Part shown: positions 1 through 64,000 of the stretch, piece after piece
Numbering within the stretch: the first letter of the stretch is position 1
How the letters are laid out: the number at the start of each line of letters is the position of its first letter
From: an uncultured Prevotella sp.
GTDB lineage: Bacteria > Bacteroidota > Bacteroidia > Bacteroidales > Bacteroidaceae
Assembly (NCBI GenBank): GCA_946999045.1
Contig: CAMQBR010000001.1
Location: forward strand, 33,324-97,323
Length of the DNA: 64,000 nt
Reading direction: 5' to 3'
Notes under the pieces: generated by a model
The model's input: only the letters and a program-made list of their open reading frames with translations
What the model was told of the DNA's origin: nothing
Database searches by the model: none
Made by a program: the position numbers and the translations under genes

Positions 1-697
1 GATGCAATAACTGGAAGATAAGATCTACCGTGTTTACTTGAACTTTTATTTTCAAATCCAAATTTTTATCTTCTATCAACTTTTCAAAAGCCTCACGAGC
101 TAACAGCCCATGAGCTGGTAACACTAAGCCATAATGTTCCAACTCTTCCAATTGAATATTGTTTTTTTGTGCAAGAGCATTATTAGTATTAACAATAGCG
201 GCTAACCTATTACTGAATATTACTCTACTATCTATTTCATTATCGGTTGATAAAGGCAAGAAAGCCAATACAAAATCTACTTTTCTGCTCTTCAACATCT
301 TCAGCAATTCGCTCATTGAATGGTAGAATATATTTAGTTTTATGCCTGGATAAGCCTTCATATATTCTATCATTGTTTCCATCATAATGGTACTAAACGA
401 ATAAGTTACACCAATATTGAGTTCACCCACCAACATCTTTTTCAAATCTTCTATATGATCTATACAAGAGTCGGTAGCTAAAACGGCTTTCTGAGCATAT
501 GGCAATAGTTCATTGCCAGGCTCTGTTAGAAAAACTTCATGACTATTGCGCTCAAATAAAGGCAAACCTATCTCTTTTTCAAGATGACTTATTTGCTGTG
601 AAAGCGTGCTTTGTGTAATAAACAACCGTCTACTTGCTTCCGAAAAATTAAGAGTTTCGGCTACTTTCAAAAAATACTTCAATTGTCTTATTTCCAT
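1..697 (-). CDS. LysR-family transcriptional regulator (3' end truncated by window edge)
   Basis: Reverse-strand translation starts MEIRQLKYFLKVAETLNFSEASRRLFITQSTLSQQISHLEKE (LysR HTH) followed by a substrate-binding region. ATG at 695-697. Not in the ORF track because it runs off the window. Confidence 0.7.
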   Translation of the reverse strand, partial: MEIRQLKYFLKVAETLNFSEASRRLFITQSTLSQQISHLEKEIGLPLFERNSHEVFLTEPGNELLPYAQKAVLATDSCIDHIEDLKKMLVGELNIGVTYSFSTIMMETMIEYMKAYPGIKLNIFYHSMSELLKMLKSRKVDFVLAFLPLSTDNEIDSRVIFSNRLAAIVNTNNALAQKNNIQLEELEHYGLVLPAHGLLAREAFEKLIEDKNLDLKIKVQVNTVDLIFQLLH

Positions 698-753
698 AAC
701 TTCTTTCTTTTCTGAAAACAATATCAATTCTCAAAGCTTAGAATAAAACATTA

Positions 754-1072
754 AAAATGGTACAGAGAGCAAGTCCTGACAGGACGACATAGAATATTTC
801 CATAGGGACTTGTCTCTATGATTTGTCTATTTATTTTCTTCATTAAATAAAATAATACCACTATAAGTGGGCAAATAATCATAAAACATATTCATAAGTT
901 ATGAAGCTATTGGAGCTAAGTCGTTATTTTTTTATAGTAAAACTAACAACTTGTAAAATTATCAACTACATCATTTTGTAGCCCTTTCAGGGGCTCATTG
1001 AAGAATCGTTACTTCTCTGACATAGAGGACAAGCCCATACGCTATGTAGTATGTCGCCCCCCTCAGGGCTTC
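754..1072. repeat. Family-2 repeat copy A: two inverted about 55-nt M motifs (757-820 forward, 1015-1070 reverse) flanking about 190 bp
   Basis: GAGAGCAAGTCCTGACAGGACGACATAGAATATTTCCATAGGGACTTGTCTCTATG matches the reverse complement of 1015-1070 and matches 42165-42217. Contains GCCCTTTCAGGGGC hairpins. Confidence 0.45.
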
Positions 1073-1161
1073 ATTACTCAAATTATCTTTTTTCAATATT
1101 AGAAAAAAACTAAATACAAGGCTTGAGTCAATATACCCACAACTGTTAACTATAACGATAT

Positions 1162-2592
1162 TTACTCAACCAAATTGATATCCTTATCCGTAGCATACAC
1201 GTGTCGACGTTGCAACAATAGTTTGTACAATTTTAGCTTACGCTTGCTCTGTGTCATGTTACGTACAAAAATTTGCGGTATGGCTACACCAATAGCGATA
1301 ACCATAATAACCAGTGATGCACGCATAAAATTGTGCATACCAAAGGTTACCTCGCCCACTTCTCCCTGCATTCCTACAAAAGCGAACAACGCTCTGTACA
1401 TCAATACGCCTGGAACCATAGGAATAACACTGGGCACCGACAAGCACTGATGGGGTGTGTGAACCCTGTGCATAGCTATAGTACACACCAAACTGATAAG
1501 CGAAGAACCTACCAGCGAACCCACAATAATACCCTGATCAAGACCAATATTGCCATTGCTCGGACCCAAATATACAAAGTTACGTGAGCAAACTGCTATA
1601 ATTCCACCCAGAGCTATCATTGGGAACAACCGCTTGGGCGTATTAAAAATGGTAGAGAAACCTATAGCCGATATGGCTGCTGCAATAGCAAACTCTATAT
1701 AATTATGGTGTGGCGTCATGGACAAATCTTTCACAAAATTAGTAACACCACATATTTTTATGGCGAAACTAATACCAAACACCATAGCTATAATCATTAA
1801 CAGCGTATTTAATGCTCGCACCCATCCCGTTTGTATGTGTCCGCTCAGCATATCATTGACAAAGTTGATGAGTGGCACTCCTGGAACAATAAACAAGGCG
1901 CAAGCCAAAAACGGACGGAAAGGTGTATCGGTAAGCATAAATTCTGGCACCATAGAAGCAAACTCCGAACCTGGTGTAAGGAACGAACACAGCCACGCAA
2001 TGATAGTAGAAAGAAACGATGCTACACAAATACCAATATACGTATTAGCTCCCTTTGTAGCCAAATACATCTTAAACCTAAATCCTAAGATAGCTGCTAT
2101 TGATGCATAAAAGAACGCAGGCCAGTCGCCACCAAATTGAATACAGAAACCACCGCAGGCAAAACCCGCACCAATAGCTACCTGCCAGTGCGACCAATAA
2201 CGTTTTTTGTTAAAACACTCATCTAATTCTTTATCGTATCTCTCTAAGCTATAGTTGTGCCTAATGGCAGCCCATGTAAGATGACTAATACGTGTAATGG
2301 CAGCCATATCAATGGCATGCTTGTAACACTTGCGAAATTTGTTGTAAGAAACGCCATTGTGAAAATAATTCACCATGATAACATTATAATTAATGTACAC
2401 ATGCAGATATTTCTTCTCTAATCCCAAATAAGCCTCTACTCGGTGCATATTGCGCACTATCATCGTTGTGTCTGCCGAGCAGTCCATTAAATAACAACCT
2501 ACCTTTAATAATAAATCTAACTCACGATGTACCCGCTGTACATCTTCATCAATAATGTTTTCGTTTCTTTTAATTTCTGTTTGATTAACCAT
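1162..2592 (-). CDS. Threonine/serine exporter family protein (ThrE-like; DUF1212 + DUF3815 fused)
   Basis: 476 aa. N-terminal soluble region with LLLKVGCYLMDCSADTTMIVRNMHRVEAYLG, then about 9 TM helices. Overlaps aspT stop by 8 bp (operon). Confidence 0.5.
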   Translation of the reverse strand: MVNQTEIKRNENIIDEDVQRVHRELDLLLKVGCYLMDCSADTTMIVRNMHRVEAYLGLEKKYLHVYINYNVIMVNYFHNGVSYNKFRKCYKHAIDMAAITRISHLTWAAIRHNYSLERYDKELDECFNKKRYWSHWQVAIGAGFACGGFCIQFGGDWPAFFYASIAAILGFRFKMYLATKGANTYIGICVASFLSTIIAWLCSFLTPGSEFASMVPEFMLTDTPFRPFLACALFIVPGVPLINFVNDMLSGHIQTGWVRALNTLLMIIAMVFGISFAIKICGVTNFVKDLSMTPHHNYIEFAIAAAISAIGFSTIFNTPKRLFPMIALGGIIAVCSRNFVYLGPSNGNIGLDQGIIVGSLVGSSLISLVCTIAMHRVHTPHQCLSVPSVIPMVPGVLMYRALFAFVGMQGEVGEVTFGMHNFMRASLVIMVIAIGVAIPQIFVRNMTQSKRKLKLYKLLLQRRHVYATDKDINLVE

Positions 2593-4270
2593 ATATAAAA
2601 ATCATTATCTGTATAGTTAATATTCTCAATACCATAGCAAATGGGTAAACCATAGAATAACCTACTGAAGGAGAATCACTTTGTGTCATATCATTAACAT
2701 ATGCCAATGCAGGGGGATTGGTGTTGGCACCTGCCAATACACCCATCAACGTAAAATAGTTAATGTGAAATACGTATTTACCAATAATACCACCAATAAG
2801 TATTGGTATCATTGTAATGCCCAAACCGTACAATATCCATTGTATACCCGATTGAGATACAATGGTTTGCACAAAGTCGGCACCCGTTCCTAAGCCAATA
2901 CATGCTAGAAATATACACAAACCTATGCGACGTAACATAAGGTTGGCACTAATAGTGTTATACGTAACCAAATTGTATTTAGGACCGAAATAACCTATTA
3001 AGATAGCCACTATTAATGGACCACCTGTCAAACCTAAACGCAAGCTCTCTGATATACCTGGTATAAAGAATGGTACATTGGCCAAAATACATCCTAAAAC
3101 TATACCTAAAAAGATAGGAATAAGGTTAGGATCATTCAAACGCTTCATAGAATTGCCTAATAACTCTTCAAGTCTGCTAATAGCTAACTCATTACCAACT
3201 ACCGTAACCTTATCACCCATTTGCAATTTAAGATGGGACGTAGCAACCAAATCAATGCCCGAGCGGTTAACTCGAGTAACATTAGCACCCAACCTACTAC
3301 GTATCTTCATTTGCGCCAGTGTCTTACCATTCACCTCCGACTTGGTGATAAGTATACGGCGAGATACTAGTTGTGAACTTATTCCCTTCCAGTTCATATC
3401 TACCTTCTCGCCTAATAACGCACAAATAGGGTCTTGGTCAATTGGCTTACAAACTATCAACAGTACATCTCCACAGTTGATAAGCGTATCATCATCTATA
3501 ATTTCTTGTGTTTCGCTATTGCTTTTATGGATACGCGAAATCATAAATTCGCGCTTTAACAAATCGCTAATATGCTTAGATGTAACTCCGTTAACTCGCT
3601 CATTGGTAACTTTTACCGACAAACTATTAAGGGTAATATCCTCCAAATGCCCAATTCCTCCTTCTGCATCTACCTCTTCTTTTTTCAAGTCAATACGTAA
3701 AATCCATTTCAAAAGGAAGAATGACAATATAACACCTATCACGCCCAAGGGGTAGGTTACGGCATACCCACTGGCAATTGTAGGCGCATCCACATGTCGC
3801 AAGTCGCTGAATGCCTGCTGTGCGGTACCTAATCCTGGGGTATTGGTAACAGATCCAGATAAAATACCAGCAATAGTAGTTATTGACGTATCCGATAAGT
3901 AAAATATAGAAATAGCACCAGCTAAGCTAATAGCTATAACAATAGCCACTAAACCAATGAGAGTGTTACTACCTTTTCTGAAAGATGAAAAGAAACCCGG
4001 ACCCACTTCTAAGCCTATAGAATAGACAAAGAGTATCAACCCAAATTCCTTTAGAAAGTGCAGCAAGTTCTGATCTAAGTTTAGTTTGTAATGTCCAAAG
4101 ACTAAACCCGCAAACAATATCCACGCTAAACCTAATGATACTCCTCGCACTTTAATCTTTCCCAACATTAAACCTAAGGTTATAACCAAAGCTAAAATCA
4201 TAACGGAGTGTGCCACACCTCCGCCCCAAAGATTAGGGAACCCCTTAAAAAGACCCTCTATAATATCCAT
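2585..4270 (-). CDS. Aspartate:alanine antiporter / YidE-YbjL family transporter with two TrkA-C (RCK_C) domains
   Basis: 561 aa. Duplicated membrane domains separated by two soluble TrkA-C-like domains (…VLLIVCKP…, …KVTVVGNELAISRLEELLG…). Typical AspT/YidE architecture. Confidence 0.75.
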   Translation of the reverse strand: MDIIEGLFKGFPNLWGGGVAHSVMILALVITLGLMLGKIKVRGVSLGLAWILFAGLVFGHYKLNLDQNLLHFLKEFGLILFVYSIGLEVGPGFFSSFRKGSNTLIGLVAIVIAISLAGAISIFYLSDTSITTIAGILSGSVTNTPGLGTAQQAFSDLRHVDAPTIASGYAVTYPLGVIGVILSFFLLKWILRIDLKKEEVDAEGGIGHLEDITLNSLSVKVTNERVNGVTSKHISDLLKREFMISRIHKSNSETQEIIDDDTLINCGDVLLIVCKPIDQDPICALLGEKVDMNWKGISSQLVSRRILITKSEVNGKTLAQMKIRSRLGANVTRVNRSGIDLVATSHLKLQMGDKVTVVGNELAISRLEELLGNSMKRLNDPNLIPIFLGIVLGCILANVPFFIPGISESLRLGLTGGPLIVAILIGYFGPKYNLVTYNTISANLMLRRIGLCIFLACIGLGTGADFVQTIVSQSGIQWILYGLGITMIPILIGGIIGKYVFHINYFTLMGVLAGANTNPPALAYVNDMTQSDSPSVGYSMVYPFAMVLRILTIQIMIFIYG

Positions 4271-4498
4271 GATTGTACACTGTAAAATTCGCTTACAAAG
4301 TTATCGAAAATACTAAAAACAATCAAGTTTTTGCTATAAATAATCATGATAATAGTTAACTTTATCACTAATGTCTATAGGTAAATTCAATAACTGGTAT
4401 AGAAAAAGCAGAATATAGAGGAGGAATCCATAAAAATAGATTAGCAGTATAAAGACGCACGACTTGTATATATGCATTTTTTCATTAAAATAATATTT

Positions 4499-4691
4499 GG
4501 GCGGTTCTATAAATTACCACCGTAAAGTTTTTTATATCAGTTTTTTTACGTTTTTTCATCTTGTGGACTTTTTTTTGTTCAATTTGCTTGTTCGTTCAGT
4601 CTCGTATAGCTCACTATACTCCTTCACTCACAAACAAAGTGATCTCAAAAATAGCCTCACCATTTGTCAAAGCTAATTTATAGAACCGCCC
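4499..4691 (+). mobile_element. MITE-like element copy 1 (family 1), 193 bp, 18-bp TIRs, TSD ATTT
   Basis: GGGCGGTTCTATAAATTACCACCGTAAAG…GTCAAAGCTAATTTATAGAACCGCCC. Internal palindrome AGTATAGCnnGCTATACT. Flanked by ATTT on both sides. 227 bp upstream of the aspT start. Confidence 0.8.
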
Positions 4692-5200
4692 ATTTGTTTT
4701 TGTGCTGACGTTCAACCAAGCATCCTACCTTTAGCTTGAGATACAAATAAGCATTATTTTTTATGAAAAATATTTACTTACCCTTTCAATACTTGCGTAT
4801 TTGTCAGCAACAGCATTATTGCCCACAAATACAAGAATTTTGCACATTATTCATTATCAAAGAGTTATATTTTTTTATCTATTTTTTATTTCATAAAAAG
4901 CATACATTAGTCTTACTAACTCCATGCTTTAGGATGGTAAACTGTATGTAATTTCCAAGCTATTTCATGCAAATATCACCATTAACTCAATGCTTTAGTA
5001 AAAAAAAGTAACGCAACTGTCATTTTTACTCGTATTATCTACCTTCTTTTATTGCTTTTATTTTCCAGATTGAAAGTATATAAATTATCATTTTTCTTTA
5101 CATTCTTTATTTGCAATTTTTCTCGAAATTAGCTGTTATTATGCTTGAAGACTACTCTATATATTACAAATAATGTATGCTGTTGGCTCACCTAAAAAAA

Positions 5201-5228
5201 TCTGCGAAATTTGCGAAATCTGCGAGAA
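5201..5228 (+). repeat. Short tandem TGCGAAAT repeat (2.7 copies) in oxyR upstream region
   Basis: TCTGCGAAATTTGCGAAATCTGCGAG, about 125 bp upstream of the oxyR ATG. Confidence 0.4.
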
Positions 5229-5350
5229 AAATAATACTTCATAAGAAAATATATCACTGAAACACAATATCATTTAACCTATATTACGCATTTCATATTG
5301 TGGCTTTTATTGAAAATATGTACCTTTGTATAAATTAATAAGACACTACT

Positions 5351-6277
5351 ATGACTTTACAACAGCTTGAATATATGATGGCAGTGTACAGATTAAGGCA
5401 CTTTGCTAAAGCAGCCGACTATTGCCATGTTACACAACCAACACTTAGCTCAATGATTCAGAAATTAGAAGACGAATTAGGTGTTAAAATATTTGACCGC
5501 AAGAAACAACCTATTGGGGTTACTTCGGTGGGCGAAGCCATTATAGAACAAGGTTGGAAAGTATTGGTAAATGCTCATAAGGTTACTGAGGTAGTAAAAG
5601 AGGAGAAGCATTCTATTAGCGGAACATTCCGTATTGGCATTCTGCCAACCATTGCTCCGTATCTTATTCCAAGGTTTTTTCCACAACTCATGAATGAGTT
5701 TCCAGATATGGATGTACGTATCGTGGAAATGAAAACCAATGAGATACGTCAGGCGTTGCAGAGAGGTGATATAGATATGGGCATTGTTGCCGACCTTTGC
5801 GACATGGATGAGTTTGACAAGCAGACATTGTTTTTTGAACAGTTCTTTGCATACGTTGCCAAAAACGATCCGCTCTATCAAAAGAACAATGTAAAGATAA
5901 GTGATTTGGTTGGCGAATTTTTATGGTTGTTGGATGAGGGACATTGCTTTAGAGACCAATTGGTGAAGTACTGCCAACTAAAGGCTGCCAACACTAGCAA
6001 GAAGGCTTATAGCTTAGGAAGTATTGAGACCTTTATGCGCATAGTAGAAAGTGGAAAGGGTGTTACCTTTATTCCAGAATTGGCAGTGTATCAGTTAAAC
6101 GACAGTCAAAAAAAACTTGTAAAGCCATTTGCCATTCCTGTTCCTACTCGCGAAATTGTAATGATAACACAAAAGGATTTTATCCGTCATCGGCTTCGCC
6201 AGTTATTAGTAGATCGTATAAGAGCCAGCATACCCAAAGAGTTGCTAACATTGAGCAAGATGCAAAGGGCTATATGA
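5351..6277 (+). CDS. oxyR: Hydrogen-peroxide-inducible genes activator OxyR (LysR family)
   Basis: CHVTQPTLSSMIQKLEDELGV HTH closely matches E. coli OxyR. Redox-cysteine pair conserved with exact spacing (GHCFRDQLVKYC vs GHCLRDQAMGFC). Confidence 0.85.
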   Translation: MTLQQLEYMMAVYRLRHFAKAADYCHVTQPTLSSMIQKLEDELGVKIFDRKKQPIGVTSVGEAIIEQGWKVLVNAHKVTEVVKEEKHSISGTFRIGILPTIAPYLIPRFFPQLMNEFPDMDVRIVEMKTNEIRQALQRGDIDMGIVADLCDMDEFDKQTLFFEQFFAYVAKNDPLYQKNNVKISDLVGEFLWLLDEGHCFRDQLVKYCQLKAANTSKKAYSLGSIETFMRIVESGKGVTFIPELAVYQLNDSQKKLVKPFAIPVPTREIVMITQKDFIRHRLRQLLVDRIRASIPKELLTLSKMQRAI

Positions 6278-6318
6278 GCCTTTTATAGCTCAAAAATAAA
6301 TCAAAAAAATCTAAAAAA

Positions 6319-6338
6319 GTTAATTTATAGAACCTACC
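6319..6338. repeat. Solo terminal repeat of MITE family 1
   Basis: GTTAATTTATAGAACCTACC matches the right TIR. Immediately followed by a partial family-2 repeat (6341-6480). Confidence 0.45.
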
Positions 6339-6340
6339 TA

Positions 6341-6480
6341 TACTCTTTCGCCCCTTACAGGGGTATTAGTTTATTGAATGAAGAATTATCACCAATATTT
6401 AAGTAATAAGCCCCCTACACTATGCTATATCGTTCTTTCATAACTTGTAGTTATTTCAGCCCCTCCCTTTGGAAAAAAAT
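6341..6480. repeat. Partial family-2 repeat copy C
   Basis: CGCCCCTTACAGGGG…ATTGAATGAAGAAT…AAGCCCCCTACACTATGCTATATCG shares blocks with 961-1070 and 42240-42400. Confidence 0.35.
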
Positions 6481-6597
6481 GGGGGTAACTTATAACAATA
6501 AACAAGAGTTATGTTCACTGAGCTAACAGGTATTTGTCTGATAACTCCTATAAACTACTTATTTACTCATATTAATTCCTTGGCGTCTTTCAAAATT

Positions 6598-8868
6598 ATG
6601 AATTATGTAGATGTTGTCGTACCATTGCCATTAGAGGGTACATTTACTTATTCTGTACCAGACAACTTAATAGATAAGGTACAGTTTGGAGTACGTGTTG
6701 CTGTAACGTTCGGTACATCTAAGGTACATACTGCCATTGTAGTTTGTATACACAACGACACACCAGCCTTTAAGGTAAAAGATATTATTGCTGTTATTGA
6801 CAATACCCCTATGCTCATACAACAACAATATAAGCTGTGGCAATGGATATCATCTTATTACTTGGCATTCATCGGTGATGTTTATAATGCAGCATTGCCT
6901 GCTGGACTCAAGGTTGAAGAAAACTATAAACCACGAACCGAAACGTATATTGACCTGTGTGAGCCATATAAAAACGAACAGGCATTACACTTAGCACTCA
7001 ATTTACTGAAGCGTGCTCCCAATCAGCAAGAGGTTTTAATGAACTTCTTGCACATATCTCATTGGGAAACCATTCGTGGTGACCAATTAACTGAGCCTAT
7101 TGTGGATATTACCCGAGAGGAGTTGATGAACGTTTCGCATTGTACCTATGCCACTGTAAAACGATTAATAGAGCGAAAAATATTGCATACCTACGAACGA
7201 GAAGTGGGACGCCTCAACAATATGGGCGAAGAACATATTGAAAGAGTAAAACAACTAAACGATGCACAACAAGAAGCCTACAACCAAATTGTATTTCAGT
7301 TTCTGAAAAAGAATGTTGTTTTGTTACACGGAGTTACATCCTGTGGCAAAACAGAAATCTATATACATCTTATAAAAAAGGCACTAGAAGATAAGAAACA
7401 GGTGCTTTATTTGTTGCCAGAAATTGCATTAACGGTTCAAATAACCAGCAGGTTACGGCATGTGTTTGGCAACAAATTAGGCATTTATCACTCTAAATAC
7501 AGCGATGCCGAACGGGTGGAAATATGGAAAAAACAGTTATCCACCAACCCTTACGAGGTGATATTAGGTGTGCGAAGTGCCGTGTTCTTACCCTTTCAAC
7601 GACTCGGTTTGGTTGTGATTGACGAGGAACACGAAACCTCTTTTAAACAACAAGACCCCTCACCACGTTATCATGCTCGCTCGGTTGCCATTATGCTGGC
7701 ACAGATGTATGGGGCAAAAGCATTGTTGGGAACAGCTACTCCCTCCATGGAAAGTTACTACAATGCGAGACAGGGTAAGTATGGGTTGGTAACATTATCT
7801 ACGAGATACAAGGGTATTGAGTTGCCAAAGATAAATATTGTTGACATAAAAGACCTGCAACACCGCAAGATGATGACGGGGCCTTTCTCGCCTATACTGA
7901 TAAAGGCTATCAATGAGGCACTCAATAACAACCAACAGGTTATTTTGTTTCAAAACCGACGTGGCTTTGCACCTATGATAGAGTGCCACACTTGTGGTTG
8001 GGTTCCTAAGTGTACCCATTGTGATGTATCGCTTACCATGCACAAAACCATGAATTTACTGACGTGCCACTATTGCGGATACACGTATCAAATACCAACA
8101 GTGTGTCCGGCTTGTGGGGAAACCGACTTGCGGGGACGTGGATATGGAACTGAGAAGGTAGAGCAATATGTTAACCAATTGTTTCCACAAGCCAGAGTAG
8201 CACGTATGGATTTAGATACTACTCGTACCCGAAATGCGTACGAACGATTGATAGATGATTTTTCGTGTGGAAGAACTAACTTACTAATTGGTACACAAAT
8301 GGTTAGTAAAGGATTAGATTTTGACTGCGTGAGCGTTGTGGGAATACTTAATGCAGACTCAATGTTAAATTATCCCGACTTTCGTTCTTACGAACATGCG
8401 TTTATGATGATGGAGCAGGTAAGTGGCAGAGCAGGACGAAAAGGCAAACGTGGTACCGTATTTTTGCAAACAAAGAATAAGGATTTGCCGATTATACAAC
8501 AAGTAGTAAACAACGATTATCAAGGCTTCTTTACATCTTTGTTAGATGAGCGTAAGGCTTTTTCTTATCCTCCTTTTTATCATTTGATTTATGTTTTTTT
8601 ACGTCATCGCTACGAAAATGTAGTTGAAACTGCATCGGTAGAATTGGGTAGTAGATTGCGTCAGGGATTAAAAGAGCGCGTGTTAGGTCCTGACAAGCCT
8701 ACCATTGCTCGTATCAAGAATTTATATATTCGTAAAATTGTTATTAAATTGGAGAATGGTATCAACTTTCAGGCTGTTCGACAATATCTCCGTACCATCC
8801 AGCAACAGCTGTTGCAGGATAAGCGTTATGCCTCACTACAGGTGTATTACGATGTAGATCCGTTATAG
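6598..8868 (+). CDS. priA: Primosomal protein N' (replication restart helicase PriA)
   Basis: DEEHE (DEAH box). Cys-rich zinc fingers (CHTCGWVPKCTHCD…CHYCGY…CPACG). Helicase motifs. Start moved to MNYVDVVVPLPL (ATG 6598); the track ORF from 6511 adds an unlikely N-terminal extension. Confidence 0.9.
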   Translation: MNYVDVVVPLPLEGTFTYSVPDNLIDKVQFGVRVAVTFGTSKVHTAIVVCIHNDTPAFKVKDIIAVIDNTPMLIQQQYKLWQWISSYYLAFIGDVYNAALPAGLKVEENYKPRTETYIDLCEPYKNEQALHLALNLLKRAPNQQEVLMNFLHISHWETIRGDQLTEPIVDITREELMNVSHCTYATVKRLIERKILHTYEREVGRLNNMGEEHIERVKQLNDAQQEAYNQIVFQFLKKNVVLLHGVTSCGKTEIYIHLIKKALEDKKQVLYLLPEIALTVQITSRLRHVFGNKLGIYHSKYSDAERVEIWKKQLSTNPYEVILGVRSAVFLPFQRLGLVVIDEEHETSFKQQDPSPRYHARSVAIMLAQMYGAKALLGTATPSMESYYNARQGKYGLVTLSTRYKGIELPKINIVDIKDLQHRKMMTGPFSPILIKAINEALNNNQQVILFQNRRGFAPMIECHTCGWVPKCTHCDVSLTMHKTMNLLTCHYCGYTYQIPTVCPACGETDLRGRGYGTEKVEQYVNQLFPQARVARMDLDTTRTRNAYERLIDDFSCGRTNLLIGTQMVSKGLDFDCVSVVGILNADSMLNYPDFRSYEHAFMMMEQVSGRAGRKGKRGTVFLQTKNKDLPIIQQVVNNDYQGFFTSLLDERKAFSYPPFYHLIYVFLRHRYENVVETASVELGSRLRQGLKERVLGPDKPTIARIKNLYIRKIVIKLENGINFQAVRQYLRTIQQQLLQDKRYASLQVYYDVDPL

Positions 8869-8993
8869 ATACCTGTCCTTATTATCTTAGGGAATATTTT
8901 TGAGTTAAGGGCAGTTCTATAACTTTTATGTTGAACTTAGAGCTTTATGGTTAGCTCCCTTACTATATCACTTGCTTTTCATAGGTTGTAAGG

Positions 8994-9013
8994 ACGCACG
9001 GCTCGTGCGTCCG
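8994..9013 (+). terminator. GC-rich hairpin downstream of priA (GGACGCACG-GCTC-GTGCGTCC)
   Basis: Perfect 8-bp stem with 4-nt loop about 125 bp after the priA stop. No U-tract, which is common in Bacteroidetes. Confidence 0.35.
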
Positions 9014-9089
9014 CTCATTAATAATCATACCAACTTAAAATTCTACGAATAAATCAAATTATTTTGTACCTTTGCCTAAAATATATTTT

Positions 9090-9875
9090 ATGATATTATT
9101 AAGTTTTGATACAGAAGAATTTGATGTTCCTAAAGAGCATGGAGTAGACATCTCTTTAGAAGAGGGAATACGTATTTCGGTTGAAGGTACTAACAAGATA
9201 TTAGACTGTTTGAAGCAAAATAAGGTACAAGCTACTTTCTTTTGCACAGGCAACTTTGCCAAACACTCCCCCAAAACCATTGAGCGTATTATGCAAGAGG
9301 GGCATGAGGTGGCGTGTCATGGGGTAGATCACTGGAAGCCTAAGGCTACAGATATATATGAATCTAAGCGCATTATAGAAGCGACAATAGGCAAAAAGGT
9401 GAACGGATATAGGCAACCACGTATGTTTTCTGTATCGGATACAGATATAGAGAAGGCTGGATATACGTATAATTCATCGCTGAATCCAGCTTGTATACCT
9501 GGTAGATATATTCATCTTACTATGCCACGAATATGGTTTATGCGTGGTAAGGTAATGCAAATACCAGCATCTGTTACCCCTTGGATTAGGTTTCCGCTTT
9601 TCTGGTTGTCGTTGCATAACTTGCCGCAGGCTCTGTATCATAGTATGACTCGGTGGGTATTGCGCCACGATGGTTACTTTGTTACTTATTTTCATCCTTG
9701 GGAATTTTACGAACTAAATGCGCATCGTGAGTACAAAATGCCATACATTATCCGAAAAAACAGTGGAGATAAAATGATTCAGCGATTAGATAACTTGATA
9801 AAAATGCTCAAGCAAAGGGGTGAGAAATTTATTACTTTCTCTGAATTTGTAGACAGAAAGCGAGGAAAAGCATGA
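9090..9875 (+). CDS. Polysaccharide deacetylase, ArnD/LgmC-like (lipid-linked amino-sugar deformylase/deacetylase)
   Basis: SFDTEEFDV…ATFFCTGNF…HEVACHGVDHW resembles ArnD motifs (DVDT…HAWDHH). Start set at ATG 9090; the track ORF begins at TTG 9072. Confidence 0.65.
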   Translation: MILLSFDTEEFDVPKEHGVDISLEEGIRISVEGTNKILDCLKQNKVQATFFCTGNFAKHSPKTIERIMQEGHEVACHGVDHWKPKATDIYESKRIIEATIGKKVNGYRQPRMFSVSDTDIEKAGYTYNSSLNPACIPGRYIHLTMPRIWFMRGKVMQIPASVTPWIRFPLFWLSLHNLPQALYHSMTRWVLRHDGYFVTYFHPWEFYELNAHREYKMPYIIRKNSGDKMIQRLDNLIKMLKQRGEKFITFSEFVDRKRGKA

Positions 9876-10834
9876 TAACATTAGCTACAGTATCGCCTTG
9901 TTACAACGAGGAAGATGTGTTAGAGACATCGGTTAATAGGCTTACTAACCTTTTTAACACTATGATAGCTCAAGGCCGTATTAGTGAAAAGAGCGTAATA
10001 GTTTTTGTTAACGATGGAAGCAAAGACCATACTTGGGAACTCATTTGCAAGTTGCAAAAGACCAATAAGTTTGTACGAGGTATCAATTTGTCAAGCAACG
10101 TAGGACACCAAAACGCTATTATGGCTGGTATGATGACGGCTCGCACTTGGGCAGATGCTGTGGTTACGATTGACGCTGACTTACAAGATGACTTAAAAGC
10201 TATCCCTAAAATGGTAGATGAGTATACTAATAATCATTGTGAGGTGGTGTATGGGGTAAAGATTTCACGACAAGCTGATCCGCTGTTGAAGCGTATGTCG
10301 GCTGTTGCTTTTTACCGATTACAAGAAAAATTGGGTGTAAAGAGTGTATTTAATCATGCAGATTTCAGACTGATGAGTAGGAAGGCACTTAATATCTTGT
10401 CTACGTACCATGAATGCAACTTATATCTAAGAGGACTAATACCAATGTTGGGCTTGCCATCGGCAACGGTTAATGAAGAAATTAGTGATAGACAGGCTGG
10501 TTCGTCTAAGTACACATTGCGCAAAATGCTCAACCTTGCACTCAACGGCATTACCTCGTTTACGGTTCATCCTATATATATGATTGTGTATTTAGGTTTA
10601 TTCTTTATTTTTCTCAGTATCTGTATAGGTATTTATGTTGTCCATGCCTTGGTTATAGGAACAGCTTATCCTGGTTGGGCTTCTATCATGATGAGTATTT
10701 GGCTGGTAGGAGGATTTATCCTTTTATCTATTGGCATTGTAGGTATTTATGTGGGAAAAATTTACACAGAGGTAAAGAATAGACCGCTTTATCATATCAC
10801 CGAAATTATTGGCGATGATGATCAAAAAAATTAA
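9872..10834 (+). CDS. GT2 polyprenyl-phosphate glycosyltransferase (ArnC/GtrB/LgmA-like) with two C-terminal TM helices
   Basis: SPCYNEEDVL…VFVNDGSKD…TIDADLQDD (DxD). C-terminal TM pair. ATGA start/stop overlap with the upstream deacetylase gene. Confidence 0.8.
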   Translation: MITLATVSPCYNEEDVLETSVNRLTNLFNTMIAQGRISEKSVIVFVNDGSKDHTWELICKLQKTNKFVRGINLSSNVGHQNAIMAGMMTARTWADAVVTIDADLQDDLKAIPKMVDEYTNNHCEVVYGVKISRQADPLLKRMSAVAFYRLQEKLGVKSVFNHADFRLMSRKALNILSTYHECNLYLRGLIPMLGLPSATVNEEISDRQAGSSKYTLRKMLNLALNGITSFTVHPIYMIVYLGLFFIFLSICIGIYVVHALVIGTAYPGWASIMMSIWLVGGFILLSIGIVGIYVGKIYTEVKNRPLYHITEIIGDDDQKN

Positions 10835-11237
10835 ATTGTACTGGCAATCCCATCCTTCCGTGCAAGCAGATATATGGCGAATTGTACGTTTTGGTATAGT
10901 GGGAACGGTTTGTTCGCTCATTCACTATGGCATTTATTGTATGTGTGTACTCATGAGCAATGCCAATATAGCTTATACGATAGGCTATATTGTAGGATTG
11001 GTATGTAATTATGTGCTTACTACGTATTTTACATTCAATAAAAAGCCCACAAAGCTCAATGCAGCTGGCTTTGTGGGGAGTCATATTATTAATTATTTAA
11101 TGGAGATAGGCTTACTCAACTTATTACTTTGGTTAGACATTAGCAAGTGGTTGTCGCCCATATTGGTGATGATTATAGCTGTTCCTATTAACTTTTTAAT
11201 GCTGCATTTTGTGTATTTACATAAGAAAAACAGATGA
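10809..11237 (+). CDS. GtrA-family small membrane protein (lipid-linked sugar translocation)
   Basis: 142 aa, 4 TM. RFGIVGTVCSLIHYGIY is typical of GtrA. Overlaps the GT2 gene end. Confidence 0.65.
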   Translation: MAMMIKKIKLYWQSHPSVQADIWRIVRFGIVGTVCSLIHYGIYCMCVLMSNANIAYTIGYIVGLVCNYVLTTYFTFNKKPTKLNAAGFVGSHIINYLMEIGLLNLLLWLDISKWLSPILVMIIAVPINFLMLHFVYLHKKNR

Positions 11238-11402
11238 TAAGAGTTTTTATTGTTAATAGGTTACGTATATTGGTATATAATATCATAACTATCTTATAAT
11301 AAAATAACAATATAACAACATTTTCAAAAAATATATATGTATAAGCTTGTGAGCTTTATAAGTTTGCAAATTGACGAGTTGTTATTTCTATCAGTAAAAT
11401 GA

Positions 11403-12593
11403 CTAATTATAAAGTTTAAGACTCAATGTATGATAATCTTTTACCATCATCTCATAACATAGTTTGAGCCAAACCAATGTACAAGGCAGAGCTTTGAGGG
11501 CGTATGCCTGAATAAGTCCCTTACGAATACATGACGGATAGAGGTCGGAAGAACCAAAACCTGATATTAATAATACCAATACCATAAGTGCTACATCCCA
11601 CTTATTGCGCTGCCATGAAGCAGAAAAGTACCAAATACACGTACCACTAATGCCTATAATATATGAACTACTCTCACTGCCTGTACTGAAAAGTACTACA
11701 AACAGCAGCACTGATGCAAGAATGTTTTGGCGGAATAAAGTATTTTTGTATTGAGAAATACGTAAGTAAGGAATAAAGAACAATATCAAGGCTGGTACTA
11801 TGAGCCATAAGTCGGAATAAGAAAAATTACCTGTAATATGTCTTACCATACCTAAAGCTGACACATTTTGCATCACCGACTCAATGTTTTCCTGATTTTT
11901 TTCTAACAACGTAACATACCATTCGTGGTATTGTCCTATTACATAATCGGCACTGCTGATAATCATAGGAGCGGTAAACAATACAACTGACCAGAACAAT
12001 AGTGATAAAAAAAATCGCCCTTTGTGTTTAGAAAAGAAGAAAAAGGCTAAACCTACTACACCATATAGTTTGACAAATGTTCCTAATATGATAAGGAAAG
12101 CTGCCCAAAAGTCACATTCTTTATCTATTAAGAAATACGAAGCTATAACAAAAGCGGCAATGGCTATATTGAATTGTTGCATAAACAGCGACGTTAGAAG
12201 GGTCTCTGCACAAAACCAATAGATAAATATTTGCTGCCTACAAGATAGTTTCGACTTGCTTACTGCTACGTACAATATCAGCGATAGTGCCACATTCCAA
12301 AACAACATACCTAACCATATGGGCATCACAGCAAAGGGAGCAACAACCAAGGAGAATACTGGTCCGTAATGGTTAACATCAAAATACTCATTAGGATAGG
12401 CTCCATATAAAGATGTTTGGTTAACGGTATGCCAAAAAACGCCACGAAAAATCAAGTAATTGTTATTACGGTGCAACTTTAATAGTGTGGCAATAATGGG
12501 TAAAAGAGTCCACAATCCTAACAAGGTTCGTTTATCACGAAAGAATGGTTTACTAAAAAAAATAGTACACTTGGTTTGTATTTGATTTATCAT
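11403..12593 (-). CDS. Polytopic membrane protein, putative GT-C-type glycosyltransferase (DUF2029/GT87-like)
   Basis: 396 aa, about 10 TM helices and a periplasmic loop with aromatic residues. Divergently transcribed from the eptA-like gene. Confidence 0.4.
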   Translation of the reverse strand: MINQIQTKCTIFFSKPFFRDKRTLLGLWTLLPIIATLLKLHRNNNYLIFRGVFWHTVNQTSLYGAYPNEYFDVNHYGPVFSLVVAPFAVMPIWLGMLFWNVALSLILYVAVSKSKLSCRQQIFIYWFCAETLLTSLFMQQFNIAIAAFVIASYFLIDKECDFWAAFLIILGTFVKLYGVVGLAFFFFSKHKGRFFLSLLFWSVVLFTAPMIISSADYVIGQYHEWYVTLLEKNQENIESVMQNVSALGMVRHITGNFSYSDLWLIVPALILFFIPYLRISQYKNTLFRQNILASVLLFVVLFSTGSESSSYIIGISGTCIWYFSASWQRNKWDVALMVLVLLISGFGSSDLYPSCIRKGLIQAYALKALPCTLVWLKLCYEMMVKDYHTLSLKLYN

Positions 12594-12712
12594 ACTCTAT
12601 TATCTTCATCATTTATAAGTGCCACAAAATTAGGAAAATAATTGCACAAGTGCGATAAGTTATGTAAAAAATATATAACTTTGCACAATCAACAAAAAAA
12701 AATCTACATTTA

Positions 12713-14416
12713 ATGTATTTAGAAAATAAGGATGTTGTTTCACCAAACTGGAAACAAAAGGTATGGTATGCTATTGTGAATTTTACCCAACAACATTTTC
12801 TTTTCATCGCTTTTATGTTGTTAGTTAATGTTCCGTACTTATATGTAATTTTCTCATTTGGTAAAGGCATACACCATTTTATGTATATGTGCTTTTTTAT
12901 GGTATGTCTAACATGTATTATCAAACTGATATCTAATGAGAAGATAAGGCTCACTGTGCAACGTATTATTGCCTTCTTATCGTTTTTATTACTGCTTGTT
13001 TCGCTATATTTTCTTTATTTCTACCACGGTTTACCCGATGGAGCTATCTTTGAAATACTATTGGCTACCAACCATCATGAGGCTACTGAATACTTACAGG
13101 CACATTTGCTCAACTTCCGACTTTATATAAGTATACTGGTTGTAGGGTTTGTTTTATTAGCTTGTTTTTTAGGTATTCTTAAATTACAGCGCAAGCGTTC
13201 TGTTATATTATTTACCAGTGTACTACTTATTTTTGCATGTATTTTTACCATGGTCAATATAATAAAAGATATAATAAAGGGCAAAGATAATACAGAATAC
13301 AGACTATTACATAATTGTTGTTCACTGGTTTCTGCCGTTACTTATACGTGTGATGCGATAAATAACATGAAGAAGCTAAAAAATATAGAAAAATATGGTA
13401 ACAAACATCCTCAATTATTAGAGAATAAAAGCACTATACCATACGTTGTATATATTGTGGGCGAATCTACATCTCGTCATCATACAAGTCTTTATGGCTA
13501 TCATCTTAACACCACACCTTATTTATGTGCACTCGAAAAGTCGGGTAATTTGGTAAAGTTTACAGATGTTATTAGTCCTAATGGTCAAACAATGGAGGTG
13601 CTTGGCAAGCTCTTTACCTTTTACAGACAAGGTGCCAAAGGTAATTGGTACGAGTATACTGACCTGTTTAGTATACTCAACATCGCAGGATATTACACTA
13701 CTTGGCTCTCCAACCAAGAGTATTCTGGCATCTATGGCAATAATGGAAGGTTCTATGCCGAGCGTTGTAAATCATTTTCATTCTCAACAATAAGGGAGTC
13801 TGACAGTTATATTGAAGCAAAATATGATGAATGTTTATTGCCTTTATTATCCCAAACCTTAAAGCATCCCAAGGCAAAGAACTTTATTGTATTGCACCTT
13901 ATGGGGACACATCAAGAATACAAAAAGCGTTATCCTAAAACGTTTAAGGCTTTTAGTGCAAATGTTGAACAGGGCGATAACGAAAAAATAAAACAGACAA
14001 AGGCTTACTATGATACAGCTGTACGATACAACGACAGTATTGTTAACGCTATTATCAATCAATTTAAGGATAAAAACGCATTGGTTATTTACACTTCAGA
14101 TCATGGAGAAGATGTAATGGAAATAAATAAAAAAGTGGCAGACCACGGTGATATTGATATTAATAACAACAAAGTGGAGATACCAATGGTGGTGTATATG
14201 TCTCCAAAATTCCAACAAAGTTATCCAAAATTGGTAACTCGTATCAAACAATCGGTTCATCGTCCGTTTATGACAGATGATATGATACACAGCATTCTTG
14301 ACCTTATGGAAATACGTACCAAGGAATATAATCCTACTTTTAGCATTTTTAATTCAAAATATAATGCAAAGAGAATAAGAATATGTGCATCCAAACGATA
14401 CCCAATAAAACCATAA
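12713..14416 (+). CDS. Phosphoethanolamine transferase (EptA/sulfatase family)
   Basis: 5 N-terminal TM helices plus a sulfatase domain (ESTSRHH…LHLMGTHQEY…YTSDHGE). Confidence 0.75.
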   Translation: MYLENKDVVSPNWKQKVWYAIVNFTQQHFLFIAFMLLVNVPYLYVIFSFGKGIHHFMYMCFFMVCLTCIIKLISNEKIRLTVQRIIAFLSFLLLLVSLYFLYFYHGLPDGAIFEILLATNHHEATEYLQAHLLNFRLYISILVVGFVLLACFLGILKLQRKRSVILFTSVLLIFACIFTMVNIIKDIIKGKDNTEYRLLHNCCSLVSAVTYTCDAINNMKKLKNIEKYGNKHPQLLENKSTIPYVVYIVGESTSRHHTSLYGYHLNTTPYLCALEKSGNLVKFTDVISPNGQTMEVLGKLFTFYRQGAKGNWYEYTDLFSILNIAGYYTTWLSNQEYSGIYGNNGRFYAERCKSFSFSTIRESDSYIEAKYDECLLPLLSQTLKHPKAKNFIVLHLMGTHQEYKKRYPKTFKAFSANVEQGDNEKIKQTKAYYDTAVRYNDSIVNAIINQFKDKNALVIYTSDHGEDVMEINKKVADHGDIDINNNKVEIPMVVYMSPKFQQSYPKLVTRIKQSVHRPFMTDDMIHSILDLMEIRTKEYNPTFSIFNSKYNAKRIRICASKRYPIKP

Positions 14417-14440
14417 GAATAAGGTAAATATACCCTATAA

Positions 14441-15442
14441 TTACTTGTTAGTTATCTTAAAATACTTCTCTAAGACTAACAGAGATATAAGGCGTTCACG
14501 ACGCTGATTCATAAATTGTGCTACAAATTGATGGGCATGTTCTATAATAGCTTCGGCATCTTTGGGATGTTCTATGTAATAATGTAGCTGTTGAGACAAA
14601 TCGGAAAAGTTGGGCTTAATAGCAATATAATGGTAATTAGGAATAAGTTTACCCTCCATAAACCATGTTTCATAGGTAGGAGGTGGCATCACTGCAACCG
14701 AATTGGACGACATAATCCACTTCAAATTACTGGCAACATCATTACCTTCTAACGCCATAATAAACTTATAATCTAAATGCTGGCGAATGCTTAACTTTGT
14801 TGTATACCACTCAGTAAACTGCTTATCCACTACTCCAGCATCCACTAAAGGATGCTGAAAATACTTTTGCATAAAGTATAAGCGATTTAATTTAAGGTTA
14901 TTTCCTGCTTTTTGTCCTATCTCTCCCCTAAAAATAACCATATTCTTTTTATCTCGAAATTTTTTTTTGTCATGCGTAAAAATAAAATGGCGCACACGAT
15001 CTAATTTCATTATCACAGAATTTTGATTATCTCCAGCAATGGGACGGCTCTTTACTATTGTTGGTAAAGTGGGGATAGTGATTACATCTCCAGCCTCTAC
15101 TATCCATTTGTTACATAGCGGAAAGGCTTTGGCATAGCGATAAGAATCAAGATAATATACCTTTGGGTGCATAATACGTTGCTCACAAAGCATGGTAGAC
15201 TGGATGTTAAATGCTGTATCATCTATATCTGTTTTATTAGATAATCTATTATAATAATTTACCCTTTCTTTAATATATGCTTTATCCTTTCGCTTGGTAA
15301 AAGCTCGTTTATCTCTCTGCCACAACCACTTTAATATAAAATGTGGTATATTTATTTGTATGTATGACACAAGATAATACGACCATTTAGCGTTCTTATC
15401 ACTTTTTAAAAAGTATTTTATTTGATACAGAAAGTTTTTCAC
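14441..15442 (-). CDS. Putative LPS-modifying glycosyltransferase (GT90/CAP10-like)
   Basis: 333 aa soluble protein in an LPS gene string; 4-bp overlap with the upstream GT2. Family assignment is from memory of CAP10-type proteins and is weak. Confidence 0.3.
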   Translation of the reverse strand: MKNFLYQIKYFLKSDKNAKWSYYLVSYIQINIPHFILKWLWQRDKRAFTKRKDKAYIKERVNYYNRLSNKTDIDDTAFNIQSTMLCEQRIMHPKVYYLDSYRYAKAFPLCNKWIVEAGDVITIPTLPTIVKSRPIAGDNQNSVIMKLDRVRHFIFTHDKKKFRDKKNMVIFRGEIGQKAGNNLKLNRLYFMQKYFQHPLVDAGVVDKQFTEWYTTKLSIRQHLDYKFIMALEGNDVASNLKWIMSSNSVAVMPPPTYETWFMEGKLIPNYHYIAIKPNFSDLSQQLHYYIEHPKDAEAIIEHAHQFVAQFMNQRRERLISLLVLEKYFKITNK

Positions 15443-16248
15443 TCGTATTGATATTTATCTAATCCATTGGTACACCATGATTTTTTTTCTCTCTGTGTAC
15501 GTTCTAATTCTTTGTAATTGCTTTTTGCATTCTCACGAGATGCTACTGAATGTAACAAATGGTATTCTACTCCACCAAATTTCAGACTACGTTTGTGCAC
15601 ACCAGCAAAATGCAATCTGTAAGCTAATTCGCTATCTTCGTATCCCCACTCTATAAAGTCTTCATTGAAACCATTTACCTTTATAAGATCCTTTCTCCAA
15701 TAAGCCATATTGCATCCACGAGCATGAGCTATATCTCGATCATACCTATCGGCTAAAAATTGACGAAGATAATGACAACGATATTTATTAAAAATATGTC
15801 CCAGAGATAAATCCCACAAAAATATTTTGAATTTTTGAGTCTTTAATATTTTTTCTGTAGTTTTCTTAGACAATAAAACTCTTGATCCACACACAAAACA
15901 ATTTGGTTGACAAATATCTAAATGATCACTAATAAAATAAGGAGATAGCACTACATCACCATCTATTTCAATGATATAATCGCCCTCCATTTCCGTAATG
16001 GCTTTATTAAGAATGATAGTTTTACGAAAACCTTTGTCCTCATGCCACACATGTTTGATGGGTACAGTACTTTCTTTTTTTAGTTTTTCTATCAGTTCTC
16101 GTGTGTCATTTTTTGAGCCATCATCCGCAATAGCTATCTCATAAGGTAGCACTGTTTGGGCAAAAATACTACGCAAACATAATGCTAATGCCTCTTTCCA
16201 ATTATAGGTAGAGACCAATATTGATACTTTTATTTGTGTCTTCTCCAT
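15439..16248 (-). CDS. Glycosyltransferase family 2 (LPS core-type)
   Basis: VSILVSTYNWKEALALCLRSIFAQT…IAIADDGSKNDT…EIDGD motifs. Confidence 0.75.
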   Translation of the reverse strand: MEKTQIKVSILVSTYNWKEALALCLRSIFAQTVLPYEIAIADDGSKNDTRELIEKLKKESTVPIKHVWHEDKGFRKTIILNKAITEMEGDYIIEIDGDVVLSPYFISDHLDICQPNCFVCGSRVLLSKKTTEKILKTQKFKIFLWDLSLGHIFNKYRCHYLRQFLADRYDRDIAHARGCNMAYWRKDLIKVNGFNEDFIEWGYEDSELAYRLHFAGVHKRSLKFGGVEYHLLHSVASRENAKSNYKELERTQREKKSWCTNGLDKYQYE

Positions 16249-16284
16249 TTACTTTTTTCTTGATTTCATAGCAGCAAATGCATA

Positions 16285-17445
16285 TTATCTACCTTGTTGC
16301 AATAATTGATTGTACACCTCTTCCACCTGTTCTGCAACATTTAAGTTTTCAAAACGTTGTACATATAGTTTGCTACGTTCTATCTTTTCAGCCCTATTGT
16401 CATTGCCTTTCAATATAGATATAATGGCTTGTGCCATAGCTTGTACATCATCTGGATGAACATACAGACTATCAGGACCGCCTGCTTCTTCTAAACAAGA
16501 ACCTGTGCAAGCCACTATGGGTAAACCACTCTGTATGGCTTCAATGATAGGAATACCAAAACCTTCATAGCGAGAGGGATAAACAAAGCATTCGGCTTGC
16601 TGATAAATGGCTGGTAATTCAGCATTACTCACACCATGAAAAATATGTATACGACTTTTCAGGGCATATGCTTTGGCATATTTTTCTATTTTATTTAGAT
16701 AAGGAGTAGCTCGACCTACTGCAACAAGTTCTATATCTGAAGGTAATTGTTGCAATGCTTTAACGGCTAATAGTAAGTTTTTACGCTCTTCTATTGAACC
16801 AACGTACAATATATAACGTTTTGGCAAATGATAAATAGCATCTACTCTCTGCTTTTCTTCATTGCTAACAAGCCGCTTAAAGTTCGTTCCACATGATTGA
16901 TAAATTACTTTTATTTTTTCTTCTGGATAATTAGAATATTCCAATATATCTTGTTTGGTACACTCACTAATAGCAATTATGCAATCGGCTTCTTTGCAAG
17001 TAGACAGGAATTTATGCTTATATAACCAAGCATCTATACAATGATAATATTCGGGATGACGAAGAAAGATAAGATCGTGTATGGTAACAACACTTTTTAT
17101 TCCACTTTCGTTGATGCCAACAGGTAATTCTCCCGATAGTCCATGATACACTTCTACCCCATCGTACAGCAGTTGTTTTACAATACCTCGATGTCTCCAA
17201 TAATCTTTTTGCCACCTAAATCGAAAGCCTTGTGGATAACAAAAATCTATATTCTCAGCCTCTCTTATCTGCTGTCTCAGTGCATCATTACCCTTATCAG
17301 GTGCATATAGTTGTAGTTTAAGATGCGCATTTACTTCTGATAGCGCATTTACAAGCGTTCTACCATAATTTCCCAATCCCGTATTGTTACTAACAATGCG
17401 CTTTGCATCAAAGCCAATAGTAGTTATACTTTTGGTATTTTCCAT
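16285..17445 (-). CDS. Glycosyltransferase family 4
   Basis: YPSRYEGFGIPIIEAIQSGLPIV (EX7E motif region). Confidence 0.8.
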   Translation of the reverse strand: MENTKSITTIGFDAKRIVSNNTGLGNYGRTLVNALSEVNAHLKLQLYAPDKGNDALRQQIREAENIDFCYPQGFRFRWQKDYWRHRGIVKQLLYDGVEVYHGLSGELPVGINESGIKSVVTIHDLIFLRHPEYYHCIDAWLYKHKFLSTCKEADCIIAISECTKQDILEYSNYPEEKIKVIYQSCGTNFKRLVSNEEKQRVDAIYHLPKRYILYVGSIEERKNLLLAVKALQQLPSDIELVAVGRATPYLNKIEKYAKAYALKSRIHIFHGVSNAELPAIYQQAECFVYPSRYEGFGIPIIEAIQSGLPIVACTGSCLEEAGGPDSLYVHPDDVQAMAQAIISILKGNDNRAEKIERSKLYVQRFENLNVAEQVEEVYNQLLQQGR

Positions 17446-17456
17446 TTATAAACAGG

Positions 17457-18437
17457 CTATTTTTGTTTTATCTTTTTATTTGTTTCCATGCTTTTGATTT
17501 GCTCTGAAAATCTTAAATTAAACTCTTCTCTTGTACGTTTCCAGCGATTATGACTCCATAACCATAAGGCAGGATCACGATGAATGGTTGCTTCTAACAA
17601 CTTAAAATATTGGTCTGTAATTTCCCATTCACTACATTTTTTTGGTTGAAGGGTTATAAGTTTTAACTCACATTTATAATATCCTCGCTTTATGCGATGC
17701 ATATCCCCATAAAAACAAGCCTCATCGGTTTTCTTTACAATACGCTCGGCACCTGTAAGTACAGGGGTATCATGATTTAAGAAGTTAACCCAATGGTGAA
17801 TATTGTGCCACAAAGGAACTTGATCGGCAATATATCCTACTACTACGGTTTTGCTTTGCTGTCTGAAACGCAATATCTTTCTTATGGATTCTTGCATGGG
17901 TATACATAAAGAATTATTGAGTTCTCGTACATCCTTAAACAACTTATCAAAATATTGATTTTCTAATGGATGATATAGCTGACAGCATTGGGTAGACGGT
18001 GTGAGCCAATAAGGCAACGAGGATACCCACTCCCAGTTGCAATAATGACCTAAATAGATAGCACACGACTGTCCACAACTCAATACTTCATTTATTTTTT
18101 CGATACCCACAAATCGCATTCTCTTTTTAAATTGCACTTCAGACATATTCATGAGCTTTATAGTTTCTACAATATAATCGCAAAACCAATGGTAAAACTC
18201 TTTCTCTATTTCCCTAATTTCCTTATTGCTTTTCTTTGGAAAACTGGTTGATAAGTTCTTAATAATAATAATATGACGATATTTTATAAAGTATACTAAA
18301 AGCAAATAGAGTATATCGGATAAACGGTATAACACCCATAAAGGTAGTAATGATAGTAAATACCAAATGGTATATACTAATATATATCCTATTTTCTGTA
18401 ATAACTTTTTCATTAAAATAATAAATGCATTCGGCAC
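17457..18437 (-). CDS. Lipid A late acyltransferase (LpxL/HtrB family)
   Basis: N-terminal TM anchor and LPLAT-type fold (…AIYLGHYCNWEW…). Sits within the LPS cluster. Confidence 0.6.
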   Translation of the reverse strand: MPNAFIILMKKLLQKIGYILVYTIWYLLSLLPLWVLYRLSDILYLLLVYFIKYRHIIIIKNLSTSFPKKSNKEIREIEKEFYHWFCDYIVETIKLMNMSEVQFKKRMRFVGIEKINEVLSCGQSCAIYLGHYCNWEWVSSLPYWLTPSTQCCQLYHPLENQYFDKLFKDVRELNNSLCIPMQESIRKILRFRQQSKTVVVGYIADQVPLWHNIHHWVNFLNHDTPVLTGAERIVKKTDEACFYGDMHRIKRGYYKCELKLITLQPKKCSEWEITDQYFKLLEATIHRDPALWLWSHNRWKRTREEFNLRFSEQIKSMETNKKIKQK

Positions 18438-18581
18438 AAAGTTAGCAAATTAGCCTTTATCTTGCAAGCATTTAAGGTTTTAGTTGTGAGTGTTTCGGCA
18501 GACAAAAACTGCAGACTGCAATATCTGTTCTCCCCACATAAAAAACTATGTCAGTTAACTCCCTATAACTCTCATCATACC

Positions 18582-20573
18582 TCATGGCAACATCTTATTA
18601 TTTACTATTCTGTACATATATTGGTAAATAATAGCTTTCAGCTCACGTTCCATTTTTACTTGCTGTTTTACTTTTCCTAAAAGGTTGTGTTTCATCAGTT
18701 TATCATCTAAACGATAAATAGCCTTAGTTTTTTTGCCATCAAATTGTAATACATAACCGTACTTACAATATTGGTAAATACCATTAAGATAATTCACAGC
18801 GTACGTCTCACCCATTGGAGTAGTCATCAGGTCGCAACCATAAGAGATAAAGGGTTTGTTATACCCCAATATGCTAAGTACGGTAGGTAATATATCTATT
18901 TGCTGAGCTATGCCCAGTTGCATACCTGGAGACACTTCACCTGAAGGGTCGAAGATAATGATAGGCGAACAAAAACCGCCAATATCTGTTTGGTATTGTT
19001 GGTGATCACTCATATTGGTATGGTCGCTTGTCATCACAAAAATAGTATTTTTGTACCATGGTTGCTTTTTAGCAGTTTCAAAGAACTTACCAATAGCCAT
19101 ATCGGTATAGCGTATACATTTGTGCATAACGATACCCTCTTCAGGAAAAACCTTTTTATATTTATCTGGAATGACATAAGGCGTATGACTGGTAACCGTA
19201 AAACAAGCCGTCATAAAAGGTTGCTTCATTTCACCTATCTTAGTTGCCCAGTACTGTAAAAACGGCTCATCCCATATACCCCAATGCCCATCAAAGTCGG
19301 CATCACCACCAAAACGTTTGTCCTCATCATAATCTTGCCTGCCGTAATAGTGCTGAAAACCAGTTTTATTGGCAAAAGCTAAAAATCCCATACTTCCCCT
19401 GTTAGCACCATGGAAGAAAGCTGTTTCATACCCTTCTTTTTCTAAAATACCAGCCATTCCTGTATAATTGTTCATGGAAGCTGGTGTTAAAACAAAGGGA
19501 GATATAAACATAGGGATGCCACACAATACAGATGGCATACCATCAATGCTCTTTCTGCCATTGCAAAAAGAATATTGATAAACTCTACTTTTAGCTATAA
19601 GTTTATCTACATTAGGTGTATATCCTTTGTATTTGCCACCGTCTAAATCTTTATTAAAAGCACCAATGTACTCTCGTCCAAAACTTTCAACAATAAGAAC
19701 TACTACATTTTTTTTACGAAATGGATGTGTAGGTTGCAGACAATGAACTGGTGAGAAAAACTTTTCGGCTTCCTTTAGATTAGAGAAATAGGTTGGAATT
19801 GTAAATACATCTTTACCAATGGTTCGCAAAAGAGCAAAAGGGGTATTTAATACCAAGGCACATTCGGTAGGTCGCTCAACATATTGATTGGCATTATTCA
19901 CCGTAATAGGTCGAATACCTGTACCCAAGCCGCCTCTGCATGCACCTATTATTAAAGGTGTAGTAAGCAATAATAATAACAGTTGCACCCCTACAAAGCT
20001 TAATTTACTCTTTATAGTAATATATTTTGTATAATGAGTACGAGGCATTACATAGAGCTTCCACATTAAAAAGATAACAAAAATAGCCAACAACAGCAAA
20101 TACCAATGTACTAAGAGTTCGCCCCAAATAACATCGGTCAAGTTAGTTTCATTACTAAATTCTCTAAATACACTGGTTGTAGTACGGCGAAGGGTATAAG
20201 GAAAATATACCGAATCGCATAAATTGATAATAAAAGCCAATGCATTAACTACTACAAACAACCATTTACAAAACAGATGATAGCCTTTGTGCTCTTTTAT
20301 CCACAAGGGAAAGAGCATAGCTACAATGTATAACATATTAGTATAAGCAATAGCAGATCTGTCAAATATGTATCCACCCCAATACATTGTGGCAAAATTA
20401 GACCACGTAAGATGTTCTGAGAAATAACTAAAATTCTCCAACAAAAATTCTGTTCGTGCAATAAAATACACTACAAATACCATGAACAAATTGATTATCA
20501 TAGCCACAAAGGGAGAAAGCATCTGTTTCAGTTCTTTATATTTTTCATTATCCATATCTTTTTCTATCTTCAT
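18582..20573 (-). CDS. LTA-synthase/sulfatase-family membrane protein (phosphoglycerol/phosphoethanolamine transferase-like)
   Basis: 663 aa. 5 N-terminal TM helices and a C-terminal alkaline-phosphatase-superfamily domain (…VMTSDHT…). Confidence 0.7.
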   Translation of the reverse strand: MKIEKDMDNEKYKELKQMLSPFVAMIINLFMVFVVYFIARTEFLLENFSYFSEHLTWSNFATMYWGGYIFDRSAIAYTNMLYIVAMLFPLWIKEHKGYHLFCKWLFVVVNALAFIINLCDSVYFPYTLRRTTTSVFREFSNETNLTDVIWGELLVHWYLLLLAIFVIFLMWKLYVMPRTHYTKYITIKSKLSFVGVQLLLLLLTTPLIIGACRGGLGTGIRPITVNNANQYVERPTECALVLNTPFALLRTIGKDVFTIPTYFSNLKEAEKFFSPVHCLQPTHPFRKKNVVVLIVESFGREYIGAFNKDLDGGKYKGYTPNVDKLIAKSRVYQYSFCNGRKSIDGMPSVLCGIPMFISPFVLTPASMNNYTGMAGILEKEGYETAFFHGANRGSMGFLAFANKTGFQHYYGRQDYDEDKRFGGDADFDGHWGIWDEPFLQYWATKIGEMKQPFMTACFTVTSHTPYVIPDKYKKVFPEEGIVMHKCIRYTDMAIGKFFETAKKQPWYKNTIFVMTSDHTNMSDHQQYQTDIGGFCSPIIIFDPSGEVSPGMQLGIAQQIDILPTVLSILGYNKPFISYGCDLMTTPMGETYAVNYLNGIYQYCKYGYVLQFDGKKTKAIYRLDDKLMKHNLLGKVKQQVKMERELKAIIYQYMYRIVNNKMLP

Positions 20574-20609
20574 ATATTTATACCTTTCACATCTTAACCT
20601 TTTATCATT

Positions 20610-22442
20610 TCAAGTTTCCTGCATATCGTGTAGTTTCTTGTAATATCCACTTTTTTTAATGAGTTCATCGTGTGTACCTCGCTCCACAATACGTCCCTCG
20701 TGCAATACACATATCTCATCAGCATATTTTATGGTAGACAATCGGTGTGCAATAGCCACCGTAGTACGAGTACTCATCAATCTTTCTAAGGCATTTTGTA
20801 CTAATCGTTCGCTTTCAGTATCAAGCGCACTGGTAGCCTCATCTAATATTAAAATAGGTGGATTTTTAAGAATAGCACGTGCAATAGATATACGCTGACG
20901 CTGTCCACCACTTAATTTGTTACCTCTATCTCCAATATTTGTATCAAACTGATGCTCAGATTCCATAATAAAATCATAAGCATTGGCAATGCGAGCTGCA
21001 CGTTCTACATCCTCTTTAGTGGCATAATCTACCCCAAAAGTTATATTGTTATAGAAGGTATCGTTAAAAAGAATAGCCTCTTGATTAACGTTTCCTATTA
21101 ATTGTCGCAAACTATGAATACCTAAGTTGCGCACATTGATACCATCAATAAATACTTCACCCTCTTGAACATCATAGTAACGAGGTATCAAATCTACCAA
21201 TGTAGATTTTCCACTACCACTCTGTCCTACCAAAGCAACAGTCTTTCCTTTAGGTATAACGAGGTTAATGTGGCGCAATACCCACTGATCGTTATACTTA
21301 AATGATACATTGCGAAACTCTATTTCATTTTTAAATTCTGGTATCTGTATAGGTTTTTCTACCTCCTTAATATTTATATTAGTATTTAATATCTTATCAA
21401 TACGCTCAATAGAAGCCAAACCTTTCATAATAGCATACCCCGCTTTAGATACTTCTTTTAGTGGATTAATTATACTATATAGCATTACAAGATAATAAAT
21501 AAAAGTAGAACCACTTAAAACCTGCTGATTAAGAACCAAAATACCACCTACCCATAGCACAATAACTATTATGAAAGTACCTAAAAATTCGCTCATAGGA
21601 TGTGCAAGTTGCTGGCGTATAGTTACCTCCAGCACTGTTTTTCTATATAGATTGTTAACCTTATAAAATCGTTTTATCATTTTACTTTCAGCACAAAACG
21701 CCTTGATAATACGCAAACCTCCTAAAGTTTCTTCTACTTGACTCATGGTATCGCTCCACAAACTTTGTGCTTTTACACTATTTTGCTTGAGCTTTCTGCC
21801 TACTAATCCCATCAACCAACCAAAGATGGGAACAAACAGAATGGTAAAAATAGTCAACTCCCATGAGATAATTAACAAGGTAATAAAATAGGTAATGATG
21901 AGGATAGGATTTTTAAACATCATATCTATTGATGACATGATAGAGTTTTCTATCTCTTGTACATCACCACTCATACGAGCAATAATATCACCTTTGCGTT
22001 CTTCAGAGAAGAATCCAAGCGACAAATATATTACCTTACTATATAGTTTATTGCGAATATCACATACAATACCCGTACGGATAGGCATAACCGATGCCGA
22101 AGAAAGAAAAAAAGAAACTGTTTTAAGAAAGGTCATAAACAACAAAAACAACCCTATAAGCAGTAAAGCCGTAGTTGTACCATAATCGGTTATGAGTTGT
22201 TGTACATAATAATTGGCATTATTTATCAATACAGTGGGCACGTCTTTCAGATTGTTGGGCCATGCCATTAACGTTGTAACTTGTTGTTTAGTAATCTTAA
22301 ACAATATGTTAAGGATAGGAATAATAGCCGCAAACGAAAAGATATTCAATATAGCTGTAAGTATATTGAACAAAACGGATAGGAACACATAACGCTTGTA
22401 TGGACCTACAAACCTTCGCAATATTTGTATAAATTGTTTCAT
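20610..22442 (-). CDS. ABC transporter ATP-binding/permease, MsbA-like lipid A/LPS flippase
   Basis: 6-TM exporter domain plus NBD with Walker A GQSGSGKST, signature LSGGQRQR and Walker B ILILDEATSALD. Confidence 0.85.
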   Translation of the reverse strand: MKQFIQILRRFVGPYKRYVFLSVLFNILTAILNIFSFAAIIPILNILFKITKQQVTTLMAWPNNLKDVPTVLINNANYYVQQLITDYGTTTALLLIGLFLLFMTFLKTVSFFLSSASVMPIRTGIVCDIRNKLYSKVIYLSLGFFSEERKGDIIARMSGDVQEIENSIMSSIDMMFKNPILIITYFITLLIISWELTIFTILFVPIFGWLMGLVGRKLKQNSVKAQSLWSDTMSQVEETLGGLRIIKAFCAESKMIKRFYKVNNLYRKTVLEVTIRQQLAHPMSEFLGTFIIVIVLWVGGILVLNQQVLSGSTFIYYLVMLYSIINPLKEVSKAGYAIMKGLASIERIDKILNTNINIKEVEKPIQIPEFKNEIEFRNVSFKYNDQWVLRHINLVIPKGKTVALVGQSGSGKSTLVDLIPRYYDVQEGEVFIDGINVRNLGIHSLRQLIGNVNQEAILFNDTFYNNITFGVDYATKEDVERAARIANAYDFIMESEHQFDTNIGDRGNKLSGGQRQRISIARAILKNPPILILDEATSALDTESERLVQNALERLMSTRTTVAIAHRLSTIKYADEICVLHEGRIVERGTHDELIKKSGYYKKLHDMQET

Positions 22443-22606
22443 CTTGTAATATCAAGTTCTCATCTACCAAACATCTATGCTAAAATAAGCAATAATAGGA
22501 TGATAATATTATTTTGCAAAGATAATTAATTTTGTTTGATTTCAAAAATTACTCTTTATTATGACTATCATAGCATAATCTGTGGTTAACTATCCAATTG
22601 TAATTA

Positions 22607-22719
22607 GGGTGTTTCTATCAATTAGCTTTGACAAATTGACCTCAAAAAGAGCCCACAAGATGACAAAACGTAAAAAGACTGACATAAAAACTTTACGGTG
22701 GTAATTTATAAAACCGCCC
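22607..22719 (-). mobile_element. MITE-like element copy 2 (family 1, internally deleted, 113 bp), TSD ATTA
   Basis: GGGTGTTTCTATCAATTAGCTTTGAC…CTTTACGGTGGTAATTTATAAAACCGCCC. Lacks the central palindrome. 98 bp upstream of manC. Confidence 0.7.
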
Positions 22720-22817
22720 ATTATAAATTAAAAATGGTATAATTTATTATAAAATAATTGGAAATATAGTTTTTAATATATATCTTCGTTCTTATATTAA
22801 CCATTCATATTATTATC

Positions 22818-23900
22818 ATGGTAGAAAACAACTATTGCATTATACTTGCAGGTGGAAAGGGTAAACGTTTGTGGCCCTGCAGCAGAGAGGAAAAACCAAA
22901 ACAATTTATCGACTTCTTTGGAACTAAACAAACCTTACTTCAACAAACATACAAAAGAATGTTAAAGGTAGTTCCTAAAGAAAATATTCTCATAAGTACT
23001 AATAAAACATACTTAAAATGGGTGAAAGAGCAATTACCATCGGTTTCAGAAGATAGCATATTAGCCGAACCTATACACCGAAACACAGCTCCAAGTGTAG
23101 CATGGGCTGCACATCGCATATTAAAATTTAATGCCAATGCCAATTTATTAGTAGCACCGTCCGATCAAATTATTTTTAATGAAGAGGCATTTATAAAAGA
23201 TATTCAGAAAGGATTTAGATTTGTTAAACAAAAAGAAGGATTGCTTACCTTAGGTATAAAACCTACCCGCCCCGAACCTGGATATGGATATATACAATTA
23301 GGTGAACCTTTAGGTAATGATTTGTATAGCGTACAATCATTTACCGAAAAACCAGAAAGATATTTTGCCACCATGTTTGTTAAAAGTGGAGAATTTTATT
23401 GGAACACAGGTATGTTTATATCAAACATTGCATTTTTATCACATTGTATTAATAAGTTTTTGCCGTTTGTATTGGGTAACCTTGATACAATGAACCCTCA
23501 TTGGACTATTGAAGAAGAAAATCAATTTATTAATGACAACTATCCTCTCTATCCTAATCTATCAGTTGATTACGGTGTACTAGAAAAATCAGAACACGTA
23601 TACGTAATGAAATGTAGCTTTGGTTGGGCAGATATTGGTACATGGCATAGCATTTACGAGGCTATGCAGAAAAGTGAAAATGATAATGTAGTAATAGATA
23701 GTGATGTTATTTTAGAAGAAAGTCATAATAATGTAATTAAACTTCCTAAAGGTAAACTTGGCATCATTAACGGACTCGATGGATATATCATTGCCGAACA
23801 TGGTAACGTACTGCTTATTTGTAAAAAAGAAGATTCATCCGCATTAGTTAGAAAATATGTAAACAAAGCTCAGATAAAAAAAGGAATTGATTTTATATAA
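22818..23900 (+). CDS. manC: Mannose-1-phosphate guanylyltransferase
   Basis: IILAGGKGKRLWPCSREEKPKQF nucleotidyltransferase N-terminus. 360 aa with no PMI domain. Confidence 0.8.
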   Translation: MVENNYCIILAGGKGKRLWPCSREEKPKQFIDFFGTKQTLLQQTYKRMLKVVPKENILISTNKTYLKWVKEQLPSVSEDSILAEPIHRNTAPSVAWAAHRILKFNANANLLVAPSDQIIFNEEAFIKDIQKGFRFVKQKEGLLTLGIKPTRPEPGYGYIQLGEPLGNDLYSVQSFTEKPERYFATMFVKSGEFYWNTGMFISNIAFLSHCINKFLPFVLGNLDTMNPHWTIEEENQFINDNYPLYPNLSVDYGVLEKSEHVYVMKCSFGWADIGTWHSIYEAMQKSENDNVVIDSDVILEESHNNVIKLPKGKLGIINGLDGYIIAEHGNVLLICKKEDSSALVRKYVNKAQIKKGIDFI

Positions 23901-23903
23901 TAA

Positions 23904-24089
23904 GGCAGGTTCTATAAATTATCACCATATATAGTTAGTAAATTTTACGAAATACGTTTTGTTTCCTTTTGGCTTCTTTTTATAGAAAATAGGCTACAAA
24001 TCAGATAAACTTAATTGTATTCGGTCTACACTTTTTTCGATTCAAAAATAAATTAAAAAATCTAACAAGGCTAATTTATAGAACCAACC
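23904..24089 (+). mobile_element. MITE-like element copy 3 (divergent interior, same TIR type), TSD ATAA
   Basis: GGCAGGTTCTATAAATTATCACC…AAGGCTAATTTATAGAACCAACC. Begins 4 bp after the manC stop. Confidence 0.55.
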
Positions 24090-24214
24090 ATAACATCTAA
24101 AAAAAAACTTGTACATATTTTTAACACAGATAAAACATAATCACACTAAACATTAGGTTGCATTTTTTATCTGTGGTTAGGTAATTTTGAAAAACTACAC
24201 TCCCACTTATTTAT

Positions 24215-24534
24215 TTATCAACAAAAAGTGTAGATAACTATGTTTATAACCTCTGTATAACTCACAATTTACTAACACTACCTTAAATTAACCAAACAAG
24301 AAGTAGATATCCACATAGTTATCACAGCTATTTACCTATAATATCCACAGTTTTTCAACGAAAAAAAATATCAACTTATTAACAATACCCGTATAACTCG
24401 CTCTTTGTTGATAACTATTATAAGTAACAGATACACAACAAAAAGATATTATTCCAATAGGTGTATAATAGAAAACATAAATTTAATAACTAAATAGAGA
24501 AATATTTAGATAAAAATTTATCAACATATCCACA
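24215..24534. promoter_or_regulatory. Cluster of DnaA-box-like 9-mers in AT-rich gene-free region (candidate oriC / DnaA-binding locus)
   Basis: TTATCAACA (24215), TTATCTACA rc (24229), ATATCCACA (24307), TTATCACAG (24319), ATATCCACA (24341), GTTATCAAC rc (24407), TTATCAACA (24518), ATATCCACA (24526). Six are within 1 mismatch of TTATCCACA in 320 bp. Confidence 0.35.
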
Positions 24535-24750
24535 CTATATCATCCCTCTATTGTTTTATCTCTTTTAAATTTTAAAAAGAGTAAATATATAAATAGAGTG
24601 TTGAAAAGAAGAAGAAGAATAATATTGGACATACACTTCTATTTATTGAATTTTTTTTAAGAAATAGTAGGTATTATGTTGCAACTGCTAACATTAATGA
24701 GATTACTTTTAAGTGAGCCACTCCATTTTATAAGGATACCTACCTATCAA

Positions 24751-24765
24751 ATTATAGAACCGCCC
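24751..24765. repeat. Solo MITE family-1 terminus
   Basis: ATTATAGAACCGCCC. Confidence 0.35.
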
Positions 24766-24866
24766 TATGTAAAGAATGATAATAGATATATTTTTATTAG
24801 TTTCTTCAAAAAAAATATTCCTAAAAAATATATATACTTAGATAAATATATTTATATTTGTATAAA

Positions 24867-25058
24867 GGGCGGTTCTATAGATTAGCTTTGACAGATTGTG
24901 AGACTATTTTTGAGGTCAATTTGTTTGTAAGCGAAGGAGTATAGCGAGCTATACTCCTGAACGAACAAGCAAATTGAACCAAAAAGAGTCCACAAGATGA
25001 TAAAACGTAAATAGACTGGCATAAAAAAACTTTACGGTGGTAATTTATAGAACCGCCC
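24867..25058 (-). mobile_element. MITE-like element copy 4 (family 1, 192 bp), TSD TAAA
   Basis: Reverse orientation. The ACCACCGTAAAG end lies 34 bp upstream of the 25092 ATG. Flanked by TAAA. Confidence 0.8.
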
Positions 25059-25091
25059 TAAAATAATTTCAACTCATTTATTTATTAGTTT

Positions 25092-26255
25092 ATGAAATAT
25101 ATATATAGTAAACTTCAAACTGTTATGTTAGAGAAAAATATTCTCTTTATTCTTTATTTTTTGATTAATTTACTATTCATTATAAAATATGGCTCACGAG
25201 TAACTAACATTCCTATTCTTTTTATTGTTATCATAAGTTACTTTTTTATTGTATATATAACTTTGAAGATATGCCAACGAATAAAAAATGTTAATAGTTT
25301 ATGTTTATTATTTTTTGTTTGTATATTTTTATTTTTATGGATATTAGGGCAATATAGTATAGATCCTATGAGTATAAAAGTAGATAGGTGGTCAGCTATT
25401 CATAATTTTATAAATTATTTTTTAGATGGTAAATATCCCTATTTAGCTCAAACTCATTTAGGAGGTTATGGTTCTCCATTTCCTATTTGGCAAATATTTC
25501 ATATTCCGTTTTATTTATTAGGGAATGTAGGATTGTCTATTTTTGCTATTTTTTCTTATTTTATTTATGTACAAAAAAGAATTTTAGGTAATCAATACGC
25601 ATTAATTGTTTTATTTCTTTTTGTTCTTTCACCTGCTTTTTTATATGAAATTTTGGTAAGAAGTGATTTAGTAACAAATTTTCTTCTATTGAGCTCTTTT
25701 CTACAAATAGTTCTATATAAAGGTAAAAATTTACAGAACTCTTTTTATAGTATTGCTATTTTATGTGGATTATTTTTAAGTACTCGCTTAAGTATAGCGA
25801 TAGCTTGTATTATCTTCTTTTTTCCTTCGTATTTACAATTATCTATAAAAAGAAAGATATTGTTTCCTCTATTGGTGATAATTATTTTTTCTTTTACATT
25901 TCTACCATTTATTATTTGGAATATGGATGAATTATTTTTCTTTAAATATAATCCTTTTATATTACAAACAAGACAAGGTAGTATACTTGATGTTCTATTT
26001 ATTTGCTTAATAATATGTTATATAGTTATTAGATTAAAGGGTGATTATTTAAAAACTTTCTGTAATATAGCATATGCCTATATTTTGTTTATAGCTTTTG
26101 TAGCTATCCATCTTATAATTTCAGTTCAAAGTTATGATGTATTCTTAACGTCTTTATTTGATATAACCTATTTTGATATGTCGTTACCATTTTTAATATG
26201 TTCTTTGGGTATATATTTAGTAAAGAGAAGAATTAATAGCAAAAATATAAAATAA
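25092..26255 (+). CDS. Polytopic membrane protein, GT-C-like (DUF2029-like), very low GC
   Basis: 387 aa, at least 10 TM helices. Motif …THLGGYGSPFPIWQ… is analogous to the 11403-12593 protein. Strongly AT-biased codon usage. Confidence 0.4.
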   Translation: MKYIYSKLQTVMLEKNILFILYFLINLLFIIKYGSRVTNIPILFIVIISYFFIVYITLKICQRIKNVNSLCLLFFVCIFLFLWILGQYSIDPMSIKVDRWSAIHNFINYFLDGKYPYLAQTHLGGYGSPFPIWQIFHIPFYLLGNVGLSIFAIFSYFIYVQKRILGNQYALIVLFLFVLSPAFLYEILVRSDLVTNFLLLSSFLQIVLYKGKNLQNSFYSIAILCGLFLSTRLSIAIACIIFFFPSYLQLSIKRKILFPLLVIIIFSFTFLPFIIWNMDELFFFKYNPFILQTRQGSILDVLFICLIICYIVIRLKGDYLKTFCNIAYAYILFIAFVAIHLIISVQSYDVFLTSLFDITYFDMSLPFLICSLGIYLVKRRINSKNIK

Positions 26256-26283
26256 GCCCTGTATTTTATACTGGTATTATCTT

Positions 26284-28290
26284 CTACCTAATGATTGCTA
26301 TTTTACATATAGTTCCTTTATCTCCATTATTGTCAGCAGTTTGTACCATATATATGCCTGAAGCTACACGATTACCATTTAGGTCTTTTCCATCCCATAT
26401 AAATATACCTCCATTACTTCTTCCTGTTGAAACTAATATTCCGTTACTGGTAACTATTTTAATATCGGAGTTGAATGATAACCCTGTAATTGTTATTAGT
26501 CCATTATAATTAGGATCAACAGGATTAGGATAGGCATATACTGTCTCTTTCGTCATTTCTTTTTGTGCTAAATTTGCATCTGATAAGTATGAGCAGAGTC
26601 CTTTATCTGTACCAAAAAATACTTCTCCTGTTGTATTATTTATTGCAATAGATTCTATATTATTTGAAAGAAGCGGACTATTAGCTTTAGTAAAATGTTT
26701 AATCTCTTTTGTATAATCAGAACTTATAAGATATACTCCATTACCTAATGTTCCGAACCACAAACGATTAGCACCATCAATAGCCATAGAATAGATATGA
26801 ACTCCGTTCAATAAATAATCTGCTAAGTTTGTTCCATCGTTCCTATTAATCTTAATTTGTTCTAATTTTACATTATCATTTTGAGAAATTTGAGAGGCTT
26901 TTAATAAAAGAGGACCAGTGTTTGTTCCTATCCATATATTATGTTCTAAGTCTTCTGCAATACATTCAACTCTATTTACTTCTATTACATCATTATCTGT
27001 ATTGATAAATTTTTTGTATGATTTTAATAATTTTATTGATGGTTGATAACAGAAAAAAGAAGGAATAACCCAGTGTCGGTTAACAAACCACATCATAGAA
27101 CGGCTATCGAACATTAGTCCTTGCATAGCTCCTAAACTTTGCTTATTTTTATTTAATAATGCTGTTGTATGGTGCGATATCCATTTGCCTTCTTTAGTAA
27201 GTTCTATTATGGATTGTGAAGAAGCCATACTGTTAAGTAGCCATAAATTTCCGTCTTTGTCAAATTTGATAGATTCTATGACGGTATATATATTATTATT
27301 GCCTAATGCTGATTGTAGCGGACTATTATCAATATTATAGTGTTTTACTAATTTTTTATTTTTAAATTCATAAAGTCCTGTTCTTCCACTGACAAAAATA
27401 TGTGTATTATCGTTTGGATCTACATCAATTGATAGATTGTCTATATTTTGATGTCCTATTTTTTTTTCTAAATTGTCATCATAGATAATCCATTTATTAT
27501 TTGTGTCTAATATTTGCGCTGTTCCTAAACGTGCATCATCACCATCTGGCCCATATCCTCCACTTGTTGAATACAGTATATTGTTAATAACCTTAATACT
27601 CCCAAAGTAATTGTATTTTGGCCCTTCTGGGCGATATTTTTCGGCTTCTTTCTTTAGCTTTTCATCTAAAGGTTGTTTTTTTGGAGTAAATGCTCCTACA
27701 TATTTCCAGTTGTTTTTATCTAATAAATTACTGCTGAGTGCAGCTGAATATTTGCCATGAGATGATGACTCGGCAATAATTTTTCCATTGTTTATGTGCG
27801 ACCAGTTAACCTTAAACCCTAACTGGTAGGTGTCGCTAATCTCTGCTTTTCGCACATTGAGCTTAATGATACCAAAGTTAGTGGATAAATAAGCATAAAT
27901 ACCATCAATATCAACAGCATAAACAGTTTTCTCTTGGTTGATATCCTTGGTATAAAAGTCGGATATATTAACTATGTTGCCATGAAGATTTAACAAATCA
28001 ATATTACCATTTTTGTAGACGATAACCAGGCGTTTTACCGCCTTGTTATAAGCAATATGCGCAATATCCACATCGTTCAGTACAGTTGTTTTGTCGTATG
28101 TTTGTACGCTATTGTCGTTTTTATGATATGAAAAAAGTGCGCCCGATGCCAATACAAATATTGTGTTGCCAGCAGGTTGTATTTCTGTTATCTCGTAATA
28201 AGAAGGATACATTTTCCATGTTTCCACTTGTGCTATACCCGATAAATAACATACCATATATATTAATAAGGTGAGAAATACTTTTTTCAT
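26284..28290 (-). CDS. T9SS C-terminal-domain protein with two-component-regulator-propeller-type repeats
   Basis: Signal peptide MKKVFLTLLIYMVCYLSGIAQ, repeated beta-propeller blades, and a C-terminal Por-secretion sorting domain (…YPNPVDPNYNGLITI…ASGIYMVQTADNNGDKGTICKIAIIR). Confidence 0.6.
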   Translation of the reverse strand: MKKVFLTLLIYMVCYLSGIAQVETWKMYPSYYEITEIQPAGNTIFVLASGALFSYHKNDNSVQTYDKTTVLNDVDIAHIAYNKAVKRLVIVYKNGNIDLLNLHGNIVNISDFYTKDINQEKTVYAVDIDGIYAYLSTNFGIIKLNVRKAEISDTYQLGFKVNWSHINNGKIIAESSSHGKYSAALSSNLLDKNNWKYVGAFTPKKQPLDEKLKKEAEKYRPEGPKYNYFGSIKVINNILYSTSGGYGPDGDDARLGTAQILDTNNKWIIYDDNLEKKIGHQNIDNLSIDVDPNDNTHIFVSGRTGLYEFKNKKLVKHYNIDNSPLQSALGNNNIYTVIESIKFDKDGNLWLLNSMASSQSIIELTKEGKWISHHTTALLNKNKQSLGAMQGLMFDSRSMMWFVNRHWVIPSFFCYQPSIKLLKSYKKFINTDNDVIEVNRVECIAEDLEHNIWIGTNTGPLLLKASQISQNDNVKLEQIKINRNDGTNLADYLLNGVHIYSMAIDGANRLWFGTLGNGVYLISSDYTKEIKHFTKANSPLLSNNIESIAINNTTGEVFFGTDKGLCSYLSDANLAQKEMTKETVYAYPNPVDPNYNGLITITGLSFNSDIKIVTSNGILVSTGRSNGGIFIWDGKDLNGNRVASGIYMVQTADNNGDKGTICKIAIIR

Positions 28291-28305
28291 ATCATACCAC
28301 AACGT

Positions 28306-28896
28306 TTAATGCTTGGAAGATTTTTGCTTAAAGAACGCAGCCAATTTAGCTACTGCTTGTGCCCGATGTGATATTTTGTTCTTTATATCCATGCCTAATT
28401 GTGCAAAACTCTCTTTATATCCATCGGGTATAAAGAGAGGGTCGTAGCCAAACCCCTCATTTCCATGCTTCTCTTCGCTGATTGTTCCGTTGATTTTGCC
28501 TTCAAATAAATAAGTTTCTTTACCTTGTAATAAAGCAATTACAGTGCGGAAACAAGCCTTTCTGTTTTTTTTCCCATGCAGTTCACGCAAAAGTTTTTGC
28601 ATATTAGCTTCGCTGTCGTGGTCTTTTCCGTCAGCATATCGTGCACTATGTACTCCTGGTCTGTTGTTTAAAGCTTCTACTTCCAAGCCTGTATCATCGG
28701 CAAAACAATCTAAATGATAGTGTACTTTTACGTAGTTAGCCTTTTGAAGAGCGTTTTCTTTAAGTGTAGTCCCTGTCTCTGGAATATCTTCATGACAGCC
28801 AATATCCTGTAAAGAAACAATTTCTATTTGTTCTCCCAAGATATTTCTTATTTCCTGCAACTTATTTTTGTTGTTCGTTGCAAATACTATCTTCAT
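28306..28896 (-). CDS. rdgB: Non-canonical purine NTP pyrophosphatase (RdgB/HAM1)
   Basis: [21 protein letters not shown] canonical start; …[27 protein letters not shown]. Confidence 0.85.
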
Positions 28897-29839
28897 TTTT
28901 TTTTAACTTTTCTATGTGTTTTTGTTTTACCTTTACTTTTATTTGGTCAAATCCTTCACCGTAAACACCGATAACAGAACTCTGGCTAACAAAGGCATTA
29001 GGGTCGGTTAGCTTAATTAAACGAAAAATGAGTTGGCTCTCGCTTTTCCGAGCCAATAAGCATATAACCTTTATATCTTGTCCTGTATACCAGCCATGTC
29101 CGTCAAGGATAGTTAGTCCATGGTCGGTTTCTTTAGATAAAACTCTGGCTATATTTTCATATTTACGTGAGTAAATCATAAACTGTACCGACTGGCGTTG
29201 CCTTGCATATACTAAGTCAAGCATAGAGCACTCAATGAAAATAGTACAGTAGCCAAATACAACTTTATGAGCGCGTTCTGCCATTTCGCCTAATTGTGGA
29301 AAGAAGAAACAGCTACTTACAATGCACACATCAACTAATATCAAAACTTGTCCGAGTGATAAATCTTTGTATTTGTTAACACAAGCAGCAATAATATCCG
29401 AACCTCCAGTGCTACCGTTATTCAAGAATACTATTGCTAATGATGAGCCAGTAATACAACATCCTATTACCATAGACATAAAGTCTTGTCCCTCGCCCAA
29501 TACTTTTACAAAGTTTCCGTGCGCATCCACAGGCATTAAGTCTTGCGCTACCTTCAACATAAAGTACAGGGCAAAGATAGCATAGATAGTCTTCATCATA
29601 AATTTGAATCCCAAGATTTTAAGAGCCACGATTAACAAACATATGTTGATAATCATGTACGTATTTTCAATCTTAAAACCTGTGGCATAATATACTATAG
29701 CCGACATACCTGTAATGCCACCTGTTACTATCTCGTATGGCAGTAAGAAGATAGTAAATGCCATGGTATAAAGTAAAAGCCCAAATGTGATAAATACGTA
29801 GTCTTTTACTTCAGAGTAAATAAGTTCTTTGTGCTTCAT
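28862..29839 (-). CDS. YitT-family membrane protein (DUF161 + DUF2179)
   Basis: [39 protein letters not shown] is typical YitT. Confidence 0.7.
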
Positions 29840-32688
29840 TATTTAAGTACTATGTTTATAATTTTTTTAGGTACTACAATGGACTTTACAATAGTTTTCC
29901 CAGCTATATATTTCTTTGTGCGTGGGTCTGCCATTACCTTTTTCTGTATTTTCTCTTTAGTGTCATCTATGCTGAATACCATTTGGAAGCGAGCTTTTCC
30001 GTTAAACGAAACGGTCATCTGAATATCGCTTTCTTTTAGATATTCTTCATTGTATACAGGCCATTTAGCATTGTAAACCGAAGTTATTTCGCCCAATATA
30101 TGCCACAATTCTTCACAGATATGAGGAGCAAATGAAGCCAAAAGTACAACTACATTTTTTAATAATTCTTTATTAGTACACTTGCTTTGTGCCAATTCGT
30201 TAATGCAAATCATAAAGGCAGATACGGCTGTGTTGTATGAGAAATGTTCTATATCGGTAGTTACCTTCTTGATAAGTTTGTGTACAGACTTTAGCTGTGC
30301 AGCAGTAGGTTCTGTATCATCTGGTAAGAAACGGTTGGTTCTGTTTTCATAGAATAGTCCCCAAAGTTTCTTTAGAAAACGGTAACAACCGTCAATACCA
30401 TTGGTATCCCATGGTTTACTTGCTTCTAACGGACCTAAAAACATTTCATATAAGCGAAGTGTGTCGGCACCATATTGCTCAATAACCATATCAGGATTAA
30501 CTACATTGAACATTGATTTAGACATTTTTTCAATAGCCCAACCGCAAATATACTTGCCGTCTTCCAATATAAATTCGGCATTCTTATATTCAGGTCGCCA
30601 TGCTCTAAAGGCATCAAGGTCTAACACATCACCATGAACAATATTTACATCTACGTGAATAGGTGTAGTTTTGTATTGCTTTTTTAGTCCCAATGAAACA
30701 AAGATAGGTGCTGTTGAATGGTCTTCTGTATTGATACGATAAACAAAATTGCTTCGTCCTTGTATCATTCCTTGGTTAACCAACTTTTCAAATGGTTCTT
30801 CTTTGTACGAATATCCGTAATCATGTAAGAACTTATTCCAAAATCTTGAATAAATCAAGTGTCCAGTTGCATGTTCTGTTCCACCAACATACAGGTCTAC
30901 ATTTTGCCAATAAGCTGCTACATCTTTATCAACCAATGCCTTATCATTATGCGGATCCATATACCGAAGATAGTAAGCTGAACTACCAGCAAAGCCTGGC
31001 ATGGTGTTTAATTCCAATGGGAAGATAGTGGTATTGTTGATAAGCGACTTATCTACTACCTCTTTTTTTTCAGTATTCCATGCCCATTTCTTAGCACGCC
31101 CCAATGGAGGTTCACCTGTTTTAGTTGGTTCATATTTGTCTATCTCTGGCAATTGTAGTGGCAAACACTCTTCTGGAATCATATACGGAATATTACCTTT
31201 ATAATATACAGGGAAGGGTTCGCCCCAATAACGTTGGCGAGAGAAGGTAGCATCACGCAGACGATAGTTAATCTTTACATGACCTAAGCCTTGCTCGGTA
31301 ATATATTTTTTTGTGGCAGCAATTGCCTCTTTTACAGATAATCCATTGAGAGAAAATGTTGTGTGCTTTCCATTAACTGGACTATTTGTTACAATTCCTT
31401 CCTTGGCGTCATAACTTTCTTCGCTTACATCAGCTCCCTCTATCAGTGGAATAATAGGTAAGTTAAAGTGTTTAGCAAAAGCATAATCTCTGCTGTCGTG
31501 TGCAGGAACAGCCATGATAGCTCCTGTTCCGTAGCCTGCTAATACATAATCGCTTACATAGATAGGTATTTTATCACCAGTTACTGGATTAACAGCATAG
31601 CTACCCGTAAATACTCCCGATACTTTTCTGTCAGAAATACGCTCACGTTCAGTACGTTTCTTAGTTGCATCTACATAAGCTTTTACCTCGTTTGTTTGCT
31701 CTGGAGTAGTAACTTGAGCTACATAATCGCTCTCTGGAGCCAAAACCATGAAGGTAACACCAAACATAGTATCAGCACGTGTGGTAAAAATAGTAAGTTC
31801 TACATCAGAATTAGCCAGCTTAAATTTAACTTCAGCACCTTCCGAACGGCCAATCCAGTTGCGTTGTGTCTCCTTTAAAGAGTCAGTCCATTGTACAGTA
31901 TCTAATCCGTCTAACAAGCGTTGAGCGTATGCCGATACACGCAAACACCACTGGCGCATTTTCTTTTGTACAACAGGGTAGCCACCACGTTCGCTCACAC
32001 CGTCAACTACTTCATCGTTTGCCAATACAGTACCCAAGCCAGCACACCAGTTAACCATTGTTTCGCCCAAATAAGCAATGCGATAATTCATTAATGTTTT
32101 TTGTTGTTGCTCATCGCTCATGGTTTTCCATTCATCTGCTGTAAGCGATAGTTCTTCGCTTTGGGCTACGTTGATATCTTTAGAACCTTTACTCTCAAAA
32201 TGCTCTATCAGTTTTGTTATAGGTTGTGCTTTCTGTAAAGTGTTGTCGTAATACGAGTTAAACATTTTTATAAATGCCCACTGTGTCCAGTGATAATAAA
32301 TAGGGTCGCAGGTTCTTATCTCTCTGTCCCAGTCGAATGAGAATCCTATTTTATCTAACTGTTTGCGATAATGCTTGATGTTGGCTTCTGTAGTTATAGC
32401 AGGGTGTTGCCCTGTCTGAATAGCATATTGTTCGGCAGGTAGTCCGTAAGCATCATACCCCATAGGATTTAATACATTAAATCCTTGTTGATGTTTATAT
32501 CTTGCGTAAATATCGCTGGCAATATATCCCAAAGGATGTCCAACGTGCAAGCCTGCTCCCGATGGATAAGGGAACATATTGAGTACATAAAATTTTTCTT
32601 TATTTTTGTCTTCTACTACCTTGTAGATTTTGTTGTTTACCCACTCGTTTTGCCATTTTTTTTCAATGTCTTTGAAATTGTATTCCAT
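29839..32688 (-). CDS. leuS: Leucyl-tRNA synthetase
   Basis: HVGHPLGY (HIGH), KMSKS, CP1 editing domain. 949 aa. Confidence 0.95.
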
Positions 32689-32897
32689 ACGATATTTAAT
32701 ATTTATGTCTGTACAATAATTCTATGTAAATTATAGTTAAAAGCAAAGTTACGAAAAAAAGTGTAATATAGATTGAATAAAAAATGATTTTTATGAAAAT
32801 GTGCAAACTTTATATTTTACTTTGAATTTTATGATTAAACAGCGTAAGGAGTTAAGCCTTTTAGTTATGTACTTTAAACATTGAGCTTTATGATTAT

Positions 32898-33089
32898 GGG
32901 TGTTCTATAAATTATACCACCGTAAAGTTTTTATGTCGGTCTTTTTACGTTTTGTTATCTTGTGGGCTCTTTTGGGTTCAATTTGCTTGTTCGTTCAGTA
33001 GTATAGCTCGCTATACTTTTTCACTCACAAACAAATTGATCCCAAAAAATACTCTCACAATTTGTCAAAGCTAATTTATAGAACCGCCC
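32898..33089 (+). mobile_element. MITE-like element copy 5 (family 1, 192 bp), TSD TTAT
   Basis: GGGTGTTCTATAAATTATACCACCGTAAAG…CTAATTTATAGAACCGCCC. 209 bp upstream of the leuS start. Confidence 0.8.
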
Positions 33090-33255
33090 TTATACATTTT
33101 ACTAAAAAGCTAACAACTTGTAAAGTTATATATAAAAAAATGTTGTTATATTTTTTCATTTTTATTTATAATCAATGAGTTATACTATTATTAAAAACAT
33201 TTTTATGTAGTCATATATTATTATTTTTTTTTCTATTTTATGGGACGCAACAATC

Positions 33256-33343
33256 TCATTGAGTTTGCAGCATAAAACCATTGAGTTTGCCCGTCAAAAT
33301 CATTGAGATTGTGCTTCAAAACCATTGAGATTGTATTTTTCAC
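33256..33343 (+). repeat. Four-unit direct repeat with exact 22-bp phasing (core CATTGAGWTTG)
   Basis: Units begin at 33256, 33278, 33300 and 33322: CATTGAGTTTGCAGCATAAAAC / CATTGAGTTTGCCCGTCAAAAT / CATTGAGATTGTGCTTCAAAAC / CATTGAGATTGTATTTTTCAC. Confidence 0.7.
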
Positions 33344-33369
33344 CTCAAGCTCTTATAGATGTAAAAAAT

Positions 33370-35049
33370 CTATTTAATAATGTTTTCAAAAATATTAGGA
33401 TAGTTTTGAATGGTGATAGATTTGCCCGAAATAGGATGAATAAATGTGATAGAGGCGGCATGTAAGTACAGCCGTTGGGCAGGAGAGCCGTAAAGTTCGT
33501 CGCCAATAATGGGAGAGTTTAAACCGTCTACATGAGCACAATGTATGCGTAATTGGTGGGTACGCCCCGTTTTTGGAAACAAAGAGATGTAGGTTTTGCC
33601 ATGTTTTACTTGCTGTACATGGTAGAAAGTAATGGTTCGTTTTCCATTGAGCTTATCTACTATTTGTCGGGGGCGGTCTAATAAATCGGGAGATAAGGGC
33701 AAATCAATCATGCCTTCTCGTTGCGTTACCTCTCCTTGCAATACCGCTACATATTGTTTTTGAATGGTGTGTTTTGCAAATTGTTGTTGTAAATGATGAT
33801 ACGTTTCTTTATTTTTTGCCAGTAATAGAATGCCCGAAGTAGCCATATCCAGGCGATGTACGGCATATAACTGAGTATTTTTTGGTAGCCAAGACTGGAT
33901 GATTGAATATACAGAGGGTTGATTGTTTTTGCCAGGTACCGATAGTAAACCCGAAGGTTTGTTTACTGCAATAAGGTTATTGTCTTCGTATAAGATAGTT
34001 GGTTTCAACGAATAATTTGTTTGTTTTATTTCTTTATCTACTGTTAATCCTTGTAACATAAAAGATAAGATGGGTAAACACTTACCCCGACAGGCAGGAT
34101 AATAGTTGCCATGGTGGCGAATAGTAGTAGCTGGTGAGGCTCCCCACCAAAACTCTGCCATACATATAGGTTGCAAATGGTGCAGAAAAGCGTATTGCAA
34201 TAGCTTTGGGGCACAGCACTCTCCTGCACCAGCTGGAGGTATAACTTGTGGGGTGGGCTCAAAAATTTCTAATAAATTGCGTTGTTCACCTTTGGCATTG
34301 AGTATAATAAAGTGTGAAAAGAGCCAGCGTTGCAACTGGTCGGATAGCTGCTTGCGCCTTATTTTATAATCTGTAATGGTTTGCTCATAGTTTTTTAGTT
34401 GAGTGCTAATGCTTTCTATATTCTTGTTAATGCGCTTCTTTAAGCGATGAAGTTCAGCTTTCATAAACTGACTTTCGTTGGTTAATTGAGCCAGCTGTTT
34501 GGGTGTAAGTATTTGTGTTTGCCGTAATTCATTGCGCTTTTTCTTGGCAACTTTTATCTCGTTTTTATACGCATTTAGTGCTTTTTCTCCTGCTAATACT
34601 TTTTCTTGCAATTGTTGTTTCAATAGACAATAGTTAGTATTATTTTGTAAGTTATCAATATCCTTATTTAGTTGTGTGATAATAGCCTCGTGCTGTTTAA
34701 AATATCCATTGGGTTGTAAATAATCGAAAATAGTTGGAACAAACCCTTCCCAATCGTTTCTCCCCTCAATTTGTCCAGAATAAGCACAAAGATAACCTAA
34801 GCCCAGTTGAGCATGTTCTACTACCAATACCCCAAACATCTTGCCTTGTTCTACCTCATGTTGCCATGCTTGCCAAACTTGTATGAAGTATTGTACTTGC
34901 TTCATTGCCAACAAACAAAGCGGATGCGGATGGTAATGAAAGGGATTATTCATCTGTATAGGCTTTTGGATGTTGGTGTGCAAAGGATGAAACCTATTTG
35001 AGAGAAAGGCTTTCAGGTTTATTTTATATTCGTGTTGTTGTGATTGCAT
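33370..35049 (-). CDS. RluA-family pseudouridine synthase with long N-terminal coiled-coil extension
   Basis: C-terminal …LIAVNKPSGLLSVPGKN…AVHRLDMATSGILLLAK… is the RluA catalytic core (HRLD). About 300 aa N-terminal region is rich in heptad-like K/E/Q. Confidence 0.7.
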   Translation of the reverse strand: MQSQQHEYKINLKAFLSNRFHPLHTNIQKPIQMNNPFHYHPHPLCLLAMKQVQYFIQVWQAWQHEVEQGKMFGVLVVEHAQLGLGYLCAYSGQIEGRNDWEGFVPTIFDYLQPNGYFKQHEAIITQLNKDIDNLQNNTNYCLLKQQLQEKVLAGEKALNAYKNEIKVAKKKRNELRQTQILTPKQLAQLTNESQFMKAELHRLKKRINKNIESISTQLKNYEQTITDYKIRRKQLSDQLQRWLFSHFIILNAKGEQRNLLEIFEPTPQVIPPAGAGECCAPKLLQYAFLHHLQPICMAEFWWGASPATTIRHHGNYYPACRGKCLPILSFMLQGLTVDKEIKQTNYSLKPTILYEDNNLIAVNKPSGLLSVPGKNNQPSVYSIIQSWLPKNTQLYAVHRLDMATSGILLLAKNKETYHHLQQQFAKHTIQKQYVAVLQGEVTQREGMIDLPLSPDLLDRPRQIVDKLNGKRTITFYHVQQVKHGKTYISLFPKTGRTHQLRIHCAHVDGLNSPIIGDELYGSPAQRLYLHAASITFIHPISGKSITIQNYPNIFENIIK

Positions 35050-35071
35050 CTTCTTTTCTCTATCTTTTATA

Positions 35072-35265
35072 GGGCAGTTCTATAAATTACCACCGTAAAG
35101 TTTTTTTTATGTCAGTTTTTTTACGTTTTGTCATCTTGTGGGTTATTTTTGGTTCATTTTGCTTGTTCGTTCAGTAGTATAGCGAGCTATAACTACTTCA
35201 CTCTCAAACAAATTGACCTTAAAAATAGTATCACAATCTGTCAAAGCTAATTTATAGAATCGCCC
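35072..35265 (+). mobile_element. MITE-like element copy 6 (family 1, 194 bp)
   Basis: GGGCAGTTCTATAAATTACCACCGTAAAG…CTAATTTATAGAATCGCCC. 23 bp upstream of the RluA-like start. Flanks TATA/TACA. Confidence 0.8.
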
Positions 35266-35315
35266 TACATTGTTTTTTGAGTTTGGCACTTATATGTGAG
35301 TTATTGGTACTTAAC

Positions 35316-38300
35316 CTACATTACCTTTGTTATTTTATGTGTTGTAACATTTAGTGCTGATATTAAAATAACTGGTTTGCTGCCACGGGTATCTTCTTTT
35401 TTCCACTTAATGGTGATAACTTTGTGTGCGCCTGGCATCAAATGGAAATAATTATCGGTATAATAAACAGGTAAAATTTGTTCGCCATCACTACCTTTTA
35501 GTTGTAAACGTATCATCATGGCAGGTGTTTGGGTAGGGTTATAGAGTGTTACTTCCATCTTGTCCTTATATTCGGTAACTGACTCTTGAAGCAATACTTG
35601 AGGTAAAGAATGGAGAGCTTGCAGGTTACCCTCATCTGTAGAACAAACATAAAAGTTGGTAGATAACTCTTTGTTGTTGGCATCAAGTAGTTTCATCTGC
35701 AGATAATATACCTTTGAACTAATGTCTGGAATGGGTATATAAGTGCATACCACGGTTGTATCAGGCTTAAGATTGATAACCGATTCGTATTGTTGAACTT
35801 TTTTGCCCCACATATCCAATACCTCACATTGCGCACGCAAGTTGCCCGATATGGCTTGATTGATATTGACAACCTCCATGTTTCGAGTACTTGCATTCCA
35901 CTGTATGTGTAATGGTTCACAAGCCTTCTTTACACCAAAGAAGGCTGCAGTGGGTTCAAAATAATAGTCGTATGTTTGCCATGTCATGCTGGGCCAACAA
36001 GGATGACTCATCCATATTAGTAACCCCAAACGATATTTACTGCCACTCTCAAACATAGCGCGATATCCATTGTAGTTTATCCACTGTGATAATTGTGTAA
36101 ATTGTTGTGCACTCTCAATTTTCCCAAAAGCCTTTTGAAGCATGGCATTAAACTCACTGCCACGCTGTGCCCCTTGTAAAACGTAATCGTGCTGTCCCCA
36201 TTCTTTGCATTGCTGCCACAAAGATTGTGGCGCCAGTGTACGGGCTAAGCCCTCGTATGTCATTATGTTAGGCATACCACGCTCAGAATGTAATTTACCT
36301 GTTTGACTTTCAAAGTAAGTTTTGTCAGGAACAGCCCAATAGGGACCGTGTCCACTTACGCCATCATCTGCCGAACTGGAGATATACAATAGTCCTGGAT
36401 GTTGCGTTTTTACATCTTTCTGTAATGTATCATTTATATCTTTAGGAGGATATCCCTCGTTTCGTCCGCAGTACAAAGCAATGCTCGGATGTTGTCTGAT
36501 GCGATAAATATAATCTTTAGCATTACGTAAGAACATAGAATGATTTTGCGGATCGGGGCCATCGGCAGGGTTAGCCAACCAAAAATCTTGCCATACCATG
36601 ATGCCATAGTGGTCGCAAGCATCGTAAAATTCTTTATCACCTGTTTGTCCTACCCAGTTACGTATCATGTTACAGTTCATGTATTTATGATACTTTACAG
36701 CAATATCATATTCGCGTGCTCTGTAATTAAGGTTATTCTCACTAAATCCCCAATTTCCTCCAAGTGGCACAAATCGTTTTCCATTGATATATAAGGTAAG
36801 ACGAGTATTAACATCTTTGTAACTCATCTGTCGGATGCCTGCCCGATAATGTAGTTCGTTTTGCGTTTTTCCGTTTATTTGGAATGTATAACCTGCATCG
36901 TAAAGATAAGGCTCTCCATAGCCATTAGGCCACCACAAGTGCATGTGTTGATGCTGCAGTGAGGTATAAAGTGAAGGTAAAAATGATGTTTCTACTGTGG
37001 CATGAGCTGGTAGCATAATACTCTTTTCAAACGTGTTATTACCTATCCATCCTTTTAGTATGCCCAATATGCGGTGTGATTCGTTATTAGTGAGCAAGAC
37101 AGAAGGTGTTAGTGTAGCCAGTGTATCGGGCAAATTGAGTTGAGAAGTAACTACAGGGTCGCTTAAAGTAACGCTACCCTCTTGTGTTAGGTACACATCG
37201 TTCCATATACCAATGTTGCGCCCACGAATGGTAGAAATCCAGTCCCACCCTATTGTAGCATGAAATGTAGGATTATCTGCCCCCAAGATACCCCCATTAA
37301 AATCGGTATTAAGCTGGTTTTTTTCTTTCACTGCCCCAGGGTGTTGTGTCTTGATAATTTCTACAGCCAGCACATTTTGTCCCTCCTTTAGTAGTTGGGT
37401 AACATCTGTTTTGCTACGAATAAAAGCCCCTTCTATACGATTGATACGCTTTCCGTTAAGGAAAATATTGGCTTTCCAGTTAATGCCGTCAAAATTGAGG
37501 AATATATGTTGCTGTAATTTTTCTTTTGAAATGTTGAATGTTTTGCGATACCAAAAGTTGGAGTTGAAAAACGATTCGGACACTAAAAATAGATTGTCGG
37601 CTATATTAGGATTGGCAAGTGCACCTATATTTACATAACTTGTAAGTACGGTAGCTGGTACTGTTGCTACAATCCAGCCAGCATCATTATAGTAAGGTAG
37701 TGAGAGTTGTTCGCCAGTGGCCTGCACCTGCGATGCACGTTGCAAATGCCAGTTGCCACCATTCAGTGATAATAGGTTATTATGCCATATACTTTCTTTA
37801 GTAGCATGAGCTATTAATCCTCCTCTTCCCATTACTTCTACTTCACTTAGCACAAAAGGCTTTCCATTCTTTGAAGCTTGCATATTTACTCTGATGTAGC
37901 GAGCTTGTGCACGACAATTTATTACTTCATTGGTTTTATCTGCAGAAGAAAGTTTTGAAATGTTAGTCCAATGTACATTATCTACTGATACTTGTATTGA
38001 GCCTAGTGTAGCTTTGTTAAGCCAATGTAATTTTATTTGATTGAATGAAGCTTGTGTTCCCAAATCAATCTTCACCCATTCGTTGTGGTTTGTGGCACTC
38101 ATCCATGCACTCTTAAAGACAGCCGATGGCAATACATTGGTTACTGGAATACTGCTTTGTGCAAAGTTTATTTGTGTAACAGTCCAGTATGCTGCTCCTG
38201 GCATATCCAGTTGTAAGCGCAAACCTCGCAAAAGTGGTTCGCTATGATGTAGGTTAAACGATAAATTTACATTGCGGGTGGGCAACAATTCGGCATTAGT

Positions 38301-38882
38301 AACTTTATTAGGGTCGCTGTGTACCTTGTATTTTGAAGCTGTTCCAGGTAACGAATTGCCATGCTGTTGTGCTATTACTATCCATTTTCCGTTGCTGTTG
38401 GGTGCTAATAATTTGATAGAATAGCCTTTGTTAGCTTGCTTTTCGTAGTAAGCAACATGAGCTACTAAGCTTATTTTATTGGCTTTAACTGCCATATTCT
38501 TCCACTGATATTGCAGAAAAGCCTGATTGCCTATAAGGATGTTATGCGTATATTCGCCTCTGTCAATTGCCCATTCACGTTCTCTTCGTGGTAAAACACC
38601 TTGATTGGTGGTTACTATCATATAAGATGGCATCTTGTTAGTGATGATGCCATCGGTAACAAGTTGTGCCGTGAGGTTATAATCATAACTCGAAGAGTGG
38701 TATGTTTTGCAATGTAATGCTATATTGCGGTATGTGCTATCTATTTGTAATGTAGGTGCATAGCACTCTTTTGGGTTGCCTGGATAGATGCCAATGCCAC
38801 GGGTATAGGTTTGAGAAATAATACTATTATGCGTAAAAGTAATAATGCATAAGAATATGAGAAATGTTTTTTTTATAGTCAT
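35316..38882 (-). CDS. Secreted glycoside hydrolase, GH2-like multidomain with F5/8 type C (discoidin) domain
   Basis: Signal peptide. Discoidin-like …NEWVKIDLGTQASFNQIKLHW…. GH2-like sugar-binding/Ig/TIM segments (…GIMVWQDFWLAN…, …YCGRNEGYPP…). Confidence 0.5.
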   Translation of the reverse strand: MTIKKTFLIFLCIITFTHNSIISQTYTRGIGIYPGNPKECYAPTLQIDSTYRNIALHCKTYHSSSYDYNLTAQLVTDGIITNKMPSYMIVTTNQGVLPRREREWAIDRGEYTHNILIGNQAFLQYQWKNMAVKANKISLVAHVAYYEKQANKGYSIKLLAPNSNGKWIVIAQQHGNSLPGTASKYKVHSDPNKVTNAELLPTRNVNLSFNLHHSEPLLRGLRLQLDMPGAAYWTVTQINFAQSSIPVTNVLPSAVFKSAWMSATNHNEWVKIDLGTQASFNQIKLHWLNKATLGSIQVSVDNVHWTNISKLSSADKTNEVINCRAQARYIRVNMQASKNGKPFVLSEVEVMGRGGLIAHATKESIWHNNLLSLNGGNWHLQRASQVQATGEQLSLPYYNDAGWIVATVPATVLTSYVNIGALANPNIADNLFLVSESFFNSNFWYRKTFNISKEKLQQHIFLNFDGINWKANIFLNGKRINRIEGAFIRSKTDVTQLLKEGQNVLAVEIIKTQHPGAVKEKNQLNTDFNGGILGADNPTFHATIGWDWISTIRGRNIGIWNDVYLTQEGSVTLSDPVVTSQLNLPDTLATLTPSVLLTNNESHRILGILKGWIGNNTFEKSIMLPAHATVETSFLPSLYTSLQHQHMHLWWPNGYGEPYLYDAGYTFQINGKTQNELHYRAGIRQMSYKDVNTRLTLYINGKRFVPLGGNWGFSENNLNYRAREYDIAVKYHKYMNCNMIRNWVGQTGDKEFYDACDHYGIMVWQDFWLANPADGPDPQNHSMFLRNAKDYIYRIRQHPSIALYCGRNEGYPPKDINDTLQKDVKTQHPGLLYISSSADDGVSGHGPYWAVPDKTYFESQTGKLHSERGMPNIMTYEGLARTLAPQSLWQQCKEWGQHDYVLQGAQRGSEFNAMLQKAFGKIESAQQFTQLSQWINYNGYRAMFESGSKYRLGLLIWMSHPCWPSMTWQTYDYYFEPTAAFFGVKKACEPLHIQWNASTRNMEVVNINQAISGNLRAQCEVLDMWGKKVQQYESVINLKPDTTVVCTYIPIPDISSKVYYLQMKLLDANNKELSTNFYVCSTDEGNLQALHSLPQVLLQESVTEYKDKMEVTLYNPTQTPAMMIRLQLKGSDGEQILPVYYTDNYFHLMPGAHKVITIKWKKEDTRGSKPVILISALNVTTHKITKVM

Positions 38883-38903
38883 TAGTTTTGATGATTTGTT
38901 TAA

Positions 38904-39095
38904 GGGCGGTTCTATAAATTACCACCGTAAAGTTTTTATGTCAGTCTTTTTTTACTTTTTGTCATCTTGTGGACTCTTTTTGGTTCAATATTCTTGTTCG
39001 TTCAGTTGTATAGCTCGCTATACTCCTTCGCTCACAAACAGGTTGACCTCAAAAATAGTTTCACAATCTGTCAAAGCTAATTTATAGTACCGCCC
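38904..39095 (+). mobile_element. MITE-like element copy 7 (family 1, 192 bp), perfect 5-bp TSD TTAAG
   Basis: …TTTAAG|GGGCGGTTCTATAAATTACCACCG…ATAGTACCGCCC|TTAAGTAG…. 22 bp upstream of the glycosidase start. Confidence 0.85.
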
Positions 39096-39238
39096 TTAAG
39101 TAGATTATTTTTGTAATGTTGTAAAAATAAACAAAAAGATAAATAAAAAAGAAAGGTTAGCACATTTTTTTTTGTACTAACCTTTTATAATAGTGTATAT
39201 ATCCATAAAAAACGATGTGAAAAATGGAATATTTTATC

Positions 39239-40456
39239 TTACAACTTCACTAAATTCAGTACTTTAGCGGTGGCACCTGCCTCACCTTGTACATATTTTC
39301 CAGCAGCTTTGCCTCGCTGTTTCAAGTAATCAGGATGTAACATGAGCTGTGACATGATTAAAGCAAATGAAGATGTGTCGGCTATTTCAAAACCGCCATT
39401 TGCTTTTTTCAATGCTTGTGCCTCCTGGAAACGTTGGTTGTTAGGACCAAAAATAACGGGGATATTCCACACCGCAGCTTCTAACACATTGTGAATACCT
39501 ACACCAAAGCCACCGCCAATGTATGCTATTTCTCCGTAATGGTAAATGCTTGAAAGTAATCCATAGCAATCTATAATGAGGTATTGTGCCTTGGCTGCCT
39601 CTTCGGGCGATGTTTGTGTGTAACGAACTGCCTTATGCTTTAATTTTGATTCTATGCTTTTAATATGTTCTTCCTTTATAACATGAGGGGCTATAATCAT
39701 TTTCCAGCTGGTATGCTGGTTCATAAATGGGATAAAAATATCTTCATCGGGTTCCCAACTTGAGCCTGCTATAAAAACCTTTTTGTTGTCTTTGAAAGTT
39801 TCAATAATAGGTAATGGCTTAGCTGTATCCTTGATTTGCAGTACACGATCAAAGCGTGTATCGCCCACAATATCTATATTTTGTATGCCCATTCCTTGCA
39901 ACAAGTGTTTGCTTTTTTCGTTTTGAACAAAATAATGGGTAATGCATTTCAGTACTTTGGCATAGCTACGACCGTACCAACGGAAGAATATCTGGCTGTC
40001 GCAGAAAATACTACTTACGCTGTATATGGGAATGTGTCTATGTTTTAAGATGTGAAGATAGTTGTACCAAAATTCATATTTTATAAAGAAAGCCATACAA
40101 GGGCGTACCGTTCTCAGGAATCTGCGTGCGTTACGTATGGTATCTATGGGTAAATAGCATACGATATCGGCTTGCTCATAGTTTTTTCTCACCTCGTAAC
40201 CCGATGGTGAGAAAAACGTAAGCAGTATTTTGTATTGGGGATATTGCTTCTTGATATGCTCAATGAGTGGTCTGCCTTGCTCAAATTCTCCTAATGATGC
40301 CGCATGAAACCAAATATACTGATAGTTAGGATGAACCTTCTCTTTCAGTAATTTTATAGTCTGTCGTTCGCCTTTCCACATCTTTTGTACCTTTTTACTA
40401 AAGATACTGGCAATGGCAACGCCCAACAGATAGATATAAATAGCTATTTGATACAC
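39239..40456 (-). CDS. waaA: 3-deoxy-D-manno-octulosonic acid (Kdo) transferase
   Basis: …WFHAASLGEFEQGRPLIEHIKKQYP… typical KdtA/WaaA N-terminus. 405 aa. Confidence 0.85.
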   Translation of the reverse strand: MYQIAIYIYLLGVAIASIFSKKVQKMWKGERQTIKLLKEKVHPNYQYIWFHAASLGEFEQGRPLIEHIKKQYPQYKILLTFFSPSGYEVRKNYEQADIVCYLPIDTIRNARRFLRTVRPCMAFFIKYEFWYNYLHILKHRHIPIYSVSSIFCDSQIFFRWYGRSYAKVLKCITHYFVQNEKSKHLLQGMGIQNIDIVGDTRFDRVLQIKDTAKPLPIIETFKDNKKVFIAGSSWEPDEDIFIPFMNQHTSWKMIIAPHVIKEEHIKSIESKLKHKAVRYTQTSPEEAAKAQYLIIDCYGLLSSIYHYGEIAYIGGGFGVGIHNVLEAAVWNIPVIFGPNNQRFQEAQALKKANGGFEIADTSSFALIMSQLMLHPDYLKQRGKAAGKYVQGEAGATAKVLNLVKL

Positions 40457-40488
40457 TTTGTAAAGTGGTTTTTATAATTTGTCAAATT

Positions 40489-42027
40489 TTATTCCTTAGG
40501 ATTTATAAGTGTTGGTATAATCTCGATAGCCTTATGCAGACGCTTCAATGTTTCTTCTTTTCCAAGGAAAGCAGAAATATCGAACATACCTGGGCCTTTG
40601 CCTATTCCAACCAATGCCAAGCGGAATGCGTTCATTATATCTCCTAACTTATAATCTTTTTCTTCAATCCATTGTTTTACTTTCTCTTCTTGATTTTCTA
40701 AAGAAAAATCGTCTAAACTATCTAATACTTTAGATAGTTCGGTCATTTGTTGTACAGAATATTCTTTCCAACGCTTGCGAATGGTTTTGGTATCGTATTC
40801 TAATGGAGCAACAAAGAAGAATGAGCACAAAGGCCATAGTTCCTTGACAAAATTAACACGGTCTTTCATCATGTGTACTACTTTTCTTACTCTGTCTAAC
40901 GATACGTCTATTCCGTTGTTGGCAACGATAGGTGCAAAGAGGTCAGCTATCTCGTCATCGCTCTTTTGTAAAATGTATTCGTGGTTGAACCAGATACCTT
41001 TCTGGTAATCAAACTTGGCACCAGCTTTTGAACAACGAGTAATATCAAAGGCATCAACCAATTCATTCAAAGTGAAAATTTCCTTTTCTGTTCCAGGATT
41101 CCATCCTAACAAAGCAAGGAAGTTTACTACGGCTTCGGGGAAATATCCACTCTCACGATAGCCCGAAGAAACCTCTCCTGTTTTTGGATCGTTCCACTCT
41201 AAAGGAAATACAGGGAAGCCTAATCTATCGCCATCACGCTTTGAAAGCTTGCCTTTGCCTTCTGGTTTTAACAATAAAGGAAGATGAGCGAATGTTGGCA
41301 TGGTGTTTTGCCAACCAAAAGCCTCATATAATAAAACGTGTAATGGTGCACTTGGTATCCACTCTTCACCTCTTATAACGTGCGATATCTCCATTAAGTG
41401 GTCGTCAACAATGTTAGCTAAGTGATAGGTAGGTAGCTCATCGGCACTCTTGTACAATACTTTATCATCCAATATATCTGATTTAACAATGACTTCGCCA
41501 CGAATCATATCGTGTATATGTATCTCTCTGCCAGGTTCAACCTTAAACCTAACCACATATTGTTCACCTTCATCCATGCGTTTTTTACACTCTTCTGTGC
41601 TCATAGTGAGTGAGTTACGCATCTGTAAACGTGTATGGCAGTCGTATTGGAAGTTGTTAATTTCTTTTCTCTTTGCATCTAATTCTTCGGGGGTATCAAA
41701 GGCTATGTAAGCTTTTCCCTTATCAATTAGTTGTTTAACATACTTTTTATAAATATCTCTGCGCTCGCTCTGACGGTAAGGGCCATGATTGCCACCAAAG
41801 GTAACGCCCTCATCAAACTTGATTCCTAACCATCTGAACGACTCTAAGATATACTCTTCTGCACCTGGAACAAATCTGTTAGAATCGGTATCTTCTATTC
41901 TAAAGATGAACGTACCGTTATGTTGACGTGCAAAAAGATAATTGTATAATGCTGTACGTACGCCTCCAATGTGTAGAGGCCCTGTAGGACTTGGTGCAAA
42001 ACGCACTCTAACTTTTCTTTCCATCAT
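40489..42027 (-). CDS. gltX: Glutamyl-tRNA synthetase
   Basis: [22 protein letters not shown] (HIGH) and KLSKR (KMSKS-type). Confidence 0.95.
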
Positions 42028-42149
42028 ATTATTATGAAGATAATATATATTTTTTTTTATTTATCCAAAGAGGGTGCAAGTTGAAGGCAAAAACAAGTTT
42101 ATTAATGTTGAAACCTAACTTGAATATTTTTTTTATTTATAATAAAGTA

Positions 42150-42400
42150 CATAAAATGGTGCTGAGAGCAAGCCCTGAAAGGGCGACATATTTATAGCAT
42201 GGGGGGTTGCTCCTATGCTAATTGTGCTATGTTCTGTTGTAAAACTATTGCTCCTGTAAGGGGCGAATATTTAAAACTATTTTCCATAATTGTACCATTA
42301 TAATTATGTCGACCTTTTATGGCTTCATTGTAGAGTGGCTAATTTCTGAGATGGGGGCAAGCCCCTATCTTATATTATATTGCCCTTTCAGGGTTTTATA
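42150..42400. repeat. Family-2 repeat copy B: forward M motif (42154-42217) and inverted partner (42345-42395)
   Basis: AAAATGGTGCTGAGAGCAAGCCCTGAAAGGGCGACATATTTATAGCATGGGGGGTTGCTCCTATG. Reverse complement of 42347-42393 reads CCCTGAAAGGGCAATATA…ATAGGGGCTTGCCCCCATCTCAG. Confidence 0.45.
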
Positions 42401-42593
42401 GTTCAGGCTATTTTTTAACCTTAGTTATTTGAAATTGCTTCAACACAACCTATTTTATGCAAAAGTAGTTAATTTTTTGCATTATAGCATATTTTTTTTT
42501 TTATTTTCGCATTATCAAGTATTTTATGATAGACAAATAAAAAAGTTTGATTGTATTGGGTTTACATTGTTTTTTGATTCAAAATATAACACA

Positions 42594-42613
42594 GCTAATT
42601 TATATAACCAGCC
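42594..42613. repeat. Solo MITE family-1-like terminus at the nadD stop
   Basis: GCTAATTTATATAACCAGCC. Confidence 0.35.
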
Positions 42614-43218
42614 TAAAGATAGTAGGTTATTGCCATGGGGATAATTGTCTCTGGAATAAGGTTATTTATGGGTAATCCCTTACTAATACGTTGTCGCACC
42701 TCTGTGCTGCTCACATTATATAAAGGTGTATTGAGTAAGATTACATTTGAGGGTAAGGTGTTGATATCTATATAGGCATTGACACGGGGATAGATGGCTA
42801 TATGGTAGTTATTAAGTATATCTTTGTGATGTGCCCAATGGTTAAATACCTGCCAGTTGTCGGCACCTATTATTAATGTAAACTCAGTATCTGGCTTGTC
42901 TTTTGATAGAGCTTGAAGAGTGTTCCATGTATAGGAGGGCTTAGGTAAATGAAATTCGTAATCGCAAGCCTTTATTTTTGGTTCATCTTGTAATGCTTTT
43001 TGAGCCATTTTCAGACGAAGTTGGTCGTCAAGCAAGGTACTTGATTGCTTTAATGGGTTTTGAGGAGATACCATTAACCATATTTCATCCAAATGGATAA
43101 GGCGTAAAATATGCTTTGCTAATTGAATGTGCCCAAGGTGAATGGGGTTGAAAGAACCTCCAAATAGTCCAATGGATGTTTTGTTAGTTGAGGAGTTGAC
43201 AAGTTGAAGAGTTGACAC
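42613..43218 (-). CDS. nadD: Nicotinate-nucleotide adenylyltransferase
   Basis: IGLFGGSFNPIHLGHIQLAKHIL. N-terminal about 15 aa (MSTLQLVNSSTNKTS) is encoded by a GTTGA-rich repeat; the true start is uncertain. Confidence 0.8.
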   Translation of the reverse strand: MSTLQLVNSSTNKTSIGLFGGSFNPIHLGHIQLAKHILRLIHLDEIWLMVSPQNPLKQSSTLLDDQLRLKMAQKALQDEPKIKACDYEFHLPKPSYTWNTLQALSKDKPDTEFTLIIGADNWQVFNHWAHHKDILNNYHIAIYPRVNAYIDINTLPSNVILLNTPLYNVSSTEVRQRISKGLPINNLIPETIIPMAITYYL

Positions 43219-43592
43219 AAGATGATAGTTTTAAGTTGATGAGTTTGAGAGTTGTTAAGTTTGTGAGTAAGGTAATCTCAGAGAGGTCAACATAATTAAT
43301 TCAATGATTTTTAAGTCATAATTAATATTTCACATTATAGCTGGTTTTATAAAAAATAAGTTTTTTTGTTAGATTTTGAGCTTATATTTTTACACAAAAA
43401 ATAATGTAAGGCTAATGCAATCAAACTTGTTTGGAATGTTGAGGCGCAGCCTGTTTCTATAAAAGTTTCCTCTCAATAATACATAAGGGCAGCCTCCCTC
43501 CCTACATTATATTATGTAGTTTTTTCAGGACTTGCTGTTAGTTTTCTCTTCTTTTTGGAGATGATAGTGTAGGCTTCTGTTGGGGGAAACTC

Positions 43593-44174
43593 TTATTTCA
43601 GAAACGTTTTTAATAGTTTTAGCGTTTCTTCTTTAGTTTTTTGCAAATCGTCGTTCACTAAAACCTTATCGAATTGAGGGGCAAAGGTTAATTCGTAGGA
43701 GGCTTTTTCTAATCTATCTTCAATAACACTTTGCTCATCAGTGCCACGTTTTTCTAAGCGATGTCTTAGTTCTTCAATCGATGGTGGTTGAATAAAAATA
43801 CTCAATGCACGTTCGCCATAAAAGCGTTTGATGTTAACCCCTCCTTTTACATCAACATCAAAAACAACATTTTGTCCGGCTTTTAGCTGGTTTTCTATTT
43901 GCGATTTGAGCGTACCATAAAATCTATCTTTATACACTTCTTCGAATTCTAAGAACTCGTTGTTTGCTATGCGTTGCTTGAACTCATTGGTAGATAAGAA
44001 GAAGTATTCTACTCCGTTCGTCTCTTTTCCTCGTGGAGGACGACTGGTACATGATATAGAGAAAGCCAGTCTTAGTTCGGGATGCTCTTGCATTAACCAA
44101 TTAATAATGGTGCTTTTACCGCTTCCTGATGGAGCAGAAAAGATAACCAGTTTGGTGTTGTTATGATTGTTCAT
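43593..44174 (-). CDS. gmk: Guanylate kinase
   Basis: LVIFSAPSGSGKSTI P-loop; …YFFLSTNEF…. Confidence 0.9.
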   Translation of the reverse strand: MNNHNNTKLVIFSAPSGSGKSTIINWLMQEHPELRLAFSISCTSRPPRGKETNGVEYFFLSTNEFKQRIANNEFLEFEEVYKDRFYGTLKSQIENQLKAGQNVVFDVDVKGGVNIKRFYGERALSIFIQPPSIEELRHRLEKRGTDEQSVIEDRLEKASYELTFAPQFDKVLVNDDLQKTKEETLKLLKTFLK

Positions 44175-44195
44175 GATTGCTTACTTGTTATACAT

Positions 44196-45071
44196 CTATA
44201 GTGCGTTTAGCACCTGTTCTTTTATCTGTTCTAATTCGTCTTTCATCTTTACCACGATATTTTGCATTTCAGCCTGATTGCTTTTAGAACCTGTGGTATT
44301 GATTTCTCTACCCATTTCTTGTGCAATAAAACCTAATTTTCTCCCAACAGGTTCTTGCTCTTCCATGGTTTCTTTGAAATACTTTAAGTGATTGGTTAAG
44401 CGTTGTTTTTCTTCACTAATATCCAATTTCTCAATATAATAAATCAATTCTTGTTCTAAACGATTTTTATCATAATCAATATCAGGAATTTGAGATAATC
44501 CTTCAATGATGCGGTCTTTTATCTTTTCTACACGCATCTTCTCGTATGGTTCGATGCTTGCCAATAACTTAGAGATATTTTCAACCTTTTCAAGGAACTT
44601 CTTTTGCAGGGCAGCTCCCTCTTGTTTGCGGAAGTTAACTAATTTTTCGGTAGCATCTTTAATAGCATTTTTAGCCACTTCCCATTCTTCATCACTCAAA
44701 ACCTCAGTCTCGGTTTTCTGTGTTACATCAGGCAAACGCAATATAGTTTGCAGCAAGTCGGTTGGTTCTAACATACCCATAGTAGCTGCTATCTGCTTAA
44801 TTTGCTTATAATAATTTTGCACAATATCTGTGTTGATAGGTGTAATATCAGCCAAGGCATCTTTTTCTATCCATATAGAGAAATCTACCTTTCCTCGCTT
44901 GAGTGTCTTGGTGATATACTGGCGTATCTCAATTTCTTTCTCTCTGTACAGCGGAGCAATGCGTGTAGAGAGGTCGAGCGACTTGCTGTTAAGCGATTTT
45001 ATTTCAACATTTATTTTCTTTTCTTTATAGAGAATGGTAGTTTTACCATACCCCGTCATTGATTGTATCAT
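44196..45071 (-). CDS. yicC: YicC-family stress-induced protein / endoribonuclease
   Basis: MIQSMTGYGKTT… canonical YicC N-terminus. 291 aa. Confidence 0.85.
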   Translation of the reverse strand: MIQSMTGYGKTTILYKEKKINVEIKSLNSKSLDLSTRIAPLYREKEIEIRQYITKTLKRGKVDFSIWIEKDALADITPINTDIVQNYYKQIKQIAATMGMLEPTDLLQTILRLPDVTQKTETEVLSDEEWEVAKNAIKDATEKLVNFRKQEGAALQKKFLEKVENISKLLASIEPYEKMRVEKIKDRIIEGLSQIPDIDYDKNRLEQELIYYIEKLDISEEKQRLTNHLKYFKETMEEQEPVGRKLGFIAQEMGREINTTGSKSNQAEMQNIVVKMKDELEQIKEQVLNAL

Positions 45072-45162
45072 AACTGCAACACGTTAAATTTATGCAAAAG
45101 TAATCAAATTATAGGGAAAAAGCAGTACATTTGCACATTATTTAAGTAATAAATAAAGACTT

Positions 45163-45855
45163 ATGTCGTGTATTTTAAGTATAGAGACAAGTACAGATGT
45201 TTGTTCTGTTGCTATTAGTCAGGACAGAACGTGCATCTTTGAGAAAGAAGATCATAGTGGACCCAATCATGCTGTTAAGCTTGGTGTGTATGTAGATGAA
45301 GCATTATCTTTTATAGATAGCCATTTAATAACATTAGAAGCAGTAGCTGTTAGTGGTGGTCCTGGTTCATATACCGGCTTAAGAATTGGTACCTCTATGG
45401 CAAAAGGAATTTGTTATGGACGTTCGGTTAAGTTAATTTCTGTTCCAACGCTTGAACTATTGTGTGTACCTGTATTGATAAACGAGCATATCAAAGAAGA
45501 CAATGCTCTGTTATGCCCCATGCTTGATGCACGTCGCATGGAGGTATATGCACAGTTATTTGATAAATCATTGAATGAGGTTCGTCCTATCCAAGCTGAT
45601 GTTGTAGATACTGATACTTACAAACAATATTTGGATGAGCGTCCTGTTTACTTCTTTGGTAATGGAGCCGAGAAGTGTATGGAAACCATTAATCATCCTA
45701 ATGCACATCTTATTAAGGGTATAGAACCTATTGCAAAAAATATGTTCCCATTGGCTGATAAGCAATTGCTGAATGGAAAAGTAGAAGATGTGGCTTACTT
45801 TGTACCTTTCTATCTAAAGGACTTTGTGGCTAAAAAGCCTAAGAAGTTGCTTTAA
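45163..45855 (+). CDS. tsaB: tRNA threonylcarbamoyladenosine biosynthesis protein TsaB
   Basis: ILSIETSTDVCSVAI…AVAVSGGPGSYTGLRIG. Confidence 0.85.
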   Translation: MSCILSIETSTDVCSVAISQDRTCIFEKEDHSGPNHAVKLGVYVDEALSFIDSHLITLEAVAVSGGPGSYTGLRIGTSMAKGICYGRSVKLISVPTLELLCVPVLINEHIKEDNALLCPMLDARRMEVYAQLFDKSLNEVRPIQADVVDTDTYKQYLDERPVYFFGNGAEKCMETINHPNAHLIKGIEPIAKNMFPLADKQLLNGKVEDVAYFVPFYLKDFVAKKPKKLL

Positions 45856-45916
45856 TTATAATTATACAAGTATAAAGTATAGCAAGCCAAGAATGTAATT
45901 ATATTATTGACTTTTT

Positions 45917-46513
45917 ATGATGGATATAGAAGGATTGGATTATAATACTCAGCGCGAGAAACTCATCTTGCCCGAATATGGACGAGAGGTGCAAAATATG
46001 GTAGACTATGCTGTGTCGCTTCCTAATAAGGAAGACAGACAAAGGTGTGCAGAAACCATTGTACAAACGATGGAGAGAATGTTTCCACAAAACAAAGAAA
46101 GCGAAGATTATCAACGCAAGTTGTGGGATCATTTGGCTATTATGAGCAATTTTAAGCTTGATATTGACTATCCTTTCGATGTGGAGCAAGCGGCTAAGAT
46201 ATATACAAAGCCTGTTCCCATGCAATATCCTATGAAACGTATTCCTGTGAGGCACTATGGTAATATGATGTTTGAGCTATTTGATAAGCTCAAAACAATG
46301 AAGCCAAGTGAAGAACGTGATGAGTTAGTAAGAGTTACAGCCAATCAGATGAAGCGTGATTTGGTACAATGGGGACATGGCTCTTCGGATGATGAAAAGG
46401 TTGCTGCAGACTTAGAATGGCTTACAGATGGTAAAATTGTGTTAGACCTTGATAACTTTGTTTTTGATAAGATTGACACAAGAGATTTGGACAAAAAACG
46501 TAAGAAACGCTGA
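45917..46513 (+). CDS. Conserved Bacteroidetes hypothetical protein (DUF4290-like), upstream of murA
   Basis: 198 aa soluble protein 5 bp upstream of murA. I did not verify the domain call computationally. Confidence 0.4.
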   Translation: MMDIEGLDYNTQREKLILPEYGREVQNMVDYAVSLPNKEDRQRCAETIVQTMERMFPQNKESEDYQRKLWDHLAIMSNFKLDIDYPFDVEQAAKIYTKPVPMQYPMKRIPVRHYGNMMFELFDKLKTMKPSEERDELVRVTANQMKRDLVQWGHGSSDDEKVAADLEWLTDGKIVLDLDNFVFDKIDTRDLDKKRKKR

Positions 46514-46518
46514 TATAT

Positions 46519-47829
46519 ATGGAGGCTTTTGTTATTGAGGGAGGACATAAGATTAAAGGAGCAATTCTTCCACAGGGTGCTAAAAACGAGGCATTACAGG
46601 TTATTTGTGCTTCTCTTCTTACGTCAGAGCCTGTTACCATCAACAATATACCTAATATTTTGGATGTAAATAACCTTATCAAGTTGTTGCAAGATATTGG
46701 GGTAAAGGTTTTGTATAGACATAAAAATGAATATACTTTTCAGGCCAATCAGATTAATTTGGGTTACTTGGAAAGCGATGAGTTTGTTAAGAAGTGCTCG
46801 TCATTGCGTGGTTCTGTACTGATGTTAGGACCTTTATTGGGGCGTTTTCATAGAGCTAGGGTGGTAAAACCTGGCGGAGATAAGATTGGTCGTCGCCGAT
46901 TAGACACTCATCTGTTAGGCTTTAAGCACTTGGGTGCACATTTGCAATGCAACGAAGATAAAGGCATTTATCATATACAAACCCAGCACCTTAAGGGTGG
47001 TTATATATTATTAGATGAGGCTTCGGTTACGGGTACGGCTAATATTATCATGGCAGCTGTGTTGGCTGAGGGCACTACAACCATTTATAATGCTGCCTGC
47101 GAACCGTATATACAGCAGTTATGCCATTTGCTCAATGCTATGGGAGCCAACATCAGTGGTATAGCATCTAACTTATTAACTATTGTTGGTGTAAAATCTT
47201 TACACGGCGCACGCCATAAAATATTGCCCGATATGATTGAGGTTGGCTCGTTTATCGGCATGGCAGCCATGGTAGGTGATGGGGTTAGAATAAAAAATGT
47301 ATCAGTCCGTAATCTTGGAATCACCCTTGAGGCCTTTCGCCGCTTGGGTATTAAGATAAAGGTTGAAGGTGACGACCTGTTTATTCCGCATCAAGACCAT
47401 TATCAAATAGAATCGTTTATTGATGGAACTATTATGACTCTGAGTGATGCTCCATGGCCTGGACTTACTCCAGACTTGCTTTCTGTGTTGTTAGTGGTTG
47501 CCACACAGGCACAAGGTAGCGTGCTTTTCCATCAGAAAATGTTTGAAAGCCGTCTCTTCTTCGTTGATAAGTTGATAGATATGAGGGCACAAATTATACT
47601 TTGCGATCCACACAGAGCCGTAGTTGTAGGGCACGACAGAAAGATAACGCTACGAGCAGGACACATGACAAGTCCTGATATTCGTGCTGGTATTGCACTA
47701 TTAATTGCTGCATTGAGTGCCAATGGTATTAGTAGAATAGAAAATATTGCTCAAATAGACCGTGGATATGAAAATATAGAAATGCGCCTCAACGCTTTAG
47801 GCGCACATATTAAGCGTGTAGATGATTAA
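46519..47829 (+). CDS. murA: UDP-N-acetylglucosamine 1-carboxyvinyltransferase
   Basis: …IEGGHKIKGAILPQGAKNEALQVICASLL… 436 aa. Confidence 0.95.
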   Translation: MEAFVIEGGHKIKGAILPQGAKNEALQVICASLLTSEPVTINNIPNILDVNNLIKLLQDIGVKVLYRHKNEYTFQANQINLGYLESDEFVKKCSSLRGSVLMLGPLLGRFHRARVVKPGGDKIGRRRLDTHLLGFKHLGAHLQCNEDKGIYHIQTQHLKGGYILLDEASVTGTANIIMAAVLAEGTTTIYNAACEPYIQQLCHLLNAMGANISGIASNLLTIVGVKSLHGARHKILPDMIEVGSFIGMAAMVGDGVRIKNVSVRNLGITLEAFRRLGIKIKVEGDDLFIPHQDHYQIESFIDGTIMTLSDAPWPGLTPDLLSVLLVVATQAQGSVLFHQKMFESRLFFVDKLIDMRAQIILCDPHRAVVVGHDRKITLRAGHMTSPDIRAGIALLIAALSANGISRIENIAQIDRGYENIEMRLNALGAHIKRVDD

Positions 47830-48328
47830 GAAAGAAGATGTTTACTGCATAGGTAAAATAGGCAAAACGCATGGTGTGAGGGGCGAATTAACGTTTCTCT
47901 TCTATGACGATGTTTTTGAACGCACTGGTAGTTCTTGCCTTATTTTAGAGGTAGATGGTATCTTGGTGCCTTTCTTTTTTGAGGAATGTCGCTTCAAAAA
48001 CGATACTACAGCTATCGTAAAGTTTTGTGATGTTGATACACAAAGCAAGGCGCAACAACTTACCTCGTGTGAGGTTTTCTTTCCACGAAAGCACAATGAT
48101 GATACGATCAAACAGCTTTCGTGGGCACAAATTATTAGTTTTACATTGGTAGATGTAGCTACTCATCGCTCTATAGGAAAGATAGCGCATATAGATGCCA
48201 GCACCATCAATATTTTATTTGAACTGGAAGATGGTACACTGATACCTGCACACCATGATTTGATAAAACATGTGGATGTAGAAAAGAAAACTATTTTCGT
48301 AGACGTTCCAGATGGATTGATAGATTAA
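47822..48328 (+). CDS. rimM: Ribosome maturation factor RimM
   Basis: IGKIGKTHGVRGELTF… plus a PRC-barrel C-terminus. Confidence 0.85.
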   Translation: MIKKEDVYCIGKIGKTHGVRGELTFLFYDDVFERTGSSCLILEVDGILVPFFFEECRFKNDTTAIVKFCDVDTQSKAQQLTSCEVFFPRKHNDDTIKQLSWAQIISFTLVDVATHRSIGKIAHIDASTINILFELEDGTLIPAHHDLIKHVDVEKKTIFVDVPDGLID

Positions 48329-48370
48329 TCCATGTTGGCCACCTTGTTGGTAACTAACAAAAGCAAAAAA

Positions 48371-49528
48371 ATGAAAAAACAAATATGTATATTAGGCTCC
48401 ACAGGTAGCATTGGTACGCAAGCTCTTGATGTGATAGCACAGCATACAGACAAGTACGAAGTATATTGTCTTACAGCTCATAATCGTTATGAGGATTTGG
48501 CAGAACAGGCTCGCAAGTTTCATCCTGCAGCGGTGGTTATTGCCAACGAAGCTCATTATGAGGCTTTAAGTAAGTTGCTGGATGATAGTCCCGACATCAA
48601 GGTTTATGCTGGTAAGGATGCTATTAATGAGATAGTAACGGCTCAACCCATTGATATGGTGTTAACTGCAATGGTAGGTTTTGCAGGACTTACCCCTACT
48701 ATCAGTGCTATCAAAGCGCATAAAAAAATATGTCTTGCCAACAAAGAAACACTTGTTGTGGCTGGCGAATTAATTTGTAAGTTGGCACAACAATATCATG
48801 TTCCTATCTTACCTGTTGATTCTGAGCACAGTGCTATCTTCCAATCATTAGTTGGCGAGGATAATAATGAGATAGAAAAGGTATTGCTTACTTGTAGCGG
48901 TGGACCTTTTCGCAACTATACTTTGCAACAGATGAGCAGCGTAAAGGCTACTCATGCCCTAAAACATCCTACATGGAATATGGGTGCAAAGATTACTATA
49001 GATTCGGCATCTCTTATGAATAAAGGCTTTGAGGTTATGGAGGCTAAATGGTTGTTTGGCGTACCAGTAGATAAAATTCAAGTACTTATTCATCCTCAAA
49101 GTATTGTACACAGTGCCGTACAGTTTGTTGATGGAAGTGTAAAAGCTCAGTTAGGTGTACCAGATATGCGTTTACCTATACAATATGCCTTTTCGTTTCC
49201 AGAGCGTTTACCTCTCAGTGGCGATAGGCTCAACCTTTTTAAGCAGCCTTTAGAGTTTTTTGAACCTGATGTAACTCGCTTCAAATGTTTGTCATTGGCA
49301 TACGAAGCTATGCGCCAAGGTGGTAATATGCCGTGTATAGTGAATGCAGCTAACGAGATAGTTAACTTAGCTTTCCGTGAAGACAGATGCTCTTTCTTGG
49401 GCATGGCAGATGTCATTGAACAAACCATGCAACGGGTGTCGCTGGTTAAAACGCCCTCGTACGAAACATATCTTGGTACAGATGCAGAGGCACGTCGTAT
49501 CGCAACAGAGTTAGTAAGTAATAGTTAA
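48371..49528 (+). CDS. dxr: 1-deoxy-D-xylulose 5-phosphate reductoisomerase
   Basis: ICILGSTGSIGTQALDV… Start set at MKKQICILG (ATG 48371). Confidence 0.9.
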   Translation: MKKQICILGSTGSIGTQALDVIAQHTDKYEVYCLTAHNRYEDLAEQARKFHPAAVVIANEAHYEALSKLLDDSPDIKVYAGKDAINEIVTAQPIDMVLTAMVGFAGLTPTISAIKAHKKICLANKETLVVAGELICKLAQQYHVPILPVDSEHSAIFQSLVGEDNNEIEKVLLTCSGGPFRNYTLQQMSSVKATHALKHPTWNMGAKITIDSASLMNKGFEVMEAKWLFGVPVDKIQVLIHPQSIVHSAVQFVDGSVKAQLGVPDMRLPIQYAFSFPERLPLSGDRLNLFKQPLEFFEPDVTRFKCLSLAYEAMRQGGNMPCIVNAANEIVNLAFREDRCSFLGMADVIEQTMQRVSLVKTPSYETYLGTDAEARRIATELVSNS

Positions 49529-49620
49529 CAAGTTGACAAGTTGATTGTTTACAAGCTGGCAAGTTGGTAGCTTTTCATCAATAAGTCTAATCATAAAGTT
49601 CAAAGCTCAAAGTTTAAGTT

Positions 49621-51018
49621 ATGGAAATATTTTTAATCAGATTGCTCCAATTCATCTTAGCAATCTCCTTGTTAGTACTCTTGCACGAAGGCGGACATAT
49701 GTTCTTCGCCAAACTCTTTGGCGTAAGAGTCGATAAATTCTTTATATTTTTTGATGTTGGTATTGGCAAATGGAATGGTAGTTTGTTCCGCTTCAAGCCT
49801 AAAAAGAGTGATACTACCTACGGTATAGGTTGGTTGCCACTGGGTGGTTATTGTAAGATAGCTGGCATGATAGACGAGAGTTTCGATACCAAACAAATGA
49901 AAAAGCCTGCCGAAGAGTGGGAGTTCCGGTCTAAACCTGCTTGGCAACGCTTGCTTATTATGATAGGGGGAGTAGCTGTTAACTTTTTTTTAGCTCTCTT
50001 CATCTATTCCATGGTCTTGTTCTATTGGGGCGAACAATATGTTACTACTAAGGACATGAGCATGGGGATGTATTTTAATCAGGAAGCTAAATCGTACGGA
50101 TTTCACGATCATGACATTTTGTTAGGCACTGATAAAGGTGCATTCAGCGATTTTAATGCCGATGTATACAGAGACTTATCCACTGCCAAACGAGTAGATA
50201 TTATCCGTCAAGGCAAAAAAATGAGCATTAGTTTGCCTGGCAATCTTAATCTGTTGAATATGATTAAGAGCACGCCTCGCTTTGTTTCTCCATACATTCC
50301 AGCCGAAATAGACAGCATTATACCTGGAGGAGCTGCAGCAAAAGTTGGTATGAAGAGGGGCGACCATATCTTGGCTGTGAATGGAAAGCCTGCAGAATCG
50401 TGGAATGCTTTTCAAGATGCAATGGGTGTATTAAGCGATCAGCTCATGGCTGCCAAAACATCAAAGGATAGTCTTAACATTCGTACAGCGAACATTGTGT
50501 TTGCTCATAAAGCTACTGCAAAGGTAGATACCGTGAAAGTAGTGTTAAATAGTGACTTGATGTTGGGCGTTGGTATGACCAGTTTATTGTCTTATTATCC
50601 ACCAACTAACAAAGAATATAGCTTCATTGAGAGCTTCCCAGCAGGTGTAAAATACGGATGCAAGGTACTGGCTGGATATGTAGGTGATATGAAATACGTG
50701 TTTACAGCCGATGGTGCAAAGTCGTTAGGTGGCTTTGGTGCCATAGGTAGCTTATTCCCTCCAGTATGGGATTGGCACGTATTCTGGCTCATGACAGCCT
50801 TCTTGAGCATCATCTTAGCCTTTATGAACATTCTTCCTATCCCTGCTCTTGACGGAGGGCACGTACTCTTTTTGTTATACGAAATGGTAACACGTCGTAA
50901 GCCAAGTGAGAAGTTTATGATTAGAGCCGAATATGTAGGTATCGCCATTCTCTTGCTTCTCATGGTAGTAGCCAACCTCAACGATATACTTCGCTGGTTA
51001 GGTATCATATCGTACTAA
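49621..51018 (+). CDS. rseP: RIP metalloprotease RseP (site-2 protease) with PDZ domains
   Basis: HEGGHMFFAKLFG (HExxH), PDZ region, C-terminal LDGGH motif. Confidence 0.85.
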   Translation: MEIFLIRLLQFILAISLLVLLHEGGHMFFAKLFGVRVDKFFIFFDVGIGKWNGSLFRFKPKKSDTTYGIGWLPLGGYCKIAGMIDESFDTKQMKKPAEEWEFRSKPAWQRLLIMIGGVAVNFFLALFIYSMVLFYWGEQYVTTKDMSMGMYFNQEAKSYGFHDHDILLGTDKGAFSDFNADVYRDLSTAKRVDIIRQGKKMSISLPGNLNLLNMIKSTPRFVSPYIPAEIDSIIPGGAAAKVGMKRGDHILAVNGKPAESWNAFQDAMGVLSDQLMAAKTSKDSLNIRTANIVFAHKATAKVDTVKVVLNSDLMLGVGMTSLLSYYPPTNKEYSFIESFPAGVKYGCKVLAGYVGDMKYVFTADGAKSLGGFGAIGSLFPPVWDWHVFWLMTAFLSIILAFMNILPIPALDGGHVLFLLYEMVTRRKPSEKFMIRAEYVGIAILLLLMVVANLNDILRWLGIISY

Positions 51019-51061
51019 ATTAATAGTAAGCATCCAATATTAGCCGTCTTTCACATTACAA

Positions 51062-51107
51062 ATAACCCTTATATGTTTGGCAGCATATAAGGGTTATTTG
51101 TTTTTAT
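51062..51107 (+). terminator. Rho-independent terminator after rseP, nested inside an outer 15-bp inverted repeat (51031-51045 / 51115-51129)
   Basis: 14-bp perfect stem ATAACCCTTATATG/CATATAAGGGTTAT, loop TTTGGCAG, then TTGTTTTTAT. Outer IR is CATCCAATATTAGCC…GGCTAATATTGGATG. Confidence 0.65.
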
Positions 51108-51192
51108 AAAAGGTGGCTAATATTGGATGTTTACGATAATAAAAAAAACAACAACCCGATTTGTATATTCAAATCAGGTTGTCGTAGAGCAT

Positions 51193-51217
51193 ACGGTGGT
51201 TATTTTTAGAACCAGCC
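51193..51217. repeat. Solo MITE family-1-like terminus next to the SusD stop
   Basis: ACGGTGGTTATTTTTAGAACCAGCC vs canonical ACGGTGGTAATTTATAGAACCGCCC. Confidence 0.4.
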
Positions 51218-51223
51218 TTAAGT

Positions 51224-52840
51224 TTATTTATTATCTAATTTTTCATTGTAATCTATTTCGTTTTGCGGTATCAGCCAAGTCCACTTATTACCATCTTCAG
51301 GTTTTATGGTTTTAGCTACAGCTGAATGCGCATTTCCACCATCTTTGAATGATTTGCGAACAACAGGAATATTCCAGCGCTTGTAGTCGCTCCACGCAAA
51401 GCCTTCGCCCCAAAGCTCTACCTCTCGGTAATCTTTTATCTCATCAAACAAATCTTTTCCAGTTTTGGTGCATTTATATTCAAGATTACGTCCTGTTCCT
51501 GCATTTAACTCTACCAAAGCGCGTTGTGCATCAGGTATGTTGCCCAAGAAGTAATTAGCTTCAGCTTCTATCAGTTTCATTTCGCTACCTCTGATAAAAG
51601 GCACATAGGAAACGCCTGGTTGTGCTGTAACCCAAAACTTCAATTGGCCGTCAAGATAAATATACCCATTCTTATAAGGCTTTTCCAGTCCAGGAAGACT
51701 GTGTTTTGCTATGATAGAGTCGGCTTGTGCATATACATCTTTATTTTCATCCTTAATTAAACCAAAACTTTGGTCTACGTCTTTATGAATATCTATATGC
51801 TTAAATTTATCCTCGGTTATAAACAGCTGTTTGCGGGCATCGTTATTTGGTATGCGTGTAATCAGTTCGTGTCCAATGGTACCCGCACCCGTTTCCGTAT
51901 TGTTAGCACTATATCCATTACATGCCATATTTACGCCAAAGGCCCAGTACCAGTTTTGTTCTTTCTCGCTGCCATAGCTTCCCAACAACCATTCTTTGTT
52001 TGGCTTGTAAAATCCTTCAGCATATTCTTTTCCACTCATAAGCGTAACACCTTGAAGTGCTAATTTTGCCTGTTCTAATGCCTTTTGATAATCTTGCTTG
52101 TTAAGAGCAGCGCGAGCAAAGATAGCATGTGCTACATTGATGTTTGGTATCCACACCTCGCTCGGATTTCTGTTTATCTTGCTTTCTTTAAACAACTTAA
52201 TGGCTTCCTCGCAGTCAGCATACACTTGTTTGTACGTATCGGCAAGTGATGCGGCTGGAATACTGTCAGTTTTTGTGTCCAATCGCAATGGCAATCCTTT
52301 CGATGTACCGTTGTTACTATCTTGCCAGCGATAACAATAATAATGTATCAATTTTTCAAAGGCATAAGCCCGAAAGCAAAGTGCTGATGCTTTGATAAAC
52401 TTTTTGTCTGCCTCATTACCTTCCGCATTGTCTATATTCAAGATAATATCATTGGCATTGATAATGAGCTGATAATAATAAGCCCAAGCGTACGATAAAT
52501 ATATTGAATTTGTACGAGTGTGAAAGGTTTGATTATGCAGAGGAGCCCATCCTGATGCATATCGATTGTAATTATAGTTTTGACTGGGCAAACATTCATA
52601 CAACCTGATAATGGCGTTTTCGCCTGCAAAGCCCTGTCCGTAATAAGCTTGCTGTACGGTCATTGCCTTAGCTATACCATTTAAGGTTGCATAGGCATTT
52701 ACTACATTATCAACTGCAGCTTTTGAGTCTATCGATTCGGTAGGTGATGTATTTAGGTAATCATTGCTGCACGACACAGTAGCCGAACCCATTGCAACAA
52801 ATAAGGTTGCAACTATATATTTACTTATTAGTTTTTTCAT
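51224..52840 (-). CDS. SusD/RagB-family nutrient-binding outer-membrane lipoprotein
   Basis: Lipoprotein signal MKKLISKYIVATLFVAMGSATVSC. TPR-like SusD fold. 538 aa, immediately downstream of the SusC remnant. Confidence 0.85.
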   Translation of the reverse strand: MKKLISKYIVATLFVAMGSATVSCSNDYLNTSPTESIDSKAAVDNVVNAYATLNGIAKAMTVQQAYYGQGFAGENAIIRLYECLPSQNYNYNRYASGWAPLHNQTFHTRTNSIYLSYAWAYYYQLIINANDIILNIDNAEGNEADKKFIKASALCFRAYAFEKLIHYYCYRWQDSNNGTSKGLPLRLDTKTDSIPAASLADTYKQVYADCEEAIKLFKESKINRNPSEVWIPNINVAHAIFARAALNKQDYQKALEQAKLALQGVTLMSGKEYAEGFYKPNKEWLLGSYGSEKEQNWYWAFGVNMACNGYSANNTETGAGTIGHELITRIPNNDARKQLFITEDKFKHIDIHKDVDQSFGLIKDENKDVYAQADSIIAKHSLPGLEKPYKNGYIYLDGQLKFWVTAQPGVSYVPFIRGSEMKLIEAEANYFLGNIPDAQRALVELNAGTGRNLEYKCTKTGKDLFDEIKDYREVELWGEGFAWSDYKRWNIPVVRKSFKDGGNAHSAVAKTIKPEDGNKWTWLIPQNEIDYNEKLDNK

Positions 52841-52858
52841 CTTATTCTTTTTTTTTTG

Positions 52859-54365
52859 TTAGAAGTTAAGATTTACACCTACATTGAAAACTCGTGCGGA
52901 AACGTATGTGTCATCACTTCCACCTTTGATACTATATTGTGGGTTCAATCCTTTGCGAGCTGTTAATGTCAAAAGGTTTTCTACACTTGCTTTTACCGCT
53001 ATGCTCTCGAAGCCAAAACTATGAATTAATGTTTTTGGTAGGTTGTAAGCCAAAGTTATATTTTTAAATATGAGGTACGACCCACTTGTAAGCCATCTGT
53101 CGCTTAAAGCGTTGTTGTCGTTGCTTCTTTCAAAATCAACTACAGGTAATCCTGTTGGGTCAATGCGGTTAGGACTATCTTTCTTCATGCCTTCTGGAAC
53201 ACCTTTCCATGAATTTAATATATCCTTATGTAAGGCTGCTGCAGAAGAAGCCGAAGGGGTAGACATTAGCGAATGATAAGCATTGTCAAATACTTTGCCT
53301 CCAAAGCTGTAAGTGAAAAGCATATTCAAACTTAAATCTTTCCACGCAACATTGGTTCCAAACGATCCATATACACTAGGCAATGCTGTTCCTGCCCACA
53401 CACGTTTAGCACAAGAGGTTGTAGTGGTGTATTTCACACCGTTGATTTCTACCAAATCTCCGTTTCTCTTTGCTTGTGTCTCCTTTTCGGGGTCTAATGT
53501 ATAAAGTGAGTTACCTGTCAATTGGTCAACCCCCTCGAAATGGTAAGTATACCACTCAAAAGCCGAGTGTCCCTCAGCGTAATTTTGTTGTCCATGCAAA
53601 ATAGGTTTTCCGTCAGGCAATTTTATAACTTTATTGCTTAGAGTAGTTGCATCTAATGCCACATTCCATGTAAAATCTTTACAGCGCAATACGTCTGCAT
53701 TGACAGAGAACTCTACACCACGGTTAGAAATTACTCCTATGTTCTGCCAGCGAGAAATGTTTTGCATAGCATCTGTTCCAAAGAACGAACCTGCCGATAA
53801 TGGCAAACGTACTTCAAACAATAGGTTGTCTGACCGCTTATCAAAATAGCCTAAGCTAAAATTCATACGGTTAAACAATCTTCCCTCAATACCAAAATCA
53901 ACGGTTTGTGTCGTTTCCCACTTAATGTTGTCAGCTGCCAACTTTTGTCTTATCAACGCTCCTTTACCTCCATTCTTTTCTATCAAATAAAGACTTTGAT
54001 AGCCATATAAGTCTACTGCCGCATCATTGCCCACTTCGCCATACGACAGGCGTGTGCGCAATGCATCTATCCACGTTACATCTTTTAAGAAGTTTTCTTT
54101 TTAGCTTTTGGCTTAACATACCAATATACGAGAACTCCAACATAGCCCCTTGCTCTACTTGCAATGTAAATGCGCCTTCTGCATTAGTAATGGTACCCGT
54201 ATTAGTACCTAACACTTTAACAGAAGCTCCTACAACGGGCTCTCCATCATCGGAAGACGTAACTTTTCCCGAGACTTTCATCTGTGCCATCACCATTCCT
54301 ACAAATAAGAAAAGTGAGGCAAGAAGCATTGTTAACCTTTTTACCATAAAGTAACTATTCAGCAA
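52859..54365 (-). pseudogene. Disrupted SusC/RagA-type TonB-dependent receptor (N-terminal about 90 aa fused out of frame to C-terminal about 400 aa; plug and much of the barrel missing)
   Basis: 54024-54365 encodes the signal peptide plus carboxypeptidase-regulatory-like domain (…VSGKVTSSDDGEPVVGASVKVLGTNTGTITNAEGAFTLQV…EFSYIGM) and then changes frame. 52859-54061 encodes …KDVTWIDALRTRLSYGEVGN… through the terminal barrel strand (…VGVNLNF). Total about 500 aa versus about 1000 expected. Confidence 0.7.
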
Positions 54366-54853
54366 TAAAGATTATAGAGTATTGCTGAGAAACAGCGAGT
54401 TACAAGAATAGATATATAAAAATTTTGGCAAAAAATATCATTTTTGATCGGTTTACTATAATAATAAGTCTGCAAGTTTCTGATATTCAATGTTTATGAT
54501 TGCTGAATAGTTACACCATAAATACTCTCTTTAAAATATAATTAATCTATACTAAATGTGTTAAATATATCTTTTGTAATATTGTTTATACTATATATAT
54601 AATGTTTTAATTGGAACTATAAAACTTTTGTTTTATAGTTCACTTATTAATCTACTTTCTATTTGTAAGCTATTGTACATTTTTTGTGTTATTTTGCAAA
54701 TATATGCTAATAATAAATACAGTGCAAGTAAACAAGTAGAATAGTGACATCGTTAAACACTTTTTAACCAAACAGGCATTAAAATAGAAAAAATATCAAT
54801 AATTACATAAGCAGAAAAAGCAAGTACAAAATAAAAGATAAGTGTTATGTGTT

Positions 54854-54942
54854 AGGCTGGTTCTATAAATTAGCATTGCATACAGTAATTAATTTTTATG
54901 AAAATACGTTTTTTTATCTTTTAGTTTCTTTTTAGAACCGCC
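54854..54942. mobile_element. Short (89 bp) MITE family-1 derivative
   Basis: GGCTGGTTCTATAAATTAGC…TTTTTAGAACCGCCC. Shares flanks (GTGTTA|…|TTTTAT) with the 57764 element. Confidence 0.5.
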
Positions 54943-54948
54943 CTTTTA

Positions 54949-56940
54949 TCAAAGTTTGCACCTCACTTGCAGCTCCATGTTAGTTTGTGTATTCTTGTTA
55001 ATTTGTTGGTAAGACGAGCCGATGACATCACGATCAAGATAATAAGTAGAGCCGAGTTTGAGAGCCAGCATCAGTGTACTATTTACATGATATCGCATAT
55101 TAACAGCACAACGAAAGCCCTTGCCCGTAAACATAGGGAAAGAAAAAGTGTACAGCATACCACGTTCGTAGGCATATAGCCTACTGTTATAATCTTGTGT
55201 ATGAAAGTAAGCTATATTTGCAAATAAGCCATATATATTATGTTGATAGCCAATACTTTGTGTTAACATATAACCTAAACTATGTGATAATCCTTTATAA
55301 TATGTACCATCTGTCTGTGTTTTACTCATCCATTTGCCACTAACCTTCATCCATGAAAGTCGTATCCTGTGCGTATAGGTATTGAGCAAAGCCGCTTTGT
55401 TGCTATTATCTTTTTGCTGGATGCGTAATCTGTACCGAGTTTGCAAGCTCCATTTCTTATATTGGTAATTACCCAGTAGCATATAATCATAAGAGTAACT
55501 ACTCTGTGAAGCACGATAAGTAGCCCAAGGAAAGTATGCCCAATCGCCATATAGCATTAACGAAAGGTTGGAAGTGGGTTGCCAGTAAGCCCCCACATAC
55601 AGTCCACTTTCGTTTTGAATATGTCCGCCATCGCTAAAACTTCTGCTCAGTAATGAATAATATTTGTGCGAATAAAATCGCTGTACTACTATCAAGCTAA
55701 GATTAGAAAGGCATTGATAGTTAAAACTATGAAGCGTAGCCCACGCCCCATGATTGCCTGTTGCCGTTTCTCCTTGTAAAGTTAATCGCCGACTAATATA
55801 GCCATAATCTATACTACTGTTCCAAAACTCTTTTCCTCTGGGAGAAAATTTTCTGTACATTTGATTTTCTTTTGGTTGCAAAGTTCTGTTTAGTAATGTA
55901 GCAATTGCATTTACACCTATATGAAAACCATTCTTAAAATACTGCAAACGTCCACCTACAATGCTTTGTGATGTGTTATGTTTCCGGCTCATCTCATTTA
56001 ATGTGCGATGATAACCCGATGTAACAATGTTGACTATAGAAGAGTCTTTTTTATTCAACGTAGCATCTATTTGCCGATACGACACAAAGCCAGTGAGGTC
56101 AAGTCCTTTCATGATCTCTGCTGTTGCAGCTACTCCTTGCAAATAATCAGCTTCCGACTTAGACGAATGTGCTCTGATAGCTTGCATATTGTTAGTTAAA
56201 GACGATAACGAAATTAGCTTTCCAAGTCCAAAATCACGATTGATAATAAGCCCCATTCCCATTTTTAATCGATAGCGTCCCAATAGTAATGACTTTATTC
56301 GTCCACACTTTTTTATTTGCGCATATGCCGAATAGTAATCATACCCCCACTTATTGCGCCCTGCAAACCATGGCTCACCCGCATCTTGTGAAGCCACTAC
56401 ACCAGCCTTTACATACTGTCCGTAGGAAAAAGTATAGCGCCACCAATGTTTGAAAGGGTAACCCATATAGCCATTAATATCACCTTTTCTCTTGTAAAAC
56501 GGTATTTTCCCTGTTAGCAGAAGTTCGTGTTTACCATATTGAACAATGTTTTTAAAAGAAGGAAACCTATGTTGAGGATTACTATCAATCGTAATAAAAA
56601 AGCTCAATAACTTTCTGCGTAAAGCATCTAACGACTCTATCATGGCCAGCTCTCCTAAACTCTGTAAAGGTGCATATTGATTAATATACGCTACCAATTC
56701 TTCTATTTGTACAGATGATAAGAAGGGTAGTTGCTCTAAATCTTCTCTTGTGGCACTATTCAGGTTAATAGGATGTTCTGCCAGTTCGGCTAAAAACTCG
56801 TAAGTAGCTTCTTTATCTGTTGTTACCATATCGCTCATACTGCTCAATTGCTCGTAATAATACTCCCACGAAGGTGTATATTGGGCGTAGAGAAAAGTTG
56901 TACAAAACAATAAAAATAAAAAGACAATACTCTTCTTCAT
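54949..56940 (-). CDS. Secreted helix-hairpin-helix (ComEA-like) domain protein with large C-terminal beta-rich domain
   Basis: Start set at MKKSIVFLFLLFCTTFLYAQ (ATG 56940); the track ORF extends spuriously upstream. …INLNSATREDLEQLPFLSSVQIEELVAYINQYAPLQSLGEL is a tandem HhH. Confidence 0.5.
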   Translation of the reverse strand: MKKSIVFLFLLFCTTFLYAQYTPSWEYYYEQLSSMSDMVTTDKEATYEFLAELAEHPINLNSATREDLEQLPFLSSVQIEELVAYINQYAPLQSLGELAMIESLDALRRKLLSFFITIDSNPQHRFPSFKNIVQYGKHELLLTGKIPFYKRKGDINGYMGYPFKHWWRYTFSYGQYVKAGVVASQDAGEPWFAGRNKWGYDYYSAYAQIKKCGRIKSLLLGRYRLKMGMGLIINRDFGLGKLISLSSLTNNMQAIRAHSSKSEADYLQGVAATAEIMKGLDLTGFVSYRQIDATLNKKDSSIVNIVTSGYHRTLNEMSRKHNTSQSIVGGRLQYFKNGFHIGVNAIATLLNRTLQPKENQMYRKFSPRGKEFWNSSIDYGYISRRLTLQGETATGNHGAWATLHSFNYQCLSNLSLIVVQRFYSHKYYSLLSRSFSDGGHIQNESGLYVGAYWQPTSNLSLMLYGDWAYFPWATYRASQSSYSYDYMLLGNYQYKKWSLQTRYRLRIQQKDNSNKAALLNTYTHRIRLSWMKVSGKWMSKTQTDGTYYKGLSHSLGYMLTQSIGYQHNIYGLFANIAYFHTQDYNSRLYAYERGMLYTFSFPMFTGKGFRCAVNMRYHVNSTLMLALKLGSTYYLDRDVIGSSYQQINKNTQTNMELQVRCKL

Positions 56941-57058
56941 GGGGAAATATGGAATTATATGTATGTAGATACAAAAATAATTTGAAAACCTTAATATGGC
57001 AAATAAAAATAAAATTATTTTTAGTACTGCAAAAATATAAGTACATTTGCTTGTAGAT

Positions 57059-57691
57059 ATGAAGAAAACAATATTTATCAGTATGTTGCTTATGCTGTTG
57101 GCGAGCATACAACTATCTGCACAAAACGTAAATCCAGAAGACAGAGATGTAGATATGGATAGTCCTACCTTTGAACCAATGGTTAAGATAGGAAAGGTGT
57201 TACATGGACGCGACTCCATACAATATATGGAGTTTAATAATGTGTATGTATACCCACAACCTGTGTTTAAGAATGCCGAACAACGTATGGCATATAACAG
57301 ACTGGTACGTAACGTAAAATTGGTTTTGCCCATTGCCAAGGAAGTAAACCGTATTATTATAGAGACAGGCGACTATTTACAAACGCTACCTAACAAGCGT
57401 GCTAAGGACGAACACATGAAAAAAGTGGAGCGTGGTATTAAGCAACAATATACCCCTCGTATGAAAAAACTAACCTACCAACAGGGCAAATTGTTGATTA
57501 AATTGGTATATAGAGAGTGCAATTCGTCATCTTATCAACTTATTCAAGCCTTTATGGGACCTATTCGAGCTGGCTTTTGGCAAGCTTTTGCTTGGGCTTT
57601 TGGAGCTAGTTTAACAAAAAAATATGATGCTCAAGGAGTTGATAGACTAACCGAGCGTGTGGTATTACAAGTAGAATCAGGACAACTATAG
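57059..57691 (+). CDS. Hypothetical secreted protein (DUF4294-like)
   Basis: Signal peptide MKKTIFISMLLMLLASIQLSAQ. 210 aa. Divergent from the HhH protein gene. Confidence 0.4.
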   Translation: MKKTIFISMLLMLLASIQLSAQNVNPEDRDVDMDSPTFEPMVKIGKVLHGRDSIQYMEFNNVYVYPQPVFKNAEQRMAYNRLVRNVKLVLPIAKEVNRIIIETGDYLQTLPNKRAKDEHMKKVERGIKQQYTPRMKKLTYQQGKLLIKLVYRECNSSSYQLIQAFMGPIRAGFWQAFAWAFGASLTKKYDAQGVDRLTERVVLQVESGQL

Positions 57692-57763
57692 GCTTTTTTT
57701 ATTTTGGTTTGTCGTGAACTATAGGGATGAACGGCTTGCATACAAGAAACATCATTTGTGTTA

Positions 57764-57821
57764 AGGCTGGCTCTATAAAATTTTACTCACAACATATATG
57801 GTGTAATTTTATAGAGCCAGC
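57764..57821. repeat. 58-bp near-perfect palindrome (mini-MITE/terminator) between convergent genes
   Basis: GGCTGGCTCTATAAAATTTTACTCACAACATATATGGTGTAATTTTATAGAGCCAGCC. 22-bp arms related to the family-1 TIR. Confidence 0.6.
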
Positions 57822-57834
57822 CTTTTATTATGAA

Positions 57835-59904
57835 TTAGGACATTGCAGTATCTTTCTTCTTTTCTTCTGGATAGGAAATGCGAGTGTGGTAAATAGCCTT
57901 GAGCTTTTCTATGAGAACCTGTTTGGCTTGCATCACATCACGGAATGTAATAGGACAATCAAGAAATGCTCCTCGAGATAGTTGTCCATCTACTATCTTA
58001 TTCGTTAGTTCGGTAATGCTCTCTTCTGTGTATTCTTTCAACGAACGAGAAGCTGCCTCTACCGAGTCGGCCATCATCAAAATGGCTTGCTCTCTGGTAG
58101 TTGGGTCAGGCCCCGGATAAGTAAAAGGTTCAGCATCTACCTCCTCATCTGGATGTTCGTTTTTATACTTTATATAAAAATAACTGGCAGTACCTGTACC
58201 ATGATGCGTTAAAATAAAGCCTTTGATAAAGGCAGGAAGATTGTTTTGTTCTGCTAATTTTACCCCTTCGGTAACATGGCTAATAATAATTCTCGCACTC
58301 TCTTTAGGCGATAAGTTATCATGCGGATTAGGTCCTACCTGATTTTCTGTAAAGTAAGCAGGGTTTGTCATTTTGCCAATATCATGATATAGTGCACCTG
58401 TACGAACAAGAAGACTGTTAGCTCCTATCTTATTAGCTATCTCAGCTGCAAGGTTTGCCACCGTAATAGAATGTTGGAATGTTCCTGGAGCCACCTCACT
58501 TAATGTGCGAAGAATACCCCTATTGGTGTTGGACAATTCAAAAAGTGTAACGTTAGAAGTAAACCCAAATAGCTTCTCTATGATGTACATTAGTGGATAC
58601 GCCAGCAACAGCAGTACAGCACTTACGGCAAAGTGATAATACATATCGGTGTCGAGCTTATCTATCGAATTGTTTTGCATGAGTTGCAAGGCGAAATAAA
58701 CCACCGAATAAGAGATACCTACATAGATAGCCGTCTTGAATACCTGCGAACGCTGTGTAAGTTCGCGTAGCGAGTAGACGGCTACCATGCCAGCAACCAG
58801 TTGCATAATAATAAATTCGTACTGGTATTTAACCGCTGCCGCACATATTAAAACAATGGCGCACTGGGTAGTAAAAGCTGTTCGAGAGTCCATAAACATT
58901 CGCACAAAAATAGCCGATGTGGTAAGAGGAAGGATATAAACGCTAAACAAGTTATGCTTCATCATAAGCGACACCAAGATAGGAAAAATGGTAATGAGCA
59001 CATACAGCATGGCAATACTACTGGGCTTATTAAAGTATTCTTTGCGGAACAGCGACAAATAGATGGTAAACAGCAGAACCAGAACCGTAACATAGAGAAG
59101 TTGTCCATAGAAAGTAGTTTGCAGTTCAGCATCTGAAACATTGCGTCGTTGCATCTCTCGTTCAAATGAATTAAGCACTCGGTAAGTGTATTTGTCTACG
59201 ATATCGCCTCTGTCTATAATCTTTTGTCCACTTATCACCATTCCACTGGCAATGGCAACACCACTCAAAAGGTCGTTAAGTTCAGTTTCGCTCCGGTCTT
59301 TATCGTACACTATATTAGGCTGCAAGTACTCGTTAAGGTTGCAACGCTGCAAAAGTTGTCGGTAGGGCAGTAACTGTTCATCATTAAACAGCTGTTCGTA
59401 AGCCGAGAGTGTAGAATAGATACAACCTACGGTTTTGCTTTGAGCTTCTTTACCATTCACCACCCTTATCATACTGGTAGAGTCTTTAGCAAATCTATTA
59501 TAGTCTGGCGCATTAATAATACCCGACTGGTACAATCGGTGCAAGCGATCTATAATAATGTGGATATATCCATTTGGCAAGCCTGCAATGCCCAACTTAA
59601 AATCTTTCTTAAAGCGGTCTATCTGTTGTTTTTCTACTTGCGTTTGATAATTAAAATAGGGCTGAAAATATTGTTTCAATGAGTCTTTCTCTTCCTTAAT
59701 AGCCTCGTCTGTTTTATATACAGGGAAATCGAAACTGGCAATGAACGAATTATACATCCAAGGTTTGTTTACATCATAATGAAACTGCTTGCCTGCATTG
59801 CGAGGTAAGAACCATACGATGAGTGCCACCGTGATAATAATAAGTACGGTTCGTGTGAAAATATTACGCCAGTTTATATTTGGGGTTATATTAAATCTAT
59901 TCAT
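57835..59904 (-). CDS. 7TM-receptor-linked HD/HDIG phosphohydrolase (YqfF-like)
   Basis: N-terminal TM helix plus extracellular domain, 7TM block, C-terminal HD domain (…YHDIGKMTNPAYFTENQ…). Confidence 0.8.
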   Translation of the reverse strand: MNRFNITPNINWRNIFTRTVLIIITVALIVWFLPRNAGKQFHYDVNKPWMYNSFIASFDFPVYKTDEAIKEEKDSLKQYFQPYFNYQTQVEKQQIDRFKKDFKLGIAGLPNGYIHIIIDRLHRLYQSGIINAPDYNRFAKDSTSMIRVVNGKEAQSKTVGCIYSTLSAYEQLFNDEQLLPYRQLLQRCNLNEYLQPNIVYDKDRSETELNDLLSGVAIASGMVISGQKIIDRGDIVDKYTYRVLNSFEREMQRRNVSDAELQTTFYGQLLYVTVLVLLFTIYLSLFRKEYFNKPSSIAMLYVLITIFPILVSLMMKHNLFSVYILPLTTSAIFVRMFMDSRTAFTTQCAIVLICAAAVKYQYEFIIMQLVAGMVAVYSLRELTQRSQVFKTAIYVGISYSVVYFALQLMQNNSIDKLDTDMYYHFAVSAVLLLLAYPLMYIIEKLFGFTSNVTLFELSNTNRGILRTLSEVAPGTFQHSITVANLAAEIANKIGANSLLVRTGALYHDIGKMTNPAYFTENQVGPNPHDNLSPKESARIIISHVTEGVKLAEQNNLPAFIKGFILTHHGTGTASYFYIKYKNEHPDEEVDAEPFTYPGPDPTTREQAILMMADSVEAASRSLKEYTEESITELTNKIVDGQLSRGAFLDCPITFRDVMQAKQVLIEKLKAIYHTRISYPEEKKKDTAMS

Positions 59905-60815
59905 GTCTTGTATATAAGAAAAACATATTATAAGTTGCTACAATATTATAAATACAAAGATAGGATATTTTTTTACTTTTCTGTTATATTCTCTGTACTT
60001 TCTTATTTATCAAAAAAAGTAGTATTAATGTATCCTTATTATGTATAACAATCTAATTTTCAATAAGATACAAATAGTACTTATGCAAAATAAATATTTC
60101 ATTAAATATTTTTTTTAGGCGAGTTTATTATAAACTATTAACTTTTTCCTAAATGTGGGTGGTATTCAACAAAAAGTGTAAAGTTTACTTTTTTTTGAAA
60201 CATCCTGCTGATACGTGGTAAAGGTAGGTGTAGGTTTTGTCTGGTAATTTTACCAAAAAAACACTATCTAAAATCTACAAAATAGAAAAATTTAATAGGC
60301 AAGTGATAGACAAAAATACGCTGATTATAACAAAACAGGCGTCTTTTCAAGTCAAAAACATTAAGTAAAAGCCCTTGAAAACACGCTTTAAGGGCATTAT
60401 CTATATGACATAGCAGCATTAAAGTATGCAAATTGTTAGATTATCTCAATGTTTTAGCTGTAAAAAAAGGGTAAAAATAGGAAAGAAAAGAGGTGGTATA
60501 AGTATAATGTCTTAAATAACAATAGTTTACAAATGTTACTTATAATTTGCATATTTGCTTACAAACTTTGCCTTGGTTGTTTTCATGCAAGTTATGAGAG
60601 GCACTTTGTAAAGATAATTCAGCATAGCTGAGCCTTCCATGTAGCACATTATTAACTTTAGAAATGCAGTTTTTGTTGGTGTCTTTTCGTTGTAAAAATA
60701 CCATTCTAAAAAGAAAGAGCTGTGCCGAGAAATAATAGCTTACTAAAAATGAATAAATAATTTTGCCCCACCATTCATTTTTGATAACTTTGTGAATTCG
60801 ATAAAATAGCAGTAT

Positions 60816-63479
60816 ATGGTACAGAAAGATAAGGGGCTTACACCGATGATGAAACAATTTTTCAGTATGAAACAGCAGCATCCAGATGCGCTGTTGCTAT
60901 TTAGGTGTGGCGACTTTTATGAAACGTATGGCGATGATGCTATTGAGGGCGCACGCATTTTGGGCATTACACTTACCAAGCGAAACAATGGAGGAAGCAC
61001 GGGCGAAACGGCTATGGCGGGTTTTCCGCACCATGCGCTTGATACCTATCTGCCTAAATTGATTAGGGCTGGCAAGCGTGTGGCTATTTGCGACCAATTA
61101 GAAGACCCTAAGAAAAAGCGAGAGGAACTGAAAGGCAAGAAGGGACTTTCAGCCACTGACAAGATGGTGAAGCGTGGCATTACCGAGTTAGTGACGCCGG
61201 GTGTGGCTATGGGGGATAACGTGTTGAACTACAAGGAAAACAACTTCTTGGCAGCGGTGCATTTTGGTAAGGCGGCTTGTGGCGTGAGTTTCTTGGATAT
61301 TTCAACAGGCGAATTTCTCACAGGTGAAGGTACTTTCGATTATGTAGAAAAACTATTGGGTAGTTTTGCCCCAAAGGAAGTACTGTACGACCGCAATAAC
61401 AAACATGATTTTGAAACCCATTTTGGTTTGCGTCATTGTGTTTTCGAAATGGAAGACTGGGTGTTTACAGAGCAGAGCGCACGCCAACGATTGCTGAAGC
61501 ATTTTGGTACAAAATCATTGAAAGGATTTGGGGTAGAACATCTTAAATGCGGAATTATAGCAGCTGGGGCTATTTTACAGTATTTAACAATAACACAGCA
61601 TACCAATATCGGACATATCACCTCGCTTGCTCGTATTGAAGAAGAGCGATATGTTCGATTAGACAAGTTTACTATTCGTTCGCTCGAGTTGGTAAACACT
61701 TTGCAAGAGGGGGGACGGTCGTTGCTGAATATCATAGACAAGACCATTACTCCTATGGGAGGACGTATGTTGAGGCGGTGGATGGTGTTTCCTTTGAAAG
61801 ACGAAAAACCCATTATGCAACGCTTAGATGTGGTAGATTATTTTTTTAAGGACCCAGCGTTGCGCCAGTTGGTTATTGAACAGTTTCAGCGTATGGGCGA
61901 CTTAGAGCGTATTATCTCTAAAGTTGCGGTGGGTAGGGTGTCGCCACGTGAGGTGGTTCAACTAAAAAATGCCTTACAAGCACTCATTCCTGTTAAATCG
62001 GCTTGCACCACAGCATCTAACGAGAGCTTATGCAGAATAGGGGAGCAGTTGCAACTTTGCGAAAGTATTCGCAACCGTATAGATAAAGAGATACAACCAG
62101 ATCCTCCACAGTTGGTTAACAAGGGCGATGTAATTGCAGATGGATATGACAGCGAACTGGATGAACTTAGACAGATTTCGCGCAATGGTAAAGATTATCT
62201 CATAGAGATACAGCAGCGCGAAATAGAGAAAACAGGCATTTCATCCTTAAAGGTTGGGTATAACAATGTGTTTGGGTATTATCTTGAGGTGCGCAATGTG
62301 TATAAGAATAAAGTGCCCAGTAATTGGGTTCGCAAGCAGACTTTGGCGCAAGCCGAGCGTTATATTACCGAAGAACTAAAGGCTTACGAAGAGAAAATAT
62401 TGGGTGCCGATGAGCGCATTTTGATATTGGAAGACAAGTTGTTTCGTGAACTCATAGCCGATATGCAGCAGTATATACCGCAAATACAGATGAATGCTAA
62501 CTTGATAGCGCATCTGGATTGCTTGCTTAGCTTTGCGCAGGTGGCAGAAGAAAACAGATATGTGCGTCCGCAGATAGATTCGTCTGATGTGATAGACATT
62601 AGGCAGGGACGTCATCCTGTGATAGAAACACAATTGCCTTTGGGTGAACATTATGTGCCAAACGATATTTATCTGGATACCGAGAAACAACAAATTATGA
62701 TGATTACTGGACCTAATATGGCTGGTAAGTCGGCATTGTTGCGTCAAACGGCATTAATAGTACTACTGGCGCAGATTGGCTGTTTTGTACCTGCTGATAG
62801 TGCTCGTATAGGTTTGGTAGATAAGATTTTTACACGTGTGGGTGCATCTGATAACATTTCTTTAGGTGAGTCTACTTTTATGGTGGAGATGACAGAGGCG
62901 GCAGATATCTTGAATAACGTTACCAATAGGTCGCTGATACTCTTTGATGAGCTGGGTAGGGGAACATCAACTTATGACGGTATTTCTATTGCTTGGGCTA
63001 TTGTAGAGTATTTGCACGAGCATAAAAAGTCGCAGGCTCGTACACTTTTTGCTACGCACTACCACGAATTAAACGAAATGGAGAAGATGTTTCCTCGCAT
63101 ACACAACTATAATGTGAGTGTGAAGGAGGTAGACGGTAGGGTTATTTTCATGCGTAAGTTGGAACGTGGCGGCTCTGAACACAGCTTTGGTATACACGTT
63201 GCCGAGATTGCGGGTATGCCACGAAACATTGTGAAGCGTGCTAATTTGATTCTGAAGCAACTGGAAGCTGATAATAGTCAGGTGGGTGCCGTGGGCAAAC
63301 CTAACGTAAAAACGCTGGAAGAGAACAAAGATGGTGTTCAGTTAAGTTTCTTTCAGCTGGACGACCCCGTGCTGTGTCAGGTGCGCGATGAGATACTCGG
63401 ACTTGACATCAATAACCTTACGCCCATGGAGGCATTGAATAAACTCAACGAAATAAAGAAAATCATTGGGGCAGAATAA
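60816..63479 (+). CDS. mutS: DNA mismatch repair protein MutS
   Basis: [35 protein letters not shown] mismatch-binding N-terminus. Walker A GPNMAGKS. 887 aa. Confidence 0.95.
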
Positions 63480-63498
63480 TCAAATTAAATTCTAATAT

Positions 63499-64000
63499 AT
63501 GAAACAATTATCTTCCTTGGCACTGGCTTTGTGCCTGTCTGTATCAGCTTTTGCACAATCGGTAGCTACGACAACGAAAGCTCATGATTATCAACCAACG
63601 GCAGAGAATATGGCTTCGCGCCAAGCGTTTCAAGACGCTAAGTTTGGTATTTTCCTGCACTGGGGCTTGTATAGCATGTTGGCAACGGGCGAGTGGACCA
63701 TGACCAACAAGAATTTGAACTACAAAGAGTATGCTAAACTGGCAGGAGGTTTTTATCCTTCTCGGTTCAATGCAGCTGCTTGGGTATCGGCTATCAAGGC
63801 ATCGGGAGCGAAGTATATTTGCTTTACTACCCGTCATCATGAGGGATTCTCTATGTTCAAGACCCGGTATACAGCCTATAATATCGTGGATGCAACCCCT
63901 TTCAAGCGCGACATCTTGAAGGAGTTGGCAGACGAATGTCACAAGCAGGGCATCCGATTACATCTGTATTATTCGCATATCGACTGGTACAGAGAGGATG
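63499..64000 (+). CDS. Alpha-L-fucosidase (GH29), 5' part only (runs off window)
   Basis: Signal peptide MKQLSSLALALCLSVSAFAQ. …FGIFLHWGLYSMLATGEW…AKYICFTTRHHEGFSMF… is typical GH29. Absent from the ORF track because there is no stop within the window. Confidence 0.75.
   Translation, partial: MKQLSSLALALCLSVSAFAQSVATTTKAHDYQPTAENMASRQAFQDAKFGIFLHWGLYSMLATGEWTMTNKNLNYKEYAKLAGGFYPSRFNAAAWVSAIKASGAKYICFTTRHHEGFSMFKTRYTAYNIVDATPFKRDILKELADECHKQGIRLHLYYSHIDWYRED

Follow-up and report, generated by a model that had tools for sequence, protein, structure and literature searches.

An orientation bias relative to neighboring genes in an otherwise ordinary MITE family of Prevotella

Outward promoters carried by insertion sequences (IS) are well known in Bacteroides, and those upstream of cfiA, cepA, and ermF, for example, are of the TAnnTTTG type and act in one orientation. 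The Correia elements of Neisseria (CREE/NEMIS) are short, bounded by terminal inverted repeats (TIRs), and intergenic, and they often lie directly upstream of genes. According to work cited in PMC3049150 and PMC3488235, Correia elements are co-transcribed, form long hairpins, and are reported to provide promoters and to be cut by RNase III. The ERIC/IRU elements of enterobacteria and yersiniae are imperfect palindromes that are also co-transcribed, with an RNase E site exposed in one orientation (summarized in PMC3049150). In the Bacteroidota, the MITE BrickBuilt of Porphyromonas gingivalis showed orientation-dependent promoter activity in reporter assays carried out in E. coli (PMC4596501). 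Putative mobile promoters have been described as homologous non-coding sequences upstream of non-homologous genes (PMC3488235).

The repeat described here was found in a 64,000-nt stretch of an uncultured Prevotella contig (the window). It is a MITE, a non-coding and non-autonomous cut-and-paste transposon. The element is 192 nt long (192–196 nt in full copies), and a long form of about 256 nt was also found. All copies carry 18-nt TIRs (GGGCGGTTCTATAAATTA / TAATTTATAGAACCGCCC), and we refer to the two ends as the ACC end and the GCT end. The target duplication is 4 bp with the consensus TTAA. A perfect 4-bp target-site duplication (TSD) was present in 42 of 62 copies and one matching at three or more of the four positions in 53, compared with none of 62 in a shifted control. 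The target logo reads TTAA, has T at −4 and A at +7, and is roughly palindromic; an asymmetric target motif that would orient the insertion was rejected on that account. The sequence ACCACCGTAAAG occurs exactly six times in the window, where 0.17 occurrences are expected. Prevotella/Hoylesella genomes and metagenomes yielded 121 elements from several species, representing 84 independent events, with copies about 92% identical to the consensus. This identity is uniform, and gene-proximal copies showed no segment with extra conservation. The sole ORF (49 codons, F strand) is broken or has no ATG in several copies; a conserved peptide or upstream ORF was rejected, as run-length changes, read by eye, break the frames. 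Short-read assemblies break at copies of the family, and variants in one locus (L150) contain an internal minisatellite.

Neither about 1 Mb of loci nor the viral contigs contained an autonomous parent IS or a transposase with the same TIRs, and the larger TIR pairs in the loci searched enclose a Fic-domain ORF or unrelated ORFs. Plasmid and viral-contig searches returned no useful matches to the element. Searched against Rfam 15, the whole window gave no match at the gathering threshold and copy 6 gave none at E≤1, and a literature search for the TIR sequence found no paper containing GGGCGGTTCTATAAATTA. The MITE resembles Correia elements in being short, TIR-bounded, intergenic, and often directly upstream of genes, but the two have no sequence relation, and Correia duplicates TA whereas the MITE duplicates a 4-bp TTAA-like site. 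The Correia termini are demonstrated sigma-70-type promoters, whereas the terminus of this MITE is off the Bacteroidota −7 consensus. BrickBuilt is likewise a Bacteroidota MITE with TIRs, although it is much larger, its TSDs are inconsistent, and no sequence similarity to it was seen. The Bacteroides IS elements are autonomous with demonstrated transcription start sites (TSSs), while this MITE is non-coding and holds TAnnTTTG cores in poor context. Putative mobile promoters are defined solely by their upstream position, but this MITE is found equally after stop codons and between convergent genes.

Six canonical copies lie in the window. Copy 1 (4499–4691, + strand, TSD ATTT) is full length and sits in a divergent spacer, with its ACC end 228 nt from the ATG of an aspT-like gene (4270); from its GCT end to the ATG of lysR (5351) the distance is about 660 nt. 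Copy 2 (22607–22719, − strand, TSD ATTA), 113 nt long with the central ~80 nt deleted, also occupies a divergent spacer, where 98 nt separate its ACC end from the start codon of the manC-like gene (ATG at 22818) and 164 nt separate its GCT end from that of an ABC transporter gene (ATG at 22442). In copy 3 (24867–25058, − strand, TSD TAAA), 33 nt lie between the ACC end and the facing ATG (25092). Upstream of its GCT end, at a distance of 6 nt, is a native −7 box, TATATTTG(T), at 24853–24860 (+ strand), and the copy therefore lies within the 5′UTR. With the −7 box placed at −12 to −5 (PMC9723704), the predicted TSS falls at the edge of this copy. Copy 4 (32898–33089, + strand, TSD TTAT) has its ACC end 209 nt from the leuS ATG (32688). 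Copy 5 (35072–35265, + strand, TSD TATA/TACA) is 49 nt from a GH2 stop codon and 22 nt from the ATG of an RluA-like gene; the pre-insertion spacer of about 67 nt contains no −7 box, so the site is probably an operon junction. Copy 6 (38904–39095, + strand, TSD TTAA) has its ACC end 21 nt from a GH2 ATG (38882), and upstream of it is the intrinsic terminator of a kdtA-like gene (39152–39185, − strand). The GH2 and RluA start codons agree with independent gene calls. All six distances to the facing ATG are within 1 nt of those in the preliminary description, and the gene identities given there are consistent with Pfam (AspT-type permease, LeuRS, pseudouridine synthase, GH2, and NTP-transferase).

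Two of these genes have native −7 boxes between the MITE and the start codon. The box of the aspT-like gene, TAACTTTG(T), is at 4296–4303 (− strand), 25 nt upstream of the ATG, and that of leuS, TAACTTTG(C), is at 32744–32751 (− strand), 55 nt upstream. The leuS promoter region is kept in a Prevotella MAG locus (L025), and the MITE upstream of leuS in this MAG was rejected as an orthologous insertion; its position and TSD differ from those of the window copy, so the insertion is independent. At the copy 6 site, other strains of the same species have a form that is 64 nt longer. No empty sites were found in other strains of the species, and three of the MITEs were present in 10 of 10 contigs.

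The shared polarity of the six copies is real, with the ACC end toward the facing gene in each. However, in the divergent spacers of copies 1 and 2 the other end also faces a gene start, so only four copies are informative, and four of four gives p=0.125. In addition, a related element (sister or long-form-like) at 23904–24089 (+ strand, TSD ATAA) has its ACC-like end 3 nt past the manC stop and a polarity opposite to the six.

The wider counts cover 84 independent insertions, drawn from the window and 138 other loci, with genes called crudely by taking the longest ORFs greedily (minimum 90 aa). Outside the window, 29 insertions in co-directional spacers have the ACC end toward the downstream start and 10 have the other end there (p=0.0034), and an orientation preference relative to the neighboring gene is thus present beyond the window. 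Extra-conservative protein-level clustering left 24:8 (p=0.007) outside the window. Over all contexts, 46 gene starts are faced by ACC ends and 19 by GCT ends. Among gene boundaries no more than 60 nt away, ACC ends face 14 starts and 9 stops, and GCT ends 5 starts and 20 stops (p=0.007). The bias appears in both the short (22:8) and the long form (7:2). It is at least as strong (13:2) in insertions separated from the downstream ATG by a native promoter, and weakest (14:8) in operon-like spacers. The share of the favored orientation is 64–79% under every ORF-length and distance filter, although strict filters take the counts outside the window below significance (e.g., 9:5 and 8:3). About three-quarters of surviving copies have the favored polarity, in which the gene-sense transcript contains the purine-rich R strand and runs from the GCT end to the ACC end. 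The orientation over these further copies is non-random, as had been suspected, but it is a bias and not a rule. The earlier wording that every copy is so oriented does not hold, as about a quarter of informative copies are reversed and nine events lie between convergent genes.

The same sample does not bear out a strong promoter-proximal preference. Tandem, divergent, and convergent spacers hold 43, 8, and 9 insertions, which fits expectation (p=0.15–0.76), and a preference for promoter-proximal insertion was rejected. Since about 85% of intergenic spacers hold a gene start, a position upstream of a start codon is itself near expectation. Insertion into AT-rich intergenic DNA is proportional to the available space. 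ACC ends are enriched about twofold 12–25 nt from ATGs (9/46 vs a 10% null, p=0.04). Replication-linked orientation was also rejected: pairs of copies at the same locus shared absolute orientation 11 times and differed 12 times, and the window copies follow the local gene direction, not the replichore.

The explanation that we prefer, while holding it tentatively and somewhat short of an even chance, is that the two orientations are tolerated differently according to the strand that is transcribed, with selection acting on co-transcription. The element would often land in transcription units, in 5′UTRs 15–36 nt from the ATG or in short co-directional spacers. R-sense RNA would close into a tight hairpin of ~190 nt without termination-type signals. 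F-sense RNA would be pyrimidine-rich, with several U-runs after small hairpins and a weaker hairpin overall, and it would contain a 60-nt stretch, rich in C and poor in G, that resembles a Rho-loading site. F-sense insertions may be more polar or destabilizing and so be lost more often. Strand asymmetries are seen in nearly all copies. The predicted R-sense fold is 9.5 kcal/mol more stable, in 61 of 65 copies, and the maximum C-minus-G per 60 nt is 14.9 on the F strand vs 3.9 on the R strand, a difference that holds in 82 of 83 copies. The R strand is 60% purine, like the coding strands in these genomes. The predicted folds are one long hairpin with no U-tail, and a conserved intrinsic terminator was found on neither strand of the elements, with a single weak match in copy 4 only. 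Six events, all in the favored orientation, have a native TAnnTTTG box that reads into the element from beyond its GCT end, and in four of them the box is 5–16 nt from that end. For 22 events no box is present on the upstream or the downstream side, and their spacers on the upstream-gene side are mostly very short.

ERIC/IRU is the closest functional analogy to this preferred explanation, and an orientation-dependent effect on co-transcribed mRNAs is described for ERIC, Correia, and BOX elements (PMC3049150). However, ERIC/IRU belongs to another phylum and has another sequence, and its orientation effect was measured, whereas that of this MITE is deduced from a 3:1 count and the strand asymmetries. 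Several observations go against selection on the co-transcribed strand. Neither strand has a predicted canonical intrinsic terminator, the long hairpin could mask the C-rich tract, and the bias is at least as strong in the 13:2 class, in which the least effect of polarity would be expected. There is no depletion of convergent or divergent spacers, so a bias at the insertion step fits as well as selection does. Five copies in the disfavored orientation lie 6–80 nt from an ATG with no intervening box, and F-sense read-through therefore cannot be lethal.

A directional promoter inside the element is the main rival, though in our judgment an unlikely one. A putative sigma-A promoter near the GCT end, possibly a relic of the transposase promoter of a parent IS, would read out through the ACC end, and ACC-facing copies that add or restore transcription would be retained. 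Exact TAnnTTTG cores are found at two conserved positions on the R strand only, none being conserved on the F strand, and by a rough base-composition estimate ~0.1 such cores per strand are expected by chance. Box 1, TAGCTTTG (39072–39079 in copy 6, − strand; nt 17–24 from the GCT end), is intact in 47 of 66 independent short copies, and box 2, TATTTTTG (39050–39057 in copy 6, − strand; nt 39–46), in 31 of 66. Both read toward the ACC end. In one subfamily the sequence is TAGCTTTGT, whose G is followed by the preferred pyrimidine. Such a promoter would account for the polarity in every class of context, the 13:2 class among them, and would suit the GH2 gene at copy 6, which follows a terminator and has no other exact box. 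The reporter activity of BrickBuilt and the outward promoters of Bacteroides IS elements are precedents. Yet the flanking context is poor when compared with that of native promoters (an AT-rich upstream region, a pyrimidine after the G, and TTG about 20 nt upstream), with median scores of −12.1 for box 1 and −8.6 for box 2, compared with +5.3 for native promoters and −9.6 for coding-region decoys. Native promoters in these genomes require C or T after TAnnTTTG, and of 70 native boxes almost none has G as its first n or A following the final G. No TTG is found at −33 at the native spacing from the internal boxes. The boxes are not significantly better conserved in gene-proximal copies (14/15 vs 54/68). 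A promoter firing antisense should deplete convergent spacers, but nine were observed against 7–11 expected. Moreover, the parent IS that such a relic calls for was found neither in the ~1 Mb of loci nor in viral contigs.

A bias arising at the insertion step, in which the transposase complex would integrate oriented to local transcription without selection, seems improbable. It agrees with a bias of similar size in all context classes and with the undepleted convergent and divergent spacers, and a model with bias only in tandem spacers was the best rough fit in a hand calculation. On the other hand, the target is short and roughly palindromic, the TIRs are symmetric, and the orientation does not track the replichore. 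We know of no precedent for transcription-oriented integration by elements with TIRs and TSDs.

It is very unlikely that there is no real bias, i.e., that the six of six in the window arose by chance and that crude gene calls or copies that are not independent produced the wider counts. The four informative window copies and the loss of significance under strict filters would fit this. The favored orientation, however, predominates under every filter, and the ratio survives two levels of de-duplication and is seen in both forms. Gene-calling errors should dilute a bias, not create one.

Least probable of all, and close to being discarded, is the model of the preliminary description, in which the terminus at the ACC end (…GGTGGTAATTTATAGAACCGCCC) bears an outward −7 box, TAATTTAT, driving the adjacent gene. 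The geometry is plausible, as the box would end 25–32 nt from the ATG in the close cases (20–70 nt for native boxes), and the enrichment of ACC ends 12–25 nt from ATGs is in its favor. However, the terminus TAATTTATAGAACCGCCC is the TIR and faces outward at both ends, the GCT end included, so it cannot produce polarity. TAATTTAT, described as a 7/8 match to TAnnTTTG, matches 6/8 when the n positions are counted and 4/6 of the specified positions. It occurs in both TIRs, has two mismatches in the critical TTTG, and is without the G of native promoters. Upstream of ATGs, enrichment is confined to TAnnTTTG (67 forward vs ~9 reverse) and does not extend to TAnnTTTA/T/C or TAATTTAT. The element has no site that reaches a score of 6.5 in the promoter model, and aspT and leuS each have a native box that lies past the element and ahead of the ATG. 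Judged by its letters, the TIR terminus taken for a promoter box does not look like a promoter.

As known now, this is one further MITE family in a well-populated class, an element of an ordinary kind with a modest, unexplained direction bias. The family differs between strains, as the 64-nt indel shows, and could therefore be used to tell strains apart. There is some chance, though a rather low one, that the element is a mobile directional expression cassette, with either a promoter reading from the GCT to the ACC end or a processing hairpin that gives a short 5′UTR. If so, insertions 15–22 nt ahead of start codons would have been recruited repeatedly, and two species would each have acquired one upstream of leuS independently. 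Housekeeping and glycan-degradation genes would then have been rewired, in a genus whose promoter evolution is little studied. Should the bias be functional, through the supply of a promoter or through mRNA processing or polarity that depends on orientation, the family would be a ready-made natural experiment. It would show mobile DNA reshaping expression in Prevotella, an abundant and genetically poorly tractable member of the human microbiota.

The 12-mer ACCACCGTAAAG occurs six times in the window against 0.17 expected, and repeat finding with alignment of the window copies delimited an element of 192-196 nt with 18-nt TIRs (GGGCGGTTCTATAAATTA … TAATTTATAGAACCGCCC). The end beside ACCACCGTAAAG is termed the ACC end here, and the opposite one, …GTCAAAGC plus the TIR, the GCT end; the F strand runs from ACC to GCT, and the R strand is its complement. 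Four copies are on the plus strand, each with a 4-bp duplication: copy 1 (4499-4691, ATTT), copy 4 (32898-33089, TTAT), copy 5 (35072-35265, TATA/TACA), and copy 6 (38904-39095, TTAA). Copies 2 (22607-22719, ATTA, with an internal deletion of ~80 nt) and 3 (24867-25058, TAAA) are on the minus strand. The neighbouring genes named in the preliminary description and their distances proved right to within 1 nt, and the GH2 and RluA start codons match independent gene calls from other assemblies.

At 23904-24089 (TSD ATAA) there is also a related copy, whose ACC-like end adjoins the manC stop. It represents a diverged sister subfamily with the shared TIR core GGTTCTATAAATTA; several solo-end fragments lie at 6280-6338, 24748-24761, 42578-42618, and 54843-54875. 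A 22-nt tandem repeat (33257-33333, 3.5 copies, consensus CATTGAGATTGCGCATCAAAAC) lies between the RluA-like stop and the leuS-upstream MITE. Seven DnaA-box-like 9-mers (TTATCCACA, up to 1 mismatch) lie within 320 nt at 24215-24534, where the background is ~0.14 per 320 nt. The cluster is inside a 1-kb intergenic spacer (24090-24866), the region is very AT-rich (27% GC), and the cumulative GC skew minimum is nearby at ~28 kb. This region, bracketed by two MITEs, is a candidate chromosomal origin (oriC).

Scanning species-representative genomes and metagenomes for the pattern gave 138 loci, with the genome loci mostly from Prevotella/Hoylesella, including a Prevotella MAG (>40 loci), H. timonensis, and Prevotella sp. 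BV3P1. A profile built from the window copies recovered 97 short and 24 long elements, the long form having a 64-nt insert between CTC(CG)TTTTT repeats, and flank clustering reduced the elements to 84 independent insertions. The TSD was perfect in 42/62 copies and matched at 3/4 or more positions in 53/62, and a shifted control gave 0. The consensus target, TTAA, sits in roughly palindromic surroundings. Identity to the consensus is ~92% across copies, with no segment standing out. Rfam gave no matches to the element or the window, the plasmid search no matches, and the viral search no useful matches for the element; a search for a transposase partner in about 1 Mb of fetched loci and in viral contigs found none. 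These properties mark the element as a typical bacterial MITE family, whose TIR is absent from the literature searched and which is not described there by sequence.

The window (36% GC) has no close match among the 138 loci, the nearest showing 76% identity over leuS. Same-species assemblies match it at 99.6-100% identity, and every one of them has the three MITEs of the leuS-kdtA interval. The MITE preceding GH2 (window 38904-39095, compared with 1890-2146 of the fetched locus L139) is short in the window and in locus L144, and in five other same-species assemblies it carries the 64-nt insert bordered by CTC(CG)TTTTT direct repeats. This difference is either a within-species indel inside the MITE or an assembly collapse. 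In many same-species assemblies, contigs end 50-60 nt away from the RluA-like gene in both directions (L146-L148, 2.0-kb contigs), at its flanking MITEs; the family fragments short-read assemblies. The leuS-upstream MITEs of the window (32898-33089) and the Prevotella MAG locus L025 (2982-3175), which belong to two species, have the same orientation. Their leuS genes are 76% identical with a conserved promoter region, and the MITEs are 209 nt and 449 nt from ATG, respectively. Since positions and TSDs differ, the two insertions are independent. In the fetched locus L018 (1555-2873), a 281-aa ORF with a Fic domain (motif HPWVDGNGRMSR) has a solo ACC-type TIR directly after its stop, and a long-form and then a short-form MITE are on the other side, an arrangement that may be a TIR-bounded cargo cassette. 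In L150, a contig of Prevotella sp. S7-1-8 also in IMG/VR, same-TIR variants (1621-1793 and 8913-9049) have their interior replaced by an 11-nt minisatellite of GGGACTAGGTG-like units, recalling the BrickBuilt MITE of P. gingivalis.

The preliminary description had all six copies turning the same end to the adjacent gene. Copies 1 and 2 occupy divergent spacers, where the GCT end faces a start as well, leaving only four informative window copies (4/4, p=0.125). The full sister copy at 23904-24089 has the opposite polarity. We counted orientations relative to genes called by greedy choice of the longest ORFs (minimum 90 aa). In co-directional gene pairs, window included, the ACC end is towards the downstream start in 33 events (anti) and the GCT end in 10 (same). 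The ratio is 29:10 outside the window (p=0.0034), and 24:8 when events with common neighbouring proteins are also merged (p=0.007). The bias is present in both forms (short 22:8, long 7:2). Where a gene boundary is no more than 60 nt away, it is a start for 14 ACC ends and a stop for 9, against 5 and 20, respectively, for GCT ends (p=0.007); with every context pooled, a gene start is faced by 46 ACC ends and 19 GCT ends. Polarity is thus a genuine tendency (about 3:1), not a rule. Replichore-driven orientation was ruled out, as copy pairs within one locus agree in absolute orientation in 11 cases and disagree in 12. Insertions are in 43 tandem, 8 divergent, and 9 convergent spacers, within expectation from spacer number, length, or TWWA content (p=0.15-0.76), so the strong promoter-proximal preference suggested earlier is not borne out; ACC ends show a mild excess at 12-25 nt from ATG (9/46 vs 10% null, p=0.04).

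The same description read TAATTTAT at the element terminus as a 7/8 match to the sigma-A −7 box, TAnnTTTG. The fetched loci supplied 203 MITE-free upstream regions, in which forward-oriented TAnnTTTG shows strong enrichment at 20-70 nt from ATG (67 forward, ~9 reverse), and neither TAnnTTTA/T/C nor TAATTTAT is enriched upstream of ATG. In the native logo, G is followed by a pyrimidine, the upstream sequence is AT-rich, and a TTG precedes the box by ~20 nt, in agreement with the Bacteroidota sigma-A box published at −12 to −5 (PMC9723704). TAATTTAT matches only 4/6 specified positions, and because the quoted terminus is the TIR, it faces outward at both ends. The TIR is therefore not supported as a −7 box. 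Between element and ATG in the window, a canonical box is kept for aspT, leuS, an ABC transporter gene, and lysR, and none was found for manC, the gene at 25092, rluA, and GH2. The native box of the 25092 gene precedes the GCT end by 6 nt, which would place the whole of copy 3 in its 5'UTR.

We tentatively favor selection on co-transcription as the explanation of the orientation bias. Neighbouring mRNAs would often include the element, and its R-sense version would be less disruptive since it has a tight hairpin and lacks features resembling Rho sites or terminators; insertions in the F sense would have stronger polar effects and be lost more often. The predicted R-sense RNA fold is 9.5 kcal/mol tighter than the F-sense fold in 61/65 copies. 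The F strand is pyrimidine-rich (A48 C43 G29 T71) with U-runs and a 60-nt tract of 19 C and 4 G, and its maximum C-minus-G count is 14.9 vs 3.9 for R, an asymmetry found in 82/83 copies. The purine content of R is 60%, as in coding strands here, and no canonical intrinsic terminator was predicted on either element strand. A parallel, drawn here from orientation counts and sequence asymmetries, is offered by ERIC, Correia, and BOX elements, whose reported effects depend on orientation (PMC3049150). Among tandem events, six anti ones have a native box before the GCT end that points into the element, 4 of them within 5-16 nt of that end, and none was found at the equivalent place among disfavored-orientation events. 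Twenty-two tandem events are boxless on both sides with mostly very short upstream-gene-side spacers and read as putative operon junctions. The co-transcription explanation is weakened because the bias is not concentrated in these spacers (14 anti, 8 same), is strong in the 15 events whose ATG is separated from the element by a native box (13 anti, 2 same), and there is no depletion of convergent spacers.

The chief alternative is an internal promoter whose transcripts would leave the element at the ACC end; it accounts for all context classes and is nonetheless doubtful. Exact TAnnTTTG cores are on the R strand only, in the GCT-to-ACC direction: TAGCTTTG at nt 17-24 (47/66 copies) and TATTTTTG at nt 39-46 (31/66). 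However, the promoter-model scores of their contexts (−12.1 and −8.6) resemble coding-region decoys (−9.6) rather than native boxes (+5.3), and the convergent-spacer count also speaks against such a promoter. These internal boxes are not better kept in gene-proximal copies than elsewhere.

A bias arising at the insertion step is unlikely. The orientation bias is very unlikely to be an artefact, and the anti share remains 64-79% when the filters on ORF length and distance are tightened. A promoter in the TIR itself is hardly credible. The original observation was real and was over-read, and the element is a MITE with a moderate orientation bias.

Follow-up and report, generated by a model that had tools for sequence, protein, structure and literature searches.

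The repeats dispersed through the window analysed here, a 64-kb stretch of housekeeping chromosome from a low-GC member of the Prevotellaceae, are a real and well supported family of transposed MITEs with a 4-bp target-site duplication (TSD). MITEs as such are an already known kind of element, and the present Prevotella repeats fall within that kind. Taken as a whole, the explanation that combines their anatomy, movement, history and effect on the host is the best one available, with a probability of about 0.9.

The element is ~192 bp long, non-coding and edged by 18-bp terminal inverted repeats (TIRs; GGGCGGTTCTATAAATTA). With up to 3 mismatches allowed, the window contains 20 matches to this terminus, whereas 0.04 are expected from shuffled sequences. 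The seven elements listed in an earlier, sequence-only reading were located exactly where it had placed them by TIR matches, alignment and profile search (nhmmer), the last of which recovered all seven, and they align end to end. As that reading had claimed, the aligned copies have common termini, subterminal sequences and a central palindrome (GTATAGC..GCTATAC), and six-frame translation of the consensus gave no coding remnant. The termini are the best conserved part of the element, whereas the interiors are modular. There are two size classes, ~192 bp and ~258 bp, the longer one having an additional internal module of 64 bp, the presence of which differs between strains of one species; the copy at 38904, for instance, contains the module and is ~256 bp long in the majority of the species' other strains. 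Shorter deletion forms measure ~52, 113, 130 and 171 bp. A second subfamily has the TIR GGCWGGTTCTATAAATTA (GGCAGG/GGTTGG..) and an interior different from that of the main family. Tandem repeats of 11 bp were found within the interior of the copy at locus L107, and cargo genes inside the copies at loci L017 and L051.

Table 1. Elements, remnants and terminus-like matches of the family in the 64-kb window
Position	Strand	Feature	TSD	Sequence details	Context
4499..4691	+	Full element, 193 bp	ATTT	CCACCG end at 4499; nhmmer E=8.7e-57	Divergent region between YidE-like transporter gene (start 4270) and oxyR (start 5351)
6280..6338	+	Second-subfamily right-end remnant (..GTTAATTTATAGAACCTACC)		TIR match 6321-6338, 2 mismatches; 76% identical to 24031-24089	Immediately past oxyR stop codon
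8909..8926	+	Weak terminus-like match		3 mismatches	41 bp past priA stop
22607..22719	-	Internal-deletion derivative, 113 bp	ATTA	Profile positions 1-89 and 161-192 kept	Between divergent starts of MsbA-like ABC transporter and mannose-1-phosphate guanylyltransferase genes
23904..24089	+	Second-subfamily element, 186 bp, divergent interior	ATAA	nhmmer E=3.6e-8	Begins 4 bp past stop of gene 22818-23900
24748..24765	+	Solo terminus CAAATTATAGAACCGCCC, one-ended remnant		2 mismatches	
24867..25058	-	Full element, 192 bp	TAAA	nhmmer E=1.7e-62	CCACCG end 34 bp upstream of start (25092) of an unassigned 387-aa ORF
32898..33089	+	Full element, 192 bp	TTAT	Profile search; left terminus degenerate (GGGTGTTCTATAAATTATACC)	Between leuS (start 32688) and RluA-family gene stop (33370)
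35072..35265	+	Full element, 194 bp	TATA/TACA, one mismatch	Profile search	CCACCG end 23 bp upstream of RluA-family gene start (35049); GCTTTG end 51 bp past GH2-like gene stop
38904..39095	+	Full element, 192 bp	TTAA	Profile search	CCACCG end 22 bp upstream of GH2-like gene start (38882)
42581..42613	+	Right-end remnant (..CACAGCTAATTTATATAACCAGCC)		Internal-module part just upstream, at 42538-42557	Abuts cytidylyltransferase-like gene stop
43365..43537	-	Element fragments, 173-bp segment		Right-arm-like start and isolated 64-bp module, 43395-43464	In the window's lineage; missing from other strains' contigs
54855..54943	+	Second-subfamily mini derivative, 89 bp	No clear TSD	Termini at 2 and 3 mismatches	Just past 796-aa ORF stop

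All copies in the window are intergenic. The positions of the seven elements stood as first given, but the set was not complete, as at least five further remnants were detected in the window (Table 1). The weak match at 8909..8926 is, with low confidence, possibly a decayed remnant as well.

A perfect 4-bp duplication flanks the element at 77 of 116 unique insertion sites, and 19 more have a duplication with one mismatch; in the offset controls only 0-2 of the 116 sites had a perfect one, so the duplications are far more frequent than chance would give. The first set of sites had given 53 perfect duplications out of 81. The elements are thus seen to have inserted precisely into an AT-rich tetranucleotide, which is duplicated on each side and varies from copy to copy, with a preference for TAAA, TTAA, ATAA and TATA. 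The flanks reported by the sequence-only reading for the copies from 4499 to 35072 were confirmed, as was the AT-rich character of the duplications, but the range of 4-5 bp that it had proposed was not: the TSD is 4 bp. The supposedly perfect 5-bp TTAAG at 38904 is TTAA, since on the left side the element itself begins with the G.

Filled and empty alleles were found at four independent loci, where the length gap is in each case exactly that of the element plus 4 bp. L036 was compared with L028, L031, L050, L140, L190 and L218 (tetranucleotide TTAT), L004 with L057 and L087 (TTTA), L144 with L058 (TATA), and L044 with L138 and L162 (TTAA). As the tetranucleotide is present once in the empty alleles and on both sides in the filled ones, it is truly duplicated. 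Insertion polymorphism of this kind was found between genomes ~94-95% identical. In addition, one insertion is nested, the element at L051 2616-2873 lying at a TAAA inside the TIR of another copy. The TSD statistics, the filled and empty alleles and the nested insertion together establish that the repeats are transposed MITEs whose TSD is 4 bp, and spread solely by duplication of larger segments is contradicted by the present data.

The same ends occur at more than 200 loci in Prevotellaceae genomes and metagenomes and are therefore not restricted to the window. The genome set comprised at least 95 TIR loci, nearly all from Prevotella/Prevotellaceae among the matches listed, and the metagenome set 108; a single MAG has more than 40 TIR loci among the matches listed. 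This spread, with the empty sites and the TSDs, backs the earlier suggestion of MITE-like transposition as opposed to a conserved regulatory site. The window copies are 84-90% identical to each other and up to 96% identical to copies of other species, in which the genes are ~73-75% identical to those of the window, while copies within one MAG reach 98% identity. Such near-consensus copies indicate that the elements were still active long after the species had diverged. For five window copies (23904, 24867, 32898, 35072 and 38904) a comparison with other strains was possible; each of them is fixed in all contigs of the species, and these five are thus old and not currently jumping, with no sign of present activity in this organism. 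A conserved source would have spread between Prevotellaceae lineages, the single copies then decaying in place.

The sequence between the ends is a long imperfect fold-back, with folding energies of -67.8 and -79.2 kcal/mol for the two strands (z about -12). Both sides have changed at 16 of 51 pairs, compared to 4.2 +/- 1.5 in shuffles (0/500 reach 16) and 4-12 in slid controls. Judged from these comparisons of copies, the element forms a fold-back hairpin over its whole length, kept by compensatory changes; most of these come from a small number of divergent copies (L054, L060, L072 and L089) and thus represent few independent events. The orientation of insertion is biased with respect to the flanking genes (Fisher p=5.7e-5), with 23 versus 10 tandem contexts (p=0.035) and, among copies no more than 50 bp from a start codon, 21 versus 8 (p=0.024), all statistics resting on crude ORF calls; 13 copies are 16-24 bp upstream of the ATG. 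In the usual layout, the GCTTTG end points toward the stop of the upstream gene and the CCACCG end toward the start of the downstream gene, often at this short distance. The bias could partly reflect the insertion mechanism or the direction of replication and not selection. Two perfect Bacteroidota -7 boxes (TAGCTTTG and TATTTTTG) are present only on the favoured strand, which also gives the stabler predicted RNA hairpin; we estimate that ~0.25 perfect boxes per element are expected by chance, and the -33 TTTG is missing at the usual spacing from both. One of the boxes overlaps the terminus, and its conservation may instead serve transposase binding.

The strong fold, the covariation in excess of the controls, the orientation bias and the fixation of several copies within the species could also be read as signs of a structured RNA gene or cis-regulatory hairpin serving the host and spread by recombination or duplication. 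This is very unlikely in view of the precise duplications, the filled and empty alleles with the nested insertion, and the combination of conserved termini with interiors that vary by the 64-bp module, the tandem repeats and the cargo genes; moreover, no Rfam family matches the elements. A host function gained after insertion is, on the other hand, part of the main explanation. The hairpin that dominates the element and the insertion next to AT-rich tetranucleotides would suit an IS200/IS605-type hairpin element (PATE) or another single-strand transposon, which does not duplicate the tetranucleotide. However, the flanking tetranucleotide differs among copies and occurs on both sides, and perfect inverted repeats, not subterminal hairpins, form the extreme ends of the elements. 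Single-strand insertion is contradicted by the empty-site comparisons, and we give it hardly any credence.

Transposition of the MITEs would be carried out by a DDE-type transposase acting in trans, binding the conserved ends and cutting the target with a 4-bp stagger. There is no transposase gene in the window, and no autonomous IS with these ends was detected in plasmid, phage or viral collections or in 1.67 Mb of TIR-bearing DNA, where only cargo-carrying derivatives were met. The earlier claim that the genome must carry an autonomous partner at some other site was thus not confirmed by this search. The family could accordingly be an orphan, its partner extinct or with differing ends and its copies immobile relics that were retained or co-opted, as the mutual divergence and fixation of the window copies and the frequency of one-ended remnants (50 solo termini among the first 95 loci listed in genomes) would suggest. 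Against this stand the insertion polymorphism between closely related genomes and the near-consensus copies, and the absence of the partner from the loci is weak evidence because IS copies are usually missing from draft and MAG assemblies. We therefore consider an orphan family possible but improbable. Presumably the IS5 group is the best candidate parent, given the 4-bp duplication and ends starting with GG/GA, both of which are features of that group; IS701 and ISAzo13 are taken as alternatives. IS5-group targets are typically YTAR, whereas CTAG, CTAA and TTAG are all missing from the 77 perfect TSDs, and the search of the 1.67 Mb turned up no IS5-like transposase gene bounded by these ends.

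The TIR was not found in any paper of the searchable literature, and within that scope the family is previously unrecognised, as first proposed; the claim does not extend to the 81,380 Bacteroidota MITEs that a 2024 census catalogues in bulk (PMC11602168). The two size classes, the compensated hairpin, the orientation bias and the proximity to start codons are new. A similar repeat is PINSR, a 188-bp intergenic repeat specific for the Prevotella intermedia/nigrescens group, with 177-184 copies at positions mostly conserved between strains (PMC4755523). Both repeats are intergenic, ~190 bp long and highly amplified in Prevotella, and the present family might be PINSR with its boundaries drawn differently. 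Even with up to 4 mismatches tolerated, however, neither PINSR primer (Table S2, PMC4755523) has a match in any copy of the element, and the few matches of primer R all lie outside elements. PINSR is also reported to have no TIRs, MITE status was expressly denied for it, and its PCR gave negative results with P. corporis and P. amnii (PMC4755523), yet P. corporis DSM 18810 carries the present element (L007). With no sequence match, a different structure and a different species distribution, identity with PINSR was rejected as extremely improbable.

The MITEs of P. gingivalis (BrickBuilt, MITEPgRS/MITE464, MITE239 and MITE700) have IS5-family elements as known parents and are thought to be mobilised in trans by IS5-family transposases, and for BrickBuilt_4 a 4-bp TSD was confirmed through filled and empty sites (PMC4596501). 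They are likewise non-coding, intergenic and TIR-bounded in oral or host-associated Bacteroidales, and some have modular interiors and tandem repeats. Their termini (GAGACC.../ACGTCAG...) are unrelated to those described here, their TIRs also occur on identified ISPg elements, while the 1.67 Mb yielded no such partner for the Prevotella family, and they number 10-20 per genome, compared to seven copies plus remnants in 64 kb here and more than 40 TIR loci among the matches listed for one MAG.

With respect to the host, the biased orientation, the unequal hairpin stability of the two strands and the -7 boxes suggest the same kind of interaction as that of the Correia elements (CREE) of Neisseria and ERIC of enterobacteria/Yersinia, to which the Prevotella family shows no sequence relationship. 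These are small TIR-bounded fold-back MITEs located near genes and co-transcribed with them, and their long RNA hairpins have been shown experimentally to affect mRNA processing and stability in an orientation-dependent manner. Correia elements, which are 100-155 bp long with 26-bp TIRs and a TA duplication, can also create promoters with their ends. Transcripts of the genes that lie downstream of a Prevotella element in the usual layout would run across the element or start inside it, and the element, with both -7 boxes and the stabler hairpin on its favoured strand, would probably act as a portable 5' or intercistronic hairpin and possibly as a promoter module, much as Correia and ERIC elements do.

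With at most three mismatches allowed and both strands counted, the window contains 20 matches to the 18-mer terminus GGGCGGTTCTATAAATTA, against 0.04 matches in dinucleotide-preserving shuffles. The matches pair into exactly the seven elements listed by the sequence-only reading, whose ends and flanks were read directly and by end-to-end alignment. A profile built from copies in other genomes recovered the same seven window elements, with E-values down to 1e-62; the copy of the second subfamily, which has a different interior and TIR variant, is weak over the full profile because its interior differs. All window copies are intergenic. The 192-bp consensus of 49 copies carries a perfect 18-bp TIR, and its six-frame translation contains no coding remnant. 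The features and their coordinates are collected in the table.

Elements, variants and neighbouring features (window positions unless a locus is named; L numbers designate TIR-bearing loci from other genomes, metagenomes or viral contigs)
Feature	Coordinates	Remarks
Copy	38904-39095	192 bp in the window and L102; before GH2-like gene
Longer allele of the 38904 copy	L096 about 5955-6211; L097-L101, L103	64-bp module, T5/A5 runs at its flanks
Copy	35072	before RluA-family gene
Copy	24867	before 387-aa ORF
Internal deletion copy	22607-22719	113 bp; profile positions 1-89 and 161-192 kept
Divergent-interior copy	23904-24089	second subfamily, terminus GGCWGGTTCTATAAATTA; weak full-length profile match
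Mini copy, second subfamily	54855-54943	89 bp; abuts stop codon of the 796-aa ORF
Right-end remnant, second subfamily	6280-6338	
Remnant, second subfamily	42581-42613	
One-ended remnant	24748-24765	
One-ended remnant, weak	8909-8926	
Cargo element	L017 87-884	798 bp; terminus-bounded; unassigned 113-aa ORF
Cargo unit	L051 1551-3056	1506 bp; termini with 1 and 0 mismatches; perfect TTAT duplication
Variants in IMG/VR contig	L107 1621-1793 and 8913-9049	family termini; ATAA duplication
Segment of element fragments	43365-43537	173 bp; includes the 64-bp module in reverse
Indel site	42555-42591; L097/L099 about 2365-2395	adjoins terminus remnant 42581-42613
Tandem repeat	33251-33333	22-bp unit (..AAAACCATTGAGTTTG..) three times, between the 32898 element and the RluA-family gene stop
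AT-rich region	24001-26300	24.6% G+C in 24001-26000
387-aa ORF	25092-26255	no match in Pfam or NCBIfam
796-aa ORF	54949-57339	minus strand
IS4-like transposase pseudogene	L053 about 230-1170	frameshifted

Insertion sites were counted after removal of orthologous duplicates, which left 116 unique sites. A perfect 4-bp direct repeat lies directly outside the termini at 77 of these and a repeat with a one-base difference at 19 more. The same test at offsets of 4-12 bp gave 0-2, so that the target-site duplications (TSDs) are not chance AT-rich matches. The duplications reported for the window copies were found as described, except that their length is 4 bp and not 4-5 bp: the left-side G of the supposed 5-bp TTAAG duplication is the first base of the element. 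When only perfect TSDs were tallied and each tetranucleotide was pooled with its reverse complement, TAAA (19), TTAA (16), ATAA (11), TATA (10) and ATTA (5) led the list, the others being rarer.

Empty-site alleles were found for four loci, and each filled/empty pair differs by exactly the element and one copy of a tetranucleotide, in genomes about 92-97% identical to each other. The empty site L036 (GGGTTAT-AATAAGG) is filled in L028, L031, L050, L140, L190 and L218, with TTAT duplicated; L144 (GGGCTATAGTCCG) is filled in L058, with TATA duplicated; L044 (GCCTTAAAACTTC) in L138 and L162, with TTAA; and L004 (CCGCTTTAGCG) in L057 and L087, with TTTA, the left copy of which is now TATA. In addition, L051 contains a nested insertion, in which a second-subfamily element lies within the terminus of another copy (GGGCGGTTCTATAAA-element-TAAATTACCACCG) and duplicates TAAA of the host terminus. 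The TSDs, the empty sites and the nested insertion are three independent grounds for spread by transposition, as the sequence-only reading had proposed, and together they rule out that the copies are a conserved regulatory site passed on by descent. A hairpin-type single-strand transposon, to which such a fold-back element might be compared, is also ruled out, since elements of that type do not duplicate their target and a TSD is observed here. The family is thus a Prevotellaceae-wide MITE with 18-bp TIRs and a 4-bp TSD.

Element sizes range from 52 to 261 bp. The larger class of about 256-258 bp is the same as the 192-bp class save for a 64-bp module (ATATAAAACAGGCTGCGCCTCAACAATTCAAACAAGTTTGATTGTATTCGGCTTGCTCCGTTTTTGG) placed after ..GGACTCTTTTT, and this module is polymorphic at the same locus in two cases. 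The copy at 38904 is about 256 bp long in most other same-species strains, and the L036 site has one filled allele of 257 bp (L140) and five of 193 bp (L028 among them). The module boundaries are identical in both cases, between short A/T runs (A5/T5), and the module is almost never found outside elements. Our reading is therefore that slippage, or conversion between copies, removes or restores it as an internal segment, and that it is not a mobile unit of its own. The same ends also bound mini forms of about 52 and 130 bp, and there are two cargo-carrying forms, L017 and L051. The L051 unit contains a 281-aa Fic-domain gene (motif HPWVDGNGR), and its right end is a complete element, the one that hosts the nested second-subfamily element; the unit seems to be a derivative that carries cargo. 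Given these varied interiors between the same ends, the ends are the constant part of the element and the interior is modular. The L017 element holds a large GC-rich palindrome (GGGCTGAAAGCCC.. / ..GGGCTTTCAGCCC), and its left subterminal sequence (CCNCCGTACWAACA) is common to L042 and L065.

Copies are not confined to the window, as more than 200 loci were found elsewhere. At least 95 of them came from a scan of 185,579 species-representative genomes, in which the matches listed belong nearly all to Prevotella or other Prevotellaceae, including P. corporis DSM 18810, P. ihumii, Hoylesella timonensis, Prevotella sp. BV3P1, Prevotella sp. SGI.027 and many gut and other MAGs, one of which alone has more than 40 loci. 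The few matching bins labelled Lachnospiraceae, Oscillospiraceae or Akkermansia are probably due to mis-binned contigs, and two exact TIR matches in Niabella and Pedobacter are chance 18-mers within coding sequence. A metagenome collection provided 108 additional loci. No terminus match was found in 72,556 plasmids and 50,697 phage genomes, and viral contigs contained two real occurrences only. The two variants in the IMG/VR contig L107 (54% G+C) have interiors made of 11-bp tandem repeats (ACTAGGTGGGA-like), and show that high-GC relatives, as well as a contig classed as viral, also have members of the family.

The window copies at 23904, 24867, 32898, 35072 and 38904 are present in all same-species contigs compared (99-100% identical, metagenome assemblies only) and are thus fixed and old. 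The window copies are 84-90% identical among themselves, and the nearest relative of a copy is never in the window. For every copy, the best matches are near-consensus copies from other species, with up to 95.8% identity, in genomes whose orthologous genes are only about 73-75% DNA-identical to those of the window; among the loci compared, Prevotella supplies the named genomes nearest to the window, at this level of gene identity. In a copy-rich MAG, copies are up to 98% identical and the nearest relative is in the same genome for 14 of 20. Such a pattern points to a conserved source that moved between Prevotellaceae lineages and was amplified at different times, the copies then decaying in place; the 50 solo termini among the first 95 loci agree with this.

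On either strand, the complete element forms a single long hairpin (z about -12 versus shuffles), with a predicted energy of -67.8 kcal/mol for the strand reading from the CCACCG end to the GCTTTG end and of -79.2 kcal/mol for the opposite strand. Covariation was analysed in an alignment of 45 copies, all of the 192-bp class and drawn from many genomes, in which the pairing of helix 1 (columns 1-18 with 190-207) amounts to 97%. RNAalifold predicted 51 pairs, of which 16 keep their pairing through changes on both sides, compared with 4.2 +/- 1.5 in shuffled alignments (0/500 reach 16) and 4-12 in slid controls; the corresponding numbers of cells changed on both sides are 44, 7.4 and at most 12. 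The double changes are mostly in the internal helix (9 of its 14 pairs), where for example pair 33-133 is U-A in 32 copies and C-G in 13, and most of them occur in a few divergent copies (L054, L060, L072, L089), so that the independent events are few. By the excess over the controls, the fold-back is under constraint, and this constraint may act on the DNA (e.g. transposase or cruciform recognition) or on RNA. An intrinsic terminator was rejected, as the central hairpin is followed by no T run on either strand of the consensus. Neither does a known RNA family account for the element, the Rfam 15 scan of the whole window at gathering threshold and the tRNA/tmRNA scan having both given 0 matches.

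The two ends of the element are positioned differently relative to genes. Six window copies have a clear orientation, and each of them turns its CCACCG end towards the 5' end of the adjacent gene; three of these (38904, 35072 and 24867) lie 22-34 bp from a start codon. Among 98 unique oriented elements, with simple ORF-based gene calls, the GCTTTG end was directed towards a stop codon in 58 of 76 cases and the CCACCG end towards a start codon in 41 of 73 (Fisher p=5.7e-5). When the flanking genes are co-directional, transcription would come in through the GCTTTG end in 23 cases and through the CCACCG end in 10 (p=0.035), and 21 CCACCG ends versus 8 GCTTTG ends are located within 50 bp of a start codon (p=0.024). 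In 13 independent insertions, the CCACCG end is 16-24 bp upstream of an ATG with an A-rich spacer between them, so that transcription of the gene must either cross the element or start within it.

Of the two strands, the favoured one also forms the more stable RNA fold. Perfect Bacteroidota -7 boxes (TAnnTTTG) occur on this strand only, as TAGCTTTG at position 17 and TATTTTTG at position 39; one of them abuts the terminus, an estimated 0.25 perfect boxes per element are expected by chance, and a -33 TTTG at the usual spacing is absent for both. These boxes hint weakly that the element might carry a promoter. Correia and ERIC elements are portable hairpins that are tolerated or favoured near genes depending on their orientation. 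The family may likewise consist of portable hairpins, perhaps carrying a promoter, for which one orientation is tolerated or favoured, and the orientation bias, the copies near starts, the strand-asymmetric fold and the -7 boxes make it a candidate for a Correia-like modulation of expression. The orientation bias may, on the other hand, possibly be a mechanistic bias of insertion.

The existence of an autonomous IS elsewhere in the genome, put forward from the window alone, is a reasonable inference, but a search of 1.67 Mb of TIR-bearing DNA revealed no IS that has these ends. Inverted pairs of the terminus at most 4 kb apart and with at most six mismatches, enclosed no transposase in this DNA, with or without the TSD filter. 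No transposase with these ends was found either among long repeats common to several of these loci, at the 50 solo termini and short repeat-bounded contigs inspected, or in the plasmid and phage collections and, for both TIR variants, the viral contigs. The window itself contains no transposase by Pfam or NCBIfam. The ORFs beside the solo ends in L015, L043, L084, L065, L016, L011, L086, L045 and L074 are all host genes, including SDR, RmuC, Skp/BamA, L17 and GalE-like ones, and the 798-bp L017 and 1506-bp L051 pairs enclose passengers (the 113-aa ORF and the Fic-domain protein) and not transposases. The IS4-like pseudogene of L053 (N-terminus MNKSTHFIGQPMYGQ..), about 2 kb from an element copy, was rejected as a partner because it has its own unrelated inverted repeats TTGCTGTCCGGTAAAACT. 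Since draft genomes and MAGs usually break at IS copies, the negative outcome of the search is weak.

Among known families, we take the IS5 group to be the best fit for the parent, by its 4-bp duplication and its ends starting with GG or GA in the ISfinder family table; the TSD of the element is 4 bp and its ends begin with GGG. However, the target YTAR of the IS5 group fits poorly with the preferred targets TAAA, TTAA, ATAA and TATA, and CTAG, CTAA and TTAG never occur among the perfect TSDs. IS701 or ISAzo13 are alternative candidates for the parent family, and IS1380 has the matching duplication length but ends beginning with CC. The P. gingivalis MITEs, which descend from IS5-family elements (PMC4596501), have termini unrelated to those described here and were rejected as an identity for the family.

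The only published Prevotella intergenic repeat found in the literature searches is PINSR, a 188-bp sequence with 177-184 copies in P. intermedia, which was described as having no terminal inverted repeats and explicitly as not being a MITE, and for which PCR was negative in P. corporis (PMC4755523). The PINSR-F and -R primers (149-bp amplicon) match inside no element copy at up to four mismatches, and the element has 18-bp TIRs. Whereas PINSR is limited to the P. intermedia/nigrescens clade, the element is also present in P. corporis, unlike PINSR by PCR, and in P. ihumii, Hoylesella timonensis and others. PINSR and the element family are thus different repeats. No relevant paper was retrieved with the TIR or its core as strings in the literature searchable by text, and a keyword search gave no named Prevotella MITE. 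A 2024 census by automated MITE detection reported 81,380 distinct MITEs in 46,051 Bacteroidota genomes, with families not described, and the family may well already be within its lists (PMC11602168).

The window (36% G+C) is housekeeping chromosome of a Gram-negative Bacteroidota, taken to be a low-GC member of the Prevotellaceae, with leuS, priA, oxyR, a Kdo transferase, an MsbA-like exporter, a lipid A acyltransferase, many glycosyltransferases, PorZ, a SusC/SusD pair and mutS. The 173-bp segment of element fragments is present in the window's lineage and in L219 and missing from other same-species contigs; beyond it, the identity to other strains falls from >99.5% to about 98.9%, which hints at a recombination boundary. 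At the indel site, the strains of L097 and L099 have about 65 extra bp repeating TTGGGTTTACATTGTTTTTTGATTCAAAATATAAC, a small indel polymorphism associated with element debris. The 22-bp tandem unit is unrelated to the element. The AT-rich region contains two elements, a solo terminus and the 387-aa ORF, within or near which the L098 and L099 contigs from two other strains stop; the region may therefore be strain-variable, and it adjoins the LPS/glycosyltransferase cluster. The sole family signal of the 796-aa ORF is a sub-threshold helix-hairpin-helix hit.

The family stands above routine by its broad distribution, maintained fold-back, modular and cargo variants and orientation bias, with no partner so far. 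In the widest reading, it would go beyond passive junk and be a horizontally spreading, orientation-sensitive expression cassette of the Prevotellaceae. Its fold-back would be kept by selection, as indicated by the compensatory changes, and its retention would be favoured where the GCTTTG-to-CCACCG strand is transcribed into the downstream gene. It would supply dozens of housekeeping genes with -7 promoter boxes, with a stabilising or processing hairpin, or with both. The mover would be a transposase other than that of a conventional IS with the same ends, such as a single-copy enzyme resident in the host or borne by a conjugative element, which would explain why no autonomous copy turns up, and, through its cargo versions (L051 with the Fic gene, L017 with the small ORF), the family would shuttle genes as well. 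That all these parts hold jointly is unlikely, and we put the chance at roughly one in eight.

The mobile DNA of the Prevotellaceae, which form a major part of the gut, oral and vaginal microbiota, has been poorly described. A MITE family defined by its terminus, TSD and target preference explains many Prevotella contig breaks and spurious small ORFs, and offers insertion-polymorphism markers for strain typing. It also flags genes with remodelled 5' regions, which in the window are the GH2-like glycosidase gene, the RluA-family gene, leuS and the ORF in the LPS-related region. The transposase, if identified, would be a candidate tool for the genetics of organisms in which manipulation is difficult. 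Should promoter or RNA-hairpin activity underlie the orientation bias, these elements would generate regulatory variation throughout an entire bacterial family.

Follow-up and report, generated by a model that had tools for sequence, protein, structure and literature searches.

Four clustered genes in an uncultured Prevotella sp. as a candidate system for decorating lipopolysaccharide with a deacetylated amino sugar via a PimE-like GT87 transferase

The window analysed here is a 64-kb stretch of DNA from an uncultured Prevotella sp., and five genes of interest lie side by side within it at positions 9090–14416. Three of them follow each other closely on the forward strand: a gene for a predicted NodB/CE4 deacetylase (9090–9875, 261 aa, in a reading frame open from 9072), a GtrB/ArnC-type GT2 gene (9872–10834, 320 aa) and a GtrA-family gene (10815–11237, 140 aa, with a reading frame from 10809 or 10815), referred to below as the trio. 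The deacetylase stop and the GT2 start share four nucleotides (ATGA, 9872–9875), and the GtrA ATG at 10815, which is the start called by independent gene callers, leaves 20 nt in common with the end of the GT2 gene (10834). On the reverse strand, a gene for a polytopic protein of the GT87 family of GT-C enzymes (11403–12593, 396 aa) is convergent with the GtrA gene and divergent from a phosphoethanolamine-transferase-like gene (12713–14416, forward strand, 567 aa). An earlier note on this DNA had described these five genes, both overlaps and the divergent orientation of the last two, and all of these were recovered, the genes themselves from open reading frames and Pfam matches. The note had also placed the module inside a core LPS cluster, and such a cluster does flank it: reverse-strand genes for a GT90 (14441–15442), a further GT2 (15439–16248), a GT4 (16285–17445), LpxL (17457–18437), an LtaS/OpgB-like sulfatase-family protein (18582–20573) and MsbA (20610–22442) form a lipid A/core cluster, and WaaA is also encoded in the window.

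Motifs of the form TAnnTTTG, which we take to be the Bacteroidota −7 promoter consensus, occur 16 nt upstream of the deacetylase ATG (TACCTTTG, 9067–9074, forward strand) and 32 nt upstream of the GT87 start (TAATTTTG, 12625–12632, reverse strand), and a motif scan also found TAACTTTG at 12676–12683, before the phosphoethanolamine-transferase-like gene. TAnnTTTG has 140 matches in the window against 93 expected, a count that none of 100 shuffles reached, and its spacing before the deacetylase start is correct for a promoter. The motifs at 9067–9074 and 12625–12632 are putative promoters.

Translation of the deacetylase begins with the ATG at 9090, and the N-terminal sequence encoded there, M(I/V)LLSFDTEEFDVP, does not vary across 33 orthologues. 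The protein matches Pfam Polysacc_deac_1 (E 1.1e-16), with an additional weak match to DUF3473 and no Pfam match to YdjC, and its sequence matches in the PDB are peptidoglycan and chitin deacetylases. When the orthologue profile was aligned with E. coli ArnD by hhalign, the homology covered almost the full length of the deacetylase (probability 92%, E 5.6e-7, 196 columns). The deacetylase shares the N-terminal D-x-D/E motif of ArnD and has no signal peptide, and the metal and catalytic residues D7, E9, H77, H81, R108 and H202 are invariant in 26 deacetylase orthologues. Because neither a signal peptide nor a transmembrane (TM) helix is predicted, the deacetylase is expected to be cytoplasmic. 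It scores far under all curated NCBIfam cutoffs (18 bits against a cutoff of 382 for the ArnD model), and the relatives with the best scores are enzymes that N-deacetylate GlcNAc and MurNAc. Judged by its sequence, the protein is a member of the NodB/CE4 family and a remote relative of ArnD.

The adjoining GT2 (Pfam Glycos_transf_2, E 1.7e-23) matches Synechocystis GtrB (5ekp, E 6e-53) and ArnC structures (E about 1e-29) in the PDB, and aligns over its full length with E. coli ArnC at 26% identity (E 2e-34). Two C-terminal TM helices (residues 244–262 and 272–290) are placed as in GtrB/ArnC-type polyprenyl-phosphate glycosyltransferases. Among NCBIfam models, PgfS scores 193 bits, ArnC 121 and PpgS 43 (cutoff 370), each under its cutoff. 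The GT2 is proposed to be an Und-P-HexNAc synthase, although its sugar specificity is not readable from sequence. The GtrA protein (Pfam GtrA_DPMS_TM, E 2.4e-18), whose gene is kept after the GT2 gene in most related loci, is a candidate flippase or accessory factor for the Und-P-sugar.

The fourth protein had been taken for a GT-C-like enzyme, and both a profile search and a structural model agree. It matches Pfam GT87 (E 1.6e-30, 107 bits against a cutoff of 25), and its AlphaFold2 model (pLDDT 95, pTM 0.93) finds its best PDB matches by Foldseek in PimE (9dm7/9dm5, TM 0.65–0.73), compared with a TM of 0.40 for ArnT. Among 40 homologues, Y76 is conserved in all and D72 of the first loop in 34; K175, E307 and D350 are likewise conserved. 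The conserved first-loop Asp comes after a positively charged N-terminus and TM1. In addition, natural GT87–GT2 fusion proteins were found, and their GT2 domain resembles the GT2 of the window. These data assign the protein to the GT87 family of GT-C enzymes. To our knowledge, the GT87 enzymes characterised to date are mannosyltransferases.

Several known systems resemble parts of this arrangement. In the Ara4N pathway of E. coli and Salmonella (ArnB, ArnC, ArnA, ArnD, ArnT and ArnE/F), a GT2 likewise loads an N-acylated amino sugar on undecaprenyl phosphate; deacylation by a cytoplasmic NodB-fold enzyme follows, and a flippase and a GT-C finish the periplasmic transfer to LPS. However, the window module is without the ArnA/ArnB sugar-nucleotide enzymes: as the earlier note had said, no ArnA/ArnB-like aminotransferase, formyltransferase or UDP-sugar dehydrogenase/decarboxylase was found by Pfam among window ORFs of at least 120 aa, a scan that left out seven shorter ORFs nested within longer scanned ones. 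The sugar is therefore presumably a common UDP-HexNAc. Furthermore, the candidate flippase of the window is of the GtrA family and not ArnE/F, the GT87 transferase has no similarity to ArnT detectable by hhalign (probability 0.1%), and no window protein reaches the NCBIfam ArnC or ArnD cutoffs.

The LgmABCD system of Bordetella, which adds GlcN to lipid A phosphates, and the FlmF2/NaxD/FlmK system of Francisella and Acinetobacter, which adds GalN to lipid A, share with the window the proposed chemistry from Und-P-HexNAc through Und-P-HexN to LPS, and they too have no dedicated sugar-nucleotide synthesis genes. Within these systems, FlmK is ArnT-like and LgmC is NaxD-like. The suggestion of the earlier note that the locus matches these systems better than Arn fails at the level of protein families. 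The deacetylase is a NodB/CE4 protein without a YdjC match, unlike NaxD, a member of the YdjC superfamily (PMC11279074), and the transferase is a GT87 protein, unlike LgmB, which is orthologous to ArnT (PMC11895810, PMC10743493).

In the mycobacterial and corynebacterial arabinogalactan GalN system (PpgS, Rv3632, Rv3779), a GT2 and a small GtrA-like protein make polyprenyl-P-GalNAc, and after deacetylation and flipping a GT-C puts GalN on a cell-envelope glycan; the mycobacterial deacetylase of this pathway is still unidentified (PMC9671496), whereas the window has a dedicated deacetylase gene whose end overlaps the start of the GT2 gene. The window GT2 also falls short of the PpgS model, and acceptor and phylum differ as well. 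PimE and other GT87 mannosyltransferases using polyprenyl-phosphate-mannose belong to the same Pfam/CAZy family as the window protein and share its first-loop Asp, but identity is just 16–19%, and the window protein comes from a Gram-negative member of the Bacteroidota, lies in an LPS cluster and is linked to a HexNAc-type donor cassette that includes a deacetylase. It probably uses a donor other than mannose.

On balance, we lean towards reading the four genes as a periplasmic glycan-decoration system, of the kind made up of a polyprenyl-phosphate-sugar, a flippase and a GT-C, here extended by a deacetylation. Most likely, the set would make a lipid-linked amino sugar, deacetylate it, flip it and attach it to LPS via the PimE-like transferase. 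The GT2 would move N-acetyl-hexosamine from a UDP-sugar to undecaprenyl phosphate at the cytoplasmic face of the inner membrane, and the signal-less deacetylase is proposed to take off the N-acetyl group, converting Und-P-HexNAc into Und-P-hexosamine and rendering the reaction irreversible, like ArnD in the Ara4N pathway. GtrA would then flip the Und-P-amino sugar or assist its flipping, and GT87, the proposed periplasmic transferase, would transfer the amino sugar to the lipid A-core exported by MsbA, giving the lipooligosaccharide (LOS) an extra positive charge. In this scheme we infer both the identity of the sugar, a HexNAc turned into a HexN, and the pairing of the window GT87 with the donor of the window trio. 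The order of synthesis, deacetylation, flipping and transfer is the most economical reading given the protein families, their topology and the lack of ArnA/ArnB in the scanned ORFs, and it is backed by conserved synteny and by the GT87–GT2 fusions. There is precedent in the operon of ArnC, ArnD and ArnT, whose enzymes are annotated as acting in this sequence, in the mycobacterial GalN system, and in the three-component systems of the CsbB/GtcA/YfhO type (PMC5836110). The logic proposed in the earlier note is thus retained, and its family assignments give way to GT87 and NodB/CE4.

As for the acceptor, the LOS core of Bacteroides thetaiotaomicron contains free non-acetylated GlcN and PEtN (PMC12890309), and its LOS cluster includes a GtrA-like gene with glycosyltransferases on its flanks (PMC5850320). 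Among the published Bacteroidales LPS structures compared, no free amino sugar is reported on lipid A, the location being the core instead in B. thetaiotaomicron. The core is the more likely acceptor than a lipid A phosphate, and the modification may affect cationic-peptide resistance or immune recognition.

In a collection with one genome per species, 53 species-level loci have at least 5 kb on each side of the GT87 orthologue. In 21 of these the deacetylase gene is no more than 5 kb away from GT87, against a chance expectation of roughly 0.4%, and the entire trio is present in 14 of the 21. About half of the species, including Prevotella denticola, have a GT87 orthologue without the trio within 5–8 kb; P. 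multiformis, the sister of P. denticola, carries the trio. The convergent adjacency of GT87 and trio is kept in Hoylesella and oral Prevotella (L004–L009, L014, L042, L045), and all four genes lie on one strand where GT87 is found within a single operon between GT2 and GtrA (L035, L044 and Bacteroides salyersiae, L074) or after GtrA (L015 and Phocaeicola faecicola, L016). An orthologous trio also occurs beside a PMT_2/ArnT-family GT-C in B. ovatus, B. xylanisolvens, B. faecium and B. heparinolyticus, in clusters of msbA, deacetylase, GT2, gtrA, sulfatase-family and ArnT-family genes. In B. heparinolyticus the trio is convergent with the PMT_2 'ArnT family' gene, the same layout as in the window but with a different GT-C; in the other three species the ArnT-family gene is one gene past the trio, and msbA immediately precedes the trio in the B. 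ovatus group. By this distribution, the deacetylase, GT2 and GtrA genes behave as a portable donor cassette across Bacteroidales that is coupled to either GT87 or an ArnT-family GT-C, and the latter pairing in several Bacteroides supports an Arn/Lgm-like logic for the cassette. We found no publication characterising either version of the cluster.

The same comparison complicates the pairing of GT87 with the trio. Because the trio stands beside an ArnT-family gene in those four species, and the GT87 of B. heparinolyticus is at a separate locus beside a GT4 (L047), GT87 may draw on a different donor, and the trio may supply an unlinked ArnT-like enzyme in the window species as well. There would then be two separate LPS functions, which we consider rather unlikely: the trio would feed an ArnT-family (GT83-like) enzyme encoded elsewhere, possibly acting on the lipid A 1-phosphate, and GT87 would extend the core with a different donor, e.g., Und-P-mannose or Und-P-glucose from another GT2. 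PimE, the nearest solved structure, is an alpha-1,2-mannosyltransferase, and the terminal alpha-1,2-Man-Man of Segatella copri LOS (PMC12890309) is a possible example of such a GT87 product. The window GT2 and GtrA are also nearer to the ArnT-coupled versions (64% and 58–62% identity) than to the GT87 operon versions of B. salyersiae and Ph. faecicola (55–56% and 46–47%). Across the four species with the ArnT-family gene, identity to the window proteins is 64–68% for the deacetylase, 58–64% for the GT2 and 58–62% for GtrA. In addition to the species in which GT87 has no trio nearby, some rumen Prevotella have two GT87 paralogues and a second GT2 without a deacetylase, so that donors vary, and in some loci GT87 is paired with such a second GT2. 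Yet no PMT_2 gene is present in the window, and just one of 80 GT87-anchored loci has one; the window GT87 occupies the very convergent slot held by the ArnT-like gene in B. heparinolyticus; and the same-strand loci with GT87 inside the trio or after GtrA argue for a shared function.

Two further alternatives keep the genes together and change the chemistry or the target. GtrA/GtrB/GT-C three-component systems modify many different polymers (PMC5836110), acceptor identity is not readable from sequence, and several metagenomic loci have the deacetylase–GT2 pair next to unrelated genes, e.g., for efflux pumps and regulators, and no LPS genes in the vicinity, so the system could work as proposed on an acceptor other than LPS, be it a capsule or exopolysaccharide, a different glycolipid or an envelope protein that is O-glycosylated. 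This is improbable, as 42 of the 53 species loci have at least one of the GT4, LpxL, MsbA and LtaS-like genes no more than 8 kb from the GT87 orthologue, the trio is right after msbA in the B. ovatus group, and the window has no capsule export or polymerase genes. It is very improbable that the CE4 enzyme is something other than a hexosamine N-deacetylase, removing an O-acetyl or formyl group or acting on a different N-acyl sugar, in which case the transferred residue would be neutral or chemically different and the module unrelated to charge addition. The CE4/NodB family does include acetylxylan esterases, which are O-deacetylases, ArnD itself is a deformylase, and the curated cutoffs do not place the window enzyme; but no formyltransferase or O-acetyltransferase is encoded nearby, its top relatives act on GlcNAc and MurNAc, its tight overlap with a GtrB/ArnC-type GT2 mirrors ArnC–ArnD, and free GlcN is documented in the Bacteroides LOS core.

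The phosphoethanolamine-transferase-like protein has about five N-terminal TM helices followed by a sulfatase domain (Pfam Sulfatase, E 1.1e-46, and EptA_B_N). It had been called EptA-like, but CptA gives the best NCBIfam score (241 bits, cutoff 404), ahead of EptA (125 and 108) and EptB (106), all under their cutoffs. None of the other species loci compared has its orthologue beside GT87, so the pairing with the module is local, and the gene is a neighbour and not a conserved part of the module. The second sulfatase-family protein (18582–20573) is not EptA-like but LtaS/OpgB-like, that is, phosphoglycerol-transferase-like.

The deacetylase, GT2 and GtrA genes follow one another on the plus strand and face a GT87 gene on the minus strand. 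By ORF, Pfam and NCBIfam evidence they encode a NodB/CE4 polysaccharide deacetylase of 261 aa (9090-9875, +), a GT2 glycosyltransferase of 320 aa (9872-10834, +) and, from the Pfam match GtrA_DPMS_TM (E 2.4e-18), a GtrA-family protein of 140 aa (10815-11237, +). Four nucleotides (ATGA) are shared by the deacetylase and GT2 genes, and the end of the GT2 gene is overlapped for 20 nt by the GtrA gene. The convergent ORF encodes a 396-aa member of Pfam family GT87, formerly DUF2029 (11403-12593, -), and is followed by a gene for a 567-aa sulfatase-fold phosphoethanolamine-transferase-like protein (12713-14416, +; ORF, Pfam/NCBIfam). Further downstream, the minus strand carries genes for GT90, GT2, GT4, LpxL, a second sulfatase-family protein and MsbA, and waaA lies at 39239-40456. 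The earlier note had remarked that the sugar-nucleotide enzymes ArnA and ArnB are missing, which is borne out by the scanned window ORFs, each 120 aa or longer: none encodes an ArnA/ArnB-type aminotransferase, formyltransferase or UDP-GlcA dehydrogenase/decarboxylase.

The source organism is a Prevotellaceae bacterium. Proteins from metagenome contigs that share the gene order are 99% identical to its GT87 protein, and those of Hoylesella timonensis and of an uncultured human-gut Prevotella are 82% identical. The Bacteroidota -7 promoter motif TAnnTTTG occurs 140 times in the window against 93 expected, a number reached by none of 100 shuffles, and copies lie 16-32 nt 5' of the deacetylase, GT87 and phosphoethanolamine-transferase starts. 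Sigma-70-type promoter matches in the window are fewer than the shuffle expectation, as expected for Bacteroidota, and the convergent GtrA-GT87 interval yielded no intrinsic-terminator-like site.

The deacetylase has neither a signal peptide nor a transmembrane segment, and its N-terminus opens straight with MILLSFDTEEFD, a conserved motif that does not vary among orthologues. Residues D7, E9, H77, H81, R108 and H202 are also invariant, a pattern consistent with an intact metal-dependent CE4 site. The top PDB sequence matches are GlcNAc, MurNAc and chitin N-deacetylases. A profile of 26 orthologues aligned by hhalign to E. coli ArnD, which likewise lacks a leader (start ...RIDVDT...), over 196 columns and nearly full length (probability 92%, E 5.6e-7, 26% identity), and the NCBIfam ArnD model gave 18 bits against a cutoff of 382. 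By these sequence comparisons, the enzyme appears to be a remote ArnD homologue, neither an orthologue nor an equivalog; it is a Polysacc_deac_1 protein, with no YdjC match in Pfam at E <= 0.01. The GT2 protein is placed in a similar way. Its closest solved relative is Synechocystis GtrB 5ekp (E 6e-53), followed by ArnC structures, and it aligns end to end with E. coli ArnC at 26% identity (E 2e-34). Among NCBIfam models it reaches 121 bits for ArnC (cutoff 529) and a higher 193 bits for PgfS, so that it seems to share the architecture of ArnC without being an ArnC equivalog. With two C-terminal transmembrane helices it has the GtrB-like architecture of polyprenyl-phosphate-sugar synthases, and this activity is predicted for it.

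The polytopic GT87 protein covers positions 2-236 of the 237 in Pfam PF09594 at 107 bits (cutoff 25), and its AlphaFold2 model, built with 40 homologues, has a pLDDT of 95 and a pTM of 0.93. In a Foldseek search of the PDB, mycobacterial PimE ranked first (TM 0.65-0.73; 0.68/0.73 to 9dm7), followed by PIG-U, GPI mannosyltransferase I, ALG6 and ALG3. PimE was found by the fold search only, since phmmer of the protein against PDB sequences gave nothing meaningful. The GT-C call of the earlier note for this protein is thus upheld by the GT87 profile and the PimE-like model, and no kinship to ArnT was detected: hhalign against E. coli ArnT found nothing (probability 0.1%), the TM score to ArnT 5ezm was only 0.40, and no PMT or PMT_2 match was found in Pfam. 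The N-terminus is Lys/Arg-rich and leads into TM1; in the loop that follows, D72 is kept in 34 of 40 homologues and Y76 in all 40. GT-C enzymes usually carry the catalytic Asp at this position. The protein combines a predicted fold like that of PimE and, in its first extracytoplasmic loop, a conserved acidic residue. Natural fusions also exist (P0131, P0137, P0153, P0194 and P0224), in which an N-terminal GT87 domain sharing 40-49% identity with the window protein is joined to a C-terminal DPM1/GtrB-like GT2, placing donor synthase and GT-C transferase in one polypeptide; their GT2 domain resembles the window GT2 (E 1e-6).

At E < 1e-30 the GT87 family forms about 313 clusters when grouped at 50% identity. 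In a scan with one genome per species, the best 80 of 525 relatives belong to Prevotella, Hoylesella, Bacteroides and Phocaeicola. Synteny was traced by tblastn and counted over the 53 species loci whose flanks each reach 5 kb or more. A deacetylase gene lies within 5 kb of GT87 in 21 of these loci and the whole trio in 14, while at least one of the GT4, LpxL, MsbA and LtaS-like genes is found within 8 kb of GT87 in 42. The arrangement varies among lineages: the trio is convergent with GT87 in Hoylesella (L004-L009), oral Prevotella (L014, L042, L045) have GT87-GT4 and then a convergent trio, and all four genes share one strand both in the order deacetylase-GT2-GT87-GtrA (L035, L044 and B. salyersiae L074) and in the order deacetylase-GT2-GtrA-GT87 (L015 and Phocaeicola faecicola L016). 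With a GT2, a GtrA and a linked GT-C, the window set has the components of a three-component periplasmic glycosylation system, in which GT87 would be the user of the donor.

In a neighbour-joining tree, the window GT87 falls in the main orthologue group together with Hoylesella and oral Prevotella. Separate from the window protein are second copies in rumen Prevotella, at 43-56% identity, and distant proteins of about 630 aa; these are often paired with a second GT2 that has no deacetylase. The idea that the window GT87 is the deacetylase-unlinked paralogue of a two-copy rumen Prevotella was rejected, because the tree places it in the main group; the copies at 54-56% identity arose within that group as a lineage-specific duplication. 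In the LPS region of some Prevotella there are two or three genes of the GT87 family, both at rumen Prevotella loci (L030, L037, L079, L080, L024, L064, L070) and at others (L012, L025, L036, L046, L050, L054). The genes found there are a 54-56% paralogue immediately behind deacetylase-GT2, another GT2 (about 35% identical) that has no deacetylase, and a distant GT87-like protein of about 630 aa adjoining yet another GT2, which suggests several periplasmic decorations with different sugars. P. denticola (L028) has kept GT87-GT4, with no GtrA-GT2-deacetylase trio nearby, and its close relative P. multiformis (L042) has the trio. The two species form a natural presence/absence pair for LPS structure comparison, and the LPS structure of P. 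denticola is published.

A reciprocal scan of metagenome contigs with the deacetylase profile found a GT2 after the deacetylase, and usually GtrA as well, in most loci that were long enough. Where both flanks reached 6 kb or more, the GT-C near the deacetylase was GT87 in 11 loci, PMT_2 in 11 and neither in 7, counts that near-identical contigs inflate. The PMT_2 version is found in B. ovatus, B. xylanisolvens and B. faecium in the order msbA-deacetylase-GT2-gtrA-sulfatase-family membrane protein, with the PMT_2 gene convergent; databases label this Bacteroides protein 'ArnT family glycosyltransferase'. In B. heparinolyticus (L165), a PMT_2 gene is convergent with GtrA-GT2-deacetylase, which is the window architecture with the other GT-C family, and GT87 adjoins a GT4 gene at a separate locus (L047). 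Deacetylase identities track taxonomy rather than partner (76% between B. salyersiae and B. heparinolyticus), GT2 and GtrA cluster partly by GT-C partner, and in a few loci the deacetylase-GT2 pair sits amid unrelated genes. Our conclusion is that the trio acts as a portable donor cassette supplying a GT-C of either family. The PMT_2 clusters (L138:6151-14065, L167:10001-17794, L165:10001-13901) are an apparently uncharacterised Arn/Lgm-like set in major gut Bacteroides and a candidate system for hexosamine modification of lipid A or core.

The logic of the window set is like that of Arn, but the set is not an Arn member, because ArnA/B, ArnT and ArnE/F are absent from it and the ArnC and ArnD matches are below threshold. 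It also works like the Lgm and Flm-NaxD systems without belonging to them, because its deacetylase is not of the YdjC type and its transferase is a GT87 rather than a GT83 protein and no ArnT orthologue; NaxD is a YdjC-superfamily deacetylase (PMC11279074), and LgmB is an ArnT orthologue (PMC11895810, PMC10743493). The gene content had been read as closer to Lgm/Flm than to Arn, and at the family level the reverse holds, the GT2 and deacetylase resembling Arn. The mycobacterial GalN system PpgS/Rv3632/Rv3779 works like the window set (PMC9671496), whose general class is that of three-component periplasmic glycosylation systems (PMC5836110).

Building on the protein families, topologies, gene linkage and GT-C fold shown here, we infer which sugar is transferred, that GT87 works with this donor, where the sugar goes and what the module does in the cell. 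The most economical reading assigns one step each to GT2, CE4, GtrA and GT87. The GT2 would make Und-P-HexNAc at the cytoplasmic face, where the cytoplasmic CE4 enzyme would N-deacetylate it; the lipid-linked hexosamine would then be flipped by GtrA, or with its help, and after the action of MsbA, GT87 would put the hexosamine on lipid A-core at the periplasmic face. The genomic link of GT87 to a deacetylase-containing donor cassette argues for a donor other than polyprenyl-phosphate-mannose. As for the acceptor, we favour the core over a lipid A phosphate with low confidence, because the published Bacteroidales LPS structures consulted report no hexosamine on lipid A but include non-acetylated GlcN in the B. 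thetaiotaomicron core, with PEtN on Kdo or lipid A (PMC12890309, PMC13508109, bioRxiv 10.1101/2024.04.13.589361). In addition, the B. thetaiotaomicron LOS cluster has a GtrA-like gene between glycosyltransferases (PMC5850320).

The trio may instead feed an unlinked ArnT-like enzyme, as in B. ovatus, leaving GT87 to use another donor such as Und-P-Man; PimE is an alpha-1,2-mannosyltransferase, and the LOS of S. copri ends in alpha-1,2-Man-Man (PMC12890309). This division of labour is made less likely by the arrangements in which trio and GT87 share one strand, by the GT87-GT2 fusions, and by the position of GT87 in the slot that an ArnT-like gene holds in B. heparinolyticus. A combination of the two is also possible, with one donor cassette serving several GT-Cs in the way that RgtE of Rhizobium serves RgtA-D. 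Carried to its full extent, the four-step reading would make this GT87 the first outside Actinobacteria with an assigned role and the first with a non-mannose donor: it would move a deacetylated, cationic hexosamine from Und-P to the inner core of Bacteroidales lipooligosaccharide, explaining the free GlcN in Bacteroides LOS, and the cassette would be shared or exchanged between GT87 and ArnT-like GT83 enzymes acting at different LPS sites. We regard this full version as doubtful.

In literature searches no publication emerged that characterises this module or a GT87 (DUF2029) protein of Bacteroidota, and a 2025 review describes the LOS glycan genes of Bacteroidales as little known and the core-decoration genes as largely unstudied (PMC12632263). 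The window set combines a familiar logic with an unexpected transferase family and an interchangeable GT-C partner, and its function is predicted by analogy only. The finding is solid, holds across many species and is relevant to how LPS in the gut and mouth is charged; the general mechanism would hold no surprise for a specialist. Bacteroidales LPS is among the most abundant microbial molecules of the human gut and mouth, and both TLR4/MD-2 signalling and the ability to withstand cationic host peptides are shaped by its pattern of charges (PEtN, free GlcN, a missing phosphate). If the cassette installs a free amino sugar, this chemistry becomes genetically accessible in Prevotella, Hoylesella and Bacteroides through a concrete gene set that is widely conserved. 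The proposed pathway, if true, would also supply the kind of deacetylase still missing from the analogous mycobacterial GalN pathway and extend the GT87 family past the actinobacterial mannosyltransferases. Furthermore, that GT87 and ArnT-family enzymes apparently replace each other beside one donor cassette amounts to an experiment of nature, informative on how donor and acceptor specificity arises in GT-C enzymes.

The neighbouring 12713-14416 protein has an N-terminal five-TM domain and a periplasmic sulfatase-fold domain (Pfam Sulfatase and EptA_B_N, TM scan), with GESTSR and SDHGE, which we take to be phosphoethanolamine-transferase motifs. All its NCBIfam scores are below cutoff, the best being CptA (241 bits, cutoff 404), ahead of two EptA models (125 and 108 bits, cutoffs 561 and 660) and EptB (106 bits). 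The protein thus has the phosphoethanolamine-transferase architecture, with no equivalog-level match to EptA. Its inclusion in the module was rejected: the adjacency is kept in no other species, and an orthologue was found in 0 of the 53 GT87 species loci. The second sulfatase-family protein (18582-20573, -), which had been grouped with EptA, proved to be LtaS/OpgB-like (NCBIfam LtaS E 7e-22, OpgB E 2e-17). In many Bacteroidales loci this conserved 663-aa membrane protein, encoded between LpxL and MsbA, is found together with LpxL, MsbA and GT87, and LPS may receive phosphoglycerol or a similar head group from it.

Other features of the window were also recorded. Adjoining waaA, 35316-38882 (-) encodes a 1188-aa GH2 protein with an exo-beta-D-glucosaminidase Ig-fold domain and F5/8 type C domains; this glucosaminidase class acts on non-acetylated GlcN and the gene lies 20 kb from the putative hexosamine-installing module, and its role is probably nutritional. 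The lowest-GC stretch (24000-26300; GC 0.25 against about 0.36) carries a 387-aa ORF with no Pfam family (25092-26255), next to a sugar-nucleotidyltransferase of the NTP_transferase family (22818-23900) and a PorZ-like T9SS component (26284-28302). After a SusD-like gene (51224-52840), the minus-strand stretch 52859-57339 has only 400 aa of a TonB-dependent receptor barrel, a C-terminal fragment with a TTG start (52859-54061); beyond a gap comes a 796-aa ORF with no convincing family. A disrupted SusC-like gene or mis-called starts may account for this arrangement.

Follow-up and report, generated by a model that had tools for sequence, protein, structure and literature searches.

A cluster of seven DnaA boxes at positions 24215-24534 of a 64-kb stretch of Prevotella DNA (the whole stretch analysed, hereafter the window) very probably marks oriC, the origin of chromosome replication, in a low-G+C bacterium of the Prevotella/Hoylesella type (Bacteroidota). 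Two lines of evidence support the oriC reading: the boxes are conserved in relatives, and a change in base composition that does not depend on gene strand falls at the site.

DnaA-box cluster in the longest gap of the window

Scanning both strands of the window for DnaA boxes, defined as 9-mers with at most one mismatch to TTATCCACA, gave seven boxes within 24215-24534, and a looser set with at most two mismatches comprised 13 boxes in 24200-24540. No perfect TTATCCACA is present in the cluster, as all seven boxes carry a mismatch. The boxes and box-like sites are as follows.

24215-24223, plus strand: DnaA box TTATCAACA, one mismatch; outside the stretch aligned with relatives and convergent with the 24229 box
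24229-24237, minus strand: DnaA box TTATCTACA, one mismatch; aligns with the terminal TTATCAACA box of relatives
24241-24249, minus strand: weak DnaA box TTATAAACA, two mismatches; the aligned site in relatives is a perfect TTATCCACA
24307-24315, plus strand: DnaA box ATATCCACA, one mismatch; shared in the alignment with contig L089 only
24317-24325, plus-strand side, after the 24307 box: box-like 9-mer TTATCACAG, a one-base deletion relative to the consensus
24341-24349, plus strand: DnaA box ATATCCACA, one mismatch; aligns with the conserved GGTGGAAAA of relatives, GTGGA being invariant
24406-24414, minus strand: DnaA box TTATCAACA, one mismatch; a perfect TTATCCACA in five of five relatives
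24518-24534, plus strand: tandem boxes TTATCAACA (24518) and ATATCCACA (24526), overlapping by one base and directed at the AT-rich tract

The sequence-only reading had located the same cluster with six boxes of one mismatch or fewer and eight of two or fewer; the cluster stands, and the counts become seven and 13. Two tandem pairs had also been described, of which 24518/24526 is indeed tandem, whereas the boxes of 24215/24229 are inverted, converging on each other 5 bp apart. The background rate given there, one match per 4-5 kb, was too low, as window-wide shuffles yield about one per 2.8 kb. These miscounts and the error in the background rate leave the claim of a cluster unchanged.

The cluster is genuine, with seven boxes against about 0.2 by chance. 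In dinucleotide-preserving shuffles of the region itself, the expectation for boxes with at most one mismatch ranged from 0.15 (for 341 bp) up to 0.26 (for 660 bp), and seven boxes were never reached in 5000 shuffles, the maximum being three. Boxes with at most two mismatches number 13-15 in the region against 1.7-3.3 expected from shuffles. The cluster is the densest 400-bp stretch for boxes in the 64 kb, all others holding three or fewer, and the remaining intergenic DNA of the window (8.4 kb) contains two boxes with at most one mismatch. In total, the window holds 34 boxes of this class, compared with 22.8 expected per 64 kb from window-wide shuffles, an excess that is essentially the 24215-24534 cluster.

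The gap around the cluster (23901-25091) is 1191 bp long with 26% G+C. As claimed previously, it is the longest stretch of the window lacking an ORF of at least 150 aa, and it is bracketed by two MITE copies, which we place at ~23905-24088 and ~24866-25060. Its repeat-related parts are the following.

~23905-24088, no strand assigned: diverged copy of the MITE-like repeat, its terminal inverted repeats being GGTTCTATAAATTA; left limit, outside the origin
24748-24770, no strand assigned: solo end of the MITE-like repeat
24771-24865, no strand assigned: extremely AT-rich spacer between repeat ends
~24866-25060, no strand assigned: MITE-like repeat in the opposite orientation to the other copies, containing a 38-nt palindrome; right limit

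About 660 bp of unique DNA (25% G+C) is left between the repeats. The presumed functional core is ~380 bp (24224-24603), and the rest of the 1.2-kb gap consists of the two repeats, the solo end and the AT-rich spacer. A 69-aa ORF at 24676-24885 overlaps repeat and AT-rich DNA, gave no Pfam match even at E=1 and is unlikely to be a gene. A search of the 64 kb against Rfam, on both strands, found no family at gathering score (no tRNA, riboswitch or other known RNA). There was likewise no indication of a plasmid-type origin, as the 1.2-kb region had no match in a plasmid collection searched in distant mode.

The MITE-like repeat is ~185-195 bp long, has GGGCGGTTCTATAAATTA as its terminal inverted repeats, contains a palindrome and is distinct from the PINSR repeat of P. 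intermedia, which has no terminal inverted repeats. It occurs throughout the window (4503-4687, 6321, 22611-22715, 23908-24085, 24748, 24871-25054, 32901-33085, 35076-35261, 38908-39091, 42596, 51200 and 54859). The window contains 19 matches to the repeat terminus against 1.6 expected, all intergenic, and about one element per 7 kb. Several metagenome contigs of the same species (L072-L076) break off within PorZ, shortly after it or within orf387, 0.8-3.7 kb short of the repeats.

The left neighbour of the gap is a nucleotidyl-transferase (NTP-transferase) gene ending at 23900, whose best homologues, from Hoylesella and Prevotella, have at most 79% identity, which places the source among the low-G+C Prevotellaceae. 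It belongs to a contiguous lipid A/LPS-related cluster (11403-23900) directly left of the origin, which comprises GT87, a sulfatase-family enzyme, GT90, GT2, GT4, an LpxL-like acyltransferase, a second sulfatase-family enzyme, an MsbA-like ABC exporter and the nucleotidyl-transferase. To the right lie orf387, PorZ (a type IX secretion component), Ham1, YitT, LeuS and an RluB-like gene, followed by GH2, KdtA, GltX and Gmk. The gene orf387 (25092-26255, 387 aa) has ~25% G+C, far below that of the neighbouring genes; its product has no Pfam match even at E=1, and the exact protein is not on record, whereas those encoded next to it are. One possibility is that orf387 encodes a variable membrane protein belonging to the neighbouring LPS/glycan cluster. 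The flanking genes are chromosomal and of types usual in Bacteroidota. The site is set among core chromosomal genes (priA, leuS, gltX, gmk, murA, dxr and mutS), and neither dnaA, dnaN nor any other classical origin-linked gene was found among the 38 ORFs scanned in the window. Further to the right, a gene for a SusC-like TonB-dependent receptor (52859-54515) is shortened to a 400-aa ORF; comparison with L107:524-3703 revealed that ~1.7 kb of the receptor gene, present in metagenome contigs of the same species (L107:1768-3454), is absent from the window, and in another contig, L109, the SusC-like receptor gene is broken in two.

The species of the window is common in metagenome assemblies. In three independent metagenome contigs that belong to it (L069-L071), the region is 99% identical and retains all seven boxes without change. 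The sequence is therefore not an assembly artefact, although these contigs are too close to the window to be informative on constraint.

A homologous element in distant Prevotella

Six rumen Prevotella contigs (L089, L093, L095, L097, L100 and L102) contain a box-rich intergenic region of 365-430 bp. It lies next to nadA, 3.8-8 kb past the PorZ gene of a LeuS-YitT-Ham1-PorZ block that is conserved across Prevotella-like metagenome contigs, and in L093, L095 and L097 it occupies the space between divergent nadA and a SpoU/TrmH-type methyltransferase gene (trmH). PorZ of the window has 43-48% identity to that of these rumen relatives (contigs aligned). Counting boxes of one mismatch or fewer, the regions of the relatives contain three to five, and several of these are perfect.

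An nhmmer profile was built from the regions of five relatives, with the window excluded, and searched against both strands of the 64 kb. The sole significant match was 24603-24224 on the minus strand (profile positions 6-373, E=4.4e-6). A MAFFT alignment, for which the reverse strand of 24100-24700 was used, agreed with nhmmer and matched the regions of the relatives along their whole length. The orientation of the element relative to PorZ is the same in the window and in the relatives. Its main parts are listed here.

24224-24603, minus strand: candidate oriC core; nearly all of it is homologous to the box-rich nadA-trmH region of rumen relatives
24360-24382, minus strand: most conserved block, 23 nt, TTAATAAGTTGATATTTTTTTTC in the window and TTAATAAGTTTATATCTTTTTTC in relatives
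24538-24545, minus strand: motif GGATGATA (plus strand TATCATCC), between the tandem boxes and the AT-rich tract
24547-24610, no strand assigned: AT-rich tract, the favoured candidate for the DNA unwinding element (DUE); adjoins the tandem boxes and matches the AT-rich tract at the nadA end of the element in relatives

The boxes are retained in this homologous element of distant Prevotella, so that the check named beforehand, conservation of boxes in relatives, came out in favour of the oriC reading. Eight of the nine positions of the 24406 box are invariant in the alignment, the exception being the sixth, and the boxes at 24229 and 24241 are the counterpart of a tandem TTATCCACAcacTTATCAACA in relatives. 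Relatives have a perfect TTATCCACA where the window has variants with one or two mismatches; the tandem pair 24518/24526 shows the reverse, aligning with a weaker box-like GTTGATA[TA]G in relatives. The window also has an extra box at 24215 and the pair 24307/24317, mostly missing in relatives.

The 23-nt block is identical at 21 of 23 positions with L097, L093 and L089 (BLAST), forms invariant columns of the alignment and has a high nhmmer posterior. Within it, plus-strand positions 24369-24381 (TATCAACTTATTA) fit what we take to be the E. coli IHF consensus, WATCAANNNNTTR, and it may be speculated that a HU/IHF-like protein of Bacteroidota acts at the block. In GGATGATA, six of the eight positions (G.TGATA) are invariant columns and the nhmmer posterior is maximal; in all sequences the AT-rich end follows. 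The regions of the relatives also contain an almost invariant stretch, GGTGCAAAATTAATAAGTTTATATCTTTTTTC...GGTGGAAAAGT, which is more conserved there than the DnaA boxes and of which the window keeps only part (L097:15850-15920, L093:6280-6350, L102:20540-20610 and L089:14510-14580). Its reverse strand contains what is presumably a -7 motif of the Bacteroidetes type, TAATTTTG.

The flanks of the element differ, being nadA and trmH in relatives and the NTP-transferase gene and orf387 with the MITEs in the window, where the MITEs separate the element from both neighbouring genes. Given that the flanking genes differ, the element is an autonomous cis element, conserved for itself and not as the promoter of one gene.

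Five further contigs with the same PorZ block (L079, L084, L085, L096 and L099) had no box cluster within 10 kb, and none was present at 68 loci around NTP-transferase homologues. The location of the cluster is thus not universally conserved, since some relatives with the PorZ block and the NTP-transferase loci are without it. The 68 loci are nevertheless silent on conservation of the element itself, because the left flank is non-syntenic. In the closest genomes (L001-L012 and L056; Hoylesella timonensis and uncultured Prevotella), the nucleotidyl-transferase gene directly precedes GH2, whereas in the window the two are separated by 11.4 kb (23901-35315) containing the origin, orf387, PorZ, Ham1, YitT, LeuS and the RluB-like gene. 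This block splits genes that are adjacent in the closest genomes, which indicates a rearrangement beside the origin.

Third-position GC skew and T/A skew change sign at the cluster

Raw GC skew over the 64 kb shows no switch at the cluster, the cumulative minimum lying near 32 kb, and an all-position skew model favours 29.5-31 kb. Gene strand dominates both of these measures, and neither resolves the site. At third codon positions (GC3), skew read on the plus strand is negative in nine of nine minus-strand genes left of the site (-0.07 to -0.26) and positive in 10 of the first 11 minus-strand genes to its right (+0.05 to +0.32), and for the two plus-strand genes bordering the gap the values are -0.20 and +0.20. 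When each gene was modelled with a strand term and a side term and 32 gene boundaries were compared, the best GC3 change point was 23900/25092 (residual permutation, 49/5000). The same boundary was chosen by T/A skew and by third-position T/A skew.

Minus-strand genes left and right of the site differ strongly (Mann-Whitney p=0.0002). Plus-strand genes alone show no significant difference between the two sides (p=0.49), and those at 5-11 kb have positive GC3 skew. Contigs of the same species extend the view by 10 kb past each end of the window, where all five genes on the left are negative and all five on the right positive, three of the latter on the minus strand. In the relatives, genes on the PorZ side of the cluster are mostly negative and those on the far side positive (12/13 versus 2/2 in L102). 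A change from negative to positive skew is the polarity of an origin, not of a terminus. The local switch, seen over 64-84 kb and mainly in minus-strand genes, is good but not conclusive support for an origin. To the right of the site, genes spanning about 19 kb (26284-45071) are on the minus strand, head-on to a rightward fork.

An AT-rich tract beside the tandem boxes

Past the tandem boxes, the plus strand reads TATCATCC, a G-rich triplet and then the AT-rich tract 24547-24610. Duplex stability at 24550-24599 is -49.5 kcal per 50 bp, compared with a window mean of -61.6, and a second weak-duplex spot is found at 24470-24519. The least stable 50-mer of the window (24810-24859, -45.2 kcal per 50 bp) falls in the spacer 24771-24865, which has no counterpart in the compact element of relatives. 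We therefore favour 24547-24610 as the candidate unwinding site, with the spacer as the alternative.

The tandem boxes read as TGTGGATA-like on a strand that continues 5' into AT-rich DNA, an arrangement that we take to resemble the R1-DUE end of E. coli oriC. On the minus strand, box 24526-24534 is followed by a 13-nt spacer and then by GAT AAC AAA, read 3' to 5'. A published rule for finding basal unwinding systems calls for three or more NAN trios no further than 16 nt from a box, GAT being the commonest first trio (PMC8287927). Under the box/trio geometry of E. coli oriC, GAT AAC AAA would be compatible with this rule, which is loose in A-rich DNA and easily satisfied by chance.

Discussion

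Three other explanations of the cluster were weighed against an origin. The one that survives best, although we consider it unlikely, is a DnaA-titration or regulatory locus of the E. coli datA/DARS type that does not fire and would buffer or recycle DnaA, the true origin being elsewhere. Like E. coli datA, the locus is a DnaA-box cluster in non-coding DNA away from dnaA, and a box cluster and its conservation would suit any functional DnaA-binding locus equally well; moreover, no dnaA or dnaN lies nearby and the switch is missing from raw GC skew. However, datA, which needs IHF-dependent hydrolysis of DnaA-ATP, is not known to coincide with a skew switch or to have an unwinding element, whereas the cluster in the window has both a skew switch and a conserved AT-rich tract. 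GC3 and T/A skew change there with the polarity of an origin, a polarity shared by the relatives, and the AT-rich tract and box-adjacent motif would be superfluous at a titration site. To our knowledge, datA is known only in enterobacteria, and datA and DARS have been characterised solely in E. coli and its close relatives. The datA-like interpretation, which the sequence-only reading had offered beside oriC, is thus disfavoured, because a titration site needs neither coincidence with a skew switch nor a box-adjacent AT-rich tract. Nor does the absence of dnaA nearby speak against an origin, since according to DoriC an oriC far from dnaA is common in Bacteroidetes (PMC4755523).

Less probable still is a DnaA-controlled promoter, or the array of some other regulator, serving the neighbouring NTP-transferase gene or orf387. 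The boxes are intergenic and upstream of orf387, and in relatives the element lies between divergent nadA and trmH, with the -7-like TAATTTTG on the minus strand. However, the element has been conserved despite entirely different flanking genes, MITE copies intervene in the window, and the window has not retained the -7-like motif seen in the relatives. We know of no DnaA-regulated promoter that approaches seven to nine boxes over 320 bp. An equally remote explanation, that the boxes are chance words in AT-rich, repeat-ridden DNA or the relic of an origin that died after rearrangement, might draw on the 25-26% G+C, the MITE invasion, the mismatch in all seven boxes and the 11.4-kb block lying between genes that are adjacent in Hoylesella-like genomes, but chance is excluded by the composition-matched shuffles (0/5000 reach the observed count) together with the full-length homology to relatives, in which the conserved box positions argue for selection, and at a dead origin the skew switch would have decayed or shifted.

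An origin at this locus therefore remains our preferred explanation. What doubt remains stems from the local 64-kb view, the weak raw skew, the 19 kb of head-on genes and the basis of the reading in sequence alone. Beyond the 64 kb (84 kb with the extensions) there could be a stronger cluster, or the skew minimum of the whole genome.

How the boxes, the conserved motif and the AT-rich tract may work together can be outlined from the general bacterial model. DnaA-ATP would bind at the locus, filling about seven to nine boxes over ~320 bp (24215-24534), and the tandem boxes 24518-24534 would nucleate a DnaA oligomer extending towards GGATGATA and the tract 24547-24610. The oligomer would open this AT-rich tract, the presumed unwinding site, the helicase would be loaded at the opened tract, and with firing of the origin forks would depart both ways.

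The architecture shares features with origins known or predicted in other bacteria. The closest match is the nadA-trmH element of rumen Prevotella, with ~370 homologous positions, the orientation to PorZ, the order of boxes, the 23-nt block, GGATGATA, the AT-rich end and the skew polarity in common; it differs in being bounded by nadA and trmH, both absent from the window. As in E. coli oriC and B. subtilis, the boxes proximal to the DUE are directed at an AT-rich tract, and the central site like the IHF consensus is reminiscent of E. coli oriC. The GAT AAC AAA that follows a 13-nt spacer, on the strand where the box reads TGTGGATAT, offers at most weak evidence of likeness to the basal unwinding system of B. 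subtilis. Unlike these two origins, however, the window has neither 13-mer repeats nor GATC clusters, and the origin is linked neither to dnaA (the B. subtilis type) nor to gidA/mioC (the E. coli type). In the literature searched, we found no experimentally dissected Bacteroidota origin, only computational predictions. The oriC of P. intermedia predicted by Ori-Finder is ~480 bp long, with multiple boxes of the E. coli type and a clear GC-skew transition, and lies far from dnaA (PMC4755523). By description, the predictions for P. intermedia OMA14 and strain 17 and the DoriC/Ori-Finder predictions for Bacteroidota resemble the locus in the window in combining a compact intergenic region of multiple boxes (one mismatch allowed) with a skew transition and a position far from dnaA (PMC4755523). 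The locus differs from the P. intermedia oriC in that its skew is local (64-84 kb, third codon positions), not genome-wide, and in being bracketed by MITE-like repeats.

Finding an oriC is routine in itself, as programs of the Ori-Finder type make such calls for every complete genome. The position of oriC fixes the replication map, that is, the replichores, which strand is leading and which lagging, and the point of reference when growth rates are estimated from metagenomic coverage, and a fragment carrying it would be usable for building vectors that replicate in this genus, for which genetic tools are scarce. We propose, tentatively and with low confidence, that Prevotellaceae origins have a lineage-specific architecture in which the most conserved parts are the 23-nt block TTAATAAGTTnATATnTTTTTTC (24360-24382) and GGATGATA rather than the DnaA boxes, and that the origin may have been relocated through repeats. 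The block and GGATGATA could be the site of a Bacteroidota origin factor, such as a HU/IHF-like bender or a helicase-loading partner; alternatively, they could be a divergent element for ssDNA capture that replaces canonical DnaA-trios. It is also possible that the origin module moved out of an ancestral nadA-trmH setting into its present MITE-bracketed one by repeat-mediated relocation. The comparison with rumen Prevotella provides a first sketch of a conserved Prevotellaceae origin, consisting of ordered boxes, the 23-nt block, GGATGATA and an AT-rich end, which could guide the experimental dissection of origins in Bacteroidota.
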